Shown here: one piece after another, positions 1 through 64,000 of the stretch
Position numbering within the stretch: position 1 is the stretch's first letter
Layout of the letters: every line of letters begins with the position of its first letter
Assembly: GCA_963719225.1 (NCBI GenBank)
Contig: CAVRAY010000001.1
Span: 2,624,001-2,688,000 of the forward strand
Source: Thermoanaerobaculia bacterium
GTDB lineage: Bacteria > Acidobacteriota > Thermoanaerobaculia > UBA5066
DNA length: 64,000 nt
Direction of reading: 5' to 3'
Made by a program: the position numbers and the translations under genes
The notes under the pieces: generated by a model
Seen by the model: only the letters and a program-made list of their open reading frames with translations
The model's database searches: none
What the model was told of the DNA's origin: nothing

Positions 1-1629
1 CTGCTTCTGCTTCTCCGGATCGTTCGTCGTGAGGTCCGGCGAGATGCGCTGCCACGACTGTCCGCCATCCCGCGACAGAAAGAGAAATTGCGCGCCGATG
101 TAGAGCTTCCCCTTCTCGAGGCGCGAGACGTGGATCGGCGTGTTCCAGTTCCAGCGCAGCTTCTCCTTGAAGAGAGCCTTCGGCTGGATGTCGCGCGCGG
201 CGAGCGTGCGCCGGTCGACGCGGCCGATGAAGCCGCCCTGCATCTCCGCGTAGACGAAGTTCGGGTCGGCGGGGTCCACGAAGACCCAGAAACCGTCGCC
301 GTTGTAGAGGTTCTCCCACCGGCTGTTCGTGATCCCACCGGGATACGCCGAGTCCCCGGCCCAGGAGCTGTTGTCCTGAAGCCCGCCGTAGACCTGGTAC
401 GGCTGCTTCTCGTCGACGGACACGTGGTAGAACTGCGAGACGGGCAGGTTGTTGCACTTCCACCAGCGGTTCGCGCCGTCGTGGGAGATCCACAGGCCGC
501 CGTCGTCGCCCGTCACGACGTGCTTCGGGTTCTTCGGGTTGATCCAGACGTCGTGATGGTCTCCGTGCGTTCCGCCGCCCACGTCGGTGAAGCTCTCGCC
601 GCCGTCCTCGGAGGCGATCAGGGTCAGGTTCGGCTTGTAGACGCGGTCCGGGTTCGTCGGATCGACGACGAGGCGCGAGAAGTAGAACGGCCGCCAGACC
701 ATCCGCTGGCTGTCGTCCTTCCGCGCCCAGGTCTTCCCGCCGTCGTCGGAGCGGAAAAGCGCCGGCTTCACGCTCTCGATGACGGCGTAGACGCGGTCGG
801 GCTTCGACGGCGCGATCGCGACGTCGAGGCGTCCCCACGGCGCGGGCGGCAGGCCATGCGCCGTCTTCTCGTCGAGTTTTTTCCACGTCGCGCCGGCGTC
901 CTCCGTGAGGAAGAGGCCGGATCCGGACACCCCTTTCGGCCCGTCGCTCCCGGACCGGAACGTCCAGCCCTTCCTGCGGAAGTCCCATAGGCCCGCGAAG
1001 AGCCGGTCCGGGTTGCGCGGATCCATCGCGAGACCGGAGCAGCCCGTCGAGAGGCTGCCGCCCTTGAGGACGAGCGCCCAGCTCTTCCCGCCGTCCGTCG
1101 TCTTGTACAAGCCGCGGTCCGGCGAGTCCGACCAGAGCTTGCCGGGCACACACGCGTAGACGACGTCGCCCTTCTTCGGGTTCACGACGATCCGGTTCAC
1201 GCGCTCGGATTCCGGAAGCCCCATGGGTGTCCAGGATTCGCCGCCGTCGCCCGAGCGGTAGATGCCGTTCCCCACGGAGACGGAGTTCCGCGTCCACGTT
1301 TCGCCGGTCCCGACCCAGACGACCTTCGGATCCGACGGGTCGAGCGCGATCGCGCCGATGGATTGAACGGGCTGTTTGTCGAAGACGGGCTTGAACGTCG
1401 TCCCGCCGTCGAGCGACTTCCAGACCCCTCCGGAGGCAGAGCCGACGAACAGCGTGACCTTTCCGTCGTCCTCGACGCGGCCTGCCACGGCGGCGATCCG
1501 GCCGCTCATCTGGGCCGAGCCGATGTTGCGCGCGCCGAGACCCGAGATCGTGCCCGAGTCGACGGCGGGAGATGCGGCTGACGCGCCCAGCGCCGACGCG
1601 GCGAGAAGGAGGGATACGGCCGCTTTCAT
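1..1629 (-). CDS. Secreted BNR/VPS10 (sortilin-like) repeat glycosyl hydrolase-like protein, truncated at window edge
   Basis: Own translation from ATG 1629: MKAAVSLLLAASALGASAASPAVDSGTISGLGARNIGSAQMSGRIAAV..., with repeated Asp-box motifs (KSLDGG, KTTDGG, RSDDGG). ATGA overlap with the upstream gene. Absent from the ORF track because it runs off the edge. Confidence 0.8.
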   Translation of the reverse strand, partial: MKAAVSLLLAASALGASAASPAVDSGTISGLGARNIGSAQMSGRIAAVAGRVEDDGKVTLFVGSASGGVWKSLDGGTTFKPVFDKQPVQSIGAIALDPSDPKVVWVGTGETWTRNSVSVGNGIYRSGDGGESWTPMGLPESERVNRIVVNPKKGDVVYACVPGKLWSDSPDRGLYKTTDGGKSWALVLKGGSLSTGCSGLAMDPRNPDRLFAGLWDFRRKGWTFRSGSDGPKGVSGSGLFLTEDAGATWKKLDEKTAHGLPPAPWGRLDVAIAPSKPDRVYAVIESVKPALFRSDDGGKTWARKDDSQRMVWRPFYFSRLVVDPTNPDRVYKPNLTLIASEDGGESFTDVGGGTHGDHHDVWINPKNPKHVVTGDDGGLWISHDGANRWWKCNNLPVSQFYHVSVDEKQPYQVYGGLQDNSSWAGDSAYPGGITNSRWENLYNGDGFWVFVDPADPNFVYAEMQGGFIGRVDRRTLAARDIQPKALFKEKLRWNWNTPIHVSRLEKGKLYIGAQFLFLSRDGGQSWQRISPDLTTNDPEKQKQ

Positions 1630-2396
1630 CGGCCCGCTCCCGCCTTCGCGGAGGCCGGCGCCGGGAACGAGAACGCGTCCGCGCGGAGGGAGACGTTCGC
1701 TTCGGCCTTTTCGTAGATCGTCTTCCCTCGAGAGGCGGGCGGCGAGTTCCGCGACCCGCTCTCCTCGCTCATCGGAACGTAGACGCCGCCAACCTTCTCG
1801 TAATCCCCGTAGTCCGTCTCGACTTCCTGCTCGGCTCCGCGGACCATCGTCTTCTGCAGGTCGCGAATCACCATCCACGTATCGGGGTCGATCCACACGG
1901 TCAGGTCGCCTCCCCACTTCAGCTTGACGCGCAGCTTGTGCGCGAGCGTGCCGTCCACGTCCTCGGTCCCGAGGTACTCCAGCGCGTGACCCTTGGCCTT
2001 CGCATCCACGAACGGCCCGTCGAGATCGGCCGCGAGCCGGAAGGGTTTCGCATCGTCTTCGGACATCATCGACGGCTCCTTGCGGCCCTCGAACGGCTGG
2101 ACCTGCCAGCCCTTCTCGCCGTCGAAGGCCTGGATCTGCGTGAGGCCCTGGTACGTGGATTCCTGCCGGATGCGGCCGGGACGGGCGTTCACCTCGGAAA
2201 CCGTGATGAGGATGGAGCGGCCCGGGATCACGAACCGCCCCTTCCGGCGGAGGCTCTTGAGGGACGCGAGCGCCGCCGTGCCACCGCGCGCCTCGACGTT
2301 CTTCGCGACGATCTCCTCCGGCGTGATCGCCGCGAGAGTGCCCGGCACACAGAGCGCCATCAGCAGAGGGGCAACGAGCCGAATCGTGTTTCGCAT
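1626..2396 (-). CDS. Secreted protein of the LolA-like / lipoprotein-sorting-protein family
   Basis: MRNTIRLVAPLLMALC... signal peptide, then 'EEIVAKNVEARGG' and 'ETDYGDYEKVGGVYVP', typical of this family. Confidence 0.65.
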   Translation of the reverse strand: MRNTIRLVAPLLMALCVPGTLAAITPEEIVAKNVEARGGTAALASLKSLRRKGRFVIPGRSILITVSEVNARPGRIRQESTYQGLTQIQAFDGEKGWQVQPFEGRKEPSMMSEDDAKPFRLAADLDGPFVDAKAKGHALEYLGTEDVDGTLAHKLRVKLKWGGDLTVWIDPDTWMVIRDLQKTMVRGAEQEVETDYGDYEKVGGVYVPMSEESGSRNSPPASRGKTIYEKAEANVSLRADAFSFPAPASAKAGAGR

Positions 2397-2487
2397 GTCG
2401 GATGTACGTCCTGCGGCCGATGCGGGTTTCGCCACTTCCGCGGTACCGCGAGTCCCGTGAGCCATATTTCTTCGAATAGGATAGGGC

Positions 2488-2817
2488 ATGAGCAAATTCC
2501 AGCCGGATCCGCGAGGCCTGTCACGTCGTTCTTTGGCCAGGGTCATCAGCGGCGCGGCCGCCGCCGCTCTTCTGCCTGGCCGGTCCGAGGCGGTCGAGGC
2601 GCCCGCACACCTTTCAAAGCAATTCGAGGACTCCCATACCGAGGCGCTCGTCGAAGCGGCTCTTTCCGCGACGCCGGCCACCCTTTCGGCGGAGCAGCGC
2701 CTCGACGTGAGGCGAGGCGTCCGCGACCTGCAGAAGGCTCTCGCGGACGCGCGCCGCGTCCAAGTGCCGTACGAGACCGATCCGGCGACGGTCTTTCTGC
2801 CCACGGGGCGGGGATGA
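2488..2817 (+). CDS. Small protein with twin-arginine (Tat) signal, coupled to the amidase
   Basis: LSRRSLARVISGAAAAALL...SEA; ATGA overlap with the amidase; TAGGAT 5 nt upstream of the start. Confidence 0.65.
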   Translation: MSKFQPDPRGLSRRSLARVISGAAAAALLPGRSEAVEAPAHLSKQFEDSHTEALVEAALSATPATLSAEQRLDVRRGVRDLQKALADARRVQVPYETDPATVFLPTGRG

Positions 2818-4226
2818 GCACCGAAGATCCTTCGAAAGGCGGCGATCTGGCGTTCGCCTCGGTCGCCGAGCTCGCCGGCGCGCTGGCGGCGGGAAAGACG
2901 TCCTCGGTCGAGCTGACACGCTTTTTCCTTTCCCGCCTTCGCAGAATCGGACCCTCTCTCAACGCTGTCGCGACTCTGATGGAAGAGAGCGCGCTCGAGG
3001 CCGCCCGCCGTGCCGACGCGGATCGGAAGCCCGGTATCCCCCGACGGCCGCTCCACGGAATTCCCTATGCCGTGAAGGATCTCCTCGACACCAAAGGCGT
3101 GGCAACGACCTGGGGCTCGCCTCTTTTCAAGGATCGCGTCCCGGGGAGCGATGCGACCGCGATCTCCCGGCTTGCCGAAGCCGGCGCGATCCTCGTCGCC
3201 AAGCTCTCGATGGTCGAGCTCGCCGGCGGAGCGGGCTACCGGTTCGCATCCGCATCGGCTCAGGGGCCCGGGAAGAACCCGTGGAATCCGAAACACTGGA
3301 CGGGCGGCTCCTCCAGCGGCTCGGGTGCCGCCGTTGCGGCCGGCCTCGTGCCCTTCGCGCTCGGCTCGGAGACATGGGGCTCGATCGTGTGCCCGTCCAG
3401 CTATTGCGGCATCTCGGGCCTAAGACCCACGTACGGGCGCGTCAGCCGCCATGGCGCGATGCCTCTCTGCTTCACGCTCGACAAGATCGGCCCGCTCGCG
3501 CGCTCGGCCGAGGACCTCGAAACCGTTCTCGACGCGATCGCCGGCGACGACCCGGCCGATCCGTCGACTCTTCGCGGCAATTGGACGCGATCTCCCGCGC
3601 CCGAACGGCTTCGAATCGGCGTGCTTCCGGACAAGACGTGGGACGGGTATCAGAAGGAAGCCGTGACGCTCGCGAGCACCGCCCTGAAGACGCTCGAAGC
3701 GAAGGGACATCAGCTCGTGCCCGTGACGCTGCCCGACTTTCCATTCGACGCCGTTCTCATCACGATCCTCGCCTCGGAGGCTGCGGCATCCTTCGAGCCC
3801 CTCATCGCGAGCGGGCGGCATCTCCAGCTCGTGGACCCGCTCTCGAAGATCGGCCTCCTGCCCGGCACGACCATTTCCGCGGCCGATTACGCGAACGCGC
3901 TCCGGCGTCGCACGCTCGCGATTCGCGCGATGGCGGAGCTCTTCACGGGGATCGACGTCCTCGCCGGGCCGGGCTTCGCCAGCTCCGCGAGCCCGATCGA
4001 GGCGAACCTCGAGACGTGGTACGCGCTTCCCGCCGATCCGCTCGGGGCCCCCGGGAATCTCTGCGGGCTGCCGGCCGCGAGCGTCCCGTGCGGCTTCGAT
4101 TCCGCCGGCCTGCCTCTCGGCATCACGTTCATGGCGGCGGCGGGAAACGAATCGCTCTGTCTCGCCGCCGCAAAGGCATATCAGAAGGAAACGGACTGGC
4201 ACCGGAGGCGCCCGCCGGTCGGTTGA
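2814..4226 (+). CDS. Amidase-signature family amidase (GatA-like)
   Basis: PLHGIPYAVKDL, GGSSSGSGAAVAAG, GSETWGSI (Ser-Ser-Lys triad motifs). Confidence 0.9.
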   Translation: MSTEDPSKGGDLAFASVAELAGALAAGKTSSVELTRFFLSRLRRIGPSLNAVATLMEESALEAARRADADRKPGIPRRPLHGIPYAVKDLLDTKGVATTWGSPLFKDRVPGSDATAISRLAEAGAILVAKLSMVELAGGAGYRFASASAQGPGKNPWNPKHWTGGSSSGSGAAVAAGLVPFALGSETWGSIVCPSSYCGISGLRPTYGRVSRHGAMPLCFTLDKIGPLARSAEDLETVLDAIAGDDPADPSTLRGNWTRSPAPERLRIGVLPDKTWDGYQKEAVTLASTALKTLEAKGHQLVPVTLPDFPFDAVLITILASEAAASFEPLIASGRHLQLVDPLSKIGLLPGTTISAADYANALRRRTLAIRAMAELFTGIDVLAGPGFASSASPIEANLETWYALPADPLGAPGNLCGLPAASVPCGFDSAGLPLGITFMAAAGNESLCLAAAKAYQKETDWHRRRPPVG

Positions 4227-4283
4227 CGCTGTATTCTTTGATCGAAGACGCCCGGGGTGGGGCGTCTGTGCGCGGAGGCCGGA

Positions 4284-6668
4284 GTGAAGCAACGCACTTC
4301 CCGCCGTCGGACCGAAAAGGTATTGCGGCGCTCCGCGAAGACTTCCGACCCGACGAAGAAACGCGGTCCGCCGCATTCGAGGTCTTCCCTCGTCGACCTG
4401 GGTATCTCTGGGCGGCGGGTGCCCCGGGAGACCCTCCAGGCCATCTTCGACAACATTCCCGTCATGATCTCGTTGGTAGATCCGTCCGGTCGCCTGCTCC
4501 TCGTCAACCGGGAGTGGGAGCGGGTCCTGGGCTGGTCCTTCCAGGAAGCGCAGGGCTACGACTTTCTGGCGGAGGCCTATCCCGATCCGGACAGTCGGCG
4601 CGAAGTGCTCGAGTTCATGCGGAAAGCGGAGCAGCGATGGCAGGATTTCAGAACGCGGACCAAGGACGGTCGCGTCATCGACACGTCCTGGTTACGCGTC
4701 GGGCTCTCGGACGGCGCGCGAATCGGGTTCGGCCTGGACCTGACTGAACGCAAACGGCTCGAGAAAGGGATCCGAACGAGCGAGGCGCTCCTCTCGGAGG
4801 GAGAGAGACTCGCCCAGACCGGGAGCTGGGTCTTGAACCTCGAGTCGGGAAAGCTCGTCTGGTCGGCGGGAGCCTTTCGCATCTTCAGCCTGGCGTCGGA
4901 TTCCAAAGCGTCGTCCCGGGCTTCGGCGGCGGACGGGCTCCGGCCGGCGAGTTATGCGGAGGCGGCGAGCATGGTCCATCCGGAGGACCGGATGAACATA
5001 GTCTATCCAGAGGACCGGACCAGAGTCCGAACGACCTTCGAGCAGGCCGTCGCCGAAAAGAAGGGCTTCGAAATCGATCACCGTCTGGTTCATCCGGACG
5101 GGACCGTCCGGCAGGTCCACGTCGTCGGACACCCGACGTTCGGCGATTCCGGGGATCTGCTTGAGTACGTCGGCGTCATCATCGATGTCACCGAGCGCCA
5201 GCAGGCCGAGGAGGCGTTGCGCAAGAGTGAGCGGGTCCTCCGCGAGGCTCAAGAGCTGGGCCACACCGGGAGCTGGGAGCAGGATCTGGTCACCGGCAAG
5301 ATCTTCAACACCGATGAGAACCTCCGTCTGTTCTTCGGTGACGAACCCAGCAAAGGCGCGCGCCTGGAGGACTACGTCGACACCGTGCATCCCGACGACC
5401 GGGCAATGGTGAAGGAGCGACGGGAGCAACTGCTCGCCGAAGGACATCCGCGCGATATCGAGTTCCGGGTGGTCTGGCCGGACGGCAGCGTGCATGTGAT
5501 CTTCGGCCGCGCGACGGTCGTTCGCGACGAATCGGGACGGGCCGTCCGTGTCTACGGGACGAATGTCGACGTCACCGAGCGCAAGCGGACGGAAGATCGG
5601 GCGCGTGAGAGCCAGCAGCTTCTGAACCTGGTCCTCGCTACCCTGCCGGTCGGCGTGTCGGTCACCGATCGGGGGGGCGACATCGTTCTCGTGAATGCAG
5701 CGTCGAAGCGCATTTGGGGCGGCGATCCGATCGTCTCCGGCCGAAAACGATGGGCGCAGAGCAGAGGCTTCTGGCACGACTCCGGCGAGAGAGTTGACCC
5801 GACGAATTGGGCCTCCGCGCGGGCGCTGACCGAGGGGCAAACGAGCTTGAACGAGGTGATCGATATCAAGACGTTCGATGGCCGGCAGAAGACCATCCAG
5901 AACTCGGCCGCACCGATCCGCGACGCGGACGGGACGATCGTGGGCGCCGTGTTCGTCAACGAAGACGTCACGGAGCAGATGCTCGCGCAGGGAAGCCTGC
6001 AGCGTTCGCGCGACGAGCTGCGCCTGCTGTCGGAGGAATTGCAGACCGTCCGCGAAGAGGAGCGCGCGCGCATCGCGCGAGAAGTGCACGACGAAATCGG
6101 ACAGGCCTTGACCGCGCTTCAGATGGACGTGGCCTGGCTCGAAAAGAAGCTCGCGACCTCTTCCGAAGCGGCCCCCGAAAGCTGCTCGGAAAAGCTGAAG
6201 TCGATGACCTCGCTTCTCGATTCGACTCTCGGTTCCGTCCAGCGCATCGCGACCGAGCTCCGGCCAGGGGTTCTCGACGAGCTGGGACTGGAAGCGGCGG
6301 CCGAGTGGTACGTCCGCGACTTCGAGTCGCGCACCGGCATCCCCTGCGATTTCCGGTCCGACCTGAAGGGTGCGGCGGTCGAGCCCGACCTCGCGACGGC
6401 CGTGTTTCGGATTCTCCAGGAAGCGCTCACGAACGTGGCCCGGCACTCGGGCGCGAGTCGGGTCGAGATCCTCCTTTCGGCCTATGCGAACGAGCTTCTT
6501 CTCGAGATCAGGGACGACGGCCGGGGGATTTCGAAAGACCACGTCGCGGCGTCCCATTCGCTCGGCCTCCTCGGCATGCGCGAACGGGCCCGTTCCCTCG
6601 GAGGTGAGATCTCGGTCAGCGGCATACCGGACGTCGGGACCACGGTCACGCTCAGGGTTCCACTTTGA
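4284..6668 (+). CDS. Multi-PAS sensor histidine kinase, HisKA_3 (NarX/UhpB-type)
   Basis: Four PAS/PAC repeats; EERARIAREVHDEIGQ, RILQEALTNVARH, DDGRG, SLGLLGMRERA. Start chosen after GGAGG. Confidence 0.9.
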   Translation: MKQRTSRRRTEKVLRRSAKTSDPTKKRGPPHSRSSLVDLGISGRRVPRETLQAIFDNIPVMISLVDPSGRLLLVNREWERVLGWSFQEAQGYDFLAEAYPDPDSRREVLEFMRKAEQRWQDFRTRTKDGRVIDTSWLRVGLSDGARIGFGLDLTERKRLEKGIRTSEALLSEGERLAQTGSWVLNLESGKLVWSAGAFRIFSLASDSKASSRASAADGLRPASYAEAASMVHPEDRMNIVYPEDRTRVRTTFEQAVAEKKGFEIDHRLVHPDGTVRQVHVVGHPTFGDSGDLLEYVGVIIDVTERQQAEEALRKSERVLREAQELGHTGSWEQDLVTGKIFNTDENLRLFFGDEPSKGARLEDYVDTVHPDDRAMVKERREQLLAEGHPRDIEFRVVWPDGSVHVIFGRATVVRDESGRAVRVYGTNVDVTERKRTEDRARESQQLLNLVLATLPVGVSVTDRGGDIVLVNAASKRIWGGDPIVSGRKRWAQSRGFWHDSGERVDPTNWASARALTEGQTSLNEVIDIKTFDGRQKTIQNSAAPIRDADGTIVGAVFVNEDVTEQMLAQGSLQRSRDELRLLSEELQTVREEERARIAREVHDEIGQALTALQMDVAWLEKKLATSSEAAPESCSEKLKSMTSLLDSTLGSVQRIATELRPGVLDELGLEAAAEWYVRDFESRTGIPCDFRSDLKGAAVEPDLATAVFRILQEALTNVARHSGASRVEILLSAYANELLLEIRDDGRGISKDHVAASHSLGLLGMRERARSLGGEISVSGIPDVGTTVTLRVPL

Positions 6669-7294
6669 CGCGCATCCTTCTCGTCGATGATCACGCGGTC
6701 GTGCGCGAGGGCCTGAAACAGATCCTGGCGGATTCGATTCGAGGTGCAACCTTCGGCGAGGCCGCCACGGGCGACGAGGCCCTCGAAAAGGCAAGAGCCG
6801 GCGCCTGGGACGTCGTCATTCTCGACATGTCTCTTCCGGGGGCGAGCGGCATCGAGGTCCTGAAGGAGCTTCGTCAGATGCATCCGCGGCTTCCGGTGCT
6901 CGTCCTGAGCATGCACCCCGAGGAGCAGTTCGCGGCGCGCGCGCTCAGGGCAGGAGCCGCCGGGTACGTGACCAAGAGGACGGCGGCGGAGCAAATCGCC
7001 GCCGCGGTGGGAAAAGTACTAGCGGGCCGAAAGTACATCAGCGCTTCCCTCGCGGAAAAGCTCGTCGGAGAGCTCAACATGGGTGCGGCGGCGCCGCACG
7101 AGCGCCTCTCGGATCGTGAGTTTCAGGTCTTTCGTATGTTGTCGGGCGCCAAGACGGTCAAGCAGATCAGCGAGGAGCTCTCACTCAGTACGCAGACGGT
7201 CAGCACGTATCGGAACCGGATCCTGGAGAAGATGGGCCTGACCACGAATGACGAGCTCACGGAATACGCGCTGCAGAACGGCCTTTTGAAATAG
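6665..7294 (+). CDS. NarL/LuxR-family response regulator
   Basis: ILLVDDHAVVREG, LDMSLPG, LSDREFQV...TVSTYRNRILEKMG. Confidence 0.92.
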   Translation: MTRILLVDDHAVVREGLKQILADSIRGATFGEAATGDEALEKARAGAWDVVILDMSLPGASGIEVLKELRQMHPRLPVLVLSMHPEEQFAARALRAGAAGYVTKRTAAEQIAAAVGKVLAGRKYISASLAEKLVGELNMGAAAPHERLSDREFQVFRMLSGAKTVKQISEELSLSTQTVSTYRNRILEKMGLTTNDELTEYALQNGLLK

Positions 7295-7422
7295 GCGCCT
7301 CAACGCCGCCGCCCGTCGTCCTCCGGACGACGCGAAAAGTCGTCGCGCCGCCAATACCGGTCACTTCGCGCGGGAACTAGGCTGCGTCCGGAAGGCGGCC
7401 GCACCCGGGCCGATCAAGTCCC

Positions 7423-8982
7423 ATGGCGAGCGCATCGTCCACACCCCGTCTCGAAGAGTCCCACGGCGCAAAGCGCGAGGTGAGCGAGGCCCGCGAGAGG
7501 CTGAGAAAGCTCTCACGTGCCGTCGAGCAGAGCCCCGTTTCCGTCGTCATCACGGACACGGACGGCTCGATCGAGTACGTCAACCCGAAGTTCACCCAGG
7601 TCACGGGCTACTCCTCGGACGAGGTGCTCGGGATGAATCCCCGCATTCTGAAATCCGGCGAGGTGTCGCCCGAGGTCTACCGGGAGATGTGGGAGATGAT
7701 CACCGCGGGCCGGGAGTGGCGCGGGGAATTCCACAACCGGAAGAAGAACGGAGAGCTCTTCTGGGAGTTCGCCTCGATCTCGCCAATCTTCGACGAGCGC
7801 GGGCAGATCACGCACTTCGTCGCCGTGAAAGAGGAGATCACCGACCGAAAGCGCACCGAGGAATCGCTCGCGAGGAGTGAGCTCCTCTTCCGTTCGCTCA
7901 TCGAGAACGCCCTCGACATCATCGCGGTCGTGGCGCCTGACGGCGCTGTCCGCTACGTCAGCCCATCCGTCGAACGCCTCCTGGGACACGACCCGGCGCG
8001 CGTCGGCGACCTGAACGTCTTCGACCTCATCCACCCCGACGACCTCGCCCAGGCGAAAGCGAGGTTCCAAAGCACCCTCGAGACGGGCACGCGGTTCGAG
8101 CAGGTCGAGTTTCGGGTCAGGCACGCGGACGGTTCCTGGCGGACCCTGTCGATGATCGGAAAGCCCTCTCCGCCCGAAACGGGCCTTCGCGGGCTGATCA
8201 TCAACGCGCGAGACTTGACGGAAAGCCACGCCCTCGAAGAGCAGCTCCGACAGTCGCAGAAGATGGATGCCGTGGGCCGCCTGGCGGGAGGGATCGCCCA
8301 CGACTTCAACAACGTCCTCACGGTGATCCTCGGTTATGCCGAGCTCGCGGGCACTCGCGACGCGGCGGGCGAGGCTTTGGCTGGTGACCTCGCCGAGATC
8401 CGCAAGGCCGCCGACCGTGCCGGGGCCCTCACGCGGCAGCTGCTCGCCTTCGGCCGCAAGCAGGTCCTTCAGCCCCGCGTCGTCAACCTGAACAAGGTCG
8501 TACGCGACATGGACGGGATGTTCCGACGCGTGATCGGCGAGCACATCGAACTGGTCCTGGCGCTGGAGGAGCGGCTGGGCTTCGTGAAGGCGGACACCGG
8601 ACAGATCGAGCAAGTGCTGCTCAATCTGGTAGTCAACGCGCGAGACGCGATGCCGAACGGCGGGAAGCTGACCATCGAAACCGCCGACGTCGAATTGGAC
8701 ACCACCTCGGCCTTGCGTTTCGAGGCCCCCGCCGGCCCGTACGTCGTCCTGGCCGTGAAGGACACGGGCACCGGCATGGACGCGGCAACGGTGTCCCACA
8801 TCTTCGAGCCGTTCTTCACGACGAAGGAAGCCGGGAAGGGGACCGGGCTGGGCCTCTCGACCGTATACGGTATCGTGAAGCAAAGTGGCGGACACGTTGC
8901 CGTATCCAGCGAGCCTGGCGTGGGAACCGCGCTCAAGGTCTATCTCCCCCGCGTTCAGGAGCCAGACGCTGGAGGCGGGTGA
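7423..8982 (+). CDS. PAS-PAS histidine kinase (NtrB/CckA-like, no receiver domain)
   Basis: [42 protein letters not shown]. Confidence 0.9.
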   Translation: MASASSTPRLEESHGAKREVSEARERLRKLSRAVEQSPVSVVITDTDGSIEYVNPKFTQVTGYSSDEVLGMNPRILKSGEVSPEVYREMWEMITAGREWRGEFHNRKKNGELFWEFASISPIFDERGQITHFVAVKEEITDRKRTEESLARSELLFRSLIENALDIIAVVAPDGAVRYVSPSVERLLGHDPARVGDLNVFDLIHPDDLAQAKARFQSTLETGTRFEQVEFRVRHADGSWRTLSMIGKPSPPETGLRGLIINARDLTESHALEEQLRQSQKMDAVGRLAGGIAHDFNNVLTVILGYAELAGTRDAAGEALAGDLAEIRKAADRAGALTRQLLAFGRKQVLQPRVVNLNKVVRDMDGMFRRVIGEHIELVLALEERLGFVKADTGQIEQVLLNLVVNARDAMPNGGKLTIETADVELDTTSALRFEAPAGPYVVLAVKDTGTGMDAATVSHIFEPFFTTKEAGKGTGLGLSTVYGIVKQSGGHVAVSSEPGVGTALKVYLPRVQEPDAGGG

Positions 8983-9127
8983 GGCCCGATGACGAGTCCG
9001 GTCACCGTCTCCCGTCTGGGACAGCCCAGCTTCCGAGTCTCGCGAGCTTGCGCCCGGACCGCCTGAAGGGTCACGTGCCCGCGGAAGCCCGGGGACGTCC
9101 ACGCATGAGAGACTCCTTGGGTACAGA

Positions 9128-11428
9128 TTGGTGGCTCACCTGACAACTGATGGACCTGGTCCGTTCGAAACGCCGACGCCCCGGCGCGTGCCCTGGACGC
9201 CCTATCTCGTCGCCGGCTTTTCCCTTTTGGTGACCCTCGCCGCGACCTGGCACGTCGCCGACGATGCAAAAACGGCCGAGCGAACCAGATTCGAGAGGCT
9301 GCTTCGGATCACCCGGGACGAGATCGAAGAACGGATGGAGACCTACATCGCGTTTCTTCGCGCCACCCGCGGTCTCTTCACCGCCGCCGAGATGGTCACC
9401 CGGGAGGACTTCCGGATCTTCATGGACCAGGCCGAGCTCCAGGGAACCTATCCGGGAATTCAGGGGGTGGGGATCTCCCGGCGGACCTTCGGGAAGGACA
9501 AGGATGCCCTCGTCGTGGCGATGCGCAAGGAGGTCCCGGACTTTCGGGTGTGGCCGGAGGGACCGCGGGACGAATACGAGCCCGTCGTCTACCTCGAGCC
9601 TCGCGACAGCAGGAACCGGATAGTCATCGGATACGACATGTCGAGCGAGCCCGTGCGGCGGGCCGCGATGGAACGCGCCAGGGACAGCGGCCTCCCGGCC
9701 TCCACGGGAAGGATCACACTCATCTTCGACATCGGATCGGGCAGCCAGGCGGGCTTCATCATCTACCTGGCCCGCTACCGCCGCGGAATGCCGACGGAGA
9801 CCGCGGGCGATCGCCGCGCCGCCCTGGAGGGATTCGTGTACGGCTCCTTCCGCTCCGACGACCTCCTGCACGCCATCCTCATAGCGGACAGACAGCCGGG
9901 CGTCCGCTACGAGGTCTTCGCCGGCCCTGAGACGAAGCCGGAAGCTCTCCTTCACCGATCCGGTTCGGACGGCCCCGGCCCTGAAACGGCGGGCCTGGAG
10001 GGACGAACCTCGTTCGAAGTGGCGGGCTCCACGTGGACGCTTTCCACGGCGGCTGCTCGCGGATTCGACGCCGGCTCGGGCAGGAACCGTGTCGCCCTTT
10101 TCCTGTTGACGGGACTCCTCGTGAGCGGCGCGCTCTTTGCCGTCACGCGCTCGGAGGTGAACGCCCGCCTCGCGGCCGAGAGGGCCGCCGCCGATCTGCG
10201 CAGCGCCGCGACCCAGCAGCGCCGGCTCGAGGAACAGCTCCTCCAGGCGCAGAAGATGGAGGGGATCGGCCGCCTCGCCGGCGGGATCGCGCACGACTTC
10301 AATAACCTGCTCACGGCGATTCTCGGCTATGCGGAGCTGATGGAATCTCAGCTCGGTGACGATGAGGGCCTCAAGTCCGAGCTCCGTGAGATCCGCTCGG
10401 CCGGCGAGCGCGCGGCCGCGCTCACCCGGCAGCTCCTCGCGTTCAGCCGCCGGCAAGTCATGCAGCCGCGGACCCTCGACCTCAACGACGTCGTTTCCGA
10501 CGTCGGGAAGCTGCTCGCGCGGCTCATCGGCGAGGACGTCACGCTCGTGACGCGGCTCGAGCCCGCGCTCGGGAGCGTCGAGGCGGATCCCGGACAGCTC
10601 GAGCAGGTGCTCATGAACCTCGCGGTGAACGCGCGGGACGCGATGCCGAAAGGCGGCACTCTCACCTTCGAGACGGCGAACGCCGTGCTCGACGCCGACT
10701 TCGCCGCGGTCCATCCGGGCGCGGTGCCCGGCGCCTACGTCGTCCTCACAGTCACCGACGGCGGGTCCGGCATGACCGAGGAGGTTCGACGCCACGTCTT
10801 CGAGCCCTTCTTCACGACGAAGGAGAAGGGGAAGGGGACCGGGCTCGGCCTCGCGACCGCGTATGGCATCGTCAAGCAAAGCGGCGGATACATCACCGTG
10901 GACAGCGAAGCGGGCCGCGGCGCGACCTTCCGCATCTACCTTCCGCGCGTCGAAGGCACGGCGACGACTTCGGAGCGGACCAAGAGCCCCTCACTCTCGC
11001 CCACCGGCACGGAGACGATCCTGCTCGTCGAGGACGAGGTCGGCGTCCGCAACCTTTCGGCGTCCGTCCTCAAGACTCAGGGCTATGTCGTTCTGGAGGC
11101 CGCTTCCGGGGACACGGCGCTGGAAGTCGCGCGCTCTCAGCCCGGACCGATTCAGCTCGTCGTGACCGACGTCGTGATGCCGGGAATGAGCGGACGCGAG
11201 CTCTGGGAGCGGCTGCGAATCCTGCGCCCGGACGCCCGGGTCCTCTTCATGTCCGGCTATACGGACGACGTCATCGCCCAGCACGGCGTGCTCGAGCCGG
11301 GGATCGCGTTCCTTCAAAAGCCATTCACGCCATTCGGTCTCGCCGGGAAGGTGCGGGAAGTGCTGGACGCGGCTCCGGAGGCCGGCGCAACGACCCACCC
11401 GAAGTCGTCCCCGGAAGCGAACGCATGA
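9128..11428 (+). CDS. CHASE-domain hybrid histidine kinase with C-terminal REC
   Basis: TM-CHASE (YLEP...[21 protein letters not shown])-TM, HDFNN box, ILLVEDE/TDVVMPG receiver. Start uncertain. Confidence 0.9.
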
Positions 11429-14400
11429 CTGCGAGCCAGACCGCTCCGGTTCCTCCCGAGCCGCTCAGGAGAATTTCGCGGCTCTGCGCGGCGGTCTCGA
11501 TCGCCATCGGAGTCGTCGTCATCGCCGGCTGGCTCTTCCATCTTCCCGTCCTCATGCAGGTGCTGCCCGGCCAGGTGGCGATGGTGCCCAACACGGCGGT
11601 CGGTCTTCTGCTCGCGGGCCTCTCCCTGTGGATGCGCGCGAGCCGAAGCGGCCCTTCGTTCGTCGCGGCCTCTCGTGCAGCGGCAGCGGTGGCCGGTCTC
11701 CTGGGCCTCCTGAATCTGGTCCAGTACGTCTCGGGCAGGAACCTCGGGATCGACGAGCTGCTTTTCCGGGACCCGGCCGGCTTGACGAGCGTCTTCCCCG
11801 GCCGAATGGCGATCCTCACGGCGGTGGGGTTCGTCGCGCTGGCGGGTGCCCTGCTGAGCCTGGACCTGCGATGGGCGCCGTGGACGAGAGACGGGCTGGC
11901 CCTCCTCCCGGGCGTTCTCGCCATGGTCTCGCTGACGGGATACACGTACGGCCTTCGCAGCCTTTCCTGGATCGGCATCTACAAGGGGATGGCGATCCAC
12001 ACCGCGGTGGCCTTCCTGGTCCTGTCGGTCGGTGTGCTTCTCGTACACGCCCGCGGCCTGTCGCGCCTCCTCGTCAGCGACACGGCCGGGGGCGTCGTCG
12101 CCCGGCGGATCCTTCCGGTCGCCCTCCTGGCGCCCTTCATCCTGGGCTGGCTCCGCATCCTGGGTCAGGAACGCGGGCTCTACGGCCAGGAGTTGGGGCG
12201 GGCGTTGTACGCCGTCTTCGACGCCCTCATCCTGGTCGCGATCCTGCTTGGGACAGCCGCGGCGCTCATGCGGGCCGACGAGAAGCGCAGGGCCACCGAG
12301 GAGGCCCTGCGAGCCGCGGAGGGACAATACCAGCTCCTCTTCGAGAACAGCCCCCAGCCGATGTGGGTCGTGGATCGCGAGACCCTCCGGTACCTCGCCG
12401 CCAACGATGCGGCGGTCGAGCACTACGGCTATTCGCGCGACGAGTTCCTGTCGATGAACATCGGACAGCTCCGGCCGGCCGAGGACATCGAAGCGTTGAA
12501 GCGAGCGATTCCCAAGGAGAAGGCCGGGCTCGAGAAGCTGGGGGTCTGGCGGCACCTCAAGAAGGACGGCACCCTCATCAACGTGGAGATCGCGGCGCAC
12601 ACGATCACCTTCGAAGGGCGATCGGCTTTGCTCGTGCTGGCTTACGACGTGACGGACCGGCTCCAGACGGAGGACGCGTTGCGGGCGAGCGAGAAGCGCT
12701 TCCGGAGCTATTTCGATCTCGGCCTGGTCGGGATGGCGATCACGTCCCCGACGAAGGGCATGATCGAGGTGAACGACGAGATCTGCCGGATCCTCGGCTA
12801 CGAGCGACACGAGCTGCTGAAGAAGACCTGGGCGGAAATGACCCATCCCGACGATCTTCCCGCCGACGTCGCGAAATTCGAGCGCGTCCTGTCAGGAGAG
12901 ATCGACGGCTACACGATCGACAAGCGCTGGATCCGGAAAGACGGCCGGATCGTCGACTCGTCCATTTCGGTCAAGTGCGTTCGTCGTGACGACGGTTCCG
13001 TCGATTATTTCGTCGCGCTGGTTCACGACGTCACCGAGCGAAAGCGCGCCGAGGAAGCCCTCCTCGGGTCCGAGCGGAGGTTCTCGCTCGCGTTTCACTC
13101 CAGCCCCGTCCCCACGAGCATCAGCGAGGCCGGCACGGACCGGATCCTCGACGTGAACGAGCAGTTCCTCGCCACGTTCGGATACAAGCGGGACGAAATC
13201 GTGGGCCGCACGTCGGCCGAGATGGGCCTCTGGGCGGAACGGGCGGACCGCGACCGCATCGCCGCCGGACTGGACAAAGGGAACGTGGTGCGCGATGCGG
13301 ACATCCGCATCCGCACCCGCGCCGGCGAGCTGCGCGACGTCGCGGGTTCCGCGGTGAGGGTCGAGCTCGGAAACGTGCCCTGCATCCTGTCGACGTTCAT
13401 CGACATCACCGAGCGCAAGCGTGCCGAGGCGGCTCTTCGGGAGCGCGAGTACCACTTCCGCTCGCTCATCGAGAACGCGCAGGACCTCATCACGATCATC
13501 GACCTGGAAGGCGTGATCCGATTTCAGAGCCCTTCGGTCGCCCGGATTCTCGGGCGCCCTCCGGAGGAATTCGTGGGCAAGAGCGCCTTCGACTTCGTCC
13601 ATCCCGATGACATGCCCGCCGGCAAGAACGCGATACGCCACGCCATCGAGAGCGCGGAATCGCCCCAATTGTGGCTATTCCGGTTTCGACACGCGAACGG
13701 GTCGTGGCGGACGATGGAAGGGATCGGGAAGCTTCTGCCCGGCCAGGGTGCCGCCCAGATCGTCGTCAATTCCCGCGACGTGACGGAGAGCCGGACCCTC
13801 GAAGCGCAGCTCCGCCAGGCGCAGAAGATGGACGCCGTGGGACGGCTCGCCGGAGGGATCGCCCACGACTTCAACAACCTGCTCACCGCCATCATGGGCT
13901 ACACGGAGCTCGCGACCTCGCGTCTGGAGCCGGAGGACCCGTCGCGCGCGGAGCTTTCCGAGATCGCCAAAGCTGCTCATCGCGCGGCCGACCTGACGCG
14001 GCAGCTCCTCGCCTTCAGCCGCAAGCAGGTGCTGCAGCCCCGCGTCATCGACCTGAACCAGGTCGTGAGCGACACGCACAAGATGCTGAGACGGCTCATC
14101 GGCGAGGACATCGAGCTCGTCACGTCGTTGAAGGAGCGCCTGGGCTCGGTGAGCGCCGACACGGGCCAGATCGAACAGGTGCTGGTCAACCTGGCGGTCA
14201 ACTCCCGCGACGCGATGCCGAAGGGAGGAAAGCTGACGATCGAGACTTCGGGAATCGAGTTCGACGAACCCTATTCGATGCCTCATTTCAGCATCCCTGC
14301 CGGGCGCTATGTGCTGCTCGCCGTCAGCGACACCGGGACGGGCATGGATTCCTCGACGTTGAGTCACGTGTTCGAGCCCTTCTTCACGACGAAGGGTGTC

Positions 14401-14954
14401 GGAAAGGGGACCGGCCTCGGCCTTTCGATGGTCTATGGAGTCGTGAAGCAGAGCGGAGGCCACATCACCGTCTACAGCGAGCCCGGCATCGGGACCACGT
14501 TCAAGATCTACCTTCCCCGGGTGGAAGAGCTTCCGGAGAAAGCCTCGCCGGCGAAAGCGCACCAGGCCGGCGGGACGGAAACCGTCCTCGTCGTCGAGGA
14601 CGAGGAAGCCGTACGTCGCCTGAGCTGCAGGTCGCTGGAGGCCCACGGCTACAAGACGCTGCCCGCCGCGAGCGCGAGCGAAGCGCTCCTCCTCTGCGAA
14701 AAGCACGCCGGCGAGATCCATCTCATGCTCACGGACGTCGTCATGCCGCACGTGAGCGGAAAAGAGCTCGCCGAGCGGGCGGCGTCTCTACGGCCCGGGA
14801 TGAAGGTGCTCTTCATGTCGGGCTACACCGACGACGCGATCCTGCACCACGGCGTCCTCGACGCCGGCACGGCCTTCCTCCAGAAGCCCTTCACGCCGCG
14901 CTCCCTGGCGCAGAAAGTCCGGGACGTGCTGGACGCGCCGGCGAAGGCGAACCC

Positions 14955-14958
<4 letters not shown>
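11425..14958 (+). CDS. Membrane-anchored multi-PAS hybrid histidine kinase with REC
   Basis: About 8 TM segments, four PAS domains, HDFNN box, HATPase, receiver. Confidence 0.9.
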
Positions 14959-16172
<1,214 letters not shown>

Positions 16173-16201
16173 TAGGTCCGCGCGCCTGCGCCGAGGCCAG
16201 G

Positions 16202-18100
16202 ATGAGAATCCTCATCGTCGACGACAACGAGATCAACCGGAAGGTCCTCAGGGCGATGCTTTCGGCCGAGGGTCACGAGGTCGTGGAACGCGTGAACGGC
16301 CTCGAGGGCCTCGAGGCGCTCGAGAGCTCCAACTTCGACGCTCTCGTCTCGGACGTCCTGATGCCCGGGATGGACGGATATCGCCTCTGCTCGGAGATCC
16401 GCCGAAACGAGAAGCTGCGAAACCTCCCAATCGTCGTCTACAGCTCCATCTACGCGTCGCGTGCCGACGAGGAGGTCGCCCTGAACGCCGGTGCCGACCG
16501 GTTCATCTCGAGACCCGCGCCTGCCGCTGCTTTCCTCGAGGTCCTGCGGGAGGCCTGCGGGATGTCGCGTGCCCCGGGCAAGTCCGCTGCACCGTCGGCG
16601 GAACCCGAGGTTCTCAAGGAATACAGCGAGAAGCTCGTTACGAAGCTGAAAGAGAAGAGCCAGGAGCTCGAGACGGTCCGCGTGCGGCTGACCGAGGGCA
16701 ACGCGGATCTCCGCCGGGCGAAGGAGGCTCTGGAAAAGGATGTCTCGGAGAGCAAGCGTCACGAAGAGGAGGTCAAACATCTCGCCTTTCACGATCCGCT
16801 GACCGGATTGCCGAACCGTCTCCTTTTCAGCGATCGTCTCGCCATGGCTCTGAGCCAGGCGCGCCGCCATCGGAAGAAACTCGCCACCTTCTTCATGGAC
16901 ATCGACAATTTCAAGGTGATCAACGACACGCTGGGGCACACCGTGGGCGACAAGCTCCTGCTCCTGGTCACGGAGCGTCTCCGGACCTGTGTCCGGGAAG
17001 AGGACACGCTGGCGCGGTTCGGGGGCGACGAGTTCATCCTTCTCGTCACCGGGATCGCCTCCGAGCACGATGTCGCGACGGTGTCGCAGAAGATTCTCGA
17101 GACGATTCGCGCCCCCTTTCTCCTGGACGGCCGCGAGGTGTCCATCACCATCAGCGTCGGCGCGAGCGTCTTTCCGGTGGACGGCCCGGACCCCGACCTC
17201 CTCGTCCGGAATGCCGACGCCGCCATGTACCGCGCCAAACAGCAGGGCCGGAACAGGTATCAGCTCTTCACGCCCGGGACGAGCGCCGCGTCTCCGGAGA
17301 GGCAGGCGATCGAGAAGCAGCTCCGGAACGCGCTGCGCGCGGGGGAGTTCCTTCTCCACTATCAGCCGATCGTGGACTTGAACGACGGTCAGATCACCGG
17401 CGTCGAGGCGCTCCTGCGCTGGCAGTCGCGGGGCGGCCCCGTTTCGCCGGCGGATTTCATGCCCGTGGCCGAGAACTCCGATCTGATCGTCCCGATCAGC
17501 CGGTGGGTGCTGCGAAGCGCGTGCGCGCAGACCTCTTCCTGGCAGCTCGAAACCAACTCCCGGCTGACCGTCGCGATCAACCTCTCCAGCCGCGTCTTCC
17601 AGCAGACCGATCTGGTGGGTGAGATCTCCGAAGCGCTCGATGAGGCCCAACTCTCCCCCAGCTCCCTCGACCTCGAGATCACCGAGTCGAGCGCGATGCA
17701 GAACGTCGAGTACTCTGCCACCGTTCTTCGGCGCCTGAAGGATCTGGGAGTTCACATCTCCCTGGACGATTTCGGCACCGGGTATTCCTCTCTGAGCTAC
17801 CTCAAGAGACTGCCGATCGATCGGATCAAGATCGATCAATCGTTCGTGCAAAACGTCACGCACGATCCCGACGACTCCGCGATCGTATCGGCCGTGATCG
17901 CCATGACGCACAGACTGAAGCGCGTGGCCGTCGCCGAAGGAATCGAGACGAAACAGCAGCTGTCTTTCCTGCGCGAACAGAGCTGCGACCACGGGCAGGG
18001 CTTTCTCTTCAGCCGCCCGCTCCCCTTTTCAGAGCTCCAGCCGGCTCTCGAACAAAGCCACAGGAACGTCTCGCCCTTCCAACACCTGTTTCTCTCGTAA
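16202..18100 (+). CDS. REC-GGDEF-EAL diguanylate cyclase/phosphodiesterase
   Basis: ILIVDD receiver, RFGGDEF, EALLRW, DDFGTGYSSL. Confidence 0.93.
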   Translation: MRILIVDDNEINRKVLRAMLSAEGHEVVERVNGLEGLEALESSNFDALVSDVLMPGMDGYRLCSEIRRNEKLRNLPIVVYSSIYASRADEEVALNAGADRFISRPAPAAAFLEVLREACGMSRAPGKSAAPSAEPEVLKEYSEKLVTKLKEKSQELETVRVRLTEGNADLRRAKEALEKDVSESKRHEEEVKHLAFHDPLTGLPNRLLFSDRLAMALSQARRHRKKLATFFMDIDNFKVINDTLGHTVGDKLLLLVTERLRTCVREEDTLARFGGDEFILLVTGIASEHDVATVSQKILETIRAPFLLDGREVSITISVGASVFPVDGPDPDLLVRNADAAMYRAKQQGRNRYQLFTPGTSAASPERQAIEKQLRNALRAGEFLLHYQPIVDLNDGQITGVEALLRWQSRGGPVSPADFMPVAENSDLIVPISRWVLRSACAQTSSWQLETNSRLTVAINLSSRVFQQTDLVGEISEALDEAQLSPSSLDLEITESSAMQNVEYSATVLRRLKDLGVHISLDDFGTGYSSLSYLKRLPIDRIKIDQSFVQNVTHDPDDSAIVSAVIAMTHRLKRVAVAEGIETKQQLSFLREQSCDHGQGFLFSRPLPFSELQPALEQSHRNVSPFQHLFLS

Positions 18101-18111
18101 CGAGCTGTTCG

Positions 18112-19413
18112 TCACGGATAGATCCGGTACAGCATCCGCGGGTACGGGATGCACTCCCTGAGGTGCGGAACGCCGCACATCCACGCGACGAAACGCTCGA
18201 CGCCCATGCCGAAGCCCGAGTGCGGGAACGTGCCGTACTTGCGCACGTCGAGGTACCACTGGAACGCCTCGAGCGGCAGGTCGTGCTGGCGGATGCGCGA
18301 GAGGAGCAGGTCGTGGCCGTGGATGCGCTGCGACCCGCCGATGATCTCGCCGTAGCCTTCCGGGGCGAGCACGTCGAGGCAGAGGGCCAGCTCCGGGTCG
18401 TTCGGGTCGGGCTGCATGTAAAACGCCTTAATGGACGTCGGGTAGCGCGTGACCATGACGGGCGTGTCGAAGCCCTCGGTCAGCGACGTCTCTTCGTCGC
18501 CTCCCAGGTCATCCCCGAAACTCACCGGCATGTTCTTCTTTTGCAGCATCGAGACGGCGTCGCGGTACGAGATCCGGGGGAACCTCTTCGAGACCACGGG
18601 CTCCAGCTTCGCGGCGTCGCGCTCCAGGCGCTTGAGATCTTCCTTCCTTCGGTCGAGGACGCGCGCCGTGATCTCCTTGACGAACTCCTCGGCGAGGTCC
18701 ATGAGGCCGTCGATCTCCAGGAAAGCGACCTCCGGCTCGACCATCCAGAACTCGCGCAGGTGCCGCCGGGTCTTGGACTTCTCGGCGCGGAACGTGGGCC
18801 CGAAGCAGTAGACCTTTCCGAGCGCCGCCGCCGCCGGCTCGAGATAGAGCTGGCCGGACTGCGACAGGTAGGCCTTCTCGTCTTCCGTGTACTGCGTCTC
18901 GAAGAGGTTCGACGTGCCCTCGCAGGCCGCGGGAGTCAGGATCGGGGAATCGATGCGGGTGTAGCCGCGCGTGTAGAAGAAGTCGTGGATCGCGCTCTCG
19001 ACCTCGCTGCGCACCTTGAGGACCGCGACCTGCCTGGCGGACCGCAGCCAGAGGTGCCGCTGCGACATGAGGAAGTCGACCCCGTGCTCCTTCGGCGTGA
19101 TCGGCCAGTCGCGGCAGAGGTCCAGGATCCTCACGTCCGTGACGCCCAGCTCGACGCCGCCCTGTGAGCGCGGATCGGCCTTCACGAGTCCGGTGACCTC
19201 GAGCGTGGATTCCTGCGTCGCGACCGTCGCGGCTTCCCACACGGCTTCGGTCACGTCGGCCTTCGAGACGACGCACTGAAGGTACCCGCTGCCGTCGCGC
19301 AGCACCAGGAACCAGATCTTCCCGCCCTTCCGCCAGTGGTAGAGCCATCCCCTGAGGGTGACGGTCTCGCCGACGTGAGACGGGAGCGCGGAGATGGAGA
19401 GCGAAACTTCCAA
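18112..19413 (-). CDS. asnS: Asparagine--tRNA ligase
   Basis: YLSQSGQLY, FRAEKSKTRRHLREFWMVEPE, GEIIGGSQR, PHSGFGMGVER. Confidence 0.95.
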   Translation of the reverse strand: MEVSLSISALPSHVGETVTLRGWLYHWRKGGKIWFLVLRDGSGYLQCVVSKADVTEAVWEAATVATQESTLEVTGLVKADPRSQGGVELGVTDVRILDLCRDWPITPKEHGVDFLMSQRHLWLRSARQVAVLKVRSEVESAIHDFFYTRGYTRIDSPILTPAACEGTSNLFETQYTEDEKAYLSQSGQLYLEPAAAALGKVYCFGPTFRAEKSKTRRHLREFWMVEPEVAFLEIDGLMDLAEEFVKEITARVLDRRKEDLKRLERDAAKLEPVVSKRFPRISYRDAVSMLQKKNMPVSFGDDLGGDEETSLTEGFDTPVMVTRYPTSIKAFYMQPDPNDPELALCLDVLAPEGYGEIIGGSQRIHGHDLLLSRIRQHDLPLEAFQWYLDVRKYGTFPHSGFGMGVERFVAWMCGVPHLRECIPYPRMLYRIYP

Positions 19414-19417
19414 GATC

Positions 19418-19675
19418 TTATTTCGGCATCCGGATCCGCCAGTGGTTCAGGACGACGGTCGCCTGCGAGAGGCGGAGGAGCTTGCGGTTCTTCGTCTGGC
19501 TCGCATCGGCGTCGTCCTGCGGCACGATCTGGGAGCGGAGATCACGGGTGAGCTTTTCGAGCTCCTTCGCGAGCGCGTCGACCTCGTGCCTCTCGTACTT
19601 CTTGAGCGTGACGGGGTTGAGGGTCACGTAACCCTCCGAGAGATCCGCTGCCATCTTCCACGCGGGGGCTGCCAT
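19418..19675 (-). CDS. Hypothetical protein (85 aa)
   Basis: GC3-biased ORF abutting asnS; CATAAT 6 nt before the ATG. Confidence 0.7.
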   Translation of the reverse strand: MAAPAWKMAADLSEGYVTLNPVTLKKYERHEVDALAKELEKLTRDLRSQIVPQDDADASQTKNRKLLRLSQATVVLNHWRIRMPK

Positions 19676-19749
19676 GTCGCGATTATGACGTGTTCGAAGA
19701 GCACCTCGAAAACCCTAATCTTCGATACTCTTCGAACGCTGGAGGATCT

Positions 19750-20934
19750 GTGAGCTTTTCCGGAGTCGATTTTCTCGGCATCGAAGACATGCTGTCCGAC
19801 GACGAGCGGGCCGTGCGAGATCTCGTGCGCGCCTTCGTCGACGACGACGTCCTCCCGATCATCGAGGAGTGCGCGTACGAGGGCCGGTTCCCGAAGGAGC
19901 TCGTCCCGAAGATGGCCGCAATGAACCTCTTCGGATCCACGATCGCCGAATACGGCCTCCCGGGACTGAACGGCGTGGCCTACGGGCTCATCAACCAGGA
20001 GCTCGAACGCGGCGACTCCGGGCTGCGCTCCTTCGTTTCCGTCCAGTCCGCCCTCGTCATGTACCCGATCTACACGTACGGCTCCAAGGAGCAGAAAGAC
20101 CGCTGGATCCCGGCGCTCGCCAAGGGCAAGAGCATCGGCTGCTTCGGCCTGACCGAACCAGACTTCGGGTCGAATCCGGCAGGGATGAGGACCATCGCGA
20201 AGAAGGACGGGGACGACTGGATCCTGAACGGCGCCAAGTCCTGGATCACGAACGGCTCGATCGCCGACGTGGCCGTGGTCTGGGCGAAGGTCGGCGACGT
20301 GAACGGACCGGTCCGCGGTTTCCTCGTGGAGCGGGGCATGAAGGGCTTCAGCGCTCCCGAGCACCGCATGAAGATGTCTCTTCGCGCCTCAGTCACGTCG
20401 CAGCTCGTGTTCGAGGACGTGCGGGTGCCCGCCACGAGCGTTCTGGGCGTCGAGGGGCTCAAGGGCCCGCTCTCCTGCCTCACCCAGGCGCGGTACGGGA
20501 TTTCGTGGGGAGGCCTCGGCTCGGCGATGGCGACGTACACGTGCGCGCTCGACTACGCGAAGAGCCGCAAGCAGTTCAAGGACCGCCCGATCGCGTCGCA
20601 CCAGCTCGTCCAGGCCAAGTTCGCCTTCATGATCACGGAGATCACGAAGGGCCAGCTCCTGGCTCTCAGGCTGGGGAGGATGAAGGACGCCGGTACGATG
20701 AAGCCCGAGCACGTCTCGATGGTCAAGCGCAACAACGTCTGGGTCGCGCGCGAGTGCGCAAAGCTTGCACGGGAGATTCTCGGGGCGAACGGGATCGTCG
20801 GCGAATACCCCGTCTTCAGGCATCTCGCGAACATCGAGTCGGTCTACACGTACGAAGGCACGCACGACATCCACACGCTCGTCCTCGGACAGGCGGTGAC
20901 GGGGATTCCGTCGTACAACCCTCCGATGGAGTAA
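19750..20934 (+). CDS. Acyl-CoA dehydrogenase (glutaryl-CoA dehydrogenase-like)
   Basis: GCFGLTEPDFGSNP, ELERGDSGLRS, TYEGTHDIH; GGAGG before GTG 19750. Confidence 0.9.
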   Translation: MSFSGVDFLGIEDMLSDDERAVRDLVRAFVDDDVLPIIEECAYEGRFPKELVPKMAAMNLFGSTIAEYGLPGLNGVAYGLINQELERGDSGLRSFVSVQSALVMYPIYTYGSKEQKDRWIPALAKGKSIGCFGLTEPDFGSNPAGMRTIAKKDGDDWILNGAKSWITNGSIADVAVVWAKVGDVNGPVRGFLVERGMKGFSAPEHRMKMSLRASVTSQLVFEDVRVPATSVLGVEGLKGPLSCLTQARYGISWGGLGSAMATYTCALDYAKSRKQFKDRPIASHQLVQAKFAFMITEITKGQLLALRLGRMKDAGTMKPEHVSMVKRNNVWVARECAKLAREILGANGIVGEYPVFRHLANIESVYTYEGTHDIHTLVLGQAVTGIPSYNPPME

Positions 20935-20974
20935 AGCCGCTCGGGTCAGCCTTTTACGCGTACAATCGCATCGG

Positions 20975-22426
20975 ATGGCCATCGCAGGAAATCTGCGCAC
21001 GATGCAGTTGTCGGAGCTGCTTCAGTGGCTCTCGACCGGCTTGAAGACGGGGACGCTCGTCGTACGGGGGGCGCCCGGCGAGAAGCGCATCTATTTCAAC
21101 AATGGCCGGGTCACCTCCTCTTCGTCCACGCTCGAGCGCGAGCACCTGGGGCGTTTTCTCGTGGGTTTCGGCTTCATCACCGAGGAGGAGCTCATCCGCG
21201 CGCTGGAGGTCCAGCAGGAATCCCGGATCCTCCTCGGCAAGATCCTCGTCATGATCGGTGCCATCAAGGAGGAGGAGCTCGCCGATCTCGTGCGGCTGAA
21301 AGCCGCGGAGACGATCTACGACATCTTCCTGTGGACCGAGGGCTCGTTCGCGTTCATCGACGGGGACATTCCGAGCCTTCCGATGGTTCCGATCTCCTCC
21401 GACGTCACGGGCATCGTCATGGAGGGCCTGCGCCGCTACGACGAGTGGCAGCGCATCAAGACGCGCGTCCCGACCATGCGCGTCATTCCCTCGGTGGTCA
21501 TGCCCGTCGAGGAAGACCTCGGCGAGCGCGACAAGATGATCCTTGCCGCCGCGAACGGCCACCGCGCGATCGACCAGATCGCCCTCGAGACCCACAACCC
21601 CGAATTCCACGTCGCCAAGCTGATGTACGACCTCATGCTCACGGGCCACGTGAAGCTCGTGGGCGAACGGGAGGAGACGGCCGCAGAGCCGGTGTTCGAA
21701 GAGACTGAAATGGTCGAGGAGGAGTCGTCCTCGTTCGATCCGCTGCTGTCCGGCGATCTGCACTCGATTCCCGAAGGGATGGTGCCGCCGGCGCCGACGA
21801 TCGACACGTTCGTGCTCGCGCCGCCCGCATCGTCCGCCTCGCGGACGCCCGTGCCGACGACGTTCAACCAGTTTCTGAAACGGCGGCCCGAATCGGGCGA
21901 ATCTGCCGCCCGACGCGTGTCCGGCGAGATGGCCGCGCAGCGCGCGCCGGGAGACAGCTCCGACACCGCGCCGCGCGTGAGAACCGCCACGCCGCCCGCC
22001 ACTCCGGCGCCCAGGACCCCGGCGCCGACCCCAGTGCCGGCACCGGCTTCGACATCGACATCCGAGCCCGTTTCGTTCGGATCCACGACGCGGCCGGCGA
22101 CCCCCGTTTCGCCCCCTCCGACGCCCTTGGCCGCCGCGGGTTCCGCGGGTTCCACCCCGGCGGTGAAGGCGGTCCCCCGTCCGGCGGATGCGTCGTCCAT
22201 CTCCGAGCCGCTTCCGAAGCTCCCACCGGGGGCCGTGCCCATTCTCACGAAGCCGATGGAAGAGCTCATGTCGTTCCCGTTCACCCCGTCGGAGGCGTTC
22301 ATCGTCTCGCGCATCAACGGCATGTGGGACGTCCGGTCGATCGCCCGCATTTCGCCGTTCCCGGAACAGGAAGTGATGCGCGTCTTCCAAAAGCTCACGA
22401 AGAGCGGCGTCGTTTCCTTCAAGTGA
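20975..22426 (+). CDS. DUF4388 (PATAN-like) domain protein with Pro-rich linker
   Basis: GNLRTMQLSELLQWL...KTGTL, LGRFLV, FLWTEGSFAF, MEGLRRYDEW. Confidence 0.8.
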   Translation: MAIAGNLRTMQLSELLQWLSTGLKTGTLVVRGAPGEKRIYFNNGRVTSSSSTLEREHLGRFLVGFGFITEEELIRALEVQQESRILLGKILVMIGAIKEEELADLVRLKAAETIYDIFLWTEGSFAFIDGDIPSLPMVPISSDVTGIVMEGLRRYDEWQRIKTRVPTMRVIPSVVMPVEEDLGERDKMILAAANGHRAIDQIALETHNPEFHVAKLMYDLMLTGHVKLVGEREETAAEPVFEETEMVEEESSSFDPLLSGDLHSIPEGMVPPAPTIDTFVLAPPASSASRTPVPTTFNQFLKRRPESGESAARRVSGEMAAQRAPGDSSDTAPRVRTATPPATPAPRTPAPTPVPAPASTSTSEPVSFGSTTRPATPVSPPPTPLAAAGSAGSTPAVKAVPRPADASSISEPLPKLPPGAVPILTKPMEELMSFPFTPSEAFIVSRINGMWDVRSIARISPFPEQEVMRVFQKLTKSGVVSFK

Positions 22427-24132
22427 TGATTTCCTTCGACTTCCGGCCGGTCCTGTTCACGGCGATCGCGGCGGGTCTCCTCGTCGCGGTCATCGTCGTC
22501 ACGCGGCAGCTCGCGAGGGCTCGCTCCGGCGCCGCCGAGCTGTCGCGCAAGAACCGCGAGCTCGCGACGCTCCGCGAGCTGACCTCGATCGTGTCCAGCG
22601 TCGCGCCGGGCCAGGAGGTCCTTGCGCGTCTGTTCGACAGCCTTCGCCAGGCTCTGCCGATCCGCGCCCTGGCGGCCGTCTCGTACGAGGAGGATCCGGA
22701 CGGGCAGGCGCTCGTCGCCTTCGGCGGCGACGTGACGCTCGAACGGCGATCGTTTCTCGACTGGCTCGCCACCCAGAAGGACCTCGAGTCTCCTTTCCTG
22801 CCGGCCTCTCCCACGCCCCGCGTGGCGAGCGGGCCCGATCGCGAGCTCGTTCTCAACCCCCGCTTTTCGCACCAGGTCTTCCTGCCGCTCCAGACTCCCG
22901 CCCTCATCGCCGGCATCCTCATCGCCGAGTCCGACGACCCGTCCCTCGTCACGCCGCAGACCCTCCAGGAGCTCTCCGTCGTCTCCGATCACGTGGCGCT
23001 GGCGCTTCAGGACCGCAACCTCAGGCGGCAGATGCAGGCCGTGAACGAGCGCCTGCAGGGGCGCGCCGAGATGCTGCAGCGCATCCTCGAGGTCTCCCAC
23101 GAGCTGAAGGCGCACCTCACGCTGGAGCTCCTCGTCCAGAGCATCGTTCAGGCCGTCCACCACAGCCTCGGCTACCGCGTGGTCGTGCTCTCGCTCTTCG
23201 ATCCGGCCGAAAACGTCTTCGAGCGCCGTGCACAGGTCGGATTCGACGACTCGTCCCCGGGCTCCCCGCCTCGAAAGGTGCCTCGCGAGGAGATCGCGCG
23301 CTGGTTCGGCGAGCATTTCCGGATCTCGAAGTCCTACTTCGTGAGCCATCTCGACCGCAAGGAGCCCGTCGAGAATTCCGGCAAGATCGACCGCCGCCGG
23401 CGGACGACGGCGCCGGGCGCGTGGCACCCGAACGATCTGCTCTTCGTTCCCCTGACCGCGGGCGATCAGGTCGTCGGCACCCTGCAGCTCGACCAGCCGA
23501 GAGGCGGGCTCGTCCCGCGCCTCGAGGACGTCCAGGCGCTCGAGATCTTCGCGAACCAGGCCGTCACGGCGATTCACTCGGCGCGCGTGTACGAGGCGAC
23601 GCGGCAGATGTCGGTGCGGGACTCGCTGACCGAGGCGTACAACCACCGGTACTTCCAGGAGACTCTTTCGCGCGAGCTCGCCCGGCACGAGCGCAGCGGG
23701 CAGCCGCTCGCTCTCGTCATGCTCGACATCGACGACTTCAAGAGGATCAACGACCGCTGGGGACACCCGGTGGGCGATCTCGTTCTGCGCGGGATCGTGG
23801 ACGAGCTGACGAAGGGCGTGAGGGAGATGGACACGGTCGCGCGCTACGGCGGCGAGGAGTTCGCGCTCATCTTTCCGGAGACGACGCCCGCGAAGGCCTG
23901 GGTCGTGGCCGACCGGCTGCGAAACCGCGTGGCCGGGCGTCTCTTCGTCGCTCCCCAGCTCGACCACGCGCTCGCCGTGACGATCTCGCTCGGGCTCGCC
24001 TGCTTCCCGGAGGACGCGGGCACGAAGCGCTCGCTCATCGAGCGCGCCGACCAGGCGCTGTATCAGGCCAAGCGGAGCGGCAAGAACTGTCTCGTGACGG
24101 CTTCCTCGCTCGCAGACCTCAAGACGCTCTAG
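22423..24132 (+). CDS. TM-GAF-GAF-GGDEF diguanylate cyclase
   Basis: DIDDFKRINDRWGH, REMD I-site, RYGGEEF. Start at GTG 22423 or ATG 22426. Confidence 0.88.
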   Translation: MMISFDFRPVLFTAIAAGLLVAVIVVTRQLARARSGAAELSRKNRELATLRELTSIVSSVAPGQEVLARLFDSLRQALPIRALAAVSYEEDPDGQALVAFGGDVTLERRSFLDWLATQKDLESPFLPASPTPRVASGPDRELVLNPRFSHQVFLPLQTPALIAGILIAESDDPSLVTPQTLQELSVVSDHVALALQDRNLRRQMQAVNERLQGRAEMLQRILEVSHELKAHLTLELLVQSIVQAVHHSLGYRVVVLSLFDPAENVFERRAQVGFDDSSPGSPPRKVPREEIARWFGEHFRISKSYFVSHLDRKEPVENSGKIDRRRRTTAPGAWHPNDLLFVPLTAGDQVVGTLQLDQPRGGLVPRLEDVQALEIFANQAVTAIHSARVYEATRQMSVRDSLTEAYNHRYFQETLSRELARHERSGQPLALVMLDIDDFKRINDRWGHPVGDLVLRGIVDELTKGVREMDTVARYGGEEFALIFPETTPAKAWVVADRLRNRVAGRLFVAPQLDHALAVTISLGLACFPEDAGTKRSLIERADQALYQAKRSGKNCLVTASSLADLKTL

Positions 24133-24868
24133 GCCGGCTCGCGAACGGAGAGAGAAGCGCGCGCCGCGTCACGGCCGGGCACCCGGCGACCGCGAAGCGC
24201 AGCGGCCAGGCGGCCGCCTCTCTCGCGTAGTCCACCCCGACGCGCGGGCCGACGAGCACGTCGAAACGCGCGCGCGGGCCGCGGGAAATCATCAGCTCGG
24301 GACCGGAGAGGGAAGCGCTGGAGAGCGCGGACGTCACACCGAGGTACGCACAGAGCTTCGCGGGACCGGAATAAAGAGATATTTGCTTAGAAAGGGAAGA
24401 GGGGGACCCCCTGCGCGCGCCCACGGCCTTTCCAGCCACCGCCGACGAGGCGCCGCCGCGGCGTCCTGCCCTATTCACCTTCAAAGAAATCTTTGTCTTC
24501 TCTTCTCCTTTCTCTCTCTCCCACTCTTCCCACCACTCCTCCGAAACAGCCGCCCTCAGCAGAACCGCCTCCGGCACGCCCTCTCGCCCCGTCACGACGT
24601 TCATGCAGAAGTGCATGCCGTAGACGAAGTAGACGTAGGCGTGGCCGCCCGGGCCCCACATGGGGGCGACGCGGGGAGTCCGCCGGCCGTTCCAGGTGTG
24701 CGCGGCGCGGTCCTTCGCTCCGAGATAGGCTTCGGTCTCGACGATGACGACCGAGCGCCGCTCGCCGTCCGGAAGCGTTCGAACGAGGCGGCAGCCGAGC
24801 AAATCTCGCGCGACGACGGCGGTCTCGCGGCGATAGAAGGACTGCGGAAGCGGACGGAGAGGCGGCAC
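24119..24868 (-). CDS. mpg: DNA-3-methyladenine glycosylase (MPG/AAG family) with an internal insertion
   Basis: IVETEAYLG, YVYFVYGMHFCMNVV, AVLLRA, GPAKLC, PRVGV; unusually long AVLLRA-to-GPAKLC segment. Confidence 0.9.
   Translation of the reverse strand: MPPLRPLPQSFYRRETAVVARDLLGCRLVRTLPDGERRSVVIVETEAYLGAKDRAAHTWNGRRTPRVAPMWGPGGHAYVYFVYGMHFCMNVVTGREGVPEAVLLRAAVSEEWWEEWEREKGEEKTKISLKVNRAGRRGGASSAVAGKAVGARRGSPSSLSKQISLYSGPAKLCAYLGVTSALSSASLSGPELMISRGPRARFDVLVGPRVGVDYAREAAAWPLRFAVAGCPAVTRRALLSPFASRPRAS
24370..24523. repeat. Inverted pair of intragenic TTC-N3-GAA motifs in mpg
   Basis: Minus strand 24370-24400: TCTTCCCTTTCTAAGCAAATATCTCTTTATT. Plus strand 24472-24523: TATTCACCTTCAAAGAAATCTTTGTCTTCTCTTCTCC... 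Confidence 0.8.
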
Positions 24869-24883
24869 GCTATCCTCCGCCGC

Positions 24884-25828
24884 ATGATGCCCGAGACGCG
24901 TTCCGTCCTCGTGACCGGCGGCGCCGGTTTCATCGGCTCCCATCTCGCGGACGCCTTTCTCGCGGACGGCAAGACAGTCGTCGCCCTCGACGACCTCTCG
25001 ACCGGCCAGAGCTCACGGCTCCCGAGAGGGGTCCGATTTGTCGAAGGCGACATTCGGCGCTTCGATCTCGCGAGCCTCCTCCGCGAGTCGAACGTGGACA
25101 CGATCCTCCACTACGCGGCGCAGATCGACGTGAGAAAGTCCGTCGAGGACCCCGTCTTCGACGCCGAGGTCAACGTCCTCGGCACGATTCGGATCGCACA
25201 GGCGGCCCTCGCGGCCGGTGTCACCCAGATCGTCTTCGCGTCCAGCGGAGGCGCGATCTACGGCGACCCGGAAGGCTTCGCGGCGGACGAGAGCCACCCC
25301 ACGAACCCGGTCTCCCCCTACGGCGTCGCGAAGCTGGCCGGCGAGAAGTACCTCTTCGGCCTCGCGCACGGAACCCCGCTCGTCGTGACCGCCTTGCGGT
25401 TCGCGAACGTGTACGGGCCGCGCCAGGACGGGCGCGGCGAGGCGGGGGTGATCGGCATCTGGATGAAGAAGCTCCTCGAAGGCGGCGAATGCCTCATCAA
25501 CGGCGCCGGCGACCAGTCGCGCGACTTCGTGTTCGTGGGGGACGTCGTCAAGGCAAATCTCGCGGCGGCCGCGAACCGCACCGCCGGCGTCGTCAACGTG
25601 GGCACGGGCGTCGAAACGTCCGTGAACCGTCTCTACGATCTCGTCGCCGCCGCGTGCGGGACTTCGCGGCCCGCGCGGCGCGGGCCGGCGAAGGCCGGAG
25701 AGCAGATGCGCAGCGTTCTGGACGTGACGAAGAGCCGCTCGGCCCTCGGCCTGACCGCTCTCGTGGAGCTTCCGGACGGTCTCAGCCGGACGGCGGAGTG
25801 GTTCCGCCAGACGGCGCCACCGGCCTGA
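24884..25828 (+). CDS. NAD-dependent epimerase/dehydratase (GalE-like extended SDR)
   Basis: VLVTGGAGFIGSH, YGVAK, LRFANVYGPRQ, RDFVFVGD. Confidence 0.9.
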   Translation: MMPETRSVLVTGGAGFIGSHLADAFLADGKTVVALDDLSTGQSSRLPRGVRFVEGDIRRFDLASLLRESNVDTILHYAAQIDVRKSVEDPVFDAEVNVLGTIRIAQAALAAGVTQIVFASSGGAIYGDPEGFAADESHPTNPVSPYGVAKLAGEKYLFGLAHGTPLVVTALRFANVYGPRQDGRGEAGVIGIWMKKLLEGGECLINGAGDQSRDFVFVGDVVKANLAAAANRTAGVVNVGTGVETSVNRLYDLVAAACGTSRPARRGPAKAGEQMRSVLDVTKSRSALGLTALVELPDGLSRTAEWFRQTAPPA

Positions 25829-27047
25829 CGCGCCCGGACGCGGCGAGGCGGCGGGGGTCCCGGCGGATGGCCACGGCCGTGATGTCGTCCTCGGCGGGCG
25901 CGCCATGCGACCACGAGCGCGCCGCGTTGATCACGCGTTGGACCACCTCGCGCGCCGTCTCGCGCCGCGCCTGTGAAAGGAGGCGCTTGAGCCGTCCGGC
26001 GCCGAACTCGCGGCCCTTCGAATCGTGCGCCTCGACGACCCCGTCCGTGTAGAGGAGGACCAGGTCCCCCACCTCCATGTGAATCGCTCGGCGGCCATAG
26101 ACCGCGTCGGGCGCGGGCCCGAGTACCATCCCGGTCGATTCGAGCTCGGTGAACGCGCCGCTCGCGGCATGCAGGTGCAGGGGCGACGGATGGCCGGCGT
26201 TCACGTACACGACGTCCCCGTTCGTCTCGAACTCGCCGTAGAAGAGCGACACGAACTTCGTCGTGAGGCGGCTCTTGTTCAGGATCCGGTTCAAGCGCTC
26301 GATCGTGCGGGCGATCTTGAAGTCGCTTCCAATGCCCATGCGCAGGCCGACGTAGATGTCGCGCACGAGGAGCGCCGCGAGGAGCCCGTGGCCGGAGGCG
26401 TCCGCGATCGCGGCGCCGAAGCTCAGATCGCCGAGCGGGAGGAAATCGTAGAAGTCGCCGCCGACGGCCTCGGCGGGGAGGGAAAGCCCGAAGATCTCGA
26501 AGTCCCCCACCTGGGGCACGGCGCGCGGAAGGATCGACTGCTGGATGCGCCGGGCGTCCTGCATCAGTCCCTCGAGCCGCTCCGTCCGTACCTTCGAGTC
26601 GACGACCGTCCGGATGATTCCGAGCGCGAGAAGAAGATCCTCGGCGCGCGCTTTCGGGTGGACGTCGAACGAAAGGAGGTAGCGCTCCCCGCCGAAGGAG
26701 ACGGCCGCGAAGCGCGTCACGCCGAGGCTCCTCTCGAGCTCGCGATCCACGGACGGGTCGTCGAGGTCGGCGAGGGCGAGCCCGTCCTCCTCCGCGCGCC
26801 GGATGGGCCCGTATTCGGCGGACACCGTGATCCCCGAGGGCACGCGGCGCGAGCGGCCGAAGCCACGCTCCAGGACGTACTGGTTCTCGCGCCGGACGTA
26901 GAGCCGGCCGCCGAGGATCCCCAGCTCGTTCCGGAAGTTGCGAACGATCGCCTCGCCCACCTGCACGATCGTCGCGAGAACGTCCTCGCCGCCCGCGATG
27001 GCTTCGAGGGTCCTCTCGACGTTCTTCAGGAGAAGGCGATAGTCCAT
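25782..27047 (-). CDS. SpoIIE/RsbU-type PP2C phosphatase
   Basis: VGGDFYD, ADASGHG, NAGHP, YTDGVVEA, DDIT. Confidence 0.88.
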   Translation of the reverse strand: MDYRLLLKNVERTLEAIAGGEDVLATIVQVGEAIVRNFRNELGILGGRLYVRRENQYVLERGFGRSRRVPSGITVSAEYGPIRRAEEDGLALADLDDPSVDRELERSLGVTRFAAVSFGGERYLLSFDVHPKARAEDLLLALGIIRTVVDSKVRTERLEGLMQDARRIQQSILPRAVPQVGDFEIFGLSLPAEAVGGDFYDFLPLGDLSFGAAIADASGHGLLAALLVRDIYVGLRMGIGSDFKIARTIERLNRILNKSRLTTKFVSLFYGEFETNGDVVYVNAGHPSPLHLHAASGAFTELESTGMVLGPAPDAVYGRRAIHMEVGDLVLLYTDGVVEAHDSKGREFGAGRLKRLLSQARRETAREVVQRVINAARSWSHGAPAEDDITAVAIRRDPRRLAASGRVRPVAPSGGTTPPSG

Positions 27048-27081
27048 CCTAGCCGAACGTCACGCGCTTGCACGGCGCGTG

Positions 27082-28566
27082 CTATCCAAAGGCAGCCAGC
27101 ACGCTCAGCAGACGGTCCTGATACGCGTGCCCGCTCGTATCGCGACATCCCCCGTTCAGGAGGATGCTGAAGACGTACGTCTGGCCGCTCTGCGCCTTCA
27201 CGTATCCGCACAGCGTCACGACGCCCGCGACGTTCCCGGTCTTCGCCCAGACCCTTCCGGCCGTGGCCGGGCCGAGGAGCCGGTGGCGAAGAGTGCCGTC
27301 CGGCTCGCCAGCCACGGCGAGCGTGGGCTTCCAGGTCTCGAAGCGCTCCCACCGCGTCGCGAGCGCCGTCAGGAAGTCGACGTACGCCGCCGCGGAAGCC
27401 CGGTTCGAGTGCGCGCGTCCCGATCCGTCCGCGAGCTGATAGCGCGATGGGTCCAGCCCGAGCGATCCGAGGAACGCGGCCACCTCGGCCCTGCCGTTTT
27501 CCCAGGTTCCGCGGCCGCGCTTCTCGGCGCCGAGCGTCTTGAGGATCTGCTCGGCGAAAAAGGATTGCGAGCGCTTGTTGCAGACGGCGAGGGCGGACAG
27601 GAGCGGCGTCTCGTGGGTGTGGAGGAGGACGCGGCCCGAGAGCAGAGCCGGCACGCTCGCCGGCTCGGTGCGCACGGTGGGCGGGGCGTCGATGCGGATG
27701 CCGCTTTCGCGGAGGACCTGCGAGAGCGCCGCGGAGAAGTAGAGCGGCGGGTCGGGCACGGTCACGTCGCCGACCCACGTGCGGTTCCTCCCGACGGCCC
27801 CGGCGGCCCTGACCGTGTGGCTGCCGGCCTCGCGGCTGACCCCCACCCACGTGCGGCGCGCGGCCGTGACCACGTTCGAGATGAGGTTCAGAAGGGGCGG
27901 ACCGAGGGGATCGAATCCCATCAGCGCGGGGCTGCCGGGCCTGAGCCCTCCGGAGGCCCGCACGAGGACGACGTTGTCGTTGTACGAGAGGGCCGACACC
28001 GGGGCCTGGTACCACCGCTGCTCCTGCTCGCTCGGCCAGTCGGGATGCGACTGCACGTCGTCGAAGAACGAAACGTCGAGAAGAAGGCCGTCCCTGATCG
28101 AACGGATTCCCTTGCTCACGAGCGACGCCGCCCAGGGCCGGAACACCGCGAGGGGATCGTCCTCGTACCAGCGGCCGGAAAGGCCGGGATCGCCCCCGCC
28201 CACCACCACGAGGTGGCCTGGGAGGACGCCGTCCACGCCGATCGGGGCATCGCGATAGAGCCTCGTCCGGAACTTGTAGTCGGGGCCGAGGCGGTCGAGC
28301 GCAGCGGCGGTCGTCAGGAGCTTCGTCGTGGACGCGAGGATGAAGGGCTTTTCCGGGTTCAGGGAGACGAGGGGCGCGGAATCGCCGAGCCGCGTGACGA
28401 CGACGCCGATCTCGGAGCGCCGGGCGGGACCCCTCCGGAGCAGCGCATTCAGGCGCTGCTGGAGCGTGGCCGGCCGCGCAGGTTTTTTCGCCGCGCGCAC
28501 GTCTGGAGCCCATACGAGAAGAACGGCGACGGCCGCGCCGCCGATGAGCCTGGGTATCCGCGACAT
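27082..28566 (-). CDS. dacB: D-alanyl-D-alanine carboxypeptidase/endopeptidase (PBP4, peptidase S13)
   Basis: ASTTK (SxxK), GGGDP, DGSG, AKTG; signal peptide. Confidence 0.88.
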   Translation of the reverse strand: MSRIPRLIGGAAVAVLLVWAPDVRAAKKPARPATLQQRLNALLRRGPARRSEIGVVVTRLGDSAPLVSLNPEKPFILASTTKLLTTAAALDRLGPDYKFRTRLYRDAPIGVDGVLPGHLVVVGGGDPGLSGRWYEDDPLAVFRPWAASLVSKGIRSIRDGLLLDVSFFDDVQSHPDWPSEQEQRWYQAPVSALSYNDNVVLVRASGGLRPGSPALMGFDPLGPPLLNLISNVVTAARRTWVGVSREAGSHTVRAAGAVGRNRTWVGDVTVPDPPLYFSAALSQVLRESGIRIDAPPTVRTEPASVPALLSGRVLLHTHETPLLSALAVCNKRSQSFFAEQILKTLGAEKRGRGTWENGRAEVAAFLGSLGLDPSRYQLADGSGRAHSNRASAAAYVDFLTALATRWERFETWKPTLAVAGEPDGTLRHRLLGPATAGRVWAKTGNVAGVVTLCGYVKAQSGQTYVFSILLNGGCRDTSGHAYQDRLLSVLAAFG

Positions 28567-28626
28567 CGGGTGCATTTTAGCTGAACAAGGCCTCCTTGGA
28601 TACCCGGGGGGGCCCTACAATCGGCC

Positions 28627-31086
28627 GTGGCGCTCACGGTCGATCTCGCGGCGAAGACGATCACGCTCTCCCCCGGAACGCTCCTCGGCGGCGTGGCCCG
28701 CCGGGCCGGGTTCGACCGCGGTGAGGGGTTCGAGAGGCTCTGGATCGGCCAGGCGGTCCACCGGCGCGTGCTCGGGGAGAACCTCCTGAACGTGCCCGGC
28801 TACGCGGTCGAAAAGGCGATTCGGCTCGTGTACCTCGTGGACGACTTCACCGCGATCCTCGAGGGCCGTCTCGACGGGCGATTCGAGGAGGGCGGCCGCG
28901 TCGTCGTAGACGAGGTCAAGTCGCTGCATTTCGCCGAGGACCTCGGGAAGCTTCACGGGTCCCCTCGCCTCGAGCGCTTCCAGCTCCAGCTCCGGTGGTA
29001 CATGCAGGCCGTGCACGTCGCCGAAGGCCGACCCGTTCACGGGCGCCTCGTCCTCGCGGACATCGAGACGGGCGCGACGAAGCTCCTCGACGTCGCGCAC
29101 GAGCCCGAAAAAACCCTCCAGGACCTCGTCGCCCGCACCCGGATCCTCCTGGACGCTTTTTTCGAGGAGCGGGCTCTCGCCGAGGCGAAGGCCGCCGAAG
29201 CCGCGACGCTCGTCTTCCCACATGCGCACTTCCGACCCGGGCAGCGGGAGATGACGTCCTCCGTCGCGCGCGCGGCGGCGCGAGGCGAGCATCTCCTCGT
29301 CGAGGCCCCGACCGGCATCGGCAAGACCGCCGCCGCCCTGCACCCCCTTCTCGTGGGCGCGCTCGAGTCCAACCGCCGGCTTTTCGTCCTCACGGCGAAG
29401 ACGACGCAGCAGGACATCTACGAAAAGACGCTGGCCGCGATCGACGGCGAGTCCTTCCGGTCCGTGAGACTCCGCGCGAAAGAGCGCATGTGCGCGAACG
29501 ACGTCGTCCTGTGCCACGAGAACCACTGCGCCTACGCGAAGGACTACGGCGCCAAGATGGAAGCGTCGGGCCTCCTGGATCGTCTCCTCGCGAGCCACCG
29601 CCACCTCGATCCGGACACGGTCTTCGAGGCGGCCCGCGACGAGACGGTGTGCCCGTTCGAGGTCTCCCTCGAGCTGGCCGAACAGGCGGATGTCGTCCTG
29701 GGCGATTACAACTACGTCTTCGACCCCGTCGTGGCCCTCTCGGCGGCGCGCGAGCCGTCCGCGCTCTCCGACTCGATCCTTCTCGTCGACGAAGCGCACA
29801 ACCTCGTGGACCGCGGACGCGGCTACTACTCGCCCGAGCTTTCCGATGCGTCTCTGGCGTCGCTCGAGGAGCGCATCGGCGTTTCGAACGCGAGGACGGC
29901 GTGGGATGCGGGAGAGGCCGCGCGGCGCCTGCGCAGGCTCGTGGCGGACGCGGCCGCACCCCTTGCACCCGACGAGACGGATCCCGTCGAGCTCGTGACC
30001 CTGGACGAGGAGCGTCTCGACGACCTGCGCCTCGACTTCGAGTCGCTTCTCGTGCGCCATCTCGCGGACCTCCGCGCCGGAGGCGAACGCGTGCCCGACG
30101 ACCCGGTGCTCGACCTCTACTTTTCGTTCGCGCGTTTTCACGACGTCAGTAAGCGCGCGCAGCCCGAAGGCGGACGCCCCGACCCGGCTTTCGACGTCCT
30201 CGCGGCGCGCGGCAGGGGCGGCGCGCGACTCGCGATCCTCTGCAAGGACCCGTCGAAGCTCCTCGGGGAGACGCTGAACGCGGCCGCAGCCACCGTCTCG
30301 ATGTCCGCCACGCTCTCTCCGCCCGAGTTCTACCGCGATCTCCTCGGGCTCGATCCCGATCGCACGTCGGTGCTCCGGCTTCCTTCGCCTTTTCCCCGGG
30401 AGAACCGCACCGTGCTCGTCGCCCCGGACGTGGATACGACCTTCGCGGCCCGCGGGCGGGGTGCCCCGCGCATCGCGGCCCTCGTTGCGGACGTGGCGCG
30501 CGCCTGCCCGGGCAACATGCTGGCGCTGTTCCCGTCGTACCGCTTCCTCGACGAGGTACGCGCCCACCTCCCCCCGCTGAACGGCCGCCGCGTCCTCAGG
30601 CCTTCCGACCGCTCGACGGAGCTCGAGCGGAACTCGGTCCTCGCGGCGATGAAGGACGGCGGCGCGCCCGTCGTCCTCTTCGCGGTCTCCGGAGGCGCGT
30701 TCGCCGAAGGCGTGGACTATCCGGGCAAGATGCTCCAGGCCGTCGTCGTCGTCTCTCCGGCGCTCCCCATGGTCCGATTCGAGCAGGAGCGCATGCGCGC
30801 CTATTTCGAGGAGCGTTTCGAGCGCGGGTTCGAGTATGCGTACGTCGTTCCGGGCATGACGCGCGTCGTCCAGAGCGCCGGGAGGCTCATTCGATCCGGC
30901 ACCGACACGGGCGTCGTCGTCCTCGCCTGCCGGAGGTTCCTGCAGGCGCCGTACAGCCGCTACCTGCCCGCCGACTGGTATCTCGACGACCCCGGAGAGC
31001 TCGCGTGCATCGAGGTCGGCCGCGCGACCGAGGAGTTCTTCCTGCGCGTCAAGGCGGGCGAGCTGCCGGTCGCGACCGGCGGTTAG
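28627..31086 (+). CDS. DinG/XPD-family Fe-S helicase with N-terminal PD-(D/E)XK nuclease-like domain
   Basis: EAPTGIGKT, C..C..C..CP Fe-S ligands, DYNY, DEAH, SAT, QSAGRLIR; N-terminal H...GRLDG...DEVKS...QxxxY. Confidence 0.88.
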   Translation: MALTVDLAAKTITLSPGTLLGGVARRAGFDRGEGFERLWIGQAVHRRVLGENLLNVPGYAVEKAIRLVYLVDDFTAILEGRLDGRFEEGGRVVVDEVKSLHFAEDLGKLHGSPRLERFQLQLRWYMQAVHVAEGRPVHGRLVLADIETGATKLLDVAHEPEKTLQDLVARTRILLDAFFEERALAEAKAAEAATLVFPHAHFRPGQREMTSSVARAAARGEHLLVEAPTGIGKTAAALHPLLVGALESNRRLFVLTAKTTQQDIYEKTLAAIDGESFRSVRLRAKERMCANDVVLCHENHCAYAKDYGAKMEASGLLDRLLASHRHLDPDTVFEAARDETVCPFEVSLELAEQADVVLGDYNYVFDPVVALSAAREPSALSDSILLVDEAHNLVDRGRGYYSPELSDASLASLEERIGVSNARTAWDAGEAARRLRRLVADAAAPLAPDETDPVELVTLDEERLDDLRLDFESLLVRHLADLRAGGERVPDDPVLDLYFSFARFHDVSKRAQPEGGRPDPAFDVLAARGRGGARLAILCKDPSKLLGETLNAAAATVSMSATLSPPEFYRDLLGLDPDRTSVLRLPSPFPRENRTVLVAPDVDTTFAARGRGAPRIAALVADVARACPGNMLALFPSYRFLDEVRAHLPPLNGRRVLRPSDRSTELERNSVLAAMKDGGAPVVLFAVSGGAFAEGVDYPGKMLQAVVVVSPALPMVRFEQERMRAYFEERFERGFEYAYVVPGMTRVVQSAGRLIRSGTDTGVVVLACRRFLQAPYSRYLPADWYLDDPGELACIEVGRATEEFFLRVKAGELPVATGG

Positions 31087-32541
31087 TCACCGTCCGGCGA
31101 CGGATGCCTCGAAGGCTTCGCCGAGCAGGCCGTCTTCGGTGAGAGCGAGGACGCGGTAACGGTAGCGGTGTCCCGGGGTCGCGTCGCGGTCGAGCCAGAA
31201 GTAGCCCGTCCCGCCTTCGGAGGCCTTCGTCGCGGGGAGGGTGCTCCTCTCGAGGGCCGCGTCGGCGTCCGTCTCGTCGCGACGTTCCACGACCCAACCC
31301 AGAAGGTCTTCGTGCCGCGAAGTCTCCCACGCGAGCTCGACGCCTCCGCCCGTCCAGTTCGCTCGAGAGCTCGTGAGAGCGGCCGGATAGTCCGGAATGC
31401 GGCGCACGCGCAGAAGCATCTCGCCGGCCCCGTCGCCACCGGCGAGCACGACCTCGACACTCGCGGTGCCCGCTGCCGGAACGACCCGCGTGGCTCCCGG
31501 AGAGACCGGCAGGGAGTCGAAGCCGCCGTCCCCGCGGTAGAAAAGAAGAAGTGTCGCCGCGTGTGCGCCTGCGTCAGGGAGCGCGATCTCCAGTCCGGCC
31601 CGCTCGTCCTCGGTGCGCAGTGAGACGCGCCTCCAGCCGAGCGGTTGAGGGGCAGCCGCGACGACGTCTCCCGGGAGCCAGGTCCTCCGGGAAATGCCGG
31701 GCGAATCCCTGCGAGAAGCGCTCGCGGCAGCCAGGCGCGAAACGACGACCTCGGTCATGCGAGCGCCCAGATTCGCGGAGCCGGTCCGGCCCGCGAGGTC
31801 GCGAAGAAATGCGTCCGCCTCGTCGCCGCGTTCCCCGGCCTGCTCCCAGGCTTCTCGCACGTCCTGGGCGCCTCGCGGAAGGCGATTCTCGAGGGCCTCG
31901 AGAAAGGCCGCGAGGACCGCCGGCGACGTGAGGGCGCCGGCTTCGTCGAGAAAAGGATCCGGGATCGCGAGAACCGGGGCAGCAGGTCCGAGGTCGCGAC
32001 GCGAAAGCCATGCCGCGACGCCTTCCACGGCCCAGGACGGCTCGAGGGGAGCGGCCTGCCGCAGCGAAAGGAGGGCGACCTGAAGAGCGGCATCGCTCAG
32101 TGCGTTCCCCTTCTCCCGGGTCGCCGAGGCGACGAGAATGACCGGAGAGCGCAGCGCGCCGTTTCGCTCCCGGCCGTCCCAGCCGGAGGCCGTGACGCCG
32201 GGTCCGGCGGTGAACAGGACGTTCAGCGGAGACCGGGCGGAAAGCGGCCTCGACCATCCGTCACGGTCCACGAGAGCCGAGATGAAAGCAGCGAAGTCGC
32301 GGGCCAGCTCATCGCGCTGGCCCGCCGGGATTCCCGCGTCGAAGCTCACGAAGAGCTCGCCCGAGCGAAGGGCGCGGCGCTCGGCGGAGCGGGCATAGGG
32401 CGAGCGCAGAATCTCCAGACGCCTCCGCGAGGCCGCCGCGTCCGAGGACTCGTCCGGAACGCTCGCGAACGCCGGGAGGCACGGAAACAGCGCGACCGAC
32501 ACGAAGACGAGAACCGCGAGGCAACGGGCCTTGACGCGCAT
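31087..32541 (-). CDS. Secreted hypothetical protein with possible C-terminal FN3-like domain
   Basis: Signal peptide MRVKARCLAVLVFVSVALF...AFA; C-terminal VELAW...YRYRVLA. TGATG overlap with the PP2C gene. Confidence 0.6.
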   Translation of the reverse strand: MRVKARCLAVLVFVSVALFPCLPAFASVPDESSDAAASRRRLEILRSPYARSAERRALRSGELFVSFDAGIPAGQRDELARDFAAFISALVDRDGWSRPLSARSPLNVLFTAGPGVTASGWDGRERNGALRSPVILVASATREKGNALSDAALQVALLSLRQAAPLEPSWAVEGVAAWLSRRDLGPAAPVLAIPDPFLDEAGALTSPAVLAAFLEALENRLPRGAQDVREAWEQAGERGDEADAFLRDLAGRTGSANLGARMTEVVVSRLAAASASRRDSPGISRRTWLPGDVVAAAPQPLGWRRVSLRTEDERAGLEIALPDAGAHAATLLLFYRGDGGFDSLPVSPGATRVVPAAGTASVEVVLAGGDGAGEMLLRVRRIPDYPAALTSSRANWTGGGVELAWETSRHEDLLGWVVERRDETDADAALERSTLPATKASEGGTGYFWLDRDATPGHRYRYRVLALTEDGLLGEAFEASVAGR

Positions 32542-33440
32542 CAGCTCTGGGGCTTGGAGTCGGGATCGGGCGCGGGCGTGCCCGGCCCCTCGACGTTGAC
32601 CGCGGTGCTTTCGCCCGAGGTGACCACCTGCCGCCGGATCGCCTCGTTTCCGGCGTGGCCCCCTTCCTTGCGCGCCGCGTCTCCCGCGACCTCGACGAGG
32701 ATGGCCGTGATGTTGTCGACACCCCCGCGGTCGTTCGCCACGTCGATCAGCTGTCGCACGGTTTTCTCGAGATCGTCTTCGGACTTGAAGCGCGCGAAAA
32801 GGTCCTCGTCGGGAACCATGCCCGTGAGGCCGTCGGAACACAGGAGGAACCGGTCGCCCGAGCGCACGGGAACCTCGATGAGGTCGACGGAGACGTGGGC
32901 GGCGCCGCCGAGCGCGCGCGTCACGACGTTCTTGAGCGGATGGCTCTTGGCTTCGTCCTCGCTCAGGATGCCCGCGTTCACCTGCTCCTGAACCCACGAG
33001 TGGTCGTCCGTGAGGCGCCGAAGCTCCCCGTCCCGAAAGAGGTAGGCGCGGCTGTCGCCCACGTGCACGAGCGTCGCGCGGTCCGCGTCGAAGAGAGCCG
33101 CGACCACCGTCGTGCCCATGCCCTTGAGCTCGGGCCTGTTCTGCACGGCCCGCATGACTTTCTCGTTCGCCTTCTCGACCGCGGTCGTGAGACGGTTCCC
33201 CTCGAGCGAGACGCGGCTGTTGAACCCGAAGGGCCACGAGCTTTCGTGCTCCTCTTCCGTGGCGGCGATGTATTCCTGAATCGACTCGACGGTGATCCGC
33301 GAGGCGACCTCGCCCGCGGCGTGGCCGCCCATGCCGTCGGCGACGACGAAAAGGCCGCGCTCGGAGTCGAGGAGATAGGCGTCCTCGTTGTGACGTCTCT
33401 TTCGGCCGACGTCGGTGAGTCCGAATGCGGAGACGCTCAC
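32541..33440 (-). CDS. Stp1/PrpC-family Ser/Thr protein phosphatase
   Basis: RRHNED, VADGMGGH, HVGDSR, LCSDGL, GGVDNIT. Confidence 0.93.
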   Translation of the reverse strand: MSVSAFGLTDVGRKRRHNEDAYLLDSERGLFVVADGMGGHAAGEVASRITVESIQEYIAATEEEHESSWPFGFNSRVSLEGNRLTTAVEKANEKVMRAVQNRPELKGMGTTVVAALFDADRATLVHVGDSRAYLFRDGELRRLTDDHSWVQEQVNAGILSEDEAKSHPLKNVVTRALGGAAHVSVDLIEVPVRSGDRFLLCSDGLTGMVPDEDLFARFKSEDDLEKTVRQLIDVANDRGGVDNITAILVEVAGDAARKEGGHAGNEAIRRQVVTSGESTAVNVEGPGTPAPDPDSKPQS

Positions 33441-33447
33441 GCCTCGA

Positions 33448-34104
33448 TCATCCCTTCCGTCCGAAGACGCCGCTCGGGGTCTTGCGCTCGCCGCTGAGCC
33501 CCTTCTTCGGACGCACTTCCTGAAGCAGCTTCAAGGTCTCGGCGTCTTCGGGAAGCCACGTGAGAGCCTGTTCCAGATGACGCTCGGCCTTCGAGTTCAG
33601 GCCGGCCTGCATGTACAGCTTTCCGGCGTCGCGGTGAAACAGCGCGTTGTTGCCGTCGAGCCGGATCGCGGCCTCGATGGCGTCGACGCCCCGGCGGACC
33701 TGGCCCATCACCTTCATGCAGGCGAGCGCGAGGTAGTGCTGTGCCTTGGCGTCCTTGTCGTAGTGGTTCACGGACAGGTCGAACTGCGCGATGGCCTCGG
33801 GATAGTTTCCCTCCCGGTAGGCCTTGACGCCTTTCGCCAGATAGACGCGCGCCTGCGCCGCCGGGTCCTGGGAGATGGGCCGGTTCTTCTCGAGCTCGAG
33901 GTCGTGCGCCTTGCGCCGCACAGGACTCGTGAGGACGTTCATGGCCTCGGTCAGGATCTGAAAACGCTCTTCAGCCTGTTTCTTGGGGGCGGCGTCCTGA
34001 AACCGGTCGGGGTGGTACTCGCGGGCGAGCCGGCGGAACTTCTCCCGGACTTCCGAATCGGAAGCGTCTCGAGGAACCCCGAGCACGTCGTAATAATTCG
34101 TCAA
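33448..34104 (-). CDS. DnaJ-domain + TPR protein
   Basis: YYDVLGV...YHPD followed by TPR-like helices. Confidence 0.88.
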   Translation of the reverse strand: MTNYYDVLGVPRDASDSEVREKFRRLAREYHPDRFQDAAPKKQAEERFQILTEAMNVLTSPVRRKAHDLELEKNRPISQDPAAQARVYLAKGVKAYREGNYPEAIAQFDLSVNHYDKDAKAQHYLALACMKVMGQVRRGVDAIEAAIRLDGNNALFHRDAGKLYMQAGLNSKAERHLEQALTWLPEDAETLKLLQEVRPKKGLSGERKTPSGVFGRKG

Positions 34105-34203
34105 CTCGACCTCGCAGGGCCCTCTGCCCGCCCTACCCGGGTTGTCGGCACGGATCAGATTCTCACACCCGGGGCCCGAAATTCCAACAGCGGGTGAGAG
34201 GGC

Positions 34204-35226
34204 TCACGTCTCCTTGCGGGCGACCTCGCGCCGTGCCGTGGAACGGACCGCATCGGGCACGTTCCGGTCGGTGGAGAGAGTCTTCTGATCCTTGGCGCTG
34301 AGGCGCATGACGAGCGAGATGGTGACGTCGATCGGGGAGCGCGGGTTCCTCACGATGGCCCGCATGGTGCCGTAGTGGCGCATCCAGTCCCGCCTGAACG
34401 CGATCGACCGGAGGACCTCCTCCGAGACACTCTTCATGTTCGCGATAGTCTCGGCGTCTGCGTCGCGCGTCTTCGGCGACTTCAGGACAGCGGACGAGAC
34501 GAGCCGATTGCGATCCTGCACGAGGAACATCCGCTCTTCCTTGTTGCCGCGGTACGCCAGCCGGATCCTGTCGACGACCGACATCGTCGCGACCCGGGCG
34601 AAGAGACTCTTCTTCTGGTCCTCGGTGAGCCCCGCGTCGTCCACGGGCACGTCCGGGGCCACGGCGGCCGGCACGTCCTCGACTGCCTCGTCCAGGTCGC
34701 GCCCTTCGTCCCTCTCGCGCTCTTTCTTGAGGAAGAACTCTTCGAGGAACTCGTCGGCCCTCCGCCGGATCTCGGGCGAGAGCCTCGGGTTCTCGAAGAG
34801 CCGCTCGACGATCACCGGGGAGGCGATGAGCCGCGTCTGGTTCGTGACGAGGATGTCCTGGAGCGGGGCATCCACGCGTTCGGCGAGCCACGCGAGCGTC
34901 TCGTCCGGGACGGCGCGATGTCGGATGAGAGGCTCGAGGACGAATGCGTCGTGCGTTCGGCGCGCCACGACCGCGAGCTGCTCGGGCCTCACACCGTCGC
35001 TCATCACGGCGCCCTTCAGACTGGCCGTGTCGAACGCCTTGAAGGACTCCTCGGCGACGGGCGCCAGCTGCTCGTCCCCGGAGGCCAGGATGCTCGCGAT
35101 GGCGCGGACGAGTTCCTCGGGCGGCAGCGGGATCATTCCCCGGGCGGCGAAATCGAGGATCTGGCGCGAGGCTTCTCCTCGCTCGATCTGGGTGAGGAGA
35201 TCGCCTTCCGGCGCGACGTCGGTCAC
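34204..35226 (-). CDS. Hypothetical helical-repeat protein
   Basis: GC3-biased ORF with LFENPRL, VLKSPK and IVRNPRSP repeats. Confidence 0.75.
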   Translation of the reverse strand: MTDVAPEGDLLTQIERGEASRQILDFAARGMIPLPPEELVRAIASILASGDEQLAPVAEESFKAFDTASLKGAVMSDGVRPEQLAVVARRTHDAFVLEPLIRHRAVPDETLAWLAERVDAPLQDILVTNQTRLIASPVIVERLFENPRLSPEIRRRADEFLEEFFLKKERERDEGRDLDEAVEDVPAAVAPDVPVDDAGLTEDQKKSLFARVATMSVVDRIRLAYRGNKEERMFLVQDRNRLVSSAVLKSPKTRDADAETIANMKSVSEEVLRSIAFRRDWMRHYGTMRAIVRNPRSPIDVTISLVMRLSAKDQKTLSTDRNVPDAVRSTARREVARKET

Positions 35227-35265
35227 GGCGAGCCAGCTTAACCGAGAGGCAGCTAACCTTCCCGG

Positions 35266-36090
35266 TCAGCCGTTTCGGGCTGCATCGATGACGTAGTTCT
35301 TCACGGTCTCGTGCTCTCCGCCCAGGACGCCGAGCGGCCGGCCGTCCACGATGACGTCCACCGCCCCCGCGTTCCCGAGGGTGAGCGTGAACGTGGCGCC
35401 GTTCGCGAACTCGCGTTTTGATCCCTTCGGGAAGAGCCCGCGCACCACGAGCCGTCCGTCCACGAGGACTTCGGCCCAGCAGTCGTCACGGAAGCTCAGG
35501 GTGAGCGTTCGTCCCCGCGAGCCGGCTGGGGATGCGGCGCCGGGCAGCGCGGTCCCCGCGGGCAGCGCGACCGTGGCTGCCGCGACCGCGGGGGGAAGCG
35601 CGAGCGACGCCGGCCCGCTCTCCGCCCGCGCCGCCGGAACTGCCGAGGCCTCCGGTCCGCGGCGATCGGTGCTGCGGGAACGCATGAATGCCGCCGCGCC
35701 GGTGACCACCGCGAGCGCAAGCGCGATCGCGATGCCGCGCAACGTCGTCGAGGACGACACCGAACGCCGGGGCTGCGACAGGCGGAGGCCGGCCGTGCTG
35801 GTCGTCGCCTGGTGCTGCCGCCGCAGGCACTCGGCCTCCCAGCCCGCGTGAACGTGCCGGAACGCCGTGACGGAGCGTTCGGCATCGAGGCCGAGATGAA
35901 GAGCGATGACGCGAACGAAGCCCTTGGAAAAAACGCCGGCGGGAAGCTGTTCGTAACGGCCGGATTCGAGCGCGGCGATATGCCTCATCGAAACTTTCGT
36001 CGCGGCCGACAGCTGTTCCCGGCTCACATCGCGTAATTCGCGTTCGCGGCGAAGTTCTTCGCCGAATTCCTGGGCAGTTTCGGCAGTCAC
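35266..36090 (-). CDS. rodZ: RodZ-like protein (HTH-TM-DUF4115)
   Basis: FGEELRRERE...IAALESG..LP...GFVR, TM segment, CWAEVLVDG...LGNAGAV. Confidence 0.8.
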   Translation of the reverse strand: MTAETAQEFGEELRRERELRDVSREQLSAATKVSMRHIAALESGRYEQLPAGVFSKGFVRVIALHLGLDAERSVTAFRHVHAGWEAECLRRQHQATTSTAGLRLSQPRRSVSSSTTLRGIAIALALAVVTGAAAFMRSRSTDRRGPEASAVPAARAESGPASLALPPAVAAATVALPAGTALPGAASPAGSRGRTLTLSFRDDCWAEVLVDGRLVVRGLFPKGSKREFANGATFTLTLGNAGAVDVIVDGRPLGVLGGEHETVKNYVIDAARNG

Positions 36091-36110
36091 CCGGTTCCCC
36101 GTAAGACGTT

Positions 36111-36139
36111 AGCCTATGGTGACTTACCGCCCCTGTCAA
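36111..36139 (-). promoter_or_regulatory. Sigma70 promoter upstream of rodZ
   Basis: TTGACA (36139-36134), 17-nt spacer, TAGGCT (36116-36111). Confidence 0.65.
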
Positions 36140-36878
36140 CGAAATTCGGGCCGTTTCCGAGGAGTCTACGCGCGCAGGCCGCAAGGAGCGCGTCCGCCGC
36201 GGGGTCTTCCGCGAGTCTCCTCCATTCCTCACGCGACGCCGAGGTCAGGAGCGAAAGTGCCGCGGCCCGCGGTGTGACGCAGTGCGTCAGGAGGGCGACT
36301 CGGATCGGGGGCCGGCTCGCCCAGTGCCTGTCGCGCGCGAGGAGAGCGAGCGCTTCGGGCCGCGGATGCCCGGTCGCGAGCCACCGCTGGAGGTCGTCGG
36401 ACGTGAGCCGCGGATTCGTCAGCGCCGCCTCGAGGACGCGAAGGTCCGGATCGTCCAGGAGGGACGGAAAGAGCGCCGCAGCGGCGAGCCGCGCGACCGC
36501 GACCTTCTCGCCCAACGCGAGGAATCTCAGGGCATCCTGGAGCTTCCGATTCGCCGAGACGCGAACCGGCGGAGGGGCACGCTGCTCGCGGCCGATGTCG
36601 AGCAGGTCGCGCCAGGTGAGGTCCTCGAGGCACCGGAGCGCCGCGTGTCGGGGTGTTTGCGGGTGCGCGGCGATGAGGCGCCGCACGCTCCGGAACGCGA
36701 GGAGCGTCTTGGAGGAGAGGATCTCCTCGATCATCGCCTCCGAAGCTTGCGGGTGCCGGAGAGCCTGAAGCGCATCGCGCTCCGTGAGGCGGGGAAGGTT
36801 GTCGGCGACGAGCGCGGCGAGGGTCGGGCGGTCCGCGCTCGAGATCCGGGCAGACAAGCCCGTATTGCCTTCGGCCAC
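36114..36878 (-). CDS. Hypothetical helical-repeat protein, last gene of the trp block
   Basis: ALRHP, IAAHPQTP, ALTNPRL repeats resembling the ORF at 34204-35226; starts just after the trpA stop. Confidence 0.65.
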   Translation of the reverse strand: MAEGNTGLSARISSADRPTLAALVADNLPRLTERDALQALRHPQASEAMIEEILSSKTLLAFRSVRRLIAAHPQTPRHAALRCLEDLTWRDLLDIGREQRAPPPVRVSANRKLQDALRFLALGEKVAVARLAAAALFPSLLDDPDLRVLEAALTNPRLTSDDLQRWLATGHPRPEALALLARDRHWASRPPIRVALLTHCVTPRAAALSLLTSASREEWRRLAEDPAADALLAACARRLLGNGPNFVDRGGKSP

Positions 36879-36879
36879 G

Positions 36880-37689
36880 TCAGCCCTTCGTCGTCGCAGC
36901 CGCGAGCGCGCGCACGAGGCCCGCGGCGGCTTCGACGGGATCCCGGCCCTCCTGAAGGGCCTCTTCCATCGAGCCCACGACCGCGCTACCGACGACGACT
37001 CCGTCCGCGAAGGAAGCGACGGCGCGCACCTGCTCCGCCGTGGAGACGCCGAAGCCGACCGCGATCGGAAGGCGTGGCACGTTCTTCCGGACGCGGGCGA
37101 CGAGCGCCTCGAGCCCAACGGGAAGCTCCGTGCGCGCTCCCGTGATGCCCGCGCGCGACACGACGTAGAGGAACCCGCGCGACAGCGATCCCGCCCGGCG
37201 GATACGCCCGTCCGGAGAGGTCGGCGCCACGAGATACACCGGATCGAGCTTCGCGCTCTTCAGGATCGACGCGAATCCGCGGCCCTCCTCGGGCGGAAGG
37301 TCCGTGACGAGAACCCCGTCCGCACCCGCCTCGGCCGCGCGGTGCGCGAATTCGGCCTCGCCCATCGCGAGGATCGGGTTCGCGTAGGTGAAGACCACGA
37401 CGGGTGCTGCGAAGCGGGCGGCGCGCAGCTCCGCGAGCAGCGAGAGAGCCGCCGGCAGCGTCGTCCCCGACGCGAGCGCGCGCTCGCTCGCGCGCTGGAT
37501 GACCGGCCCGTCGGCGAGAGGGTCGCTGAAGGGGATCCCGAGCTCGACGACGTCGGCCCCGGATTCCGCGAGCGCGGGCAGGAGCCGCCGCGTCGTCGCG
37601 AGGTCCGGGTCGCCGGCCTCCACGAACACCACGAGAGCCGCGCGACCCGAAGCCTTCGCTCTTCCGAAGGCGCGCCCGATGGGATTCAC
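36880..37689 (-). CDS. trpA: Tryptophan synthase alpha chain
   Basis: [33 protein letters not shown]. Confidence 0.95.
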
Positions 37690-38906
37690 AGCGTGACGCC
37701 CTCGCGCCGCGCCACGGAAGCGACGTCCTTGTCGCCGCGGCCGGAGAGATTCACGAGAAGGACCGTGCCCTTCGGCCGTCGGGGAGCCTCGGCGATGGCC
37801 CAGGCGACCGCGTGCGCCGTCTCGAGAGCGGGAATGATGCCCTCGGTTTCGGCGAGGCGGTGGAAGGCCGCGAGAGCCGCCTCGTCGTCGACGGAGACGT
37901 ATCGCGTCCTTCCGAGCTCGGCGAGGCGCGCGTGCTCGGGTCCGACGGCAGGATAGTCGAGCCCGGCGGAGACGGAGTGCGTCGGGAGGACCTGCCCGTC
38001 CGCGTTCTGCAGGATGAGCGTGCGCGTGCCGTGGAGGACGCCGATCGAGCCCTGGCCGAAGCGCGCCGCGTGCTCGCCGGGCGAGAGGCTTCGGCCTCCG
38101 GCTTCGACCCCGACCATCTCGACCCCGGGGAAGGGAAGGAACTCCCGGAAGAGGCCGATCGCGTTCGAGCCCCCGCCCACGCAGGCCACGAGGAGGTCCG
38201 GCAGCCTTCCGAGAAACCTGCGGCTCTGAGCGAGGGCCTCGCGTCCGATGACCGCGTGAAAGTCGCGGACCATCGTCGGAAACGGATGCGGTCCCAGGAC
38301 CGAGCCGAGGACGTAGTGCGTCGTCGCCGTCGACGCGACCCAGTCGCGCATCGCCTCGTTGATCGCATCCTTCAACGTGCGCGTGCCGCCCATCACGGGC
38401 ACGACCGTCGCGCCGAGGAGCTTCATGCGGTAGACGTTCAACGCCTGGCGCTCCACGTCCACGGCCCCCATGTAGACGACACACGAGAGCCCGAGGAGCG
38501 CGCAGGCCGTGGCCACGGCGACGCCGTGCTGGCCGGCACCGGTCTCCGCGATGACGCGGGACTTCCCCATGCGGACGGTGAGCAGAGTCTGGCCGAGCGC
38601 GTTGTTGATCTTGTGGGCGCCCGTATGGAGGAGATCCTCGCGCTTGAGGAAGATCCGCGCGCCCCCGAGGCTTTCCGAGAGCCGCTTGGCGTACGTGAGC
38701 GGCGTGGGACGTCCGGCGTACGTCTTGAGGAGATCGTCCAGCTCGCGCCGGAATGCAGGATCGCGCCGCGCGTCCCTGTAGGCACGGGAGAGCTCCTCGA
38801 GCGGCGCCATGAGCGTCTCCGGCACGAAGCGCCCACCGAAGGCGCCGAACCGGCCCTGCGCGTCGGCCTCCGGGGGACGGAAAGCGGCTCCTCTCGCTTC
38901 AGGCAC
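37686..38906 (-). CDS. trpB: Tryptophan synthase beta chain
   Basis: [33 protein letters not shown]. Confidence 0.97.
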
Positions 38907-40350
38907 CTCGAACCTCCTTCACGAACGCCGCGATCTTCGCCGGGTCTTTGACTCCCGGCGCCGTCTCGACGCCCGACGAGACGTCCACGACGTCGGGTCT
39001 CACCTTCCTCACCGCGTTCGCCACGTTCCCGGGCTGCAGTCCGCCCGCGAGCACCACGGGTCTCGAGCGATCGATCCCTTCCAGGAGACTCCAGTCGAAG
39101 ACGCAGCCCGTGCCGCCTCCCGCTCCGGCGACGGACGTGTCGAAGTGGAGGGCATCGCCTTCGGCTTTGCTCGCCGAGGAGAGGTCGTCGCGGCCGACGC
39201 GAATGGTGTTCCAGAACGTGATGTCCGAAGAGAAGAATTCCTTAGAAGGTGAAAGAGCGGGGTTGGGCATTTGAACGACGTCCGGGCGGACAAGGTCGAC
39301 GATGCGCTGCACGTCCTCTTCCGTCGCCGTCTCGTCGAAAACCGCCACGACGCCCTTCACGCTGCCTTTCGCTTTCATTCGCAGAAGTCTCCCCTCTTCA
39401 GGCGTCAGTCGCCGCGGCGACCGCGGCGCGAAGACGAGGCCGATCCAGTCCACGCCCTGTTCCAGACAGGCATCCACGTCTTCCCCCCGCGTGATCCCGC
39501 AGATCTTGACCTCCGTCGCGTTCTCGCCGCGCAGCGCGCGCAGCGTCGCGGCGGGGTCCGTAGCCTTGAGAAGCGTCTCACCCACCAGAAAGGCACCATA
39601 GCCCGCGGCGGCGAGCGCCTCGACATCGTGCCGCGACCGGATGCCGCTCTCGGCCACGCGCGCGACCGACGCCGGAAGGAGCGCGCCGAGGCGCGCCATT
39701 CCGGCCAGGTCGACTTCGAAAGTCCTCAAGTCGCGTGAATTCACGCCGACGATCTCGGCGCCCGCGCCGAGCGCCCGCTCGATCTCCCCCTCGTCGTGCG
39801 CTTCCACGAGAACCGCGAGTGCGCGGGACCTCGCGGCCGCATGGAGCCGCCCGAGGGTGGCGTCATCGAGGGCCGCGACGATGAGAAGCACGGCGTCGGC
39901 GCCCAGAGCGGCCGCAAAGTCCAGCTGGATCTCGTCCACCACGAAGTCCTTCATGAGGACGGGCAGGCCCGACGCCGCCTTCGCGCGTGGCAGCCACGAG
40001 GGGTCGCCGCCGAAGAAATCCTGCTCGACGACGACGGACACCGCCGAGCCGCCGCCACGCCGGTAGGCGCGCGCGACGGTTTCGATGCGCGACGCGGCGT
40101 CGGGAAGGATCAACCCCGCGCTCGGCGAGCGGTGCTTGATTTCGGCGAGAAACACAGGAAGAGGAAGAGAAGAGATTTGCTTAGAAGGGGAAGAGAGGGA
40201 ACGCGCGAAGCCGACTCCGTCCGGCGGAGCAGCGGGCTGCGCTGCAGCGGCAGAGGCGCGCACCTGGGCACCCATCTTGGCGGTGAACTCCCCCGCCGCG
40301 ATGCGCCGCCGCTTTGCCGCGAGAATCTCGCTCAGAACCGATTCGCCCAC
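38899..40350 (-). CDS. trpCF: Bifunctional indole-3-glycerol-phosphate synthase / PRA isomerase
   Basis: [26 protein letters not shown], then VKICGIT, GGTG..FDW, LAGGL, DVSSGVE in one frame. Confidence 0.92.
39227..39399. repeat. Intragenic motif in the TrpF domain with a weak inverted partner
   Basis: Minus 39227-39257: TCTTTCACCTTCTAAGGAATTCTTCTCTTC. Plus 39372-39399: CTTTCATTCGCAGAAGTCTCCCCTCTTC. Confidence 0.65.
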
Positions 40351-40390
40351 CCCTCTTACCCCTTCTAAGCAATCTTCAATCTTCTCTCTC
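40157..40390. repeat. Inverted motif pair in trpC and at the trpD/trpC junction
   Basis: Minus 40157-40197: CTCTCTTCCCCTTCTAAGCAAATCTCTTCTCTTCCTCTTCC. Plus 40353-40390: CTCTTACCCCTTCTAAGCAATCTTCAATCTTCTCTCTC. Confidence 0.82.
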
Positions 40391-41419
40391 GTCCCCTCGC
40401 GAGATCCGAATGAGATCTTCGAGAGCCGTCGCCGCTTTCCCGTCCTCGAGCGCGGCCTCGGCCCGCGCCACGCCTTCCCGGAAATCCGAGGCGATGCCCG
40501 CCACGACGAGCGCGGCGGAGGCGTTCATGAGCACGACGCTCCGCGCGTCGCGCCGGAAGCCGCCGAGGACGGCCCGCAGAATCTCCGCGTTCGTCACGGC
40601 GTCTCCGCCACGGAGCGCGTCGGGGCTGCCATCGTCGAGGCCGAAGTCCACCGGGCCGAGCTGCAGAAGCTCGACGTCCCCGCCGCGAACCTCGGCGGCG
40701 AAGGTGCGGCCGAAGGGCAGGAGCTCGTCCCCTCCCGTCTCGTGCGAAAAGACGAGTCCGTGCTCCGTCCCGAGCGCCGCGAGGGCGCCGGCGATCACCG
40801 GGACGCGCTCGGGATGATCGACGCCGACGATCTGACGTGTGACGCCGGCGGGATTCGAAAGAGGCCCGGCGAGGTTGAAGACGGTGCGCAGGCCCAGCTC
40901 GCGCCTGAGCGGACCGACCTTCTTCATCACGGGGTGATAGAGCGGCGCGAAGAAGAACGTGACGTTCGCGCGGGCGAGCGCCTCGGCGGCGAGCACGGGC
41001 GACATCTCGATGTCGACGCCGAGCGCCGCGAGCACGTCGGCCGAACCGCAGGCGGAGGAAACCGCGCGGTTGCCGTGCTTGGCGACCGGCGCGCCGGCTC
41101 CGGCGGCGACGAAAGCGGCGGCCGTCGAGACGTTGAACGTGCCGAGTGAATCGCCTCCGGTGCCGCAGACGTCGATCGCGCGCGCGGCCAGCGCGGCATC
41201 CACCGGAGGCCTCAGCGAGCGCGCCCGGAGGGCGTCCACGGCGCCCGCCACGGCCTCGACCGTCTCGCCCATGGCGGCCAGGGCCGAGAGAAGGCCTCCC
41301 GCGATCGCCGCCGGGATCTCCTCGTCGAGGAGCGCCGAGACGGCGCTCCTCGCGTCCTCGCGCGTCAGGCGCCTTCCACGCGTCACGGAATAAAGCGCGC
41401 GATGGGCCGCCGTCGTCAT
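40376..41419 (-). CDS. trpD: Anthranilate phosphoribosyltransferase
   Basis: DVCGTGGD..TFNVST, KHGNRAVSS.CGSAD, RTVFNLAGPL.NP. Confidence 0.95.
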   Translation of the reverse strand: MTTAAHRALYSVTRGRRLTREDARSAVSALLDEEIPAAIAGGLLSALAAMGETVEAVAGAVDALRARSLRPPVDAALAARAIDVCGTGGDSLGTFNVSTAAAFVAAGAGAPVAKHGNRAVSSACGSADVLAALGVDIEMSPVLAAEALARANVTFFFAPLYHPVMKKVGPLRRELGLRTVFNLAGPLSNPAGVTRQIVGVDHPERVPVIAGALAALGTEHGLVFSHETGGDELLPFGRTFAAEVRGGDVELLQLGPVDFGLDDGSPDALRGGDAVTNAEILRAVLGGFRRDARSVVLMNASAALVVAGIASDFREGVARAEAALEDGKAATALEDLIRISRGDERED

Positions 41420-41985
41420 GCGAGCCGCCCGGCGACGAAATTCTTCAGGAGACGCTCCCCCTGGGGCGTGAGGATCGACTCGGGATGGAACTGCACGCCC
41501 ACGAGCGGGAGTGTCCGGTGCGCCAGTCCCATCACGAGGCCGTCCGCGCTCGTCGCCGTGACGCGCAGCGCGGCGGGTACCGAATCCTTCTCGACGACGA
41601 GGGAGTGATAGCGCGTGGCCGTGAACGGGTTCTCGAGGCCTTCGAAGAGCCCTCTCCCGTCGTGCGCGATCTCGGAGGTCTTTCCGTGCATGAGGACGGG
41701 CGCCCGGGAGACCTTTCCGCCGAAGACGGCGCCCAGAGCCTGATGGCCGAGACACACGCCCAGGAGCGGGATGGTCTCGTTCCGGCGGAAGAGCTCGCAC
41801 GAGATCCCGGCATCCTCGGGGCGGCCCGGCCCCGGTGACACGACGAGCCGGTCGGGCTTCGCGGCGAGAACCTCGTCCACGGACAGGGCGTCGTTCCGCA
41901 CCACGCGGACGTCGTCGTCGAGGGTCGACAGAATCTGGACGAGGTTGTATGTGAAGGAATCGTAGTTGTCGATCACGAGGATCAT
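41416..41985 (-). CDS. trpG: Anthranilate synthase glutamine amidotransferase subunit
   Basis: IDNYDSFTYNL, SPGPG, GVCLGHQ, QFHPES. Confidence 0.95.
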   Translation of the reverse strand: MILVIDNYDSFTYNLVQILSTLDDDVRVVRNDALSVDEVLAAKPDRLVVSPGPGRPEDAGISCELFRRNETIPLLGVCLGHQALGAVFGGKVSRAPVLMHGKTSEIAHDGRGLFEGLENPFTATRYHSLVVEKDSVPAALRVTATSADGLVMGLAHRTLPLVGVQFHPESILTPQGERLLKNFVAGRLA

Positions 41986-43364
41986 CGGTACGTCCCCGCT
42001 CTCTCCACGGCGCGCATGAGAGCGCGCGCCTTGTTCTCGCATTCGGTGGCCTCGGACTCTGGATCCGAGTCCGCGACGATCCCCGCCCCGGCCTGGATGT
42101 GCATCGTGCCGTTCGCCACGACCGCCGTTCGAATCGCGATCGCGACGTCGAGGTTGCCGGCGAAGTCGAGATAGCCCACGGCTCCCCCGTAGGCCCCCCG
42201 TCTCACGGGCTCGAGATCCTCGATGATCTCCATCGCGCGAATTTTCGGCGCCCCGGTCAGCGTGCCCGCCGGAAACGTGGCGGTCAGCGCATCGACGGCG
42301 CCCTTGTCGGGCGCGAGGACGCCCGTCACTCGCGACGCGATGTGCATGACGTGCGAGTAGCGCTCGACGTGGAAGAAGTCCTTGACCCGGATGCTGCCGG
42401 CCTTCGCGACCCGGCCGAGGTCGTTCCGGCCGAGGTCCACGAGCATCACGTGCTCGGCGCGCTCCTTCGGGTCGGCGACGAGCTCCCTCTCGAAGGCGAG
42501 GTCCTCCTCCCGCGTCGCCCCACGCGGCCGGGTCCCGGCGAGCGGAATCGTCTCGGCCGTCGACTCTCCCGCTGAGGCGGCCACGTGGACGAGACGCTCG
42601 GGGGACGCGCCGAAGATCGCGCCGTGAGGCGTTCTGAGGTAGTACTGGTAGGGCGAGGGACTGAGGGAGCGCAGGGCGCGATAGACCGCGAAGGAATCGC
42701 CCGTGAACGGCGCGGACCACCTCCGCGAGAGGACGACCTGGAAGACGTCCCCCGCGCGGATGTGCTCCTTCGCGCGCTCGACGGCGGACAAGAAGGACGG
42801 AAGAGGAAGAGATTCTTCGAATGAGAGAGAGGGGGACGGAGCCGGAGCCGTGGGCACGGGCGTCGCGGTGGCGCGGGCTTGAAGGTCCCGTAGCCTTTCG
42901 AAGGCTCTCTTGTCCTCGCCGGTTCCTTCCCCGGCGTGGGTGACGAAGAGAAGCCGGTGACGCACGTGATCGAACGCGATGACCGCGTCGAAGATCCCGA
43001 ACCAAGCGTCGGGCATCCCGATCGGGTCAGGCTTCGAGTCGGGCAGCCGCTCGAGCCGGCGCACCGCGTCGTAGCCCACGTAGCCGACGGCCCCGCCCGT
43101 GAAGGGAGGCAGGTCCTCGCCTCCCGCCGCCGTCACGTGGCGAGGAAGCGTCCGGAGCGCGTCGAAGGGATCGCTCGCCCGGCCCGAGATCTCGCCCGAC
43201 GGCGACGCGCCCAGGAACGACCAGCGCGCGACACGGTCTCCGCCCTCGACCGATTCGAGGAGGAAGCACGGCCCACCCCCGGAGAGGAGTCCACGCATCA
43301 ACGCGACCGGAGTCGTGAGATCCGCCGGCTGCTCGACGACGACCAGCTGCCCGGGCGCTTTCAC
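41982..43364 (-). CDS. trpE: Anthranilate synthase component I
   Basis: [44 protein letters not shown]. Confidence 0.95.
42799..42915. repeat. Intragenic motif in the trpE linker with a weak inverted partner
   Basis: Minus 42799-42831: CTCTCTCTCATTCGAAGAATCTCTTCCTCTTCC. Plus 42893-42915: GCCTTTCGAAGGCTCTCTTGTCC. Confidence 0.55.
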
Positions 43365-44794
43365 GGCCTCTCTCGGCGCGGCGCCTTCCGGCGCTCGACG
43401 AGCTTCAGAGCGACCTCGCCCGGCGCGACGCCGCGCGCCGTCAGGAGAACGGCGAGATGGTAGAGCAGATCGGCCGCCTCGCCGGCGAGCGCTCCCGCGT
43501 CGCCGGTGACCGACGCGAGCGCCGTCTCGACGGCTTCCTCCCCCACTTTCTGGGCGATGCGCGGCACGCCGGCATCGAGGAGCTGATTCGTGTACGACCC
43601 GGCGACCGGCGACTCCTTCCGCGCGCGGACGACCGCGAAGAGAGCCGTGAGGTCGAGCGCGTCCGCGGATCCCGCATCCTTCCCGGCGACCCCCAGCGTC
43701 TCGACAGACGAGAAACACGAATCCGCCCCGGTATGGCAGGCCGGACCCGACGGACGAACGTCGTAGAGCACGGCGTCGTCGTCGCAGTCGAGCGAGATTC
43801 CGACGACGTGCTGCACGTTTCCGGACGTCTCCCCCTTCTTCCAGAGCTCCTTCCGCGATCGGCTGTAGAAGTGCGCCAGGCCGGTCTCCCGCGTCCTGGC
43901 GAGGGCCTCCGCGTTTGCCCAGGCGAGCGTGAGGACGTTGCCCGTCACGACGTCACGCATGATGACGGGGACGAGCCCGCTCGCGTCGTAGCGGGGCAGG
44001 AGAGTGCGCACGTGCGCCGGCGCGGGACGAACCGCGAGCCCGGCCCGGCGCATCGCTTCCTTGACCGCGCCTACCGTGAAGACGCGGTCGTGGAAAAGTG
44101 AGGCCGCGAGCACGGCGTCCGCGCCGCCGATGACGACGGCCTTTGCGAAATCGTCGAGCTGGCCGGCTCCCCCTGAAGCCACGATCGGAACCTCGACGGT
44201 CGCACGCACCGAACGGAGCATCTCGAGGTCGAACCCCGCCTGCGTTCCATCCGCGTCGACGGACGTCAGGAGGATCTCGCCCGCGCCCGCTGCGGCTGCC
44301 GCGGAGGCCCATCCCGTCACGGTCCGGTCGGTCGGACGGCGTCCCCCATGCGTCATCACGCGCATCACCGAGACGCCGCTCGCGTCGCGCAGACGCTTGC
44401 CGTCGATCGCGACGACGACGCATTGCGATCCGAATTGCCCGGCAAGCCTCGTGATGAGAGAGGGGTCTTCGACCGCGGCGGTGTTCACGGTCACCCGGTC
44501 GGCCCCGGCGCGGAGAAGCGCATCCGCGTCCTCGACGGACCGGACCCCTCCACCAACGGTGAACGGGATCGAGAGAGCTTCGGCCACGTGCGAGACGAGC
44601 TCCACGAGCGTGCCGCGCTTCTCGTGAGCGGCGCGGATGTCGAGGAATGCCAGCTCGTCGGCGCCTTCTGCCTCGTAGCGCACCGCGGCCTCGACCGGAT
44701 CGCCCGCGTCGCGGAGGCTTTCGAACGAGATGCCCTTGACGACGCGCCCGCCCGCGACGTCGAGGCAGGGGATGACGCGAACCGCGACCGTCAT
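43361..44794 (-). CDS. hisF-hisIE: HisF-HisI-HisE fusion
   Basis: [19 protein letters not shown], then [44 protein letters not shown] in one frame. Confidence 0.92.
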
Positions 44795-45588
44795 GAAGAC
44801 CTCCCCTGGTCGCGGGCCGCCCTCAGCCGCGACACTGTCGTGGCGCCGGAATGAAGCGCGCGGCCGAGGATGGCGCCGCGAGGTCCGCCCGCGAGCGCGT
44901 GGTTCACCAGCTCGAGGTCTTCTTCGCCGCGCATGCCGCCCGACGCGAGGATCTCGCCTCCGAACACGCGGCGCACGGCGGACAGGAGCTCGAGATTCGG
45001 GCCGGTCATGGCCCCGTCCCGCGAAACGTCCGTGACGAGAAGAGCCGAGACGCCGAGATCCGCGAGCGAGCGGGCGGCGGAAACGGCGTCTCCCATTCCG
45101 GCATCCTCGGTCCAGCCACGCACCGTCGGACGCCCGTCCTTGCAGTCGAGAGCGACCACGATGCGGGACGACAAAGACGAAGAGGAAGAGGAAGAGGAAG
45201 AGGAAGATTTTCTTAGAAGGTGCGTGAGGGCTGCGCGGTCGAGCAGCGCAAGGCTGCCGATAACCGCGCGTGCCCCGTTCCCCCTTTCTAAGAAATCTTC
45301 AACAGCTGCGGCCGTACGCAGCCCTCCCCCGACCTGCACAGCGACCCCCGCAGCGTCCGAAACAGAAAGAATTTCTTCGATCTCCTGTTCGTTGCTGCCC
45401 GTCCCGAACGCCGCGTCGAGGTCCACGACGTGGATCCCGTCGGCGCCCTCGGAAGCGAATCGCTCCGCGGCCCGGGCGGGGGGCTCGTCGTAATACGTCA
45501 CCTCTTCGCGCTTGCCTTTCAGCAGCCGGACGACGTGGCCGCCCATGACGTCGATCGCGGGCCAGAGAGCGAGTCGCTCGTCGCTCAC
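44791..45588 (-). CDS. hisA: ProFAR isomerase with poly-Ser insertion
   Basis: [35 protein letters not shown]. Confidence 0.92.
45171..45302. repeat. Inverted motif pair in hisA, one arm extended by (TCTTCC)n
   Basis: Minus 45171-45223: GCACCTTCTAAGAAAATCTTCCTCTTCCTCTTCC... Plus 45278-45302: TTCCCCCTTTCTAAGAAATCTTCAA. Confidence 0.82.
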
Positions 45589-46214
45589 GCCGCGTCCTCT
45601 CTAAGAAAATTCGAAAGGAGGATGCGGCCGCTTTCCGACGACTTCTCCGGGTGGAACTGGCAGCCCCAGACGCTTCCCCGCTGCACGATGGCGGCGAATT
45701 CCCCGCCGTGGTCGCAGGCCGCCGCGACGTCCGCGGCGTCGACGCCCTCGGGCCTGAAGGAATGGACGAAGTAGACCCAGCTTCCGTCCGGCAGTCCCTC
45801 GACGAACCCGTCGGGGCGACGGGTCAGGAGCTGGTTCCAGCCCACGTGGGGCGTGCGGACGCGCGCGCCGAAGGGGCGGACGCGGCCCGGCACGAGCCCG
45901 AGACCCTTGTGCACTCCGTGCTCCTCGCTTTCCTCGAAGAGGAGCTGGAAGCCGAGGCACAGGCCGAGGAGCCGCCCTCCGCGCTTGACGGCGGCACGCA
46001 CGGCGGACTCGAGGCCGGTCTCGAGAAGGCGGCTCATCGCCGGTTCGAAGGCGGCGACGCCGGGAAGCACGAGCCGTCGGGCGGATGCCACGCGGTCGAG
46101 GTCGGCCGTGAAGTCCACCTCCGCGCCGAGGCGACGGAACGCCCGGATCACCGAGGCCGTGTTGCCGACCCCGTAGTCGACGAGCGTGACGGACGAGCCG
46201 GCGGGCGTCGTCAT
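45585..46214 (-). CDS. hisH: Imidazole glycerol phosphate synthase glutaminase subunit
   Basis: DYGVGN, GLCLGFQ, PHVGWN, YFVHS, QFHPEKS. Confidence 0.95.
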   Translation of the reverse strand: MTTPAGSSVTLVDYGVGNTASVIRAFRRLGAEVDFTADLDRVASARRLVLPGVAAFEPAMSRLLETGLESAVRAAVKRGGRLLGLCLGFQLLFEESEEHGVHKGLGLVPGRVRPFGARVRTPHVGWNQLLTRRPDGFVEGLPDGSWVYFVHSFRPEGVDAADVAAACDHGGEFAAIVQRGSVWGCQFHPEKSSESGRILLSNFLREDAA

Positions 46215-46807
46215 GCCGTGAGCGTTCCTTTCGTCGAAGGCACGTCCGTGCCCGTGACCGCCATCGCCTGGCGCAGCGCGCGCGCCGCCGACTTGAAGAC
46301 CGCCTCGGCCGCGTGATGGCCGTTCTTCGCGCGGACGACGTCCACGTGAAGGTTGAACTTGCCGCGAAACGCGGCGGACTTCCAGAATTCCTCGACGAGC
46401 GCGAACGGAAAGTCCTTCGTGACGAGGAGGAGCTCCTTGTCGACCGGCGACTCGAAGACGATGTAGGGCCGGCCCGAAAGGTCGACGACGGAGCGCGCGA
46501 GCGCTTCGTCGAGGGGGACGAGGGCCGTCCCGAATCGTTCGATTCCCGCCCGCGAGCCGAGCGCCTGGTCGAGCGCCTCGCCGAACGCGAGGCCGACGTC
46601 CTCGACGGTGTGATGGGCGTCGATGTACACGTCCCCCGCCGCGCGCACCGTGAGGTCGACGCGCGCGTGCTTCGCGATCGTCTCGAGCATGTGCGACAGG
46701 AAGCCCACCGGCGTCTCCACGTCCGCCCGTCCGTCGCCGTCGAGAGCCAGGGCCAGGGAAATGGACGTCTCCTTCGTCTTCCGCTCGACCGTTCCGGACC
46801 GGCTCAT
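46211..46807 (-). CDS. hisB: Imidazoleglycerol-phosphate dehydratase (monofunctional)
   Basis: RKTKET, DAHHTVEDVG, DLSGRP, NGHHAAEAVFK. Confidence 0.95.
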   Translation of the reverse strand: MSRSGTVERKTKETSISLALALDGDGRADVETPVGFLSHMLETIAKHARVDLTVRAAGDVYIDAHHTVEDVGLAFGEALDQALGSRAGIERFGTALVPLDEALARSVVDLSGRPYIVFESPVDKELLLVTKDFPFALVEEFWKSAAFRGKFNLHVDVVRAKNGHHAAEAVFKSAARALRQAMAVTGTDVPSTKGTLTA

Positions 46808-47870
46808 ATCACCTCCAGGAAGGACTCGAGGAAGAGATCGTTCTCGGCCTGTGACCCGATCGAGACCCGCAGCCGTCCGGGCGCAGCCGACGTCATGTCG
46901 CGGACGAGGATGCCCCGGTCGAGGAGGCCGCGGCGCACCCGCGGCGCATCGGCCCCCGGGGGCGTACGAAGAGGAAGTTGGAACGCGAGCTGGCGACGGC
47001 GGAGCCGGCAGCGCGAAGCGTCGCGGCGACCCGTTCACGTTCCGCCGCGATCCTCCTCACGTGCTCCCGCGAAACCTCCGGATGGGAGAGAACGGCGATG
47101 GCCAGCTCCTCGGCCGCGAGGTCCACGCTGAACGGCAGGATGGCCTTCTCGACCTCGCGGACGAGCGCGGGATCCGCGACCGCATATCCGATGCGAAAGC
47201 CCGCCGCCGCGTAGGCCTTCGAAAGGGTGCGGAAGACGACGAGGTTCGCGCGCGGGCCGACGAGGGGGAGCGCATCGTCCGCCGGCTCCGCGAAGTCCAC
47301 GTACGCCTGATCGAGAAGGACGACCCGGGCGGCGTCGAGGAGGCGCTCCAGGAAATCTTTCCCGACGACGCCGCCGGTCGGGTTGTTCGGCGAGCAGACG
47401 AGCGGAACGGCGCCCGGCTCCCGCGAGGCTTCGAGGAACGCGTCCTCGGCCAGCGCGAAGTCGGGTCCGGTGCGCGGCACCTCGGCGACACGCGAAGAGG
47501 CGATCGCGGCGATCTGCCGGTAGAGCGAGAACGTGGGCGTCGGGAGCACGAGGGTCCCTCCGCCGGCAAACACGGACACGGCGGCCAGGATCACCTCTCC
47601 CGAGCCGTTCCCGACGACGATCTCCTCCGGGCGTCGGCCGACCGCGTCCGCGATGGCCCGTTTCAGGCGCGGCGCTCCGAATTCCGGATAGCGGCCCCAC
47701 CTTTTCGCCGCGAGGCGCGCGAGGACCTCGGTGCGGATCTCCTCGGGCACGTCGAACGGCGACTCGTTGAAGTCCAGCTTCGCGCGGAGCGGCGGCGCGT
47801 CCTCGGGGACGAGGCGATAGGCCTCGAGCGCCCGGATCTCCTCGCGGATCGGCACGGTCCGGCGCGTCAT
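46804..47870 (-). pseudogene. hisC: Histidinol-phosphate aminotransferase with an apparent 1-nt frameshift at ~46953-46962 (may be an assembly error)
   Basis: LDFNESP, GNGS, SPNNPTG, DQAY, RTLSKAY..AGFRIGY. The expected C-terminus (GILVRD...LRVSIGSQAEND..LE) lies in another frame and ends in an ATGA overlap with hisB. Confidence 0.85.
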
Positions 47871-49276
47871 GGCGCCCTCCGTTCGAGCGCGGCCGCGTGC
47901 GCCGCGAGGCCTTCGAAGCGCGCGAGAGCGGCGGCCGGCCGCGCGAGCCGGCGCGCGGCGTTCGCCGTCGCCTTCACCGATCGGCCCCAGCGCCGGAAAT
48001 CGCGCACGGAGAGGCCCGAGAAGCTGCGCGCCGCGCCCCCGGTCGGGAGCACGTGGTTCGGACCGGCGAGGTAGTCACCGAGCGCGGTCGGTGTCGAAGA
48101 GCCGATGAAGAGGGCGCCTGCGGTCGGAAGAAGCTTGCCGCTGAATCTCTCCGCGGACTTCCCCATCAACTGCACGTGCTCTGCGGCGATCTGCGAGCCG
48201 GCGGAAGCAGCGAGAGATATTTCTTTGAAAATGAAGATCCGGCCGCGCCGGAACAGCGAGGCGCGCGCGGCGGCCGCATTCACCTTCAAGGAAAACGAAT
48301 CGAGGGCTCGCAATTGGGCCGAGACCGCGGCCCGTACTGCGGCGGCGAGCCTGCTTGAATTCGTAAACAGAAGACACATCGCGTCCGGATCGTGCTCGGC
48401 CTGTGCCAGAAGATCCGCCGCCACGAGGTCCGCGTCGGCATCGGCGGAAGCGACGATCAGGACTTCCGACGGACCCGCCGGCATGTCGACCGCCACGAGG
48501 CCCGACACGAGGTGCTTCGCCGCCGCTACGAAGCGGTTGCCGGGGCCCACGATCTTCGCGACACCACAGACGGAGACGAGCCCCGCGACTCCGTGAGCGC
48601 CCCCCGCGAGCAGCACCTCGTCGACACACAGCTCGCGCGCCGCCCACCGGAGCTCGGGACTCGCCTCCCAAGCGTTGGGCGGCGTCGCGACGACCACGCG
48701 CGGCACCCCCGCGACGCGCGCCGGCACGACGCCCATCAGGAGCGAAGACGGATAGAACGCACGGCCTCCCGGGACGTAGACGCCGACGGATTCGAGCGGC
48801 ACGGATTTCTCGACGAACGAGACGCCGAGGGAGTCCTTGAAAGAGAAGCCCGACGAAGACGATGAGAGCTGCTTGCGGTGATACGCCTCGATGCGGCGGC
48901 GGGCGAGGCGGAAGGCAGAAGCGAAAGACTGATCCACACGAGATGGCTTTTCAAGACACGGATCAATACAGATCTTCTTAGAAGGGTAATGGGGCCGCTC
49001 GCTTTGTCGCACCGCCGTCGTCGGTCCGTCACGCCGCTGCCCCTCTCCCCCTTTCATAGAAACCGTTCTCTTCGAACCGTGGGCGCGCGCCGGTTTGAGG
49101 TCGAAGCGCTCCACGTACTCCCGGAGCGCGGGTTCCCCTCTTCGCAGAACGTCCTCCACAACCGGCAGGATCTGCTTCAACGTGGAGAAGTCGGGCGCCG
49201 CGCCCCGCCGGCTCTTCAACAGCGTTTCCAGCTCCCGTCGCCCCTCGCGCGTCGACGCGTCGACGGTCTTCATCAC
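47867..49276 (-). CDS. hisD: Histidinol dehydrogenase with an N-terminal-region insertion
   Basis: GVYVPGG, KIVGPGN, DMPAGPSE, QAEHD, AAEH, GDYLAGPNHVLPT. Confidence 0.93.
   Translation of the reverse strand: MMKTVDASTREGRRELETLLKSRRGAAPDFSTLKQILPVVEDVLRRGEPALREYVERFDLKPARAHGSKRTVSMKGGEGQRRDGPTTAVRQSERPHYPSKKICIDPCLEKPSRVDQSFASAFRLARRRIEAYHRKQLSSSSSGFSFKDSLGVSFVEKSVPLESVGVYVPGGRAFYPSSLLMGVVPARVAGVPRVVVATPPNAWEASPELRWAARELCVDEVLLAGGAHGVAGLVSVCGVAKIVGPGNRFVAAAKHLVSGLVAVDMPAGPSEVLIVASADADADLVAADLLAQAEHDPDAMCLLFTNSSRLAAAVRAAVSAQLRALDSFSLKVNAAAARASLFRRGRIFIFKEISLAASAGSQIAAEHVQLMGKSAERFSGKLLPTAGALFIGSSTPTALGDYLAGPNHVLPTGGAARSFSGLSVRDFRRWGRSVKATANAARRLARPAAALARFEGLAAHAAALERRAP
48212..48296. repeat. 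Inverted motif pair in the 3' part of hisD
   Basis: Minus 48212-48237: TCTTCATTTTCAAAGAAATATCTCTC. Plus 48278-48296: ATTCACCTTCAAGGAAAAC. Confidence 0.72.
48965..49073. repeat. Inverted motif pair bounding the hisD insertion
   Basis: Minus 48965-48990: ATTACCCTTCTAAGAAGATCTGTATT. Plus 49043-49073: CTCTCCCCCTTTCATAGAAACCGTTCTCTTC. Confidence 0.72.
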
Positions 49277-50913
49277 GACTTCCCGGTCCCCGCGCGCACG
49301 TTCGCGCGCAGGCGTTCGACGAACGCCGCGATCTCGGTCCGCCGCGCCACGAGCGCGCCACGCCCGAGGATGAGCGTCGCGCGGCTCGGAAGAATCGTCT
49401 CGATCTCGGCGAGTCCGTTCGCGGCCATCGTGGATCCCGACTCGATCAGGTCCACGACGACGTCCGTGAGCTTCAACGCGGCGGCGAGCTCCACGGAGCC
49501 CGCGAGAGGAACGATCTCGTGAGCGATCTTCCTCTCGTCGAAATAGCGGGCGGCGAGGCGGCGGTACTTCGTTCCCACGCGCACGGGCTGCCCGTCCGGT
49601 CTGAAAGTCTCCCCGGCCCTCCCGATGAGCGACAGTCGGCACGCTCCGAAGGGCAGCTCGACGGGCGACGTCACGTCCTCTCCGCTCTCGGCGACGCGGT
49701 CACTGCCCACGATGCCCAGATCGGCGCCTCCGTGCGCCACGTAGGTTGGCACGTCGTCGTCCTTGAGCAGAAGGAGCTCGAAAGCGCCGTCCGCCGCGGA
49801 AACGAGAAGACGCCTGCCGTCCGGGTCGTCGAACGCAGCGCCTGCCGCGCGGAGCACCGCGAGCGCCTGCGGCAGGAGCCTTCCCTTGCCCACGGCGATC
49901 CGGAGGGGTCGCGTTCCCCCGTCCGCGTCGGCGCCGTCGATCGCGGCGCCGAGCGCCTCGAGCCCGATGCAGAACCCGAGAGCGGGTGCGGCTGTTCCAA
50001 AGCGAGCGAGGAGGCCGTCGTACCGGCCGCCTCCGGCGATCGTACCCTCTCCGCCCGAGGCGTCCACGCTGAACGTGAGCCCCGTGTAATAGGGAGCCAA
50101 CGGGGTATCCGCCAGGTCCACGACGACCGGCAAGCCGGGCCTTGCGGTTTTCGCCACGGCGACGGCCCGCGCGAGCTCCGCGGCAGCGCCCGCGAGAACC
50201 GGCAGCCGGAAGAGTCCCGAGCCGGAATCGAAGCCGACGAGGAGAGCACGGGCAACTTCCGAGGCGGCCTCTTCGGTCGCGCCCGACCGGAAGAGCAGCG
50301 CTTCGAGCTGCGTCACGTGCCGCGCCCGCGCCGTCGCGGCAGCCTCGGTGAGGCCCGCGCCCCCTCCGCGCGCCAGAGCCGGCGCGACGGCGGCGAGCAA
50401 CCGTTCGAGAAGGCCCGCCCAGCCCAGCGTCAGCCTCAGGCGCTCGGCAGGAACGTCCCCGAGACACGAGAGCGCGAGGGCGAGCATCTCGCCGTCGACT
50501 TCCGGCCGTCCGTCGCCGTAGCGCTCCGCTCCCACCTGCGCGAACTCCCGCCGCCGCCCGACGCCCGTCTCTTCATCGCGCACGACGTCGCCCCTGTAGA
50601 ACAGCGACACGGGATCCGAGATCGCGCCGAGGCGCGGCGCGACGACGCGTGCCGCCATGGGCGTGAAGTCCGCCCGAAGAGAAAGAGTGTTGCCCTGCCG
50701 GTCGAGGAACCGGTAAACACGCTCGTCTCCCTCGGCCGTCACGCCGGCGTAGGGATCCGCGAAATCGAGGACCGGGAGGATGACCTCGCGCAGGCCGGCC
50801 TCCTGGAGCTTCCGAACGACGGAATCCTCCGCCTTGCGGCGCCGCTCGGCCGCGTCGAAGAGGAACGCCTGTACCCCGCGCGGGAGGTTGGGATCGGGAC
50901 GGTCGGACTTCAT
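49273..50913 (-). CDS. hisZ-hisG: HisZ-HisG (short form) fusion, ATP phosphoribosyltransferase
   Basis: LPRGV.., LRADFT..AR, REFAQVGAE, YYTG, GGGRYD, ALGF, then LRIAVGKGRL, DVPTYV..G.ADLGIVG.D, GSVELA, DLIESG.T. Confidence 0.9.
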   Translation of the reverse strand: MKSDRPDPNLPRGVQAFLFDAAERRRKAEDSVVRKLQEAGLREVILPVLDFADPYAGVTAEGDERVYRFLDRQGNTLSLRADFTPMAARVVAPRLGAISDPVSLFYRGDVVRDEETGVGRRREFAQVGAERYGDGRPEVDGEMLALALSCLGDVPAERLRLTLGWAGLLERLLAAVAPALARGGGAGLTEAAATARARHVTQLEALLFRSGATEEAASEVARALLVGFDSGSGLFRLPVLAGAAAELARAVAVAKTARPGLPVVVDLADTPLAPYYTGLTFSVDASGGEGTIAGGGRYDGLLARFGTAAPALGFCIGLEALGAAIDGADADGGTRPLRIAVGKGRLLPQALAVLRAAGAAFDDPDGRRLLVSAADGAFELLLLKDDDVPTYVAHGGADLGIVGSDRVAESGEDVTSPVELPFGACRLSLIGRAGETFRPDGQPVRVGTKYRRLAARYFDERKIAHEIVPLAGSVELAAALKLTDVVVDLIESGSTMAANGLAEIETILPSRATLILGRGALVARRTEIAAFVERLRANVRAGTGKS

Positions 50914-52490
50914 GCGGGAATCTCAGGATGGGGATGAAGCGACTCTTCGAAGAATTGGAAAGCCATCCGCAAGCGGGAAGGCAGGCGCTCGAGAAGCTCT
51001 CTTGGAGTCGTCCGCTTTCCCGTGAAAAGCGTTGCCTGGCCCGCGGCCTGGAGCAGGAGCAGCGTCTGCCCATCCACGACGCGCGCCCCGGCAGCGCGTG
51101 CCGCCTTCGCGAGCTCGGTGCCGCCCTCTCGGTAGGGCGCGTCGATGACGAGCATACCGGGGCGGAGGAGGCCCGGGTCGCACGGGAGGGGATCCCCCGC
51201 GCGGAGACCGAGGGAGGTGGCGTTGACGATGACACTCGCGGCGGGCCATGCCGCTTCGGACTTCTTCGAAAGCGCGCGCACGCCGGTTTCTCTGGCGAGG
51301 TCTTCGCCGCGCTCCTTGGTCCGGTTCGAGAGGAAGACCTCCCATCCCCTTTTTCTAAGAACATCCACCGCGACCCGAGCCGCACCACCAGCCCCGAAGA
51401 CGATTGCGACCCCCGCATTCGCTTTCTCTTTCCTTTTCTCCCTCAAAGGATCTTCAATCACGGCCTCGAAGGCATCGCGATCCGTGTTTGTCCCGCGCAG
51501 TCGGAGCGGCTGGCCCGGGGCGCTCGACCTGAGCAGCGTGTTGACCGCCTTCTCGCCGTCCTCGTCCGTGCCGGCGAGATGCGCGGCCTCCTCCTTGAAC
51601 GGGATGGTCACGGACGCGCCGGCGAGAGGAAGTCCGAGGCTGTCGAACGTCGCGACCAGCGGCTCGAGCTCCTCCGTTAGCGAGCGCATTGCGAACGGTA
51701 CGTAGAGCGAATCCTGACTGAGCGCCTCGAAGCTCGCGTTGTGGAGGGCGGGCGAGAGTGAGTGCGAGACGATGCCTCCCAGGAGTCCGAAGAGCCGGGA
51801 CACCTTTCGCCTCCGGCCGACGCCGTAGATCTCCGCCAGGTCGAGGGCGAGGAGCTGCCCCGGCGCCGTCCCGCGCCCGGGAAGGAGGGCGCCGTACGCG
51901 AGCGAAGCCCCGAGATACGGCGCGAGTGCGCGCGTGCAGATGCCGACCTCTCCCATGCCGAACGTCGAGAGGCGCCCATCCCGATGGGCGGCCTGGAGCT
52001 CGAGGAGACGGCGGGCATCGCCTGAGTCGTTCGCCGTCGCCACGACTTTCACGAAGCGAGCCTGCGTCGCGAGCATCCGGGCAACGAGGGTGCTCATGTC
52101 GGCAGGGATGCCCTCCGGGTCATGAAGAGAGAGAATTTTCTTAGAAGGGGAAATGCGGGCGGCCTCGTCCCCGCCGTCGCGGCGGAACTCCACGTCGCCG
52201 AGTTCAAACCCGGCGTCCAGAGCCTTCGAAATCAGTCTCTGGGCCTCCCCTGCCGGTCCCCGGAACGTGCCGCCTTCTGATGCGGATCGGACGGTCGCAA
52301 CGAGTGTTCTTCCTTCAAAGCACGCGCGAAGCGCGCCGAATTCGGGCTCTTCGGACATGGCGTCGAGGCGCAGCTCCAGCGCGACCGAGGGAGGCAGCTC
52401 GGCGAGAGCGGAACATGCCCCCAGCGCTTCGGCGTTCGAAGCCGGAGCCACCGAGACGACGAGAAGCGTGTTTTCCGCGGTCTGGGCCAA
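50910..52490 (-). CDS. aroD-aroE: Type I dehydroquinate dehydratase-shikimate dehydrogenase fusion
   Basis: ELRLD, TVR...EGG, SLH, FGMG..G..TR, APGQ, then HSLSPALHN, SVTIPFK, AVNT, NTD, GAGGAA, NATSLG. TTG start inferred. Confidence 0.88.
   Translation of the reverse strand: MAQTAENTLLVVSVAPASNAEALGACSALAELPPSVALELRLDAMSEEPEFGALRACFEGRTLVATVRSASEGGTFRGPAGEAQRLISKALDAGFELGDVEFRRDGGDEAARISPSKKILSLHDPEGIPADMSTLVARMLATQARFVKVVATANDSGDARRLLELQAAHRDGRLSTFGMGEVGICTRALAPYLGASLAYGALLPGRGTAPGQLLALDLAEIYGVGRRRKVSRLFGLLGGIVSHSLSPALHNASFEALSQDSLYVPFAMRSLTEELEPLVATFDSLGLPLAGASVTIPFKEEAAHLAGTDEDGEKAVNTLLRSSAPGQPLRLRGTNTDRDAFEAVIEDPLREKRKEKANAGVAIVFGAGGAARVAVDVLRKRGWEVFLSNRTKERGEDLARETGVRALSKKSEAAWPAASVIVNATSLGLRAGDPLPCDPGLLRPGMLVIDAPYREGGTELAKAARAAGARVVDGQTLLLLQAAGQATLFTGKRTTPRELLERLPSRLRMAFQFFEESLHPHPEIPA
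51256..51459. repeat. Three intragenic motif copies in the AroE domain
   Basis: Minus, core at 51267: TTTCGAAGAAGTCC (weak). Plus 51344-51366: ATCCCCTTTTTCTAAGAACATCC. Plus 51435-51459: TTTCTCCCTCAAAGGATCTTCAAT. Confidence 0.55.
52124..52154 (-). repeat. Intragenic motif in the AroD domain
   Basis: ATTTCCCCTTCTAAGAAAATTCTCTCTCTTC (encodes ISPSKKILSL). Confidence 0.8.
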
Positions 52491-52519
52491 AACGAAAACC
52501 CCCTCCGGTCCGGAGGGGG
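52489..52519 (-). terminator. Intrinsic terminator (attenuator) of the aro-his-trp leader
   Basis: CCCCCTCCG-GAC-CGGAGGGGG followed by TTTTCGTTTT. Confidence 0.85.
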
Positions 52520-52559
52520 CTGGGTGAGTGCTACCTGAAAACCCGCGCGCCTCCGGACC
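52507..52559 (-). promoter_or_regulatory. Antiterminator pairing
   Basis: GGTCCGGAGG (52559-52550) is perfectly complementary to CCTCCGGACC (52516-52507), the terminator 5' arm and loop. Confidence 0.8.
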
Positions 52560-52591
52560 ACGATGGGCCGGCGGCGCGAAGCGCGGCCGGC

Positions 52592-52633
52592 TCAGCTGTG
52601 ATGCACGTGCCAGTGGCGCACGACGAAGATCAT
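52592..52633 (-). CDS. His/Trp-rich attenuator leader peptide MIFVVRHWHVHHS
   Basis: ATG ATC TTC GTC GTG CGC CAC TGG CAC GTG CAT CAC AGC TGA, immediately upstream of the antiterminator/terminator and the aro-his-trp genes. Confidence 0.85.
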   Translation of the reverse strand: MIFVVRHWHVHHS

Positions 52634-52642
52634 GACGGGTTG

Positions 52643-52672
52643 AGTAGACCCGAAACCCCGAGCCCCTGTCAA
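52643..52672 (-). promoter_or_regulatory. Putative sigma70 promoter for the leader and operon
   Basis: TTGACA (52672-52667, overlapping the cysS stop), 18-nt spacer, TCTACT (weak -10), 9 nt before the leader ATG. Confidence 0.5.
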
Positions 52673-54177
52673 GGCTTCCTCCTCCAACGCACGCCCTGGG
52701 GCGTGTCCTCGAGGACGATTCGCTTGCCGAGGAGCTCGTCGCGGATCGCGTCGGCGCCCTTGAAATCCCGGGCCTTCCGGGCCTGCCTTCGGGCCTCGAT
52801 GCGCTCCAGGATCCAGGTCTCGTCAAGGTCGATGGATTCGGAAGAGGATTTCTTGGAAGGTGAAGAGGGGACCGGCGCATCGGGAGCGGAAGCGGCCGAA
52901 CCCACCAGGATGCCGAAAACGTCGCCTGCGACCTCGCTCAAGAGACCTCGTGCGGCCGTCGCATCCGGCGCCGAAAGGTGCCCCGCTTCGAGATCCATGT
53001 TCGTCGCCTTGACGAATGAGAACAGCGCACCCAGGGCGGCGGCGGTGTTCAGATCGTCCTCGAGAGAGGAGAACACCGCGGCGCGCGCCGCCGTCACTCG
53101 CTCCGCGAAGCCCTCTCCCGCTGCCTCCGGCATATTCACCTTCGAAGAAATCTCCTCCTTTTCTCTTCTCCCCTCTCTCTCTCCCAGCCGCATGTCCAGC
53201 GATTCCAGTCGCTCGACCGCGGATGTCGCCGCCTTGAGCCCCTCGAGCGTGAAGTTCAGCTTCATGCGGTAGGGAACCGAGACGAGGAGATAGCGGATGG
53301 CGCGCGGCGAGAAGCCTTTCTCGAGGAGGTCGGGAAGCGTGTAGAAGTTCCCCTTGCTCTTCGACATCTTCTCGCCGTCCACGAGGAGGTGCTCGGCGTG
53401 GAGCCAGAGGTTGACGAACGTCTTCCCGGTCGCGCCTTCGCTCTGCGCGATCTCGTTCTCGTGGTGCGGAAAGATGTTGTCGACGGCGCCCGTGTGGATG
53501 TCGAAGGTCTCGCCGAGATACTTCATCGACATCGCGCTGCACTCGAGGTGCCAGCCGGGCCTCCCGCGGCCGAGCTCGGTCGTCCACGACGCGGACTCGG
53601 GCTCGCCTTCCTTCGCCGCTTTCCACACCGCGAAATCGCGGACGTCCTCCTTCTCGTACTCGTCGTCGGCGACGCGCGCTCCGCGTTTCACGGCCGAAAG
53701 GTCGATCTTCGAGAGCCTTCCGTAGGCCGGAAACGTCGCGATCCGGAACCAGAACGAGCCGTCGCTTTCGTACGTGTGTCCGCGGTCGGCGAGCTTCCGC
53801 ACGAGCGCGACCATCTCGGAGATGTGATCCGTGGCGCGAGGATAGAGCGCGGCCGGGACGACGCCGAGCGTGCCGAGGTCCTCGAAGAACGTCGCGATGT
53901 GCCCCGCCGTGAACTCGCGGAGCGGCAGCCCCGACTCCACGGCGCCACGGATCGTCTTGTCGTCGATGTCCGTGAGATTCATGATCTGGGTCGTCTCGAA
54001 AGAGAGAGCGCGGAACACGCGGCACATCACGTCCTCCCAGACGAACGTCCTGAGGTTGCCGATGTGCACGCGGTTGTAGACCGTCGGGCCGCAGGTGTAG
54101 AGCCCGACCTTCCCCTCTCGGACGGGTCTGAACTCCTCGACCGTGCGGGTCAGAGTGTTGAAGAGGCGCAGCGTCAC
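52669..54177 (-). CDS. cysS: Cysteine--tRNA ligase
   Basis: YTCGPTVY..HIGN, GRPGWHLECSAM, FPHHENEIAQ, KMSKS. Confidence 0.97.
   Translation of the reverse strand: MTLRLFNTLTRTVEEFRPVREGKVGLYTCGPTVYNRVHIGNLRTFVWEDVMCRVFRALSFETTQIMNLTDIDDKTIRGAVESGLPLREFTAGHIATFFEDLGTLGVVPAALYPRATDHISEMVALVRKLADRGHTYESDGSFWFRIATFPAYGRLSKIDLSAVKRGARVADDEYEKEDVRDFAVWKAAKEGEPESASWTTELGRGRPGWHLECSAMSMKYLGETFDIHTGAVDNIFPHHENEIAQSEGATGKTFVNLWLHAEHLLVDGEKMSKSKGNFYTLPDLLEKGFSPRAIRYLLVSVPYRMKLNFTLEGLKAATSAVERLESLDMRLGEREGRREKEEISSKVNMPEAAGEGFAERVTAARAAVFSSLEDDLNTAAALGALFSFVKATNMDLEAGHLSAPDATAARGLLSEVAGDVFGILVGSAASAPDAPVPSSPSKKSSSESIDLDETWILERIEARRQARKARDFKGADAIRDELLGKRIVLEDTPQGVRWRRKP
52841..53186. repeat. Inverted motif pair in the cysS C-terminal domain
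   Basis: Minus 52841-52867: CTCTTCACCTTCCAAGAAATCCTCTTC. Plus 53133-53186: TATTCACCTTCGAAGAAATCTCCTCCTTTTCTCTTCTCCCCTCTCTCTCTCCCA. Confidence 0.82.
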
Positions 54178-54298
54178 GTTGGGCGATTCTCGACGACCGC
54201 CCGGGATTTCGCCAGCGGACCGCCGCGGCTGCGGTTGGCACGTGTCTCGCGTGGCGGCCGCAGACCGGCCATCTTGACTCCACGTACGGAGGGATCCC

Positions 54299-55204
54299 TT
54301 GAAGAGAATCCGAGCAGCATCAGCCGCCCTTCTCCTCTTCCTGTCGACCGACCTGTCGGCAGCGGAACTCGTCCGCATGGTGCGGTACAAGCTGTCCGCC
54401 GGGGACCTCGCGAGCGGTGAGGCCGCCGCCGAGGAATACAAGCGAACGACCGGTGTGGACGCGGAGTATCTCGACGCCGTCGGCTGGCTCGCGCGCGGCG
54501 CCCAGATGCTCGGCCGGCGTGAAAAGGCGTCCGCGTATGCCGCCGAGGTCAGGAAGGCGATCCCCGCCGAGGATCACGCGCTCCTCGTGCCGCTGGGGGC
54601 CGCCATCGAGGTCGAGGGAAGGATTCTGCTCGCGGCGGAGGGCCGCGGCGCGGCGCTTCGTTTCTGGGAATCGGAGCTCGCGCGCGCCAAGGACCCTTCG
54701 CTCCGTTCGCGCATCCGGAAGAACATGAACCTCGTGAGCCTCGAAGGGCAGAAAGCTCCCGAGCTCGGCGGAACGGGATCGCGCCTCGCGAGCTTTGCCG
54801 GCAAGCCCGTCGTCCTTTTCTTCTGGATGGCGGGCTGCGGTGATTGCAAGGCGGAAGCGCCAAAGGTCGCGCGGCTCGCCGCGAAATACGGCTCGAAGGC
54901 GGTCTTCCTCGCGCCGACACGCCTTTACGGCAACGCCGGCGATGTCAAGGACCCCACCCCGGAGGTGGAGTCGGCCAACATCGAAAAGGTCTGGGCGGAG
55001 ACGTATCCCGGGCTCGCATCCGTTCCACGAACCATCGACACGGAGACGATGGTGCGCTACGGCGTCTCGGCGACTCCGACGTACGTCCTCGTCGACAGAA
55101 AGGGCGTGGTCCGCCTCTATGCGCCGACGCGTCTGACGGAGGCCGACCTCTCGGCCCGGATCGAGTCCTTGCTCGGGGAGTCCGTCCCCGCGAAAACCCC
55201 GTGA
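54299..55204 (+). CDS. Exported TlpA/thioredoxin-like protein
   Basis: Signal peptide, FWMAGCGDC (CxxC), YGVSATPTYVLVDRKG. Confidence 0.8.
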   Translation: MKRIRAASAALLLFLSTDLSAAELVRMVRYKLSAGDLASGEAAAEEYKRTTGVDAEYLDAVGWLARGAQMLGRREKASAYAAEVRKAIPAEDHALLVPLGAAIEVEGRILLAAEGRGAALRFWESELARAKDPSLRSRIRKNMNLVSLEGQKAPELGGTGSRLASFAGKPVVLFFWMAGCGDCKAEAPKVARLAAKYGSKAVFLAPTRLYGNAGDVKDPTPEVESANIEKVWAETYPGLASVPRTIDTETMVRYGVSATPTYVLVDRKGVVRLYAPTRLTEADLSARIESLLGESVPAKTP

Positions 55205-55226
55205 CGCCTGTGCGCTATCCTCGAAG

Positions 55227-56141
55227 GTGATGTTTCGATCGCCCGCCGCGCCTCCGCTGCTCCTCCTCGTGGACGACGACCCGTATCAGGCCGAAGTGGC
55301 GTCGTACATCGCCTACGAGCTGGGCTGCGATTTCGAGAGCGCTCTCTCGGGCACGGAGGCCCTCGAGAAGGTGGACGCGCGGAAGCCCGATGTCGTCCTG
55401 CTCGACGTGCGGATGCCCGACCTGTCCGGCTACGAGGTGTGCCGGCGCATCAAGACCGTCGGCGCGACTGCGGGAACGCAGGTGATCTTCGTGACCGCGC
55501 GCACCGAGGAGGAAGACCTCCTGCAGGGCTTCGAGGCGCTCGCGAACGACTACGTCACGAAGCCTTTTTCGGCGCGCGAGCTCAAGGCGCGCGTGAAGAA
55601 CGCGCTGCGCATCAAGGAGCTCCTCGACACGCTCACGGCGCGTACCCAGATCCTCGAGCTGCAGCAGGACATCTCGGCGAAGATCGAGGAGGAGGACGTC
55701 ACCACCGAGGACTTCCGGAGCCGGCTCCTCGTTCCCATCCTGGACCGGATCTCGTCCGTCTTCGGCGCCGACGGCGTGACGCTCCACGTGCGCCGCTCAG
55801 GAGGCGTCGAGCTCAGCGCGGCGGCATCCACCAACTGGCCGGGCGGAAATCCTCCGGAGTTCGTCGCGACCCTCGGCCTCGAGGAGGATCCGCGCACGGG
55901 ACGCGCCCCGCGGCTTCCGGGCGAGACGCGCGACGGCGCCATGGATTGGACGATCACGTCCGCTCCCGTGTTCTCCGGCCGCGAGCTCCTCGGGACCCTC
56001 CGCCTCTATCGCCGCGGGCCCCTTTCACCGCCGGGCCAGTCGCCTGAGCTCGAGCATCTCATTGCGTTCGCGGCCCACCTCGGCCGGATGCTTCACCGTC
56101 TCCAGCTCGTCGACGAGCTGCGCGCGAAGGCGGGAGCGTAG
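55227..56141 (+). CDS. Response regulator receiver + GAF-like domain
   Basis: LLVDDD, LLDVRMPDLSG, DYVTKPF. Confidence 0.85.
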   Translation: MMFRSPAAPPLLLLVDDDPYQAEVASYIAYELGCDFESALSGTEALEKVDARKPDVVLLDVRMPDLSGYEVCRRIKTVGATAGTQVIFVTARTEEEDLLQGFEALANDYVTKPFSARELKARVKNALRIKELLDTLTARTQILELQQDISAKIEEEDVTTEDFRSRLLVPILDRISSVFGADGVTLHVRRSGGVELSAAASTNWPGGNPPEFVATLGLEEDPRTGRAPRLPGETRDGAMDWTITSAPVFSGRELLGTLRLYRRGPLSPPGQSPELEHLIAFAAHLGRMLHRLQLVDELRAKAGA

Positions 56142-56148
56142 GTTTCGT

Positions 56149-56664
56149 TTACCAGGTCCCCTTCTTCTGCCGCTTGAGGACCTGGCGCAGGAGGAGCCCC
56201 TTCTTCAGCGGGGAGAGCCGGTCGACGTAGAACTTCTGGTCGAGGTGGTCGATCTCGTGGCAGAAAGCCCGGGCGAGAAGATCGCTCCCTTCGAGCGTCC
56301 GCTTGTTGCCGCGCTCGTCGAAGGCCTCCACGGTCACCCGCTCCGGCCGGTCGAGAGTTTCGACGAGGTCGGGAAGGGACAGGCAACCCTCCTCGTCGCG
56401 GATTCGTCCCTGGGTGTCCACGACGAGCGGGTTGACGAGGACGAGCAGCTGCGACGGGTCTTTTCCGACGGAGAGGTCCACGATCGCGACACGCAGGTTG
56501 ACGCCGATCTGCGGCGCGGCGAGGCCGATGCCCGGCGCCGCCCAGCAGGTCTCTTTCATGTCCTGGAGCAGCGCGGCGAGATCCGGGTCGTCGAAAACCT
56601 CGACAATTTCGTTTTTCGCGACGAGTCGCGGATCCCCATACTTGACGATCTCGCGTATGGCCAC
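56149..56664 (-). CDS. def: Peptide deformylase
   Basis: GIGLAAPQIG, EGCLS, HEIDHL. Confidence 0.95.
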   Translation of the reverse strand: MAIREIVKYGDPRLVAKNEIVEVFDDPDLAALLQDMKETCWAAPGIGLAAPQIGVNLRVAIVDLSVGKDPSQLLVLVNPLVVDTQGRIRDEEGCLSLPDLVETLDRPERVTVEAFDERGNKRTLEGSDLLARAFCHEIDHLDQKFYVDRLSPLKKGLLLRQVLKRQKKGTW

Positions 56665-56825
56665 ACGGTCTCCGGCAACGATCGGCGCGCTCCACTTTTC
56701 AGGAGAGGGGCGGCGGCGCGCGGAGATTGAAGGGCTTCCGGGGTCCGGTCAAGCGTCCCCGGCGGGGGACGAGAAGCCCGGCCGCCCGTGGTATGGAGGT
56801 CGCATAGGATTGTGTGAGGAACGTC

Positions 56826-58814
56826 ATGAATCCCCGCAGGCTGCCCGCGTCCGCATTCGCCGCCGCCCTCCTTCTCGCCACGGCGGGCGCGCCCGGCCGC
56901 GCGGAAGCCCAGCGAGAGGGATACACGTACCTCTCGTACGCGCAGGCCGACGTTCTCCTCGTCTCGAGCGCGGAGAGCGACGTCTCGGCCCTTGTCAACA
57001 TGCCGGTTCTCGCGGGCGACAGCCTGGTCACGGGAGTCGGGTCGCGCGCGGAGGCCGTGCTCGCCGACGGCAACGTCGTCCGCGTGGACGGGGTCACCGA
57101 GCTTCGCTTCGAGAAGATGGCGCGCACCTACGACGCGGACGACGACCAGGACCTTCTCTTTCTCGCGCGTGGAACGGCGGCCGTCGAGGTCCGCGACGTC
57201 GCGACGCGCGAACACGCGCTGCGACTGGACACGGACGACGCCACGGTTCTCTCCGCGTCCCGCGCCCTCTTTCGGGTAGACGCCGCGCGGCGCGGCACCG
57301 AGGTCTACGTCCTCTCGGGCAAGGTCGAGGTCCAGGGCCGCGTCGATCGAGCGCTCGTGCGCGCGGGCGAATACGCGTTCGTGAGCGGAGACAAAGAGAT
57401 CGAGGTCGAGGTGTCCGCGTCCCCTCGCGACCGGTTTGCGCGCTTCATCGAGGAGCGCCGGGACCGGACCGACCGCCGCGAGTCGACGCGCTACGTCTCG
57501 TCGGACTTCGCGTACGACTACGACACGGCCTCCTTCGAGGATTACGGAAGCTGGGTGTACGTCGCCACGTACGGTGCGTACTGCTGGCGGCCGCGCGTGC
57601 CGCCCGGCTGGACGCCCTACGCGCTCGGTTACTGGCGGTGGACGCCCGCCGGCATGACCTGGGTCTCCTCCGAGCCGTGGGGATGGCTTCCCTATCACTA
57701 TGGAACCTGGGTCTACGACGCCCTGCTCGGCTGGCTCTGGGTCCCCGGCGACGAGTACTCCCCCGCCTGGGTCTACTGGAGCTACACGTCCGACTGGGTG
57801 GGCTGGTGTCCGATCGGGTATTACTCGACGTACTACCGACATTCGCGCCGGGTCGGCGGCGGTCCGACTCCCCACGCCCGCACGGTCGTCGGCGGTCCGG
57901 TTCCCCACATCTACCCGCATCTTCGCGGACAGGTCGCGGTCGGGCAGATCGACCCGAAGGGATGGCACTACGCGCCGGCCCGGCGACTCGGGGTCCGACT
58001 CGATCCGGCTCGCGACATCGTTCGAGGAGACCGTGTGCCTTTCCGGCCGGGCGAGATCGGTATGATCGCGACGGCTCCGCTTCGCTTCGAGCGCGGCGGC
58101 AGCGTGTCCGCGTCGATCCAGGAAGCAATCCGCCGTGTCCCGGGCACGGAGAGCGGCAAGACGCCGGCCTCCGTGAACGACGGTCTCACGGCCGTCCTGC
58201 GGCGCGACCGCACGCTTTCGCCCGCCGCCCAGGACGATCTTCGCCGTGCCGTCGTAAGCGCCGGGCATGATCCCGCATACCGCCAGGCACCTCTCGAAAC
58301 CCCGCGCGGTGCGGACAAAGGCTCGTCCGCCGACTCCTGGCGCCGGGGATTGGACCGGAGCCCCTCGCGCGGCGCACCCGGTGAAAGTCCGGTCCGATCG
58401 GGACAGGCTTCCTCCCCTTCGCCCGAGCGGGGCATTTCGCGGCGTCGCGGAGAAGAGGGCTGGCGTTCTCCCTCCTCGGCGCCTCCCGCTCCGATCCAGC
58501 GCCGCGCCGAACCGCCGGCGCGCCACGACGATTCGGGCTGGCGAGCGCCGCAACCCCGCGTCATCGAACGGGATCGCGCTCACGACTCGCCGTCGCCGCG
58601 CGAGGCGCCGATGCGCGAGGCCCCCAGGGCCGCGCCGCAGTCCGCCCCTCCGTCCGCGCCCCATTCGGCTCCCGCGGCTCAACCGGCTCCGCCACCTCCC
58701 TCCCAGTCGGCTCCCGCGCCCCCGGCGCAATCGGCTCCCGCGCCCTCGCGGCGCGATGGGGCGATCCGAACGTTCGACCGGGCCGTTCCGGAAGAGCAGC
58801 TCCGCGTGGCCTGA
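56826..58814 (+). CDS. Secreted FecR-like + Trp/Pro-rich (DUF6600-like) protein
   Basis: Signal peptide, GD.L.TG..SRAE, YGSW...W.PY..G.W...WGWLPYHYG.W; Pro-rich tail with QSAPAP repeats. Confidence 0.75.
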   Translation: MNPRRLPASAFAAALLLATAGAPGRAEAQREGYTYLSYAQADVLLVSSAESDVSALVNMPVLAGDSLVTGVGSRAEAVLADGNVVRVDGVTELRFEKMARTYDADDDQDLLFLARGTAAVEVRDVATREHALRLDTDDATVLSASRALFRVDAARRGTEVYVLSGKVEVQGRVDRALVRAGEYAFVSGDKEIEVEVSASPRDRFARFIEERRDRTDRRESTRYVSSDFAYDYDTASFEDYGSWVYVATYGAYCWRPRVPPGWTPYALGYWRWTPAGMTWVSSEPWGWLPYHYGTWVYDALLGWLWVPGDEYSPAWVYWSYTSDWVGWCPIGYYSTYYRHSRRVGGGPTPHARTVVGGPVPHIYPHLRGQVAVGQIDPKGWHYAPARRLGVRLDPARDIVRGDRVPFRPGEIGMIATAPLRFERGGSVSASIQEAIRRVPGTESGKTPASVNDGLTAVLRRDRTLSPAAQDDLRRAVVSAGHDPAYRQAPLETPRGADKGSSADSWRRGLDRSPSRGAPGESPVRSGQASSPSPERGISRRRGEEGWRSPSSAPPAPIQRRAEPPARHDDSGWRAPQPRVIERDRAHDSPSPREAPMREAPRAAPQSAPPSAPHSAPAAQPAPPPPSQSAPAPPAQSAPAPSRRDGAIRTFDRAVPEEQLRVA

Positions 58815-58848
58815 GCCGCCGCCGGAACGCTCCCTCTACAATCAAGGC

Positions 58849-59136
58849 GTGGCGCGGCCTCGCAGCGGCAATCGTTTCCTTCGGGCTCTGTTCGTGATCT
58901 ATGCGCTCGAGGCAGGAGCGTTCCTGACGCTGGCTCCATGGGGACGGTACTGGACGGTGCGCGTCGTCGAGCGGTCTCCAGGGCGCACGCGCCCCTTCCT
59001 CGCCTCCTCGTACTTCCGCAGCTTCCTGCTCGGTCTCGGCCTGCTGCACCTTTGGGCGGCGGCCACCGAAATCGAGGCGTGGAGACGGGAGCCGCGGGAC
59101 GATGCCCCTCCCGACGCCCCGCGGGAGACCGCGTGA
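58849..59136 (+). CDS. Small membrane protein
   Basis: Two hydrophobic segments; TACAAT 6 nt before the GTG; GTGA overlap with acpS. Confidence 0.6.
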   Translation: MARPRSGNRFLRALFVIYALEAGAFLTLAPWGRYWTVRVVERSPGRTRPFLASSYFRSFLLGLGLLHLWAAATEIEAWRREPRDDAPPDAPRETA

Positions 59137-59561
59137 GCCTCCGCGTCACGGCCGGCGAGGGCCTGCCCCCGGGCTCTCTCGTCGTCGGTGTCGGGCTCGA
59201 TCTGTGCGAGGTCTCGCGCGTGGCGCGTGCCCTCGAACGGCACGGTACGCGGTTCGTCGAAAAGCTGTTCCGGCCCGGTGAGGTGCGCCGCTCCCCGGAG
59301 TCACCCGTCTATGCCGAGCACCTCGCGGGCCTCTTCGCGGCCAAGGAAGCGGCGATGAAGGCGCTCGGCACCGGGATGCGCGGGGTCTTCTTTCGAGAGC
59401 TGGCGATCGTCCGGGCGTCGGGAGGTCCGCCCCGCCTCGCGCTCTTCGGACGGGCGATTTCCTGCGGCGAGCGGCTCGGGGTGGCGGGTGCGCACGTGAC
59501 GATCACCCACACGCGGGAGCTCGCCGCCGCCGTCGTCGTGCTCACGGGCGCCCCGCACTAG
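59133..59561 (+). CDS. acpS: Holo-[acyl-carrier-protein] synthase
   Basis: GVGLDL, LAGLFAAKEAAMKALGTG, HVTITH. Confidence 0.9.
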   Translation: MSLRVTAGEGLPPGSLVVGVGLDLCEVSRVARALERHGTRFVEKLFRPGEVRRSPESPVYAEHLAGLFAAKEAAMKALGTGMRGVFFRELAIVRASGGPPRLALFGRAISCGERLGVAGAHVTITHTRELAAAVVVLTGAPH

Positions 59562-59573
59562 AATGGCGAACCG

Positions 59574-59966
59574 GTGAGCAGCCTTCCGCCGGGCCTCGCG
59601 GGCCGCAAGATCCTCGTCGTCGACGACGAGCCGACGATCCTGAAGATTCTTTCGTTCAAGCTGCGACTCACGGGCCTTCAGCCGATCGAGGCCACGGGCG
59701 GCGAGGAGGCCCTGCGCCTCGTGAGGGAGGAGGCGCCGGACCTCGTCCTTCTCGACGTCTCTCTCACTCCGGGCCTCACGGGCTTCGACGTCTGCCGGAT
59801 CCTCAAGGAGAATCCGGCGACGTCCCACACGCCGATCGTCATGCTCACGGCGCGGACTCTTCCGTCCGAGCGCGACCTCGGCCTGCGGCTCGGGGCGTCG
59901 AGCTACATCACGAAGCCCTTCTCGACGAAGGTCCTCATCCAGGAGATCGAGAAAGCGCTGAGTTAG
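59574..59966 (+). CDS. Single-domain response regulator
   Basis: ILVVDDE, LLDV, MLTA, YITKPF. Confidence 0.88.
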
Positions 59967-60610
59967 CCGCCCCCGACTTTTCTCGGAGTGCCGCCGTGGG
60001 TGCCGCCGCCCTTCGGGCCGGAGCCCTTGGGGCCTTTCGGCGCCGTGTAGCCTTTCTTCTTCTCGGTGGGAGGGACCGGCTTCTTCTCTTTTTCGGCTTC
60101 GCCCTCGGCCGCTTCGGCCTTCTTCTCGGCCTTCTCGCCCTTGTCCTCGCCGCCCTTCCCAGAGACGAGCTTCTTCGCCTTCTCGAGGAGCGATTGCTTC
60201 TTCTCCTCGGCGGCCTTCGCCGCGACCTTCTTCTCGGCCTGCCGGTGCGCCCAGTCGAAGTCGATGAACTCGAGGATCGCCATCTCGGCGCCGTCGCCCG
60301 GACGCCGTCCGAGCTTCAGGATGCGCGTGTAACCGCCCGCACGCGACTGGAAGCGCGGCGCGATCTCCTCGAAGAGCTTCTTGACGGTCGGAGCTTCCGG
60401 GATCGTCTTCAGGACGAGACGGCGCGCGTGGAGTCCCCCGCGCTTCCCGAGGGTGACCATCTTCTCGATGAGCGGCCGGAGGTCCTTCGCCTTCGGCAGC
60501 GTCGTCTGGATGCGCTCGTGGGTGATGAGGGACGAAAGCTGGTTCCGGAACAACGACTTTCGATGCGCCGTCGTCCGGCCGAGCTTTCGGCCCGCGCGAT
60601 TGTGCTGCAT
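59963..60610 (-). CDS. rplQ: 50S ribosomal protein L17 with a long charged C-terminal tail
   Basis: [31 protein letters not shown]. Confidence 0.96.
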
Positions 60611-60617
60611 GGAACCC

Positions 60618-61589
60618 TCAGCGCCCCGCGCTGGCCGGGGACTCGAGCTTCATGCCGAAGGCGAGGCCCTTGTCGCGCAGGATGTCCTTGATCTCGTTCA
60701 GGCTCTTGCGCCCGAAGTTCTTGGTCTCGAGCATGTCCTTCTCGGTCTTCTGGACGAGCTCGCGAAGAGTGCGGATGCCGGCGTTCTTCAGGCAGTTCGC
60801 GCTGCGGACGGACAGCTCGAGCTCCTCGACGTTCGTGTCGAGAAGCGCGTCGAGCTCGCTCTGAGGCATCTCGGCGCCGGCCGTCGCGGTTGCCTCGTCG
60901 GTCTCCACGTTCACGAAGATCGCGAGGTGCTCGCGCAGGAGGACCGCCGCCACGCCGACGGCGTCACGCGGCGAGATCGTGCCGTTCGTCCAGACCTCGA
61001 TGACGAGCTTGTCGTAGTCGGTCGCCTGGCCGACGCGGGCCGCCTCGACGTGATAGTTCACGCGGCGAACCGGCGAGTGGGCCGAGTCGAGGGGGATCGT
61101 GCCGATCGGCGCCTCGGGATCGAAGTTGCGATCGGCGGGCACGTAGCCGCGCCCCTTGCTGACCGTGGCCTCGAGCCGCAGGCGGCCGCCGTCGGCGAGC
61201 GTCGCGACGGGCGCGTCGGCGTTGAGAATCTCGAGCTGCGCGTCGTCCTCGAACGCGTCGGCGGTCACGGCGCCCTTGGTCTTCACGTCGAGCGTGAGCG
61301 CTCGCGGACCCTCGTCATGCAGACGGATCGCGAGCCCCTTCAGGTTGAGAATGATGTCCGTGACGTCCTCGACGACGCCCGGCACGGCCGTGAACTCGTG
61401 CTCGACGCCCTCGATCTTCACCGCGGTGACCGCGGCGCCTTCGATCGACGAGAGGAGGACCCGCCGGAGCGCGTTCCCGACCGTCGTGCCCCAGCCGCGC
61501 TCGAGCGGCTGAGCCGTGAACCGGCCGTAGTTCCCCTTCTCCTCATCGACCTCGAGACGGTTCGGACGCTGAAAGCCCTTCCACAACAT
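60618..61589 (-). CDS. rpoA: RNA polymerase alpha subunit
   Basis: [42 protein letters not shown]. Confidence 0.97.
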
Positions 61590-61651
61590 ATGTCACTCCT
61601 GGCCCTGCGACTTATCCGCTGTGCGGCGCGCGCGGGCTCCTTTTCGAACGG

Positions 61652-62278
61652 TTACTTGCTGTAAAGCTCGACGATGAGCTTCTCGTTGACCTGCAAGGCG
61701 ACGTCCTCGCGCTTCGGGAGCGTCACGACCTTGCCCTGGAACTCCGACGCGTTCAGCTCGAGCCACGCGGGAATCCCGCGGCCCTTCGCCGTTTCGACGG
61801 CTCCCGCGATCAGCGGGTTCGTCTTGCTCTTGTCCTTGACGGAGACGACGGCGCCGGCTCCGACGACGTAGCTCGGGATGTTGACCTTCTTCCCGTTCAC
61901 GCGGACGTGCCCGTGGCGAACGAGCTGGCGCGCCTGCGCGCGCGAGCCGGAGAATCCGAGCCGGTGGACGACGTTGTCGAGCCGGCGCTCGAGCAGCGAG
62001 AGCAGGTTCTCGCCCGTGACGCCGCGCATGCGCTCGGCCGCCTCGAACGTCAGCCGGAACTGGCCCTCGAGGACTCCGTAGAACCTCTTCAGCTTCTGCT
62101 TCTCGCGGAGCTGGATGCCGTATCCGAGGATCTTCGACCGGCGCTTGCCGTGCTGGCCGGGCGGGAAATTGCGACGCTCGATGGCGCACTTGTTCGTGAA
62201 GCAGCGGTCCCCTTTGAGGAACAGCTTCATGCCCTCACGCCGGCACAACCGGCAGACGGATTCGCGATAACGAGCCAC
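61652..62278 (-). CDS. rpsD: 30S ribosomal protein S4
   Basis: [24 protein letters not shown]. Confidence 0.97.
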
Positions 62279-62280
62279 GG

Positions 62281-62718
62281 TCAGACCCTCCTGCGCTTAC
62301 GCGGCCGGCAGCCGTTGTGGGGAATGGGCGTCGCGTCCCGGATGGAACGGATGTCGATGCCGGCGGCGGCGAGGGCCCGAATGGCGCTCTCGCGCCCGGC
62401 GCCCGGGCCGTTCACGCGCACGTCCAGCGAGCGCACGCCGTGCTCCTGCGCGATCTGCGCGGCGTTGCCGGCGGCGAGCTGAGCGGCGAAGGGCGTGCCC
62501 TTGCGCGAGCCCTTGAAGCCGATGCGCCCGGCCGACGACCACGCGAGCACGTTGCCCTGCTGATCGGTGATCGAGACGATCGTGTTGTTGAAGGACGCCT
62601 GCACCGTCGCGAGCGCGTGCGGGATGTTCTTCTTGTCCTTCTTGGGGCCTTTTTTCTTGCCCTTGCCGGCAGCGGGCTTGGCGGGCGTCGCTCCGGTCGG
62701 TTCTGTCGGGTTTGCCAT
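62281..62718 (-). CDS. rpsK: 30S ribosomal protein S11
   Basis: [29 protein letters not shown]. Confidence 0.97.
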
Positions 62719-62740
62719 GTCTTATTTCCTCTTGGTGCCC

Positions 62741-63124
62741 TTACTTCTTCGTGGCTTTCTTCTTCCCGGCCACGGCGCCCTTGCGGGGACCCTTCCGCGT
62801 GCGGGCGTTCGTGTGGGTGCGCTGTCCGCGGACGGGCAGGTTCCGGCGGTGTCTCACGCCGCGATAGCAGCCGATCTCCATGAGACGCTTGATGTTCTGG
62901 GAGGTCTCCTTGCGGAGATCGCCCTCGACCTCGTAATCGTCCTGGATCGTCTTGCGGATCCGGGACACCTCGTCCTCGGAGAGATCCTTGACGCGCGTGT
63001 TCCGGTCGACCTTCGCGGTCTCGAGGATCTTGCCGGAGCTCGGGCGCCCGATCCCGAAGATGTAGGTCAGGCCGATTTCGACGCGCTTGTTCGGGGGAAG
63101 GTCGACGCCTGCGATACGTGCCAT
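62741..63124 (-). CDS. rpsM: 30S ribosomal protein S13
   Basis: [27 protein letters not shown]. Confidence 0.97.
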
Positions 63125-63137
63125 TCTCGGATTCCTC

Positions 63138-63251
63138 TCAGCCCTGACGCTGTTTGTGCTTGACGTTCTCGCAGATGACCCGCACCACGCCGGCGCGGCG
63201 GATCACCTTGCACTTGCTGCAGATCTTCTTGACGGACGTGCGGACTTTCAT
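63138..63251 (-). CDS. rpmJ: 50S ribosomal protein L36
   Basis: Own translation: [37 protein letters not shown]. Confidence 0.95.
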
Positions 63252-63264
63252 GCGGGACCTCGAT

Positions 63265-63483
63265 TCACTTGTACCGGTAGATGATGCGGCCGCGCGTCAG
63301 GTCGTACGGCGAAAGCTCGACGAGGACCTTGTCCCCCGGCAGGATGCGGATGAAATGCTTCCGCATCTTCCCGGAGATGTGCGCGAGCACCTGATGCTTG
63401 TTTTCCAATTCGACCTTGAACATCGCGTTCGGCAACGGCTCGATGACCGTCGCGGTCACTTCGATGGCGTCTTCCTTCGACAT
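63265..63483 (-). CDS. infA: Translation initiation factor IF-1
   Basis: [26 protein letters not shown]. Confidence 0.97.
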
Positions 63484-63504
63484 AAACCTTCTGTCTCGCC
63501 TCCG

Positions 63505-64000
63505 TCAGACCGCGACGGGAAGCGGATATTCGTGAAAGCCGGGTGCGCCCGTCTGCACCGAGCCGGCCGAAAAACGCCCGAAGCCGAGCACGACGGGCCC
63601 CTGTGCCGTGGCGACGACCGTGTGCTCGAAGTGAGCCGACACGCGGCCGTCCTTCGTGCGGACCGTCCAGCCGTCGGTGTCCGTCGTGACGGCCGCGGCC
63701 CCGAGATTGAACATCGGCTCGATCGCGAGCGTCATGCCCTCCCGGATGATCTCCCGCTTACCCGGCTGTCCGTAGTTAGGCACCTGCGGCTCCTCGTGGA
63801 GCGCCGTCCCGATGCCGTGCCCCACGAACTCGCGCACGACCCCGTACTTCCGGCTCTTCGCGACGGTCTCCACCGCGGCGCCGACGTCTCCGATGCGCCC
63901 GCCGACCACGACGGCCCCGATGCCGGCGAGAAGCGCGGAATGAGTCGTCTCGACGAGCTCCTTGACGGGAGGGGCCACGGGCTCGAGAGCGACCGTACGC
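63505..64000 (-). CDS. map: Methionine aminopeptidase (5' end outside window)
   Basis: GHGIG..LHEEP, IEPM, SAHFEHT. Confidence 0.93.
   Translation of the reverse strand, partial: RTVALEPVAPPVKELVETTHSALLAGIGAVVVGGRIGDVGAAVETVAKSRKYGVVREFVGHGIGTALHEEPQVPNYGQPGKREIIREGMTLAIEPMFNLGAAAVTTDTDGWTVRTKDGRVSAHFEHTVVATAQGPVVLGFGRFSAGSVQTGAPGFHEYPLPVAV

Follow-up and report, generated by a model that had tools for sequence, protein, structure and literature searches.

DNA enclosed by facing copies of a 36-bp motif departs from the genus tree in the Thermoanaerobaculia genus considered here, and this departure is the main feature of a motif family whose preliminary description did not contain it. The facing pair is best read as promoting the exchange of short DNA patches, probably when DNA is taken up in natural transformation, a reading to which a probability of roughly 45% is given. 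More tentatively, some 300–450 short stretches may be cassettes flowing between species that are 15–25% apart, with the remainder of each gene left in place, in a selfish, pair-dependent system that would have its own putative receptor, rewrite essential proteins and seed new pairs by recoding and insertion.

Sequence, abundance and pairing of the motif

The motif is a directional signal of about 36 bp, consisting of a pyrimidine run, CCTTC-[T/G]-AAGAAA and a pyrimidine tail; the core first described as a spaced palindrome does form a dyad (TTC-N3-GAA), but the motif as a whole is directional and more than a palindrome. With a 36-bp matrix trained on this Thermoanaerobaculia genome and a threshold of at least 14 bits, 942 sites are found genome-wide, between 649 and 772 of which are genic. 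Called genes hold 649 sites against 145–159 in three synonymous-codon shuffles, the comparison that the preliminary description had named as able to refute it, and within the window (the whole stretch of 64,000 nucleotides that was analysed) TTCNAAGNAA occurs 13 times against 0.53 expected, with none of 100 shuffles reaching 13. A literature search, with thin coverage of subscription journals and supplements outside its scope, returned no description of the motif.

The great majority of copies are arranged with one polarity. Within 200 bp, the facing order (minus then plus) occurs 258 times and the opposite order (plus then minus) four times, and the genome G149 shows the same polarity (65 versus 3). 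In total, 301 pairs, 180 of them within a single gene, take up 602 of the 942 sites; nearly all are spaced 56–220 bp, with about 60–300 bp of DNA enclosed overall and a minimum spacing of about 60 bp. Strong lone sites (n = 122) have a weak facing partner in 34 cases, versus 2–4 in the three other positions. No covariation between arms was detected (29.55 versus 29.34 ± 0.24 matches), the spacing has no 10–11 bp period and thus no helical phasing, and no strand bias relative to replication or transcription was seen, lone sites being 112 leading versus 95 lagging and pairs being symmetric. These three properties fit a protein that reads double-stranded DNA rather than a hairpin or RNA signal. 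A hairpin or RNA stem was rejected because of the absent covariation and transcription bias; an Rfam search of the window gave no match, and the folding z-scores of the spacers are −0.56 and −0.78.

The motif is present in all 28 genomes of the genus searched and weakly in the sister genus, where no different motif stood out in 400 kb, and the pair was found in none of 397 other genomes drawn from the phylum. Between distant species, 56 of 70 sites are kept in place. Sites were first placed in housekeeping genes, and copies do occur there, but kinases, membrane proteins and intergenic DNA also bear the motif (genes named by eye), such that all kinds of genes are represented and no single chromosome region confines the sites. 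By eye, repair and tRNA-synthetase genes look enriched. In a 400-kb sample of G149, shared genes carry 40.7 sites per 100 kb versus 10.8 in genes without a homologue (3 sites, 41 genes). No viral contig holds the exact pair; a single 17-mer occurs in eight viral contigs with a GC content of 0.32–0.46 and without a match to this genome. A search of sequencing runs listed no RNA dataset holding this genome, which was present in small shares only.

Copies in the window and the origin of pairs

All 20 cores first listed were recovered at positions right to within one base, and 17 reach 14 bits, the exceptions being hisD 48288 (13.1), hisH 45602 (11.6) and trpE 42900 (0.7). Nothing of 5 bits or more lies in the stretches 4–18 kb and 25–38.8 kb, and one position does in 54.5–64 kb. 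The facing pair in mpg (24371–24501; minus arm 24371–24406, plus arm 24466–24501; 37.8 and 42.3 bits) has centres 96 bp apart and sits within a protein insertion, the NCBIfam 3mg match covering residues 32–151 before it breaks. The mpg copy and that of the 291-bp cysS pair (52837–53162; 32.7 and 39.6 bits) are identical at 46 of 54 aligned positions, close to the 44 or so first estimated. In the trpF part of trpCF, a facing pair of 139 bp (39226–39399; 37.1 and 21.3 bits) has both arms in 16 of 17 genomes, and a 185-bp facing pair (40165–40384; 39.6 and 34.3 bits) spans the start of trpC and has its inner arm in 17 of 17. The trpE pair (42800–42918) combines a strong minus arm (34.5 bits) with a decayed plus arm, and its spacer has two allele types scattered across clades.

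The 76-bp pair in hisA (45165–45307) is recoded onto native sequence, with an outer TCTTCC-repeat tail that encodes variable poly-Ser; the unit is in tandem duplicate in G011 and, in decayed form, in G007, and the sister-genus genomes G139, G136 and G137 carry the same 76-bp pair. The end of hisH bears a weak single copy on the plus strand (45585–45620), which is sub-threshold in 17 of 17 genomes. Two pairs lie in hisD: an inner pair of 64 bp (48208–48306; 27.6 and 13.1 bits), whose spacer has a 12-bp indel allele scattered over clades and is 97% identical between G007 and G008 against a background of 84%, and an N-terminal pair of 78 bp (48962–49074; 33.3 and 22.0 bits), at which positions 48990–49098 are missing from contigs of relatives (runs X1 and X2), where a joint skips the 109 bases and has seven other letters instead. 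The aroE cluster (51249–51463) consists of a minus arm at 51266, decayed here (1.5 bits) and strong in 11 of 14 relatives, and plus arms at 51357 (18.5 bits) and 51446 (18.4 bits). In aroD (52125–52250) a strong minus arm (40.2 bits) has lost its partner at about 52231, which scores at least 14 bits in 6 of 14 relatives, and a 332-bp tract is common to G016 and G008. Absent from the first list were a weak facing pair at 2472/2617 (2455–2634; 21.5 and 14.4 bits) and a weak single minus-strand copy at the end of aroE (50947; 50930–50965; 15.3 bits). A further cluster lies just beyond the window, between rpsE and rplO (named by eye), at C1 2,691,021–2,691,195 of the genome.

Unrelated proteins share peptides at these places, SKQIS being present in Mpg, PSK[KEQ] in TrpCF, HisD, AroDE and CysS, and SxKVN in Mpg, HisD and CysS, but the SKQIS also claimed for TrpC is PSKQ; the recoded peptides VEDFLER, SNFLRE and DVLRKRG are present as first given. 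In hisA, hisD, aroE and a CCA-type gene, the spacer is native alignable gene sequence; some pairs are recoded onto native sequence, and some units are inserted in frame. At five loci, whole pairs form ragged presence/absence patches of 117–195 bp that end 9–70 bp outside the arms, with overlaps of 3–4 bp at two loci and 8–16 bp replaced at three. Spacers are mostly native gene sequence or unrelated to one another, the arms alone being shared; links between unrelated loci number 30 of 419, with a few look-alike units, for example at C1 947481 and 1963213. The genus-wide fixed sites, the absence in relatives and the origin by both recoding and insertion support the proposal of an undescribed system in which the constraint acts on DNA.

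Discordance of the enclosed DNA

Across 21 genomes of the genus, seven of seven spacers are less congruent than control windows from the top third by divergence (0/50 for six and 1/50 for one), in tests that all come from one 17-kb operon and from metagenome bins. Residual congruence is −0.51 inside the pair and −0.41 (0–30 bp), −0.38 (30–60 bp), −0.23 (60–100 bp), −0.13 (100–150 bp) and −0.06 (150–200 bp) outside it, discordance fading about 150 bp beyond the pair. The same segments in 12 motif-free genomes, from a genus that spans a narrower divergence range, give +0.02 inside. The lnL gap to the genome tree is 131 for the trpF spacer versus 0–21 in eight controls and 129 for the cysS spacer versus 0–18; cysS in the motif-free genus also exceeds its own controls (17.9 versus 1.3–7.4), with a rho of 0.89 versus 0.23 in the motif-bearing genus. 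Scrambling reaches even the conserved centre of the cysS spacer (identity 0.83–0.88, rho 0.09). Windows at the arms evolve fast, and control windows matched for divergence are congruent. Plain homology anchoring by the arms was rejected, identity being 0.79 at sites versus 0.775 in the background.

Near-identical tracts of 90–330 bp and indel alleles are shared across clades. Of 58 cross-clade high-identity tracts, which are non-independent events and the short ones of which may be convergence on the motif, 37 overlap a pair against 6.6 ± 2.4 expected. Between the most distant genome pairs, just two of seven tracts of at least 80 bp touch a site (0.9 expected). Five of the seven spacers are still discordant in nine few-contig genomes, the hisA and hisD spacers not, and one of six is discordant in five genomes of the sister genus.

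Under the exchange reading, the pair would cause the short DNA piece bearing it to enter and recombine far more often than other DNA, and the discordance would represent interspecies replacement by patches of about 100–500 bp. Such a transfer bias could act as a molecular drive; this would account both for the upkeep of consensus arms where proteins pay for it, through recoded residues and poly-Ser tails, and for the low number of arms in genes that are not shared. Rare off-target integration of favoured fragments may account for the inserted and duplicated units. A putative receptor might, more speculatively, bind both arms of DNA folded back on itself, in which case pairs would be expected to have one orientation, a minimum spacing and no helical phasing.

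Pilus, ComEA, ComEC and DprA genes are present, which by themselves are no proof of competence. The pilin adjoining comEA has a predicted FimU-like fold (E 5e-3); FimT/FimU-like pilins are family-wide (57 of 62 family genomes), and a three-pilin cluster is found in 27/28 and 6/8 genomes and weakly in three others, a pattern that may reflect fast divergence. Among the candidates examined, none was specific to the motif-bearing genera, and no binding protein was identified; the FimT-like pilin and the two-HhH ComEA are not clade-specific, ComEA being matched full-length in motif-free genera.

Alternative explanations and known systems

An unlikely alternative is that the arms bind a chromosome-organising protein that bridges or brackets 60–290 bp, with selection on that function preserving them, and with DNA that is bound or under strain becoming, as a by-product, a hot spot for repair with foreign DNA. 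The dyad core and the lack of arm covariation and strand bias are consistent with this, as is a gradient that the uptake reading does not predict: density is two- to threefold higher on the terminus side, with 9–11.5 clusters per 100 kb far from oriC versus 3.5–4.2 near it, and the main contig of G149 likewise has a low density towards one of its ends. However, the GC3 of site-free genes also drops toward the terminus (0.899 to 0.874), and the origin-side contig looks chimeric in part. An association with dif was rejected: two pairs flank it in this genome, but it is unflanked in both G017 and G004, and the pairs differ across 10 genomes of the genus. The sites moreover lie in clumps, with a gap CV of 1.4 and gaps reaching 107 kb on the main contig; few fall in unshared genes, and their spacing shows no helical phasing. 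A ter-linked second ParB occurs in 168 of 175 genomes of the order with an identical recognition helix in motif-free genera, which together with the clumping weakens the nucleoid or segregation protein proposed at first. If the organiser explanation were true, the sites would be of a new, undescribed kind that organises the chromosome and affects recombination as a side effect.

Less probable again is a selfish intracellular cassette, in which a putative nuclease or recombinase would recognise two facing arms and release or protect the piece with some flank; the piece would replace alleles or land elsewhere, and cell-to-cell transfer would occur by ordinary uptake. Whole-pair insertions, the hisA tandem duplications and the look-alike units argue for it, and SsnA/NTS, in the part of the account used here, shows that a sequence-specific nuclease can shape transforming DNA (PMC11893778), but the ends are ragged, with overlaps of 0–4 bp and no fixed cut distance, and no candidate enzyme tracks the motif. 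RAYT/Y1 transposases are absent from this genome and occur in 4 of 28 genus genomes versus 17 of 17 in the motif-free genus, those found having ends of their own; a reverse transcriptase occurs in 4 of 28 genus genomes, and RecT was not found with the query used. A Y2 transposase query gave no match, its control query matching nowhere either. By eye, six tyrosine recombinases resemble XerC, XerD, an integron integrase and island genes, and the sole small GIY-YIG gene has its nearest site about 58 kb away. Intragenic invertons and recombinase cassette exchange were rejected: spacers are collinear in all aligned genomes, whose contigs are blind to rare inversions, no inversion is found among the joints listed for contigs of four sequencing runs (a further 233 joints lie outside these), and the exchange signal extends about 150 bp past the arms.

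Spread by transposition of a MITE-, REPIN- or RPE-type repeat, with coding copies as decayed remains, is largely refuted. Two inverted arms round a diverse spacer and some in-frame insertions would suit it, but spacers are native and alignable in hisA, hisD, aroE and the CCA-type gene, sites stay in place between distant species, and arm covariation, appreciable folding, a shared core, fixed ends and a linked transposase are all lacking. Of the three candidates in the preliminary description, the RPE-like one thus fails, since arms alone are shared, and the uptake-like signal fits best. Least probable of all is the reading that the motif is real but that metagenome assembly, or convergence in loose protein loops, produced a spurious mosaic signal. 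The bins, the fast-evolving arm windows and the loss of the hisA and hisD signal in few-contig genomes could be cited for it, but it is at odds with the five spacers discordant in those same genomes, the scrambled cysS centre, the shared indel alleles and near-identical tracts, and the congruent divergence-matched controls.

Chi, KOPS and parS/NBS/matS are repeated chromosome motifs read by proteins; unlike them, the motif has no leading-strand skew and no confinement to one region, and exchange extends beyond the sites. To our knowledge, only two bacterial families are known to take up DNA in a sequence-specific manner. The same two are named in the relevant parts of PMC11893778 and PMC7811141. 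If the exchange reading is true, this would be a third, unrelated case and, in needing two facing sites, would reveal a novel mode of DNA selection. The long-standing choice between selfish drive and selection for sex would open to testing, since the favoured patches are short, have known positions and visibly burden proteins. Hundreds of mapped places in the genus would mislead gene trees and the drawing of species boundaries, and the ability to carry 100–500 bp patches across 20% divergence could make the signal useful as a genetic tool.

SPDIR, as partly covered in 10.1101/2023.11.22.568220, could account for ragged patch insertions, but is rare and needs no signal sequence, leaving the motif unexplained. 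REPIN/RAYT elements also have two inverted repeats round a short diverse spacer, and their singlets look like decayed pairs in the material drawn from PMC8049555, but here the copies are mostly intragenic, often in native coding sequence, with arms that neither form hairpins nor covary and no linked RAYT. Rickettsia palindromic elements and MITEs likewise insert in frame into unrelated metabolic genes (PMC10969869, in the portion used), whereas here nothing but the arms is common to the copies, neither a body of about 150 bp nor a conserved peptide; their ends vary, target sites are not regularly duplicated, and many copies arose by substitution. The Neisseria NTS is also a directional repeat with hundreds of copies that is tied to the fate of transforming DNA, but in the pertinent part of PMC11893778 it is a hairpin, 2% intragenic, flanks its own nuclease gene and lowers integration.

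The DUS of Neisseriaceae and USS of Pasteurellaceae are the closest in distribution, going by the relevant parts of PMC2397512 and PMC2817400: about a thousand lineage-restricted copies lie in coding DNA in all frames, raise matching peptides, persist where shared genes tolerate them, are few in unshared ones and are tied to recombination. They are dispersed and act singly, close inverted pairs being terminators with loops of up to 21 nt; a second uptake sequence within 100 bp adds nothing in Haemophilus or Neisseria, tracts measure 1–7 kb and DUS regions follow the same history as the core, as far as the accounts in PMC2397512 and PMC7811141 go. Here, with no sequence likeness to DUS or USS, 602 of 942 sites are in facing pairs, as a rule of one polarity and 60–290 bp apart, and the DNA within them is discordant. 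Set beside the kilobase tracts and the inert second sequence of Haemophilus and Neisseria, the pair rule is without precedent, a point against the uptake reading.

The motif and its facing pairs

All 20 motif cores listed in the preliminary description of the window lie where it placed them, 17 reaching at least 14 bits and three being weak. The scoring matrix, iterated on the source genome (two contigs, C1 and C2; 4.75 Mb, 68% GC, completeness 97%, contamination 6%), gives a directional consensus made up of a pyrimidine run, CCTTC, T/G, AAGAAA and a pyrimidine tail of ~20–30 bases, and returns 942 sites at the threshold of 14 bits. The anticipated excess over codon usage was also borne out, with 649 sites in called genes against 145–159 in three synonymous-codon shuffles, and the proteome is enriched in the peptides PSKK (33 vs 5.7 expected) and FEEI (54 vs 7.3 expected).

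In the window, which spans C1 2,624,001-2,688,000, mpg, trpB, trpCF, trpD, trpE, hisA/B/C/D/F/H, hisZG and aroDE were confirmed with NCBIfam and cysS was assigned by eye from its sequence; genes outside the window were called by a custom dicodon model and named mostly by eye. The tightly overlapping cysS-aro-his-trp string (window 36880-54177), with the fused genes aroDE, hisZG, hisFIE and trpCF, also occurs in a comparison genus that lacks the motif, and TrpB shares 95% identity with its counterpart in L031, a Thermoanaerobaculia (Acidobacteriota) record. The region C2 ~600–800 kb holds an inverted second copy of C2 0–230 kb (~60–90% protein identity) plus a second tmRNA; the contig is probably chimeric here, including part of a related genome, which agrees with the 6% contamination.

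Neighbouring sites no more than 200 bp apart are ordered minus-then-plus 258 times and plus-then-minus four times, and the tails of such pairs therefore face outward. The 301 pairs comprise 602 of the 942 sites, with spacings nearly all of 56–220 bp and no 10–11 bp period; 180 pairs are contained in a single gene and 72 lie between called genes, some of these being trimmed gene starts. A weak facing partner accompanies 34 of 122 strong lone sites, compared with 2–4 at other positions. A spacing peak at 93 bp corresponds to a family of Ser/Thr kinase paralogues, about ten of which form a tandem array (stretch L129 and C1 2,292-2,322 kb), each with the pair in its N-lobe (16 copies genome-wide). 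The arms of one pair are no more similar than random arms, and the sites show neither replication nor transcription bias, which argues for a protein that reads the motif on double-stranded DNA.

Judged by eye from gene names, as an uncounted impression, repair genes and tRNA synthetases often seem to have pairs within or next to them, including recA (C1 2,856,150), ssb (C1 1,857,520), comEA (C2 230,180), addA, mutL, recN, recG and some ten genes for tRNA synthetases.

Distribution and origin of the pairs

In a tally that takes in genome G019, an exact 13-mer occurs 63–336 times per genome in the 28 genomes of the motif-bearing genus, 1–44 times in eight genomes of its sister genus and 0–5 times in the remaining 139 of the order. 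The exact pair pattern was found in four of 401 phylum genomes, all in the motif-bearing genus, and the his/trp region has no site in 13 genomes of the motif-free genus or in five from other genera. Two metagenome contigs of 33% GC (L276, L281) also contain the exact pattern and have no match to the source genome; these pairs are probably chance occurrences in AT-rich DNA.

The hisA 76-bp and hisD 64-bp pairs are common to genus and sister genus, and 56 of 70 genic sites in a distant species, G149, hold the same position in the source genome. In a 400-kb sample of G149, density is 40.7 sites/100 kb in genes shared with the source genome vs 10.8/100 kb in those without a homologue, the latter class comprising only 41 genes.

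In hisA, hisD, aroE and a CCA-type gene, the arms lie on sequence alignable with motif-free relatives and arose by substitution and short tail insertions, often coding poly-Ser. Of the 73 clusters, taken from G149 or from metagenome contigs, that were compared with the source genome, 39 are shared, seven share one arm, 18 are unplaceable, one is replaced and eight (five loci) are ragged-ended patches of 117–195 bp absent from the source genome. Compared with the sister genus, five of 27 placeable source-genome pairs are whole-pair patches, the ancestral state being shown only where the sister genus has no patch. The hisA unit is tandemly duplicated in one genome (G011), and a few pair units have look-alikes at unrelated loci.

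Discordant history of the DNA between the arms

The main new result is that the DNA between the arms has a history different from that of the rest of the genome, as seen in tests that all concern one 17-kb operon and seven of its spacers. In 15 genomes the spacers need ~2x the parsimony steps, and in six of the seven discordance exceeds all 25 length-matched controls; distinct spacer alleles, a 12-bp hisD indel and two trpE types among them, recur in a scattered pattern across three clades that are well supported. In 21 genomes, each with nine or more of the 15 genes in frame and with frameshifted copies excluded, all seven spacers score lower than control windows from the most divergent third. 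Against the genome tree, the cysS and trpF spacers show likelihood gaps of 129 and 131, where controls give 0–21; for the cysS centre alone the gap is 45 vs 8–39, a narrow margin. Restricted to nine few-contig genomes, five of seven spacers are discordant, hisA and hisD being the exceptions, and in the sister genus one of six is. The same segments show no congruence deficit in 12 motif-free genomes, a less diverged genus whose cysS segment is mildly above its own controls.

Across a pair the deficit stays level, even at the conserved centre of the 291-bp cysS spacer, and it dies away by 150–200 bp beyond the arms. High-identity tracts shared across clades overlap a pair in 37 of 58 cases vs 6.6 expected; the long ones (90–330 bp) often extend 100–250 bp beyond an arm. 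Counting against this association, only two of the seven long tracts that link the most distant genomes touch a site. The paired signal is real and genus-wide, and the short patches it marks bear signs of exchange between species; no published description of it was found in the literature searched.

Candidate mechanisms and comparison with known systems

A bias favouring fragments of DNA with a facing pair would be the simplest single cause of the conserved arms, the costly recoding, the scarcity in unshared genes, the short discordant patches and the ragged insertions. The source genome encodes a type IV pilus set, two ComEA-type proteins, ComEC and DprA, and a pilin adjoining comEA weakly matches a FimU-like fold; action at DNA uptake is therefore ranked first, tentatively, with a probability of about 0.45. 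One ComEA-type protein (stretch L153:7226-7921) contains two HhH domains; its linker, a poly-Ser stretch, is encoded by a motif copy that ranks among the strongest, and three sites lie in or at its gene. The middle of three small pilin-like genes (L151:5743-7084) is present in 27 of 28 genus and six of eight sister-genus genomes, with weak matches in three others. None of the candidates checked for co-distribution (ParB2, the pilin, the two-HhH ComEA, Y1 transposases and reverse transcriptases) tracks the motif.

It is rather unlikely that a chromosome-binding protein reads the pairs, with recombination as a side effect. Site density is higher near the terminus (dif at C1 2.04 Mb; dnaA is at C2 326 kb). 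Immediately adjacent to dif is a second parA-parB operon (L111:9500-11524 = C1 2,037,500-2,039,524); a dif-like site follows it in 19 of the 21 loci inspected, and its ParB is present in 168 of 175 genomes of the order. Somewhat less probable again is an intracellular nuclease or recombinase cassette. A small stand-alone GIY-YIG gene, possibly of Ssn type, sits in a motif-free island (L266 = C2 804,819-805,034), and Y1 (HUH) transposase genes with 26–45 bp terminal inverted repeats starting GGGTCAGGTC (L297, L298, L304, L305, L306) are common in the family and rare in the motif-bearing genus (4/28). Cassette exchange or Chi-like trimming in which exchange stops at the arms is at odds with the outward decay of the signal.

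The motif does not fit Chi or parS-type sites, REPINs (PMC8049555), or RPEs and MITEs (PMC10969869). The NTS repeats linked to SsnA (PMC11893778) form hairpins, and SPDIR (10.1101/2023.11.22.568220) operates without a signal sequence. Although it differs from the Neisseria and Haemophilus uptake sequences (PMC2397512, PMC7811141, PMC2817400) in its need for pairs, its patch size and its discordant spacers, the motif would function most like them.

Follow-up and report, generated by a model that had tools for sequence, protein, structure and literature searches.

A conserved leader precedes the joined aro, his and trp genes of the analysed window, by which we mean the whole 64,000-nucleotide stretch of Thermoanaerobaculia DNA. 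Judging from its sequence conservation and from folding models, this leader is probably an attenuator that works by ribosome stalling and would switch the aroDE-his-trp operon on at a shortage of charged His-tRNA or of charged Trp-tRNA. Sensing of this kind had been suggested in the first-pass annotation of the region, and it is supported by the conservation of the leader, by the tracking of its codons with operon content and by the presence of both codon types in the predicted control window. The leader ORF follows cysS and precedes 14 successive ORFs, and the main features are as follows:

52667 to 52672, minus strand: -35 box TTGACA, read from the sequence and overlapping the cysS stop codon
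52643 to 52648, minus strand: putative non-canonical -10 box, placed from spacing only
52592 to 52633, minus strand: leader ORF of 13 codons, with control codons His7, Trp8, His9, His11 and His12
50910 to 52490, minus strand: aroD-aroE fusion, type I dehydroquinase and shikimate dehydrogenase (Pfam PF01487, PF08501)
43361 to 50913, minus strand: hisZ-hisG fusion, hisD, hisC, hisB, hisH, hisA and hisF-hisIE fusion (NCBIfam)
36880 to 43364, minus strand: trpE, trpG, trpD, trpC-trpF fusion, trpB and trpA (NCBIfam)

Translation of the minus strand from 52633 to 52592 gave exactly the peptide first annotated, with His at codons 7, 9, 11 and 12, Trp at codon 8 and Phe at codon 3, and among 13,677 short ORFs with an ATG start in the genome this ORF alone has at least three His, at least one Trp and at least 30% His plus Trp. 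The gene order after the leader is aroDE-hisZGDCBHAFIE-trpEGDCFBA. Overlaps of 4 nt are found at 10 of the 13 junctions of this string, hisIE/trpE among them, and the overlapped genes would form one translationally coupled unit; hisC carries a frameshift near 46960. The NCBIfam and Pfam assignments bear out the aro, his and trp genes reported downstream, except that the wording “all his genes” was slightly too wide, since hisB of the operon is a monofunctional dehydratase and no histidinol-phosphatase gene was found with NCBIfam or Pfam within the aro-his-trp string. T-box RNA (RF00230), TRAP (PF02081) and TrpR-family proteins (TrpR/HisR, PF01371) were not found in the source genome (G000, 97% complete).

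As for the promoter, the TTGACA box pointed out earlier is present at 52672-52667, but a canonical -10 box is lacking and a consensus promoter scan of the leader region returned no site. In 74 of the 93 called leaders, a set that takes in families without adjacent cysS, the start codon lies 36–39 nt past the -35 motif. From this spacing and the position of the putative -10 box, transcription would begin 2–3 nt ahead of the leader AUG, making the ORF nearly leaderless. Such a near-leaderless ORF was absent from the first-pass annotation.

Within the family to which it belongs, the leader is kept in all 41 loci holding the region, one further locus being truncated. Its uniqueness among the short ORFs of the genome and its retention in the family speak against a chance origin. 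Each family leader has 3–4 His and 1–3 Trp codons, with Trp six codons ahead of the stop in 40 of 41 and His two codons ahead in 41 of 41. At the same time, the N-terminal codons are variable, and the stop codon is TGA in 19, TAA in 12 and TAG in 10 of the 41 leaders. Because the control codons are kept while the N-terminus varies and three stop codons are in use, this pattern fits selection on the codons being translated and not on the peptide. Additional sensing of Phe, which had been raised as a possibility, is not borne out, as Phe is in place in only 20 of the 41 leaders and lies outside the control window. Close relatives carry the labels Thermoanaerobaculia or Acidobacteriota.

Downstream of the leader start, six RNA segments can be distinguished:

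52609 to 52623, minus strand: segment A, codons 4-8/9, expected from folding to bind D in an untranslated leader
52581 to 52591, minus strand: segment B, directly 3' of the stop codon, pairing with C upon an upstream ribosome stall (folding)
52565 to 52578, minus strand: segment C, partner of B (permissive) or of D (protector) in folding
52546 to 52559, minus strand: segment D, 5' arm of the antiterminator and 3' arm of the protector
52507 to 52519, minus strand: segment E, 5' arm of the terminator and 3' arm of the antiterminator
52489 to 52507, minus strand: segment F (52507-52499) and U-tract, with GGAGG at 52506-52502 and a UUG start at 52490 within the U-tract

Both the antiterminator and the terminator of the earlier description were confirmed in the sequence: for the D:E pairing, 52559-52550 matches 52516-52507 over 10 bp without a mismatch, and the 9-bp GC hairpin at 52519-52499 is followed by a U-tract at 52498-52489 (four U, CG, four U). 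This terminator is the longest (11 pairs) of 16 terminator-like sites in 36000-55500, where shuffles gave 9.8 ± 3.3 sites. The protector obtained by folding is C:D (52578-52565 with 52559-52546). A different protector, pairing GCCAC/TGG in the leader codons, had been proposed and does not hold, with 0.33 expected pairs and a duplex energy of -8.3 versus -23.6 kcal/mol for C:D. In folding, C:D together with E:F is mutually exclusive with B:C together with D:E, and both alternative states were found in the 23 leaders inspected, from 14 families, despite their differing letters. In the folding ensemble without a ribosome, A:D reaches 12.0 expected pairs; a hisL-like A:B helix was rejected at 0.13 expected pairs, A:D being preferred instead. 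The A:D pairing is present in 22 of 30 leaders of family f1 and 21 of 25 of f2, but only in 3 of 21 and 1 of 7 in other groups. The folding stability of the whole leader is unremarkable (z -1.75).

The first-pass annotation proposed looking in relatives for conserved His/Trp-rich short ORFs with covarying stems, and besides the ORFs of all 41 family loci, C:D and D:E do covary. Among 25 family sequences, 4 of 9 C:D pairs and 3 of 7 D:E pairs are changed on both sides, and 0 of 500 shuffles reach the score of either helix, with the caveats that kin sequences can exceed shuffles, that the structure was taken from one row and that one row was badly cut; slid controls scored lower than both helices. 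Covariation of B:C was left uncounted because its alignment was out of register, and alignment A3 was too invariant to be informative.

The likely Shine-Dalgarno sequence of aroDE is the GGAGG of arm F, with the UUG at 52490 as the nearest in-frame start, and an SD-like motif 4–13 nt before an in-frame start is found in 75 of 93 leaders, including 30 of 30 in the window's own family. The folding model suggests that the terminator hairpin likely also hides the aroDE ribosome-binding site. The SD-like motif in arm F is a further feature that was missing from the first-pass annotation.

This arrangement bears on a reading, very unlikely in our estimate, in which the leader senses both amino acids but acts mainly on translation: E:F would mask the ribosome-binding site of aroDE, with the remaining genes silenced by coupling or polarity, as in the mycobacterial leaderless Cys attenuators. 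The SD-like motif in arm F of most leaders is what such a mechanism would use, and the interrupted U-tract of the window, the weak U-tracts of families f3 (mean 4.5 U of 9) and f14 (3.5), the 4-nt overlaps along the operon and the near-leaderless ORF all point the same way. Precedent comes from the polycysteine sORF attenuators of mycobacteria, described in the accessible part of 10.1101/834739 as having a leaderless sensor ORF and a structure hiding the downstream RBS, features that are predicted here. As described in that part of the source, they answer to a single amino acid and control translation without an intrinsic terminator. The U-tracts argue against a mainly translational output, averaging 6.3–7.1 U of 9 in f1, f2 and f5 and being still present at some loci where the hairpin lies 23–55 nt from the next start. 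Both observations fit termination.

For attenuation with termination, the following mechanism is proposed. A ribosome reaching the stop codon would cover B, C:D would form and E would be left to pair with F as the terminator, a hairpin in which the Shine-Dalgarno sequence of aroDE would also be masked. With the ribosome stalled on codons 7–11 instead, B would be free to pair with C, and D, thereby open, would pair with E, which would prevent the terminator and leave the ribosome-binding site accessible. When no ribosome is present, the coding segment A would hold D and the operon would be off. According to these models, the element is most likely a hisL-like His-or-Trp gate. Since one Trp codon stands against four His codons, the Trp response would be weaker than the His response. 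A weaker Trp arm is also expected from theory: according to the accessible text of PMC1183508, control by one rate-limiting codon is sharp only when read-through is low. That OR logic works in a hisL-type switch follows from a Salmonella hisL engineered to carry Ser-Ser in place of His4-His5, which, as given in the available part of PMC4046918, answers to His or Ser starvation. The shared response to either amino acid makes that construct a proof of principle for the OR gate, although it is synthetic and has two foreign codons, while the window's leader is natural and has one Trp codon.

The dependence of the fold on ribosome position, implied by the first-pass annotation, was recovered by a decision-point model and, for the window's leader, with one equilibrium mask, but it did not hold with a wider mask, either here or in most relatives. 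In full-length equilibrium folding with the first mask, the antiterminator amounted to 0.75–0.97 with the ribosome on codons 7-11 or 7-10, and the terminator to 0.95–0.99 without a ribosome or with the ribosome at the stop. With the wider mask, in which everything upstream is single-stranded, the terminator remained at 0.7–0.8 on His7-His9 and was dominant in most relatives. The modelled full-length equilibrium switch is thus mask-dependent and not robust.

Attenuators make the choice of fold before F is transcribed, and the cost of freeing D was therefore computed just before E appears; this decision-point model was picked after the equilibrium result had been seen. The cost amounted to 5 kcal/mol at His7, 7 at Trp8, 9 at His9, 7 at His11, 11 at His12 and 18 at the stop, and a gap of at least 2 kcal/mol was found in 86 of 89 scorable leaders. 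The decision-point window takes in 40 of the 49 Trp codons and 78 of the 98 His codons found in dual leaders. Codons of both types in the window's leader fall inside it, His12 being outside at a larger footprint. Among the controls, E. coli hisL switches and E. coli trpL fails. Middle-region shuffles, for which every second leader was used (47 of 93), switched in 10 of 282 cases versus 39 of the 47 real leaders. Decision-point folding supports the switch geometry, as far as a model of this kind can indicate.

Comparison across the class shows that leader codon content tracks the downstream genes in both directions. Leaders were called by position only (promoter motif, ORF and terminator), which gave 96 calls at 144 anchor loci, and codons were tallied over the last 14 codons of each leader. 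Three called leaders without His or Trp (L077, L102 and L105) were judged miscalls; they stay in the codon/operon tally and were excluded from decision-point folding, the shuffle null, the His contrasts, the spacing and SD counts and family conservation. Where both his and trp genes follow, 29 of 39 loci have a dual leader (at least two His plus one Trp), the others being six uncalled, two miscalled, one with one His and one His-only. Loci with only trp downstream have Trp with at most one His in 32 of 46 cases and two His in none, 13 being uncalled and one miscalled. With only his downstream, five of eight leaders are His-only and none has Trp (three uncalled). Dual leaders are also found at 22 of 35 truncated loci, and none of the 11 loci with neither pathway has a leader.

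The joined his and trp genes stand behind dual leaders in 12 families. An origin by insertion of his genes into a Trp-only ancestor was dropped once dual leaders had appeared in that many families, and the trees, being unrooted, show no direction of change. In families f2 and f3, hisB was not found in 21 of 23 and 5 of 5 genomes searched, respectively. The two genomes of f2 with hisB (G054 and G057) carry it inside the aro-his-trp operon and have dual leaders of 3–4 His and one Trp, while G045, of the same genus and without his genes, has a leader with no His and one Trp. The hisG tally of 2/24 takes in an unpublished genome (G037) and is not needed for this argument on his loss. Where the operon is split, as in G066 and G127, two leaders of the same layout are found in each genome, His-only before his and Trp-only before aroDE-trpE; G103 has two such leaders as judged by eye.

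Independent contrasts on trees agreed with operon content in 4 of 4 cases for His (p 0.125) and 2 of 2 for Trp (p 0.5), neither set being significant alone and family f5 entering both. The trees were made with FastTree only; the His tree comprised 106 of 131 rows after 25 close relatives had been dropped, and for the Trp tree a frameshift-rich locus (L037) was left out and uncalled leaders were filled by a looser position rule. Of the leaders in the Trp-contrast set, 35 of the 36 that precede trp genes contain Trp, compared with 0 of the 8 that do not.

It is possible, though unlikely, that only His is sensed in the window's genus, that the single Trp is kept by pairing with D or as a weak remnant, and that the trp genes simply follow the His signal. 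Only one Trp codon is found in 32 of 41 family leaders, and this codon lies inside the predicted 12-bp A:D helix, so its conservation may be partly structural. The pairing would, however, be strengthened by C or G as the first base of codon 8 (-24.8 and -25.1 versus -22.6 kcal/mol), and neither base is seen at this position in a GC-rich family; Trp occupies it in 40 of 41 leaders and is one codon off in the last, kin that are not independent of one another. Two or three Trp codons occur in 9 of the 41 leaders and in other genera also, and a single Trp without His precedes the trp-only operon of G045. Genome G077, in which his and trpEG follow a His-only leader, would suit sensing of His only; a separate Trp leader stands before the second trpE of this genome. 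Against sensing of His only, Trp is lost along with the trp genes, being absent from all eight leaders of his operons without trp.

That the peptide itself acts is extremely improbable. It would do so as a TnaC-like arrest peptide for a free amino acid or as a His-rich micropeptide binding metals, with the hairpins serving cysS as a terminator only. His-rich peptides are able to bind metals, and the hairpin stands 150 nt past the cysS stop; yet residue spacing and order vary freely between families, His is lost along with the his genes, the antiterminator and protector covary, and the element is also kept at loci with no cysS upstream.

Besides G077, the correspondence between attenuator codons and operon content has further exceptions. 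Four f11 genomes keep 1–2 control-region His codons with a hisD-like gene only and no hisB, no leader was found for the joined genes of G232, and none was found for the trp operons of families f8 and f10. G310 and G225 were dropped as exceptions, their his genes not being followed by trp on the stretches seen. Outside the class, the same gene order was found at 1 of 20 his loci, where the leader has one Trp, two His, one Phe and one Tyr.

The enterobacterial leaders hisL and trpL correspond to the Rfam families His_leader (RF00514) and Trp_leader (RF00513). An Rfam search of the window gave no match at gathering score, these two families included, and at E ≤ 10 around the leader there were four chance matches, neither of the two among them. 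The element works like hisL, yet it is a member of neither the His_leader nor the Trp_leader family. With hisL of Salmonella and E. coli, which follows a six-segment scheme, it has in common a short ORF, clustered His codons and alternative helices ending in an E:F terminator, and the E. coli hisL switch was recovered by the same decision-point model. Unlike hisL, the window's leader has a Trp codon in the control window, its operon includes trp and aro genes as well, its segment A pairs with D and not with B, its ORF is predicted to be near-leaderless, and its terminator overlaps the SD sequence and start of the first gene. The AB and EF stem-loops of hisL are named in the available part of PMC4046918.

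With E. coli trpL, the leader shares Trp codons in an ORF ahead of trpEGDCFBA, and relatives without his genes have 1–3 Trp and no His cluster. In contrast to the four-segment design of trpL, there is an extra B:C layer, His codons are added and no Rfam match is found. Leaders with several kinds of control codon are known as thrL (Thr/Ile) and ilvL (Leu/Ile/Val), each of which covers one branched pathway; to our knowledge, the natural multi-amino-acid leaders known so far all serve one such pathway. The window's leader has in common with them one leader, several control-codon kinds and OR logic, but here two separate pathways lie in one operon and the scaffold recurs with several codon sets (His-only, Trp-only, Trp+Tyr and His+Trp). 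Attenuators have reportedly been surveyed comparatively by the Gelfand and Lyubetsky groups. A natural His+Trp leader is absent from the accessible parts of PMC4833913, PMC9413887, PMC1183508, PMC2965389, PMC4046918 and 10.1101/834739. That no described His/Trp hybrid leader was known, as stated in the first-pass annotation, agrees with the largely non-subscription literature searched. The phylum had few annotated attenuators as of 2010, according to the part of PMC2965389 available.

The mechanism itself is textbook, which limits the surprise; a single short leader here seems to combine the control of two separate biosynthetic pathways. For Thermoanaerobaculia as a whole, we lean towards the view that one reprogrammable, near-leaderless attenuator cassette couples termination with RBS occlusion and that its codons have been repeatedly rewritten to suit each operon: His+Trp where the pathways are joined, His-only or Trp-only where they were separated or lost, Trp+Tyr in certain aro-trp operons and perhaps, in a lineage beyond the class, His+Trp+Phe+Tyr. 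The cassette would then be a natural OR gate over two separate pathways. Among the relatives, one scaffold is found with His-only, Trp-only, Trp+Tyr and His+Trp codons, a series in which codon swaps can probe the number of sensor codons and the sensitivity of an OR gate against wasteful co-induction. If this view is true, the cassette would be a natural series of how sensor specificity evolves, and the element would also be a compact two-input RNA switch.

The same gene order as in the window, aroDE-his-trp, was found outside the class Thermoanaerobaculia at locus L219 (genome G372), where, at about 2380-2470, two His codons and a single codon each for Trp, Phe and Tyr stand at the end of a leader that is followed by a GC hairpin. 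At L192 (G091) and L086 (G235), the dual leader, carrying both kinds of control codon (4 His and 2 Trp), is positioned between aroDE and hisZ, and because of this position aroDE is outside its control. Short His-rich ORFs were also located upstream of the his operons of four loci from other classes of Acidobacteriota (L223, L227, L234 and L235), and these operons are not joined to trp.

Leaders with Trp plus 2-4 Tyr codons were detected at L048-L050 and L203-L205 (family f3) and at L114 (G189), and in all of these cases aroDE-trp without his genes lies downstream. Such leaders could possibly sense either Trp or Tyr, with the shikimate steps common to both under their control.

The following features were recorded within the operon of the window, at its downstream end and elsewhere in the same genome (G000):

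46804-47870, minus strand: hisC, with a frameshift in a C5/G5 run (break near 46960)
45215-45270 and 48690-48720 (approximate), minus strand: in-frame inserts in hisA and hisD
36114-36878, minus strand: ORF past trpA, with its start 1 nt beyond the trpA stop
G000:C1:1090799, plus strand, outside the window: second candidate leader-peptide attenuator of the genome

In alignment, the HisC proteins of three relatives span the two frames of the window hisC, and the frameshift is likely an assembly error. The hisA and hisD inserts are of low complexity, AT-richer and Ser-rich. The operon may extend past trpA; the ORF found there had no match in Pfam, and a RodZ-like gene comes next. The second candidate leader comprises 24 codons, with abundant Leu, Val and Ile, and is placed 35 nt past a -35 motif, with a strong terminator present; the cluster behind it is probably headed by ilvD, a gene identified by eye.

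Five loci of f5 (L175-L179) have no trpG or other trp gene after aroDE-trpE. A single hisD-like gene is retained ahead of trpE at L106-L109 (f11), in genomes where hisB was not found, and at L187-L188 (f8), where hisZG was not found. The his genes had no match in many near-complete genomes of f2, f3, f8 and f10, and this suggests that histidine auxotrophy arose repeatedly in Thermoanaerobaculia.
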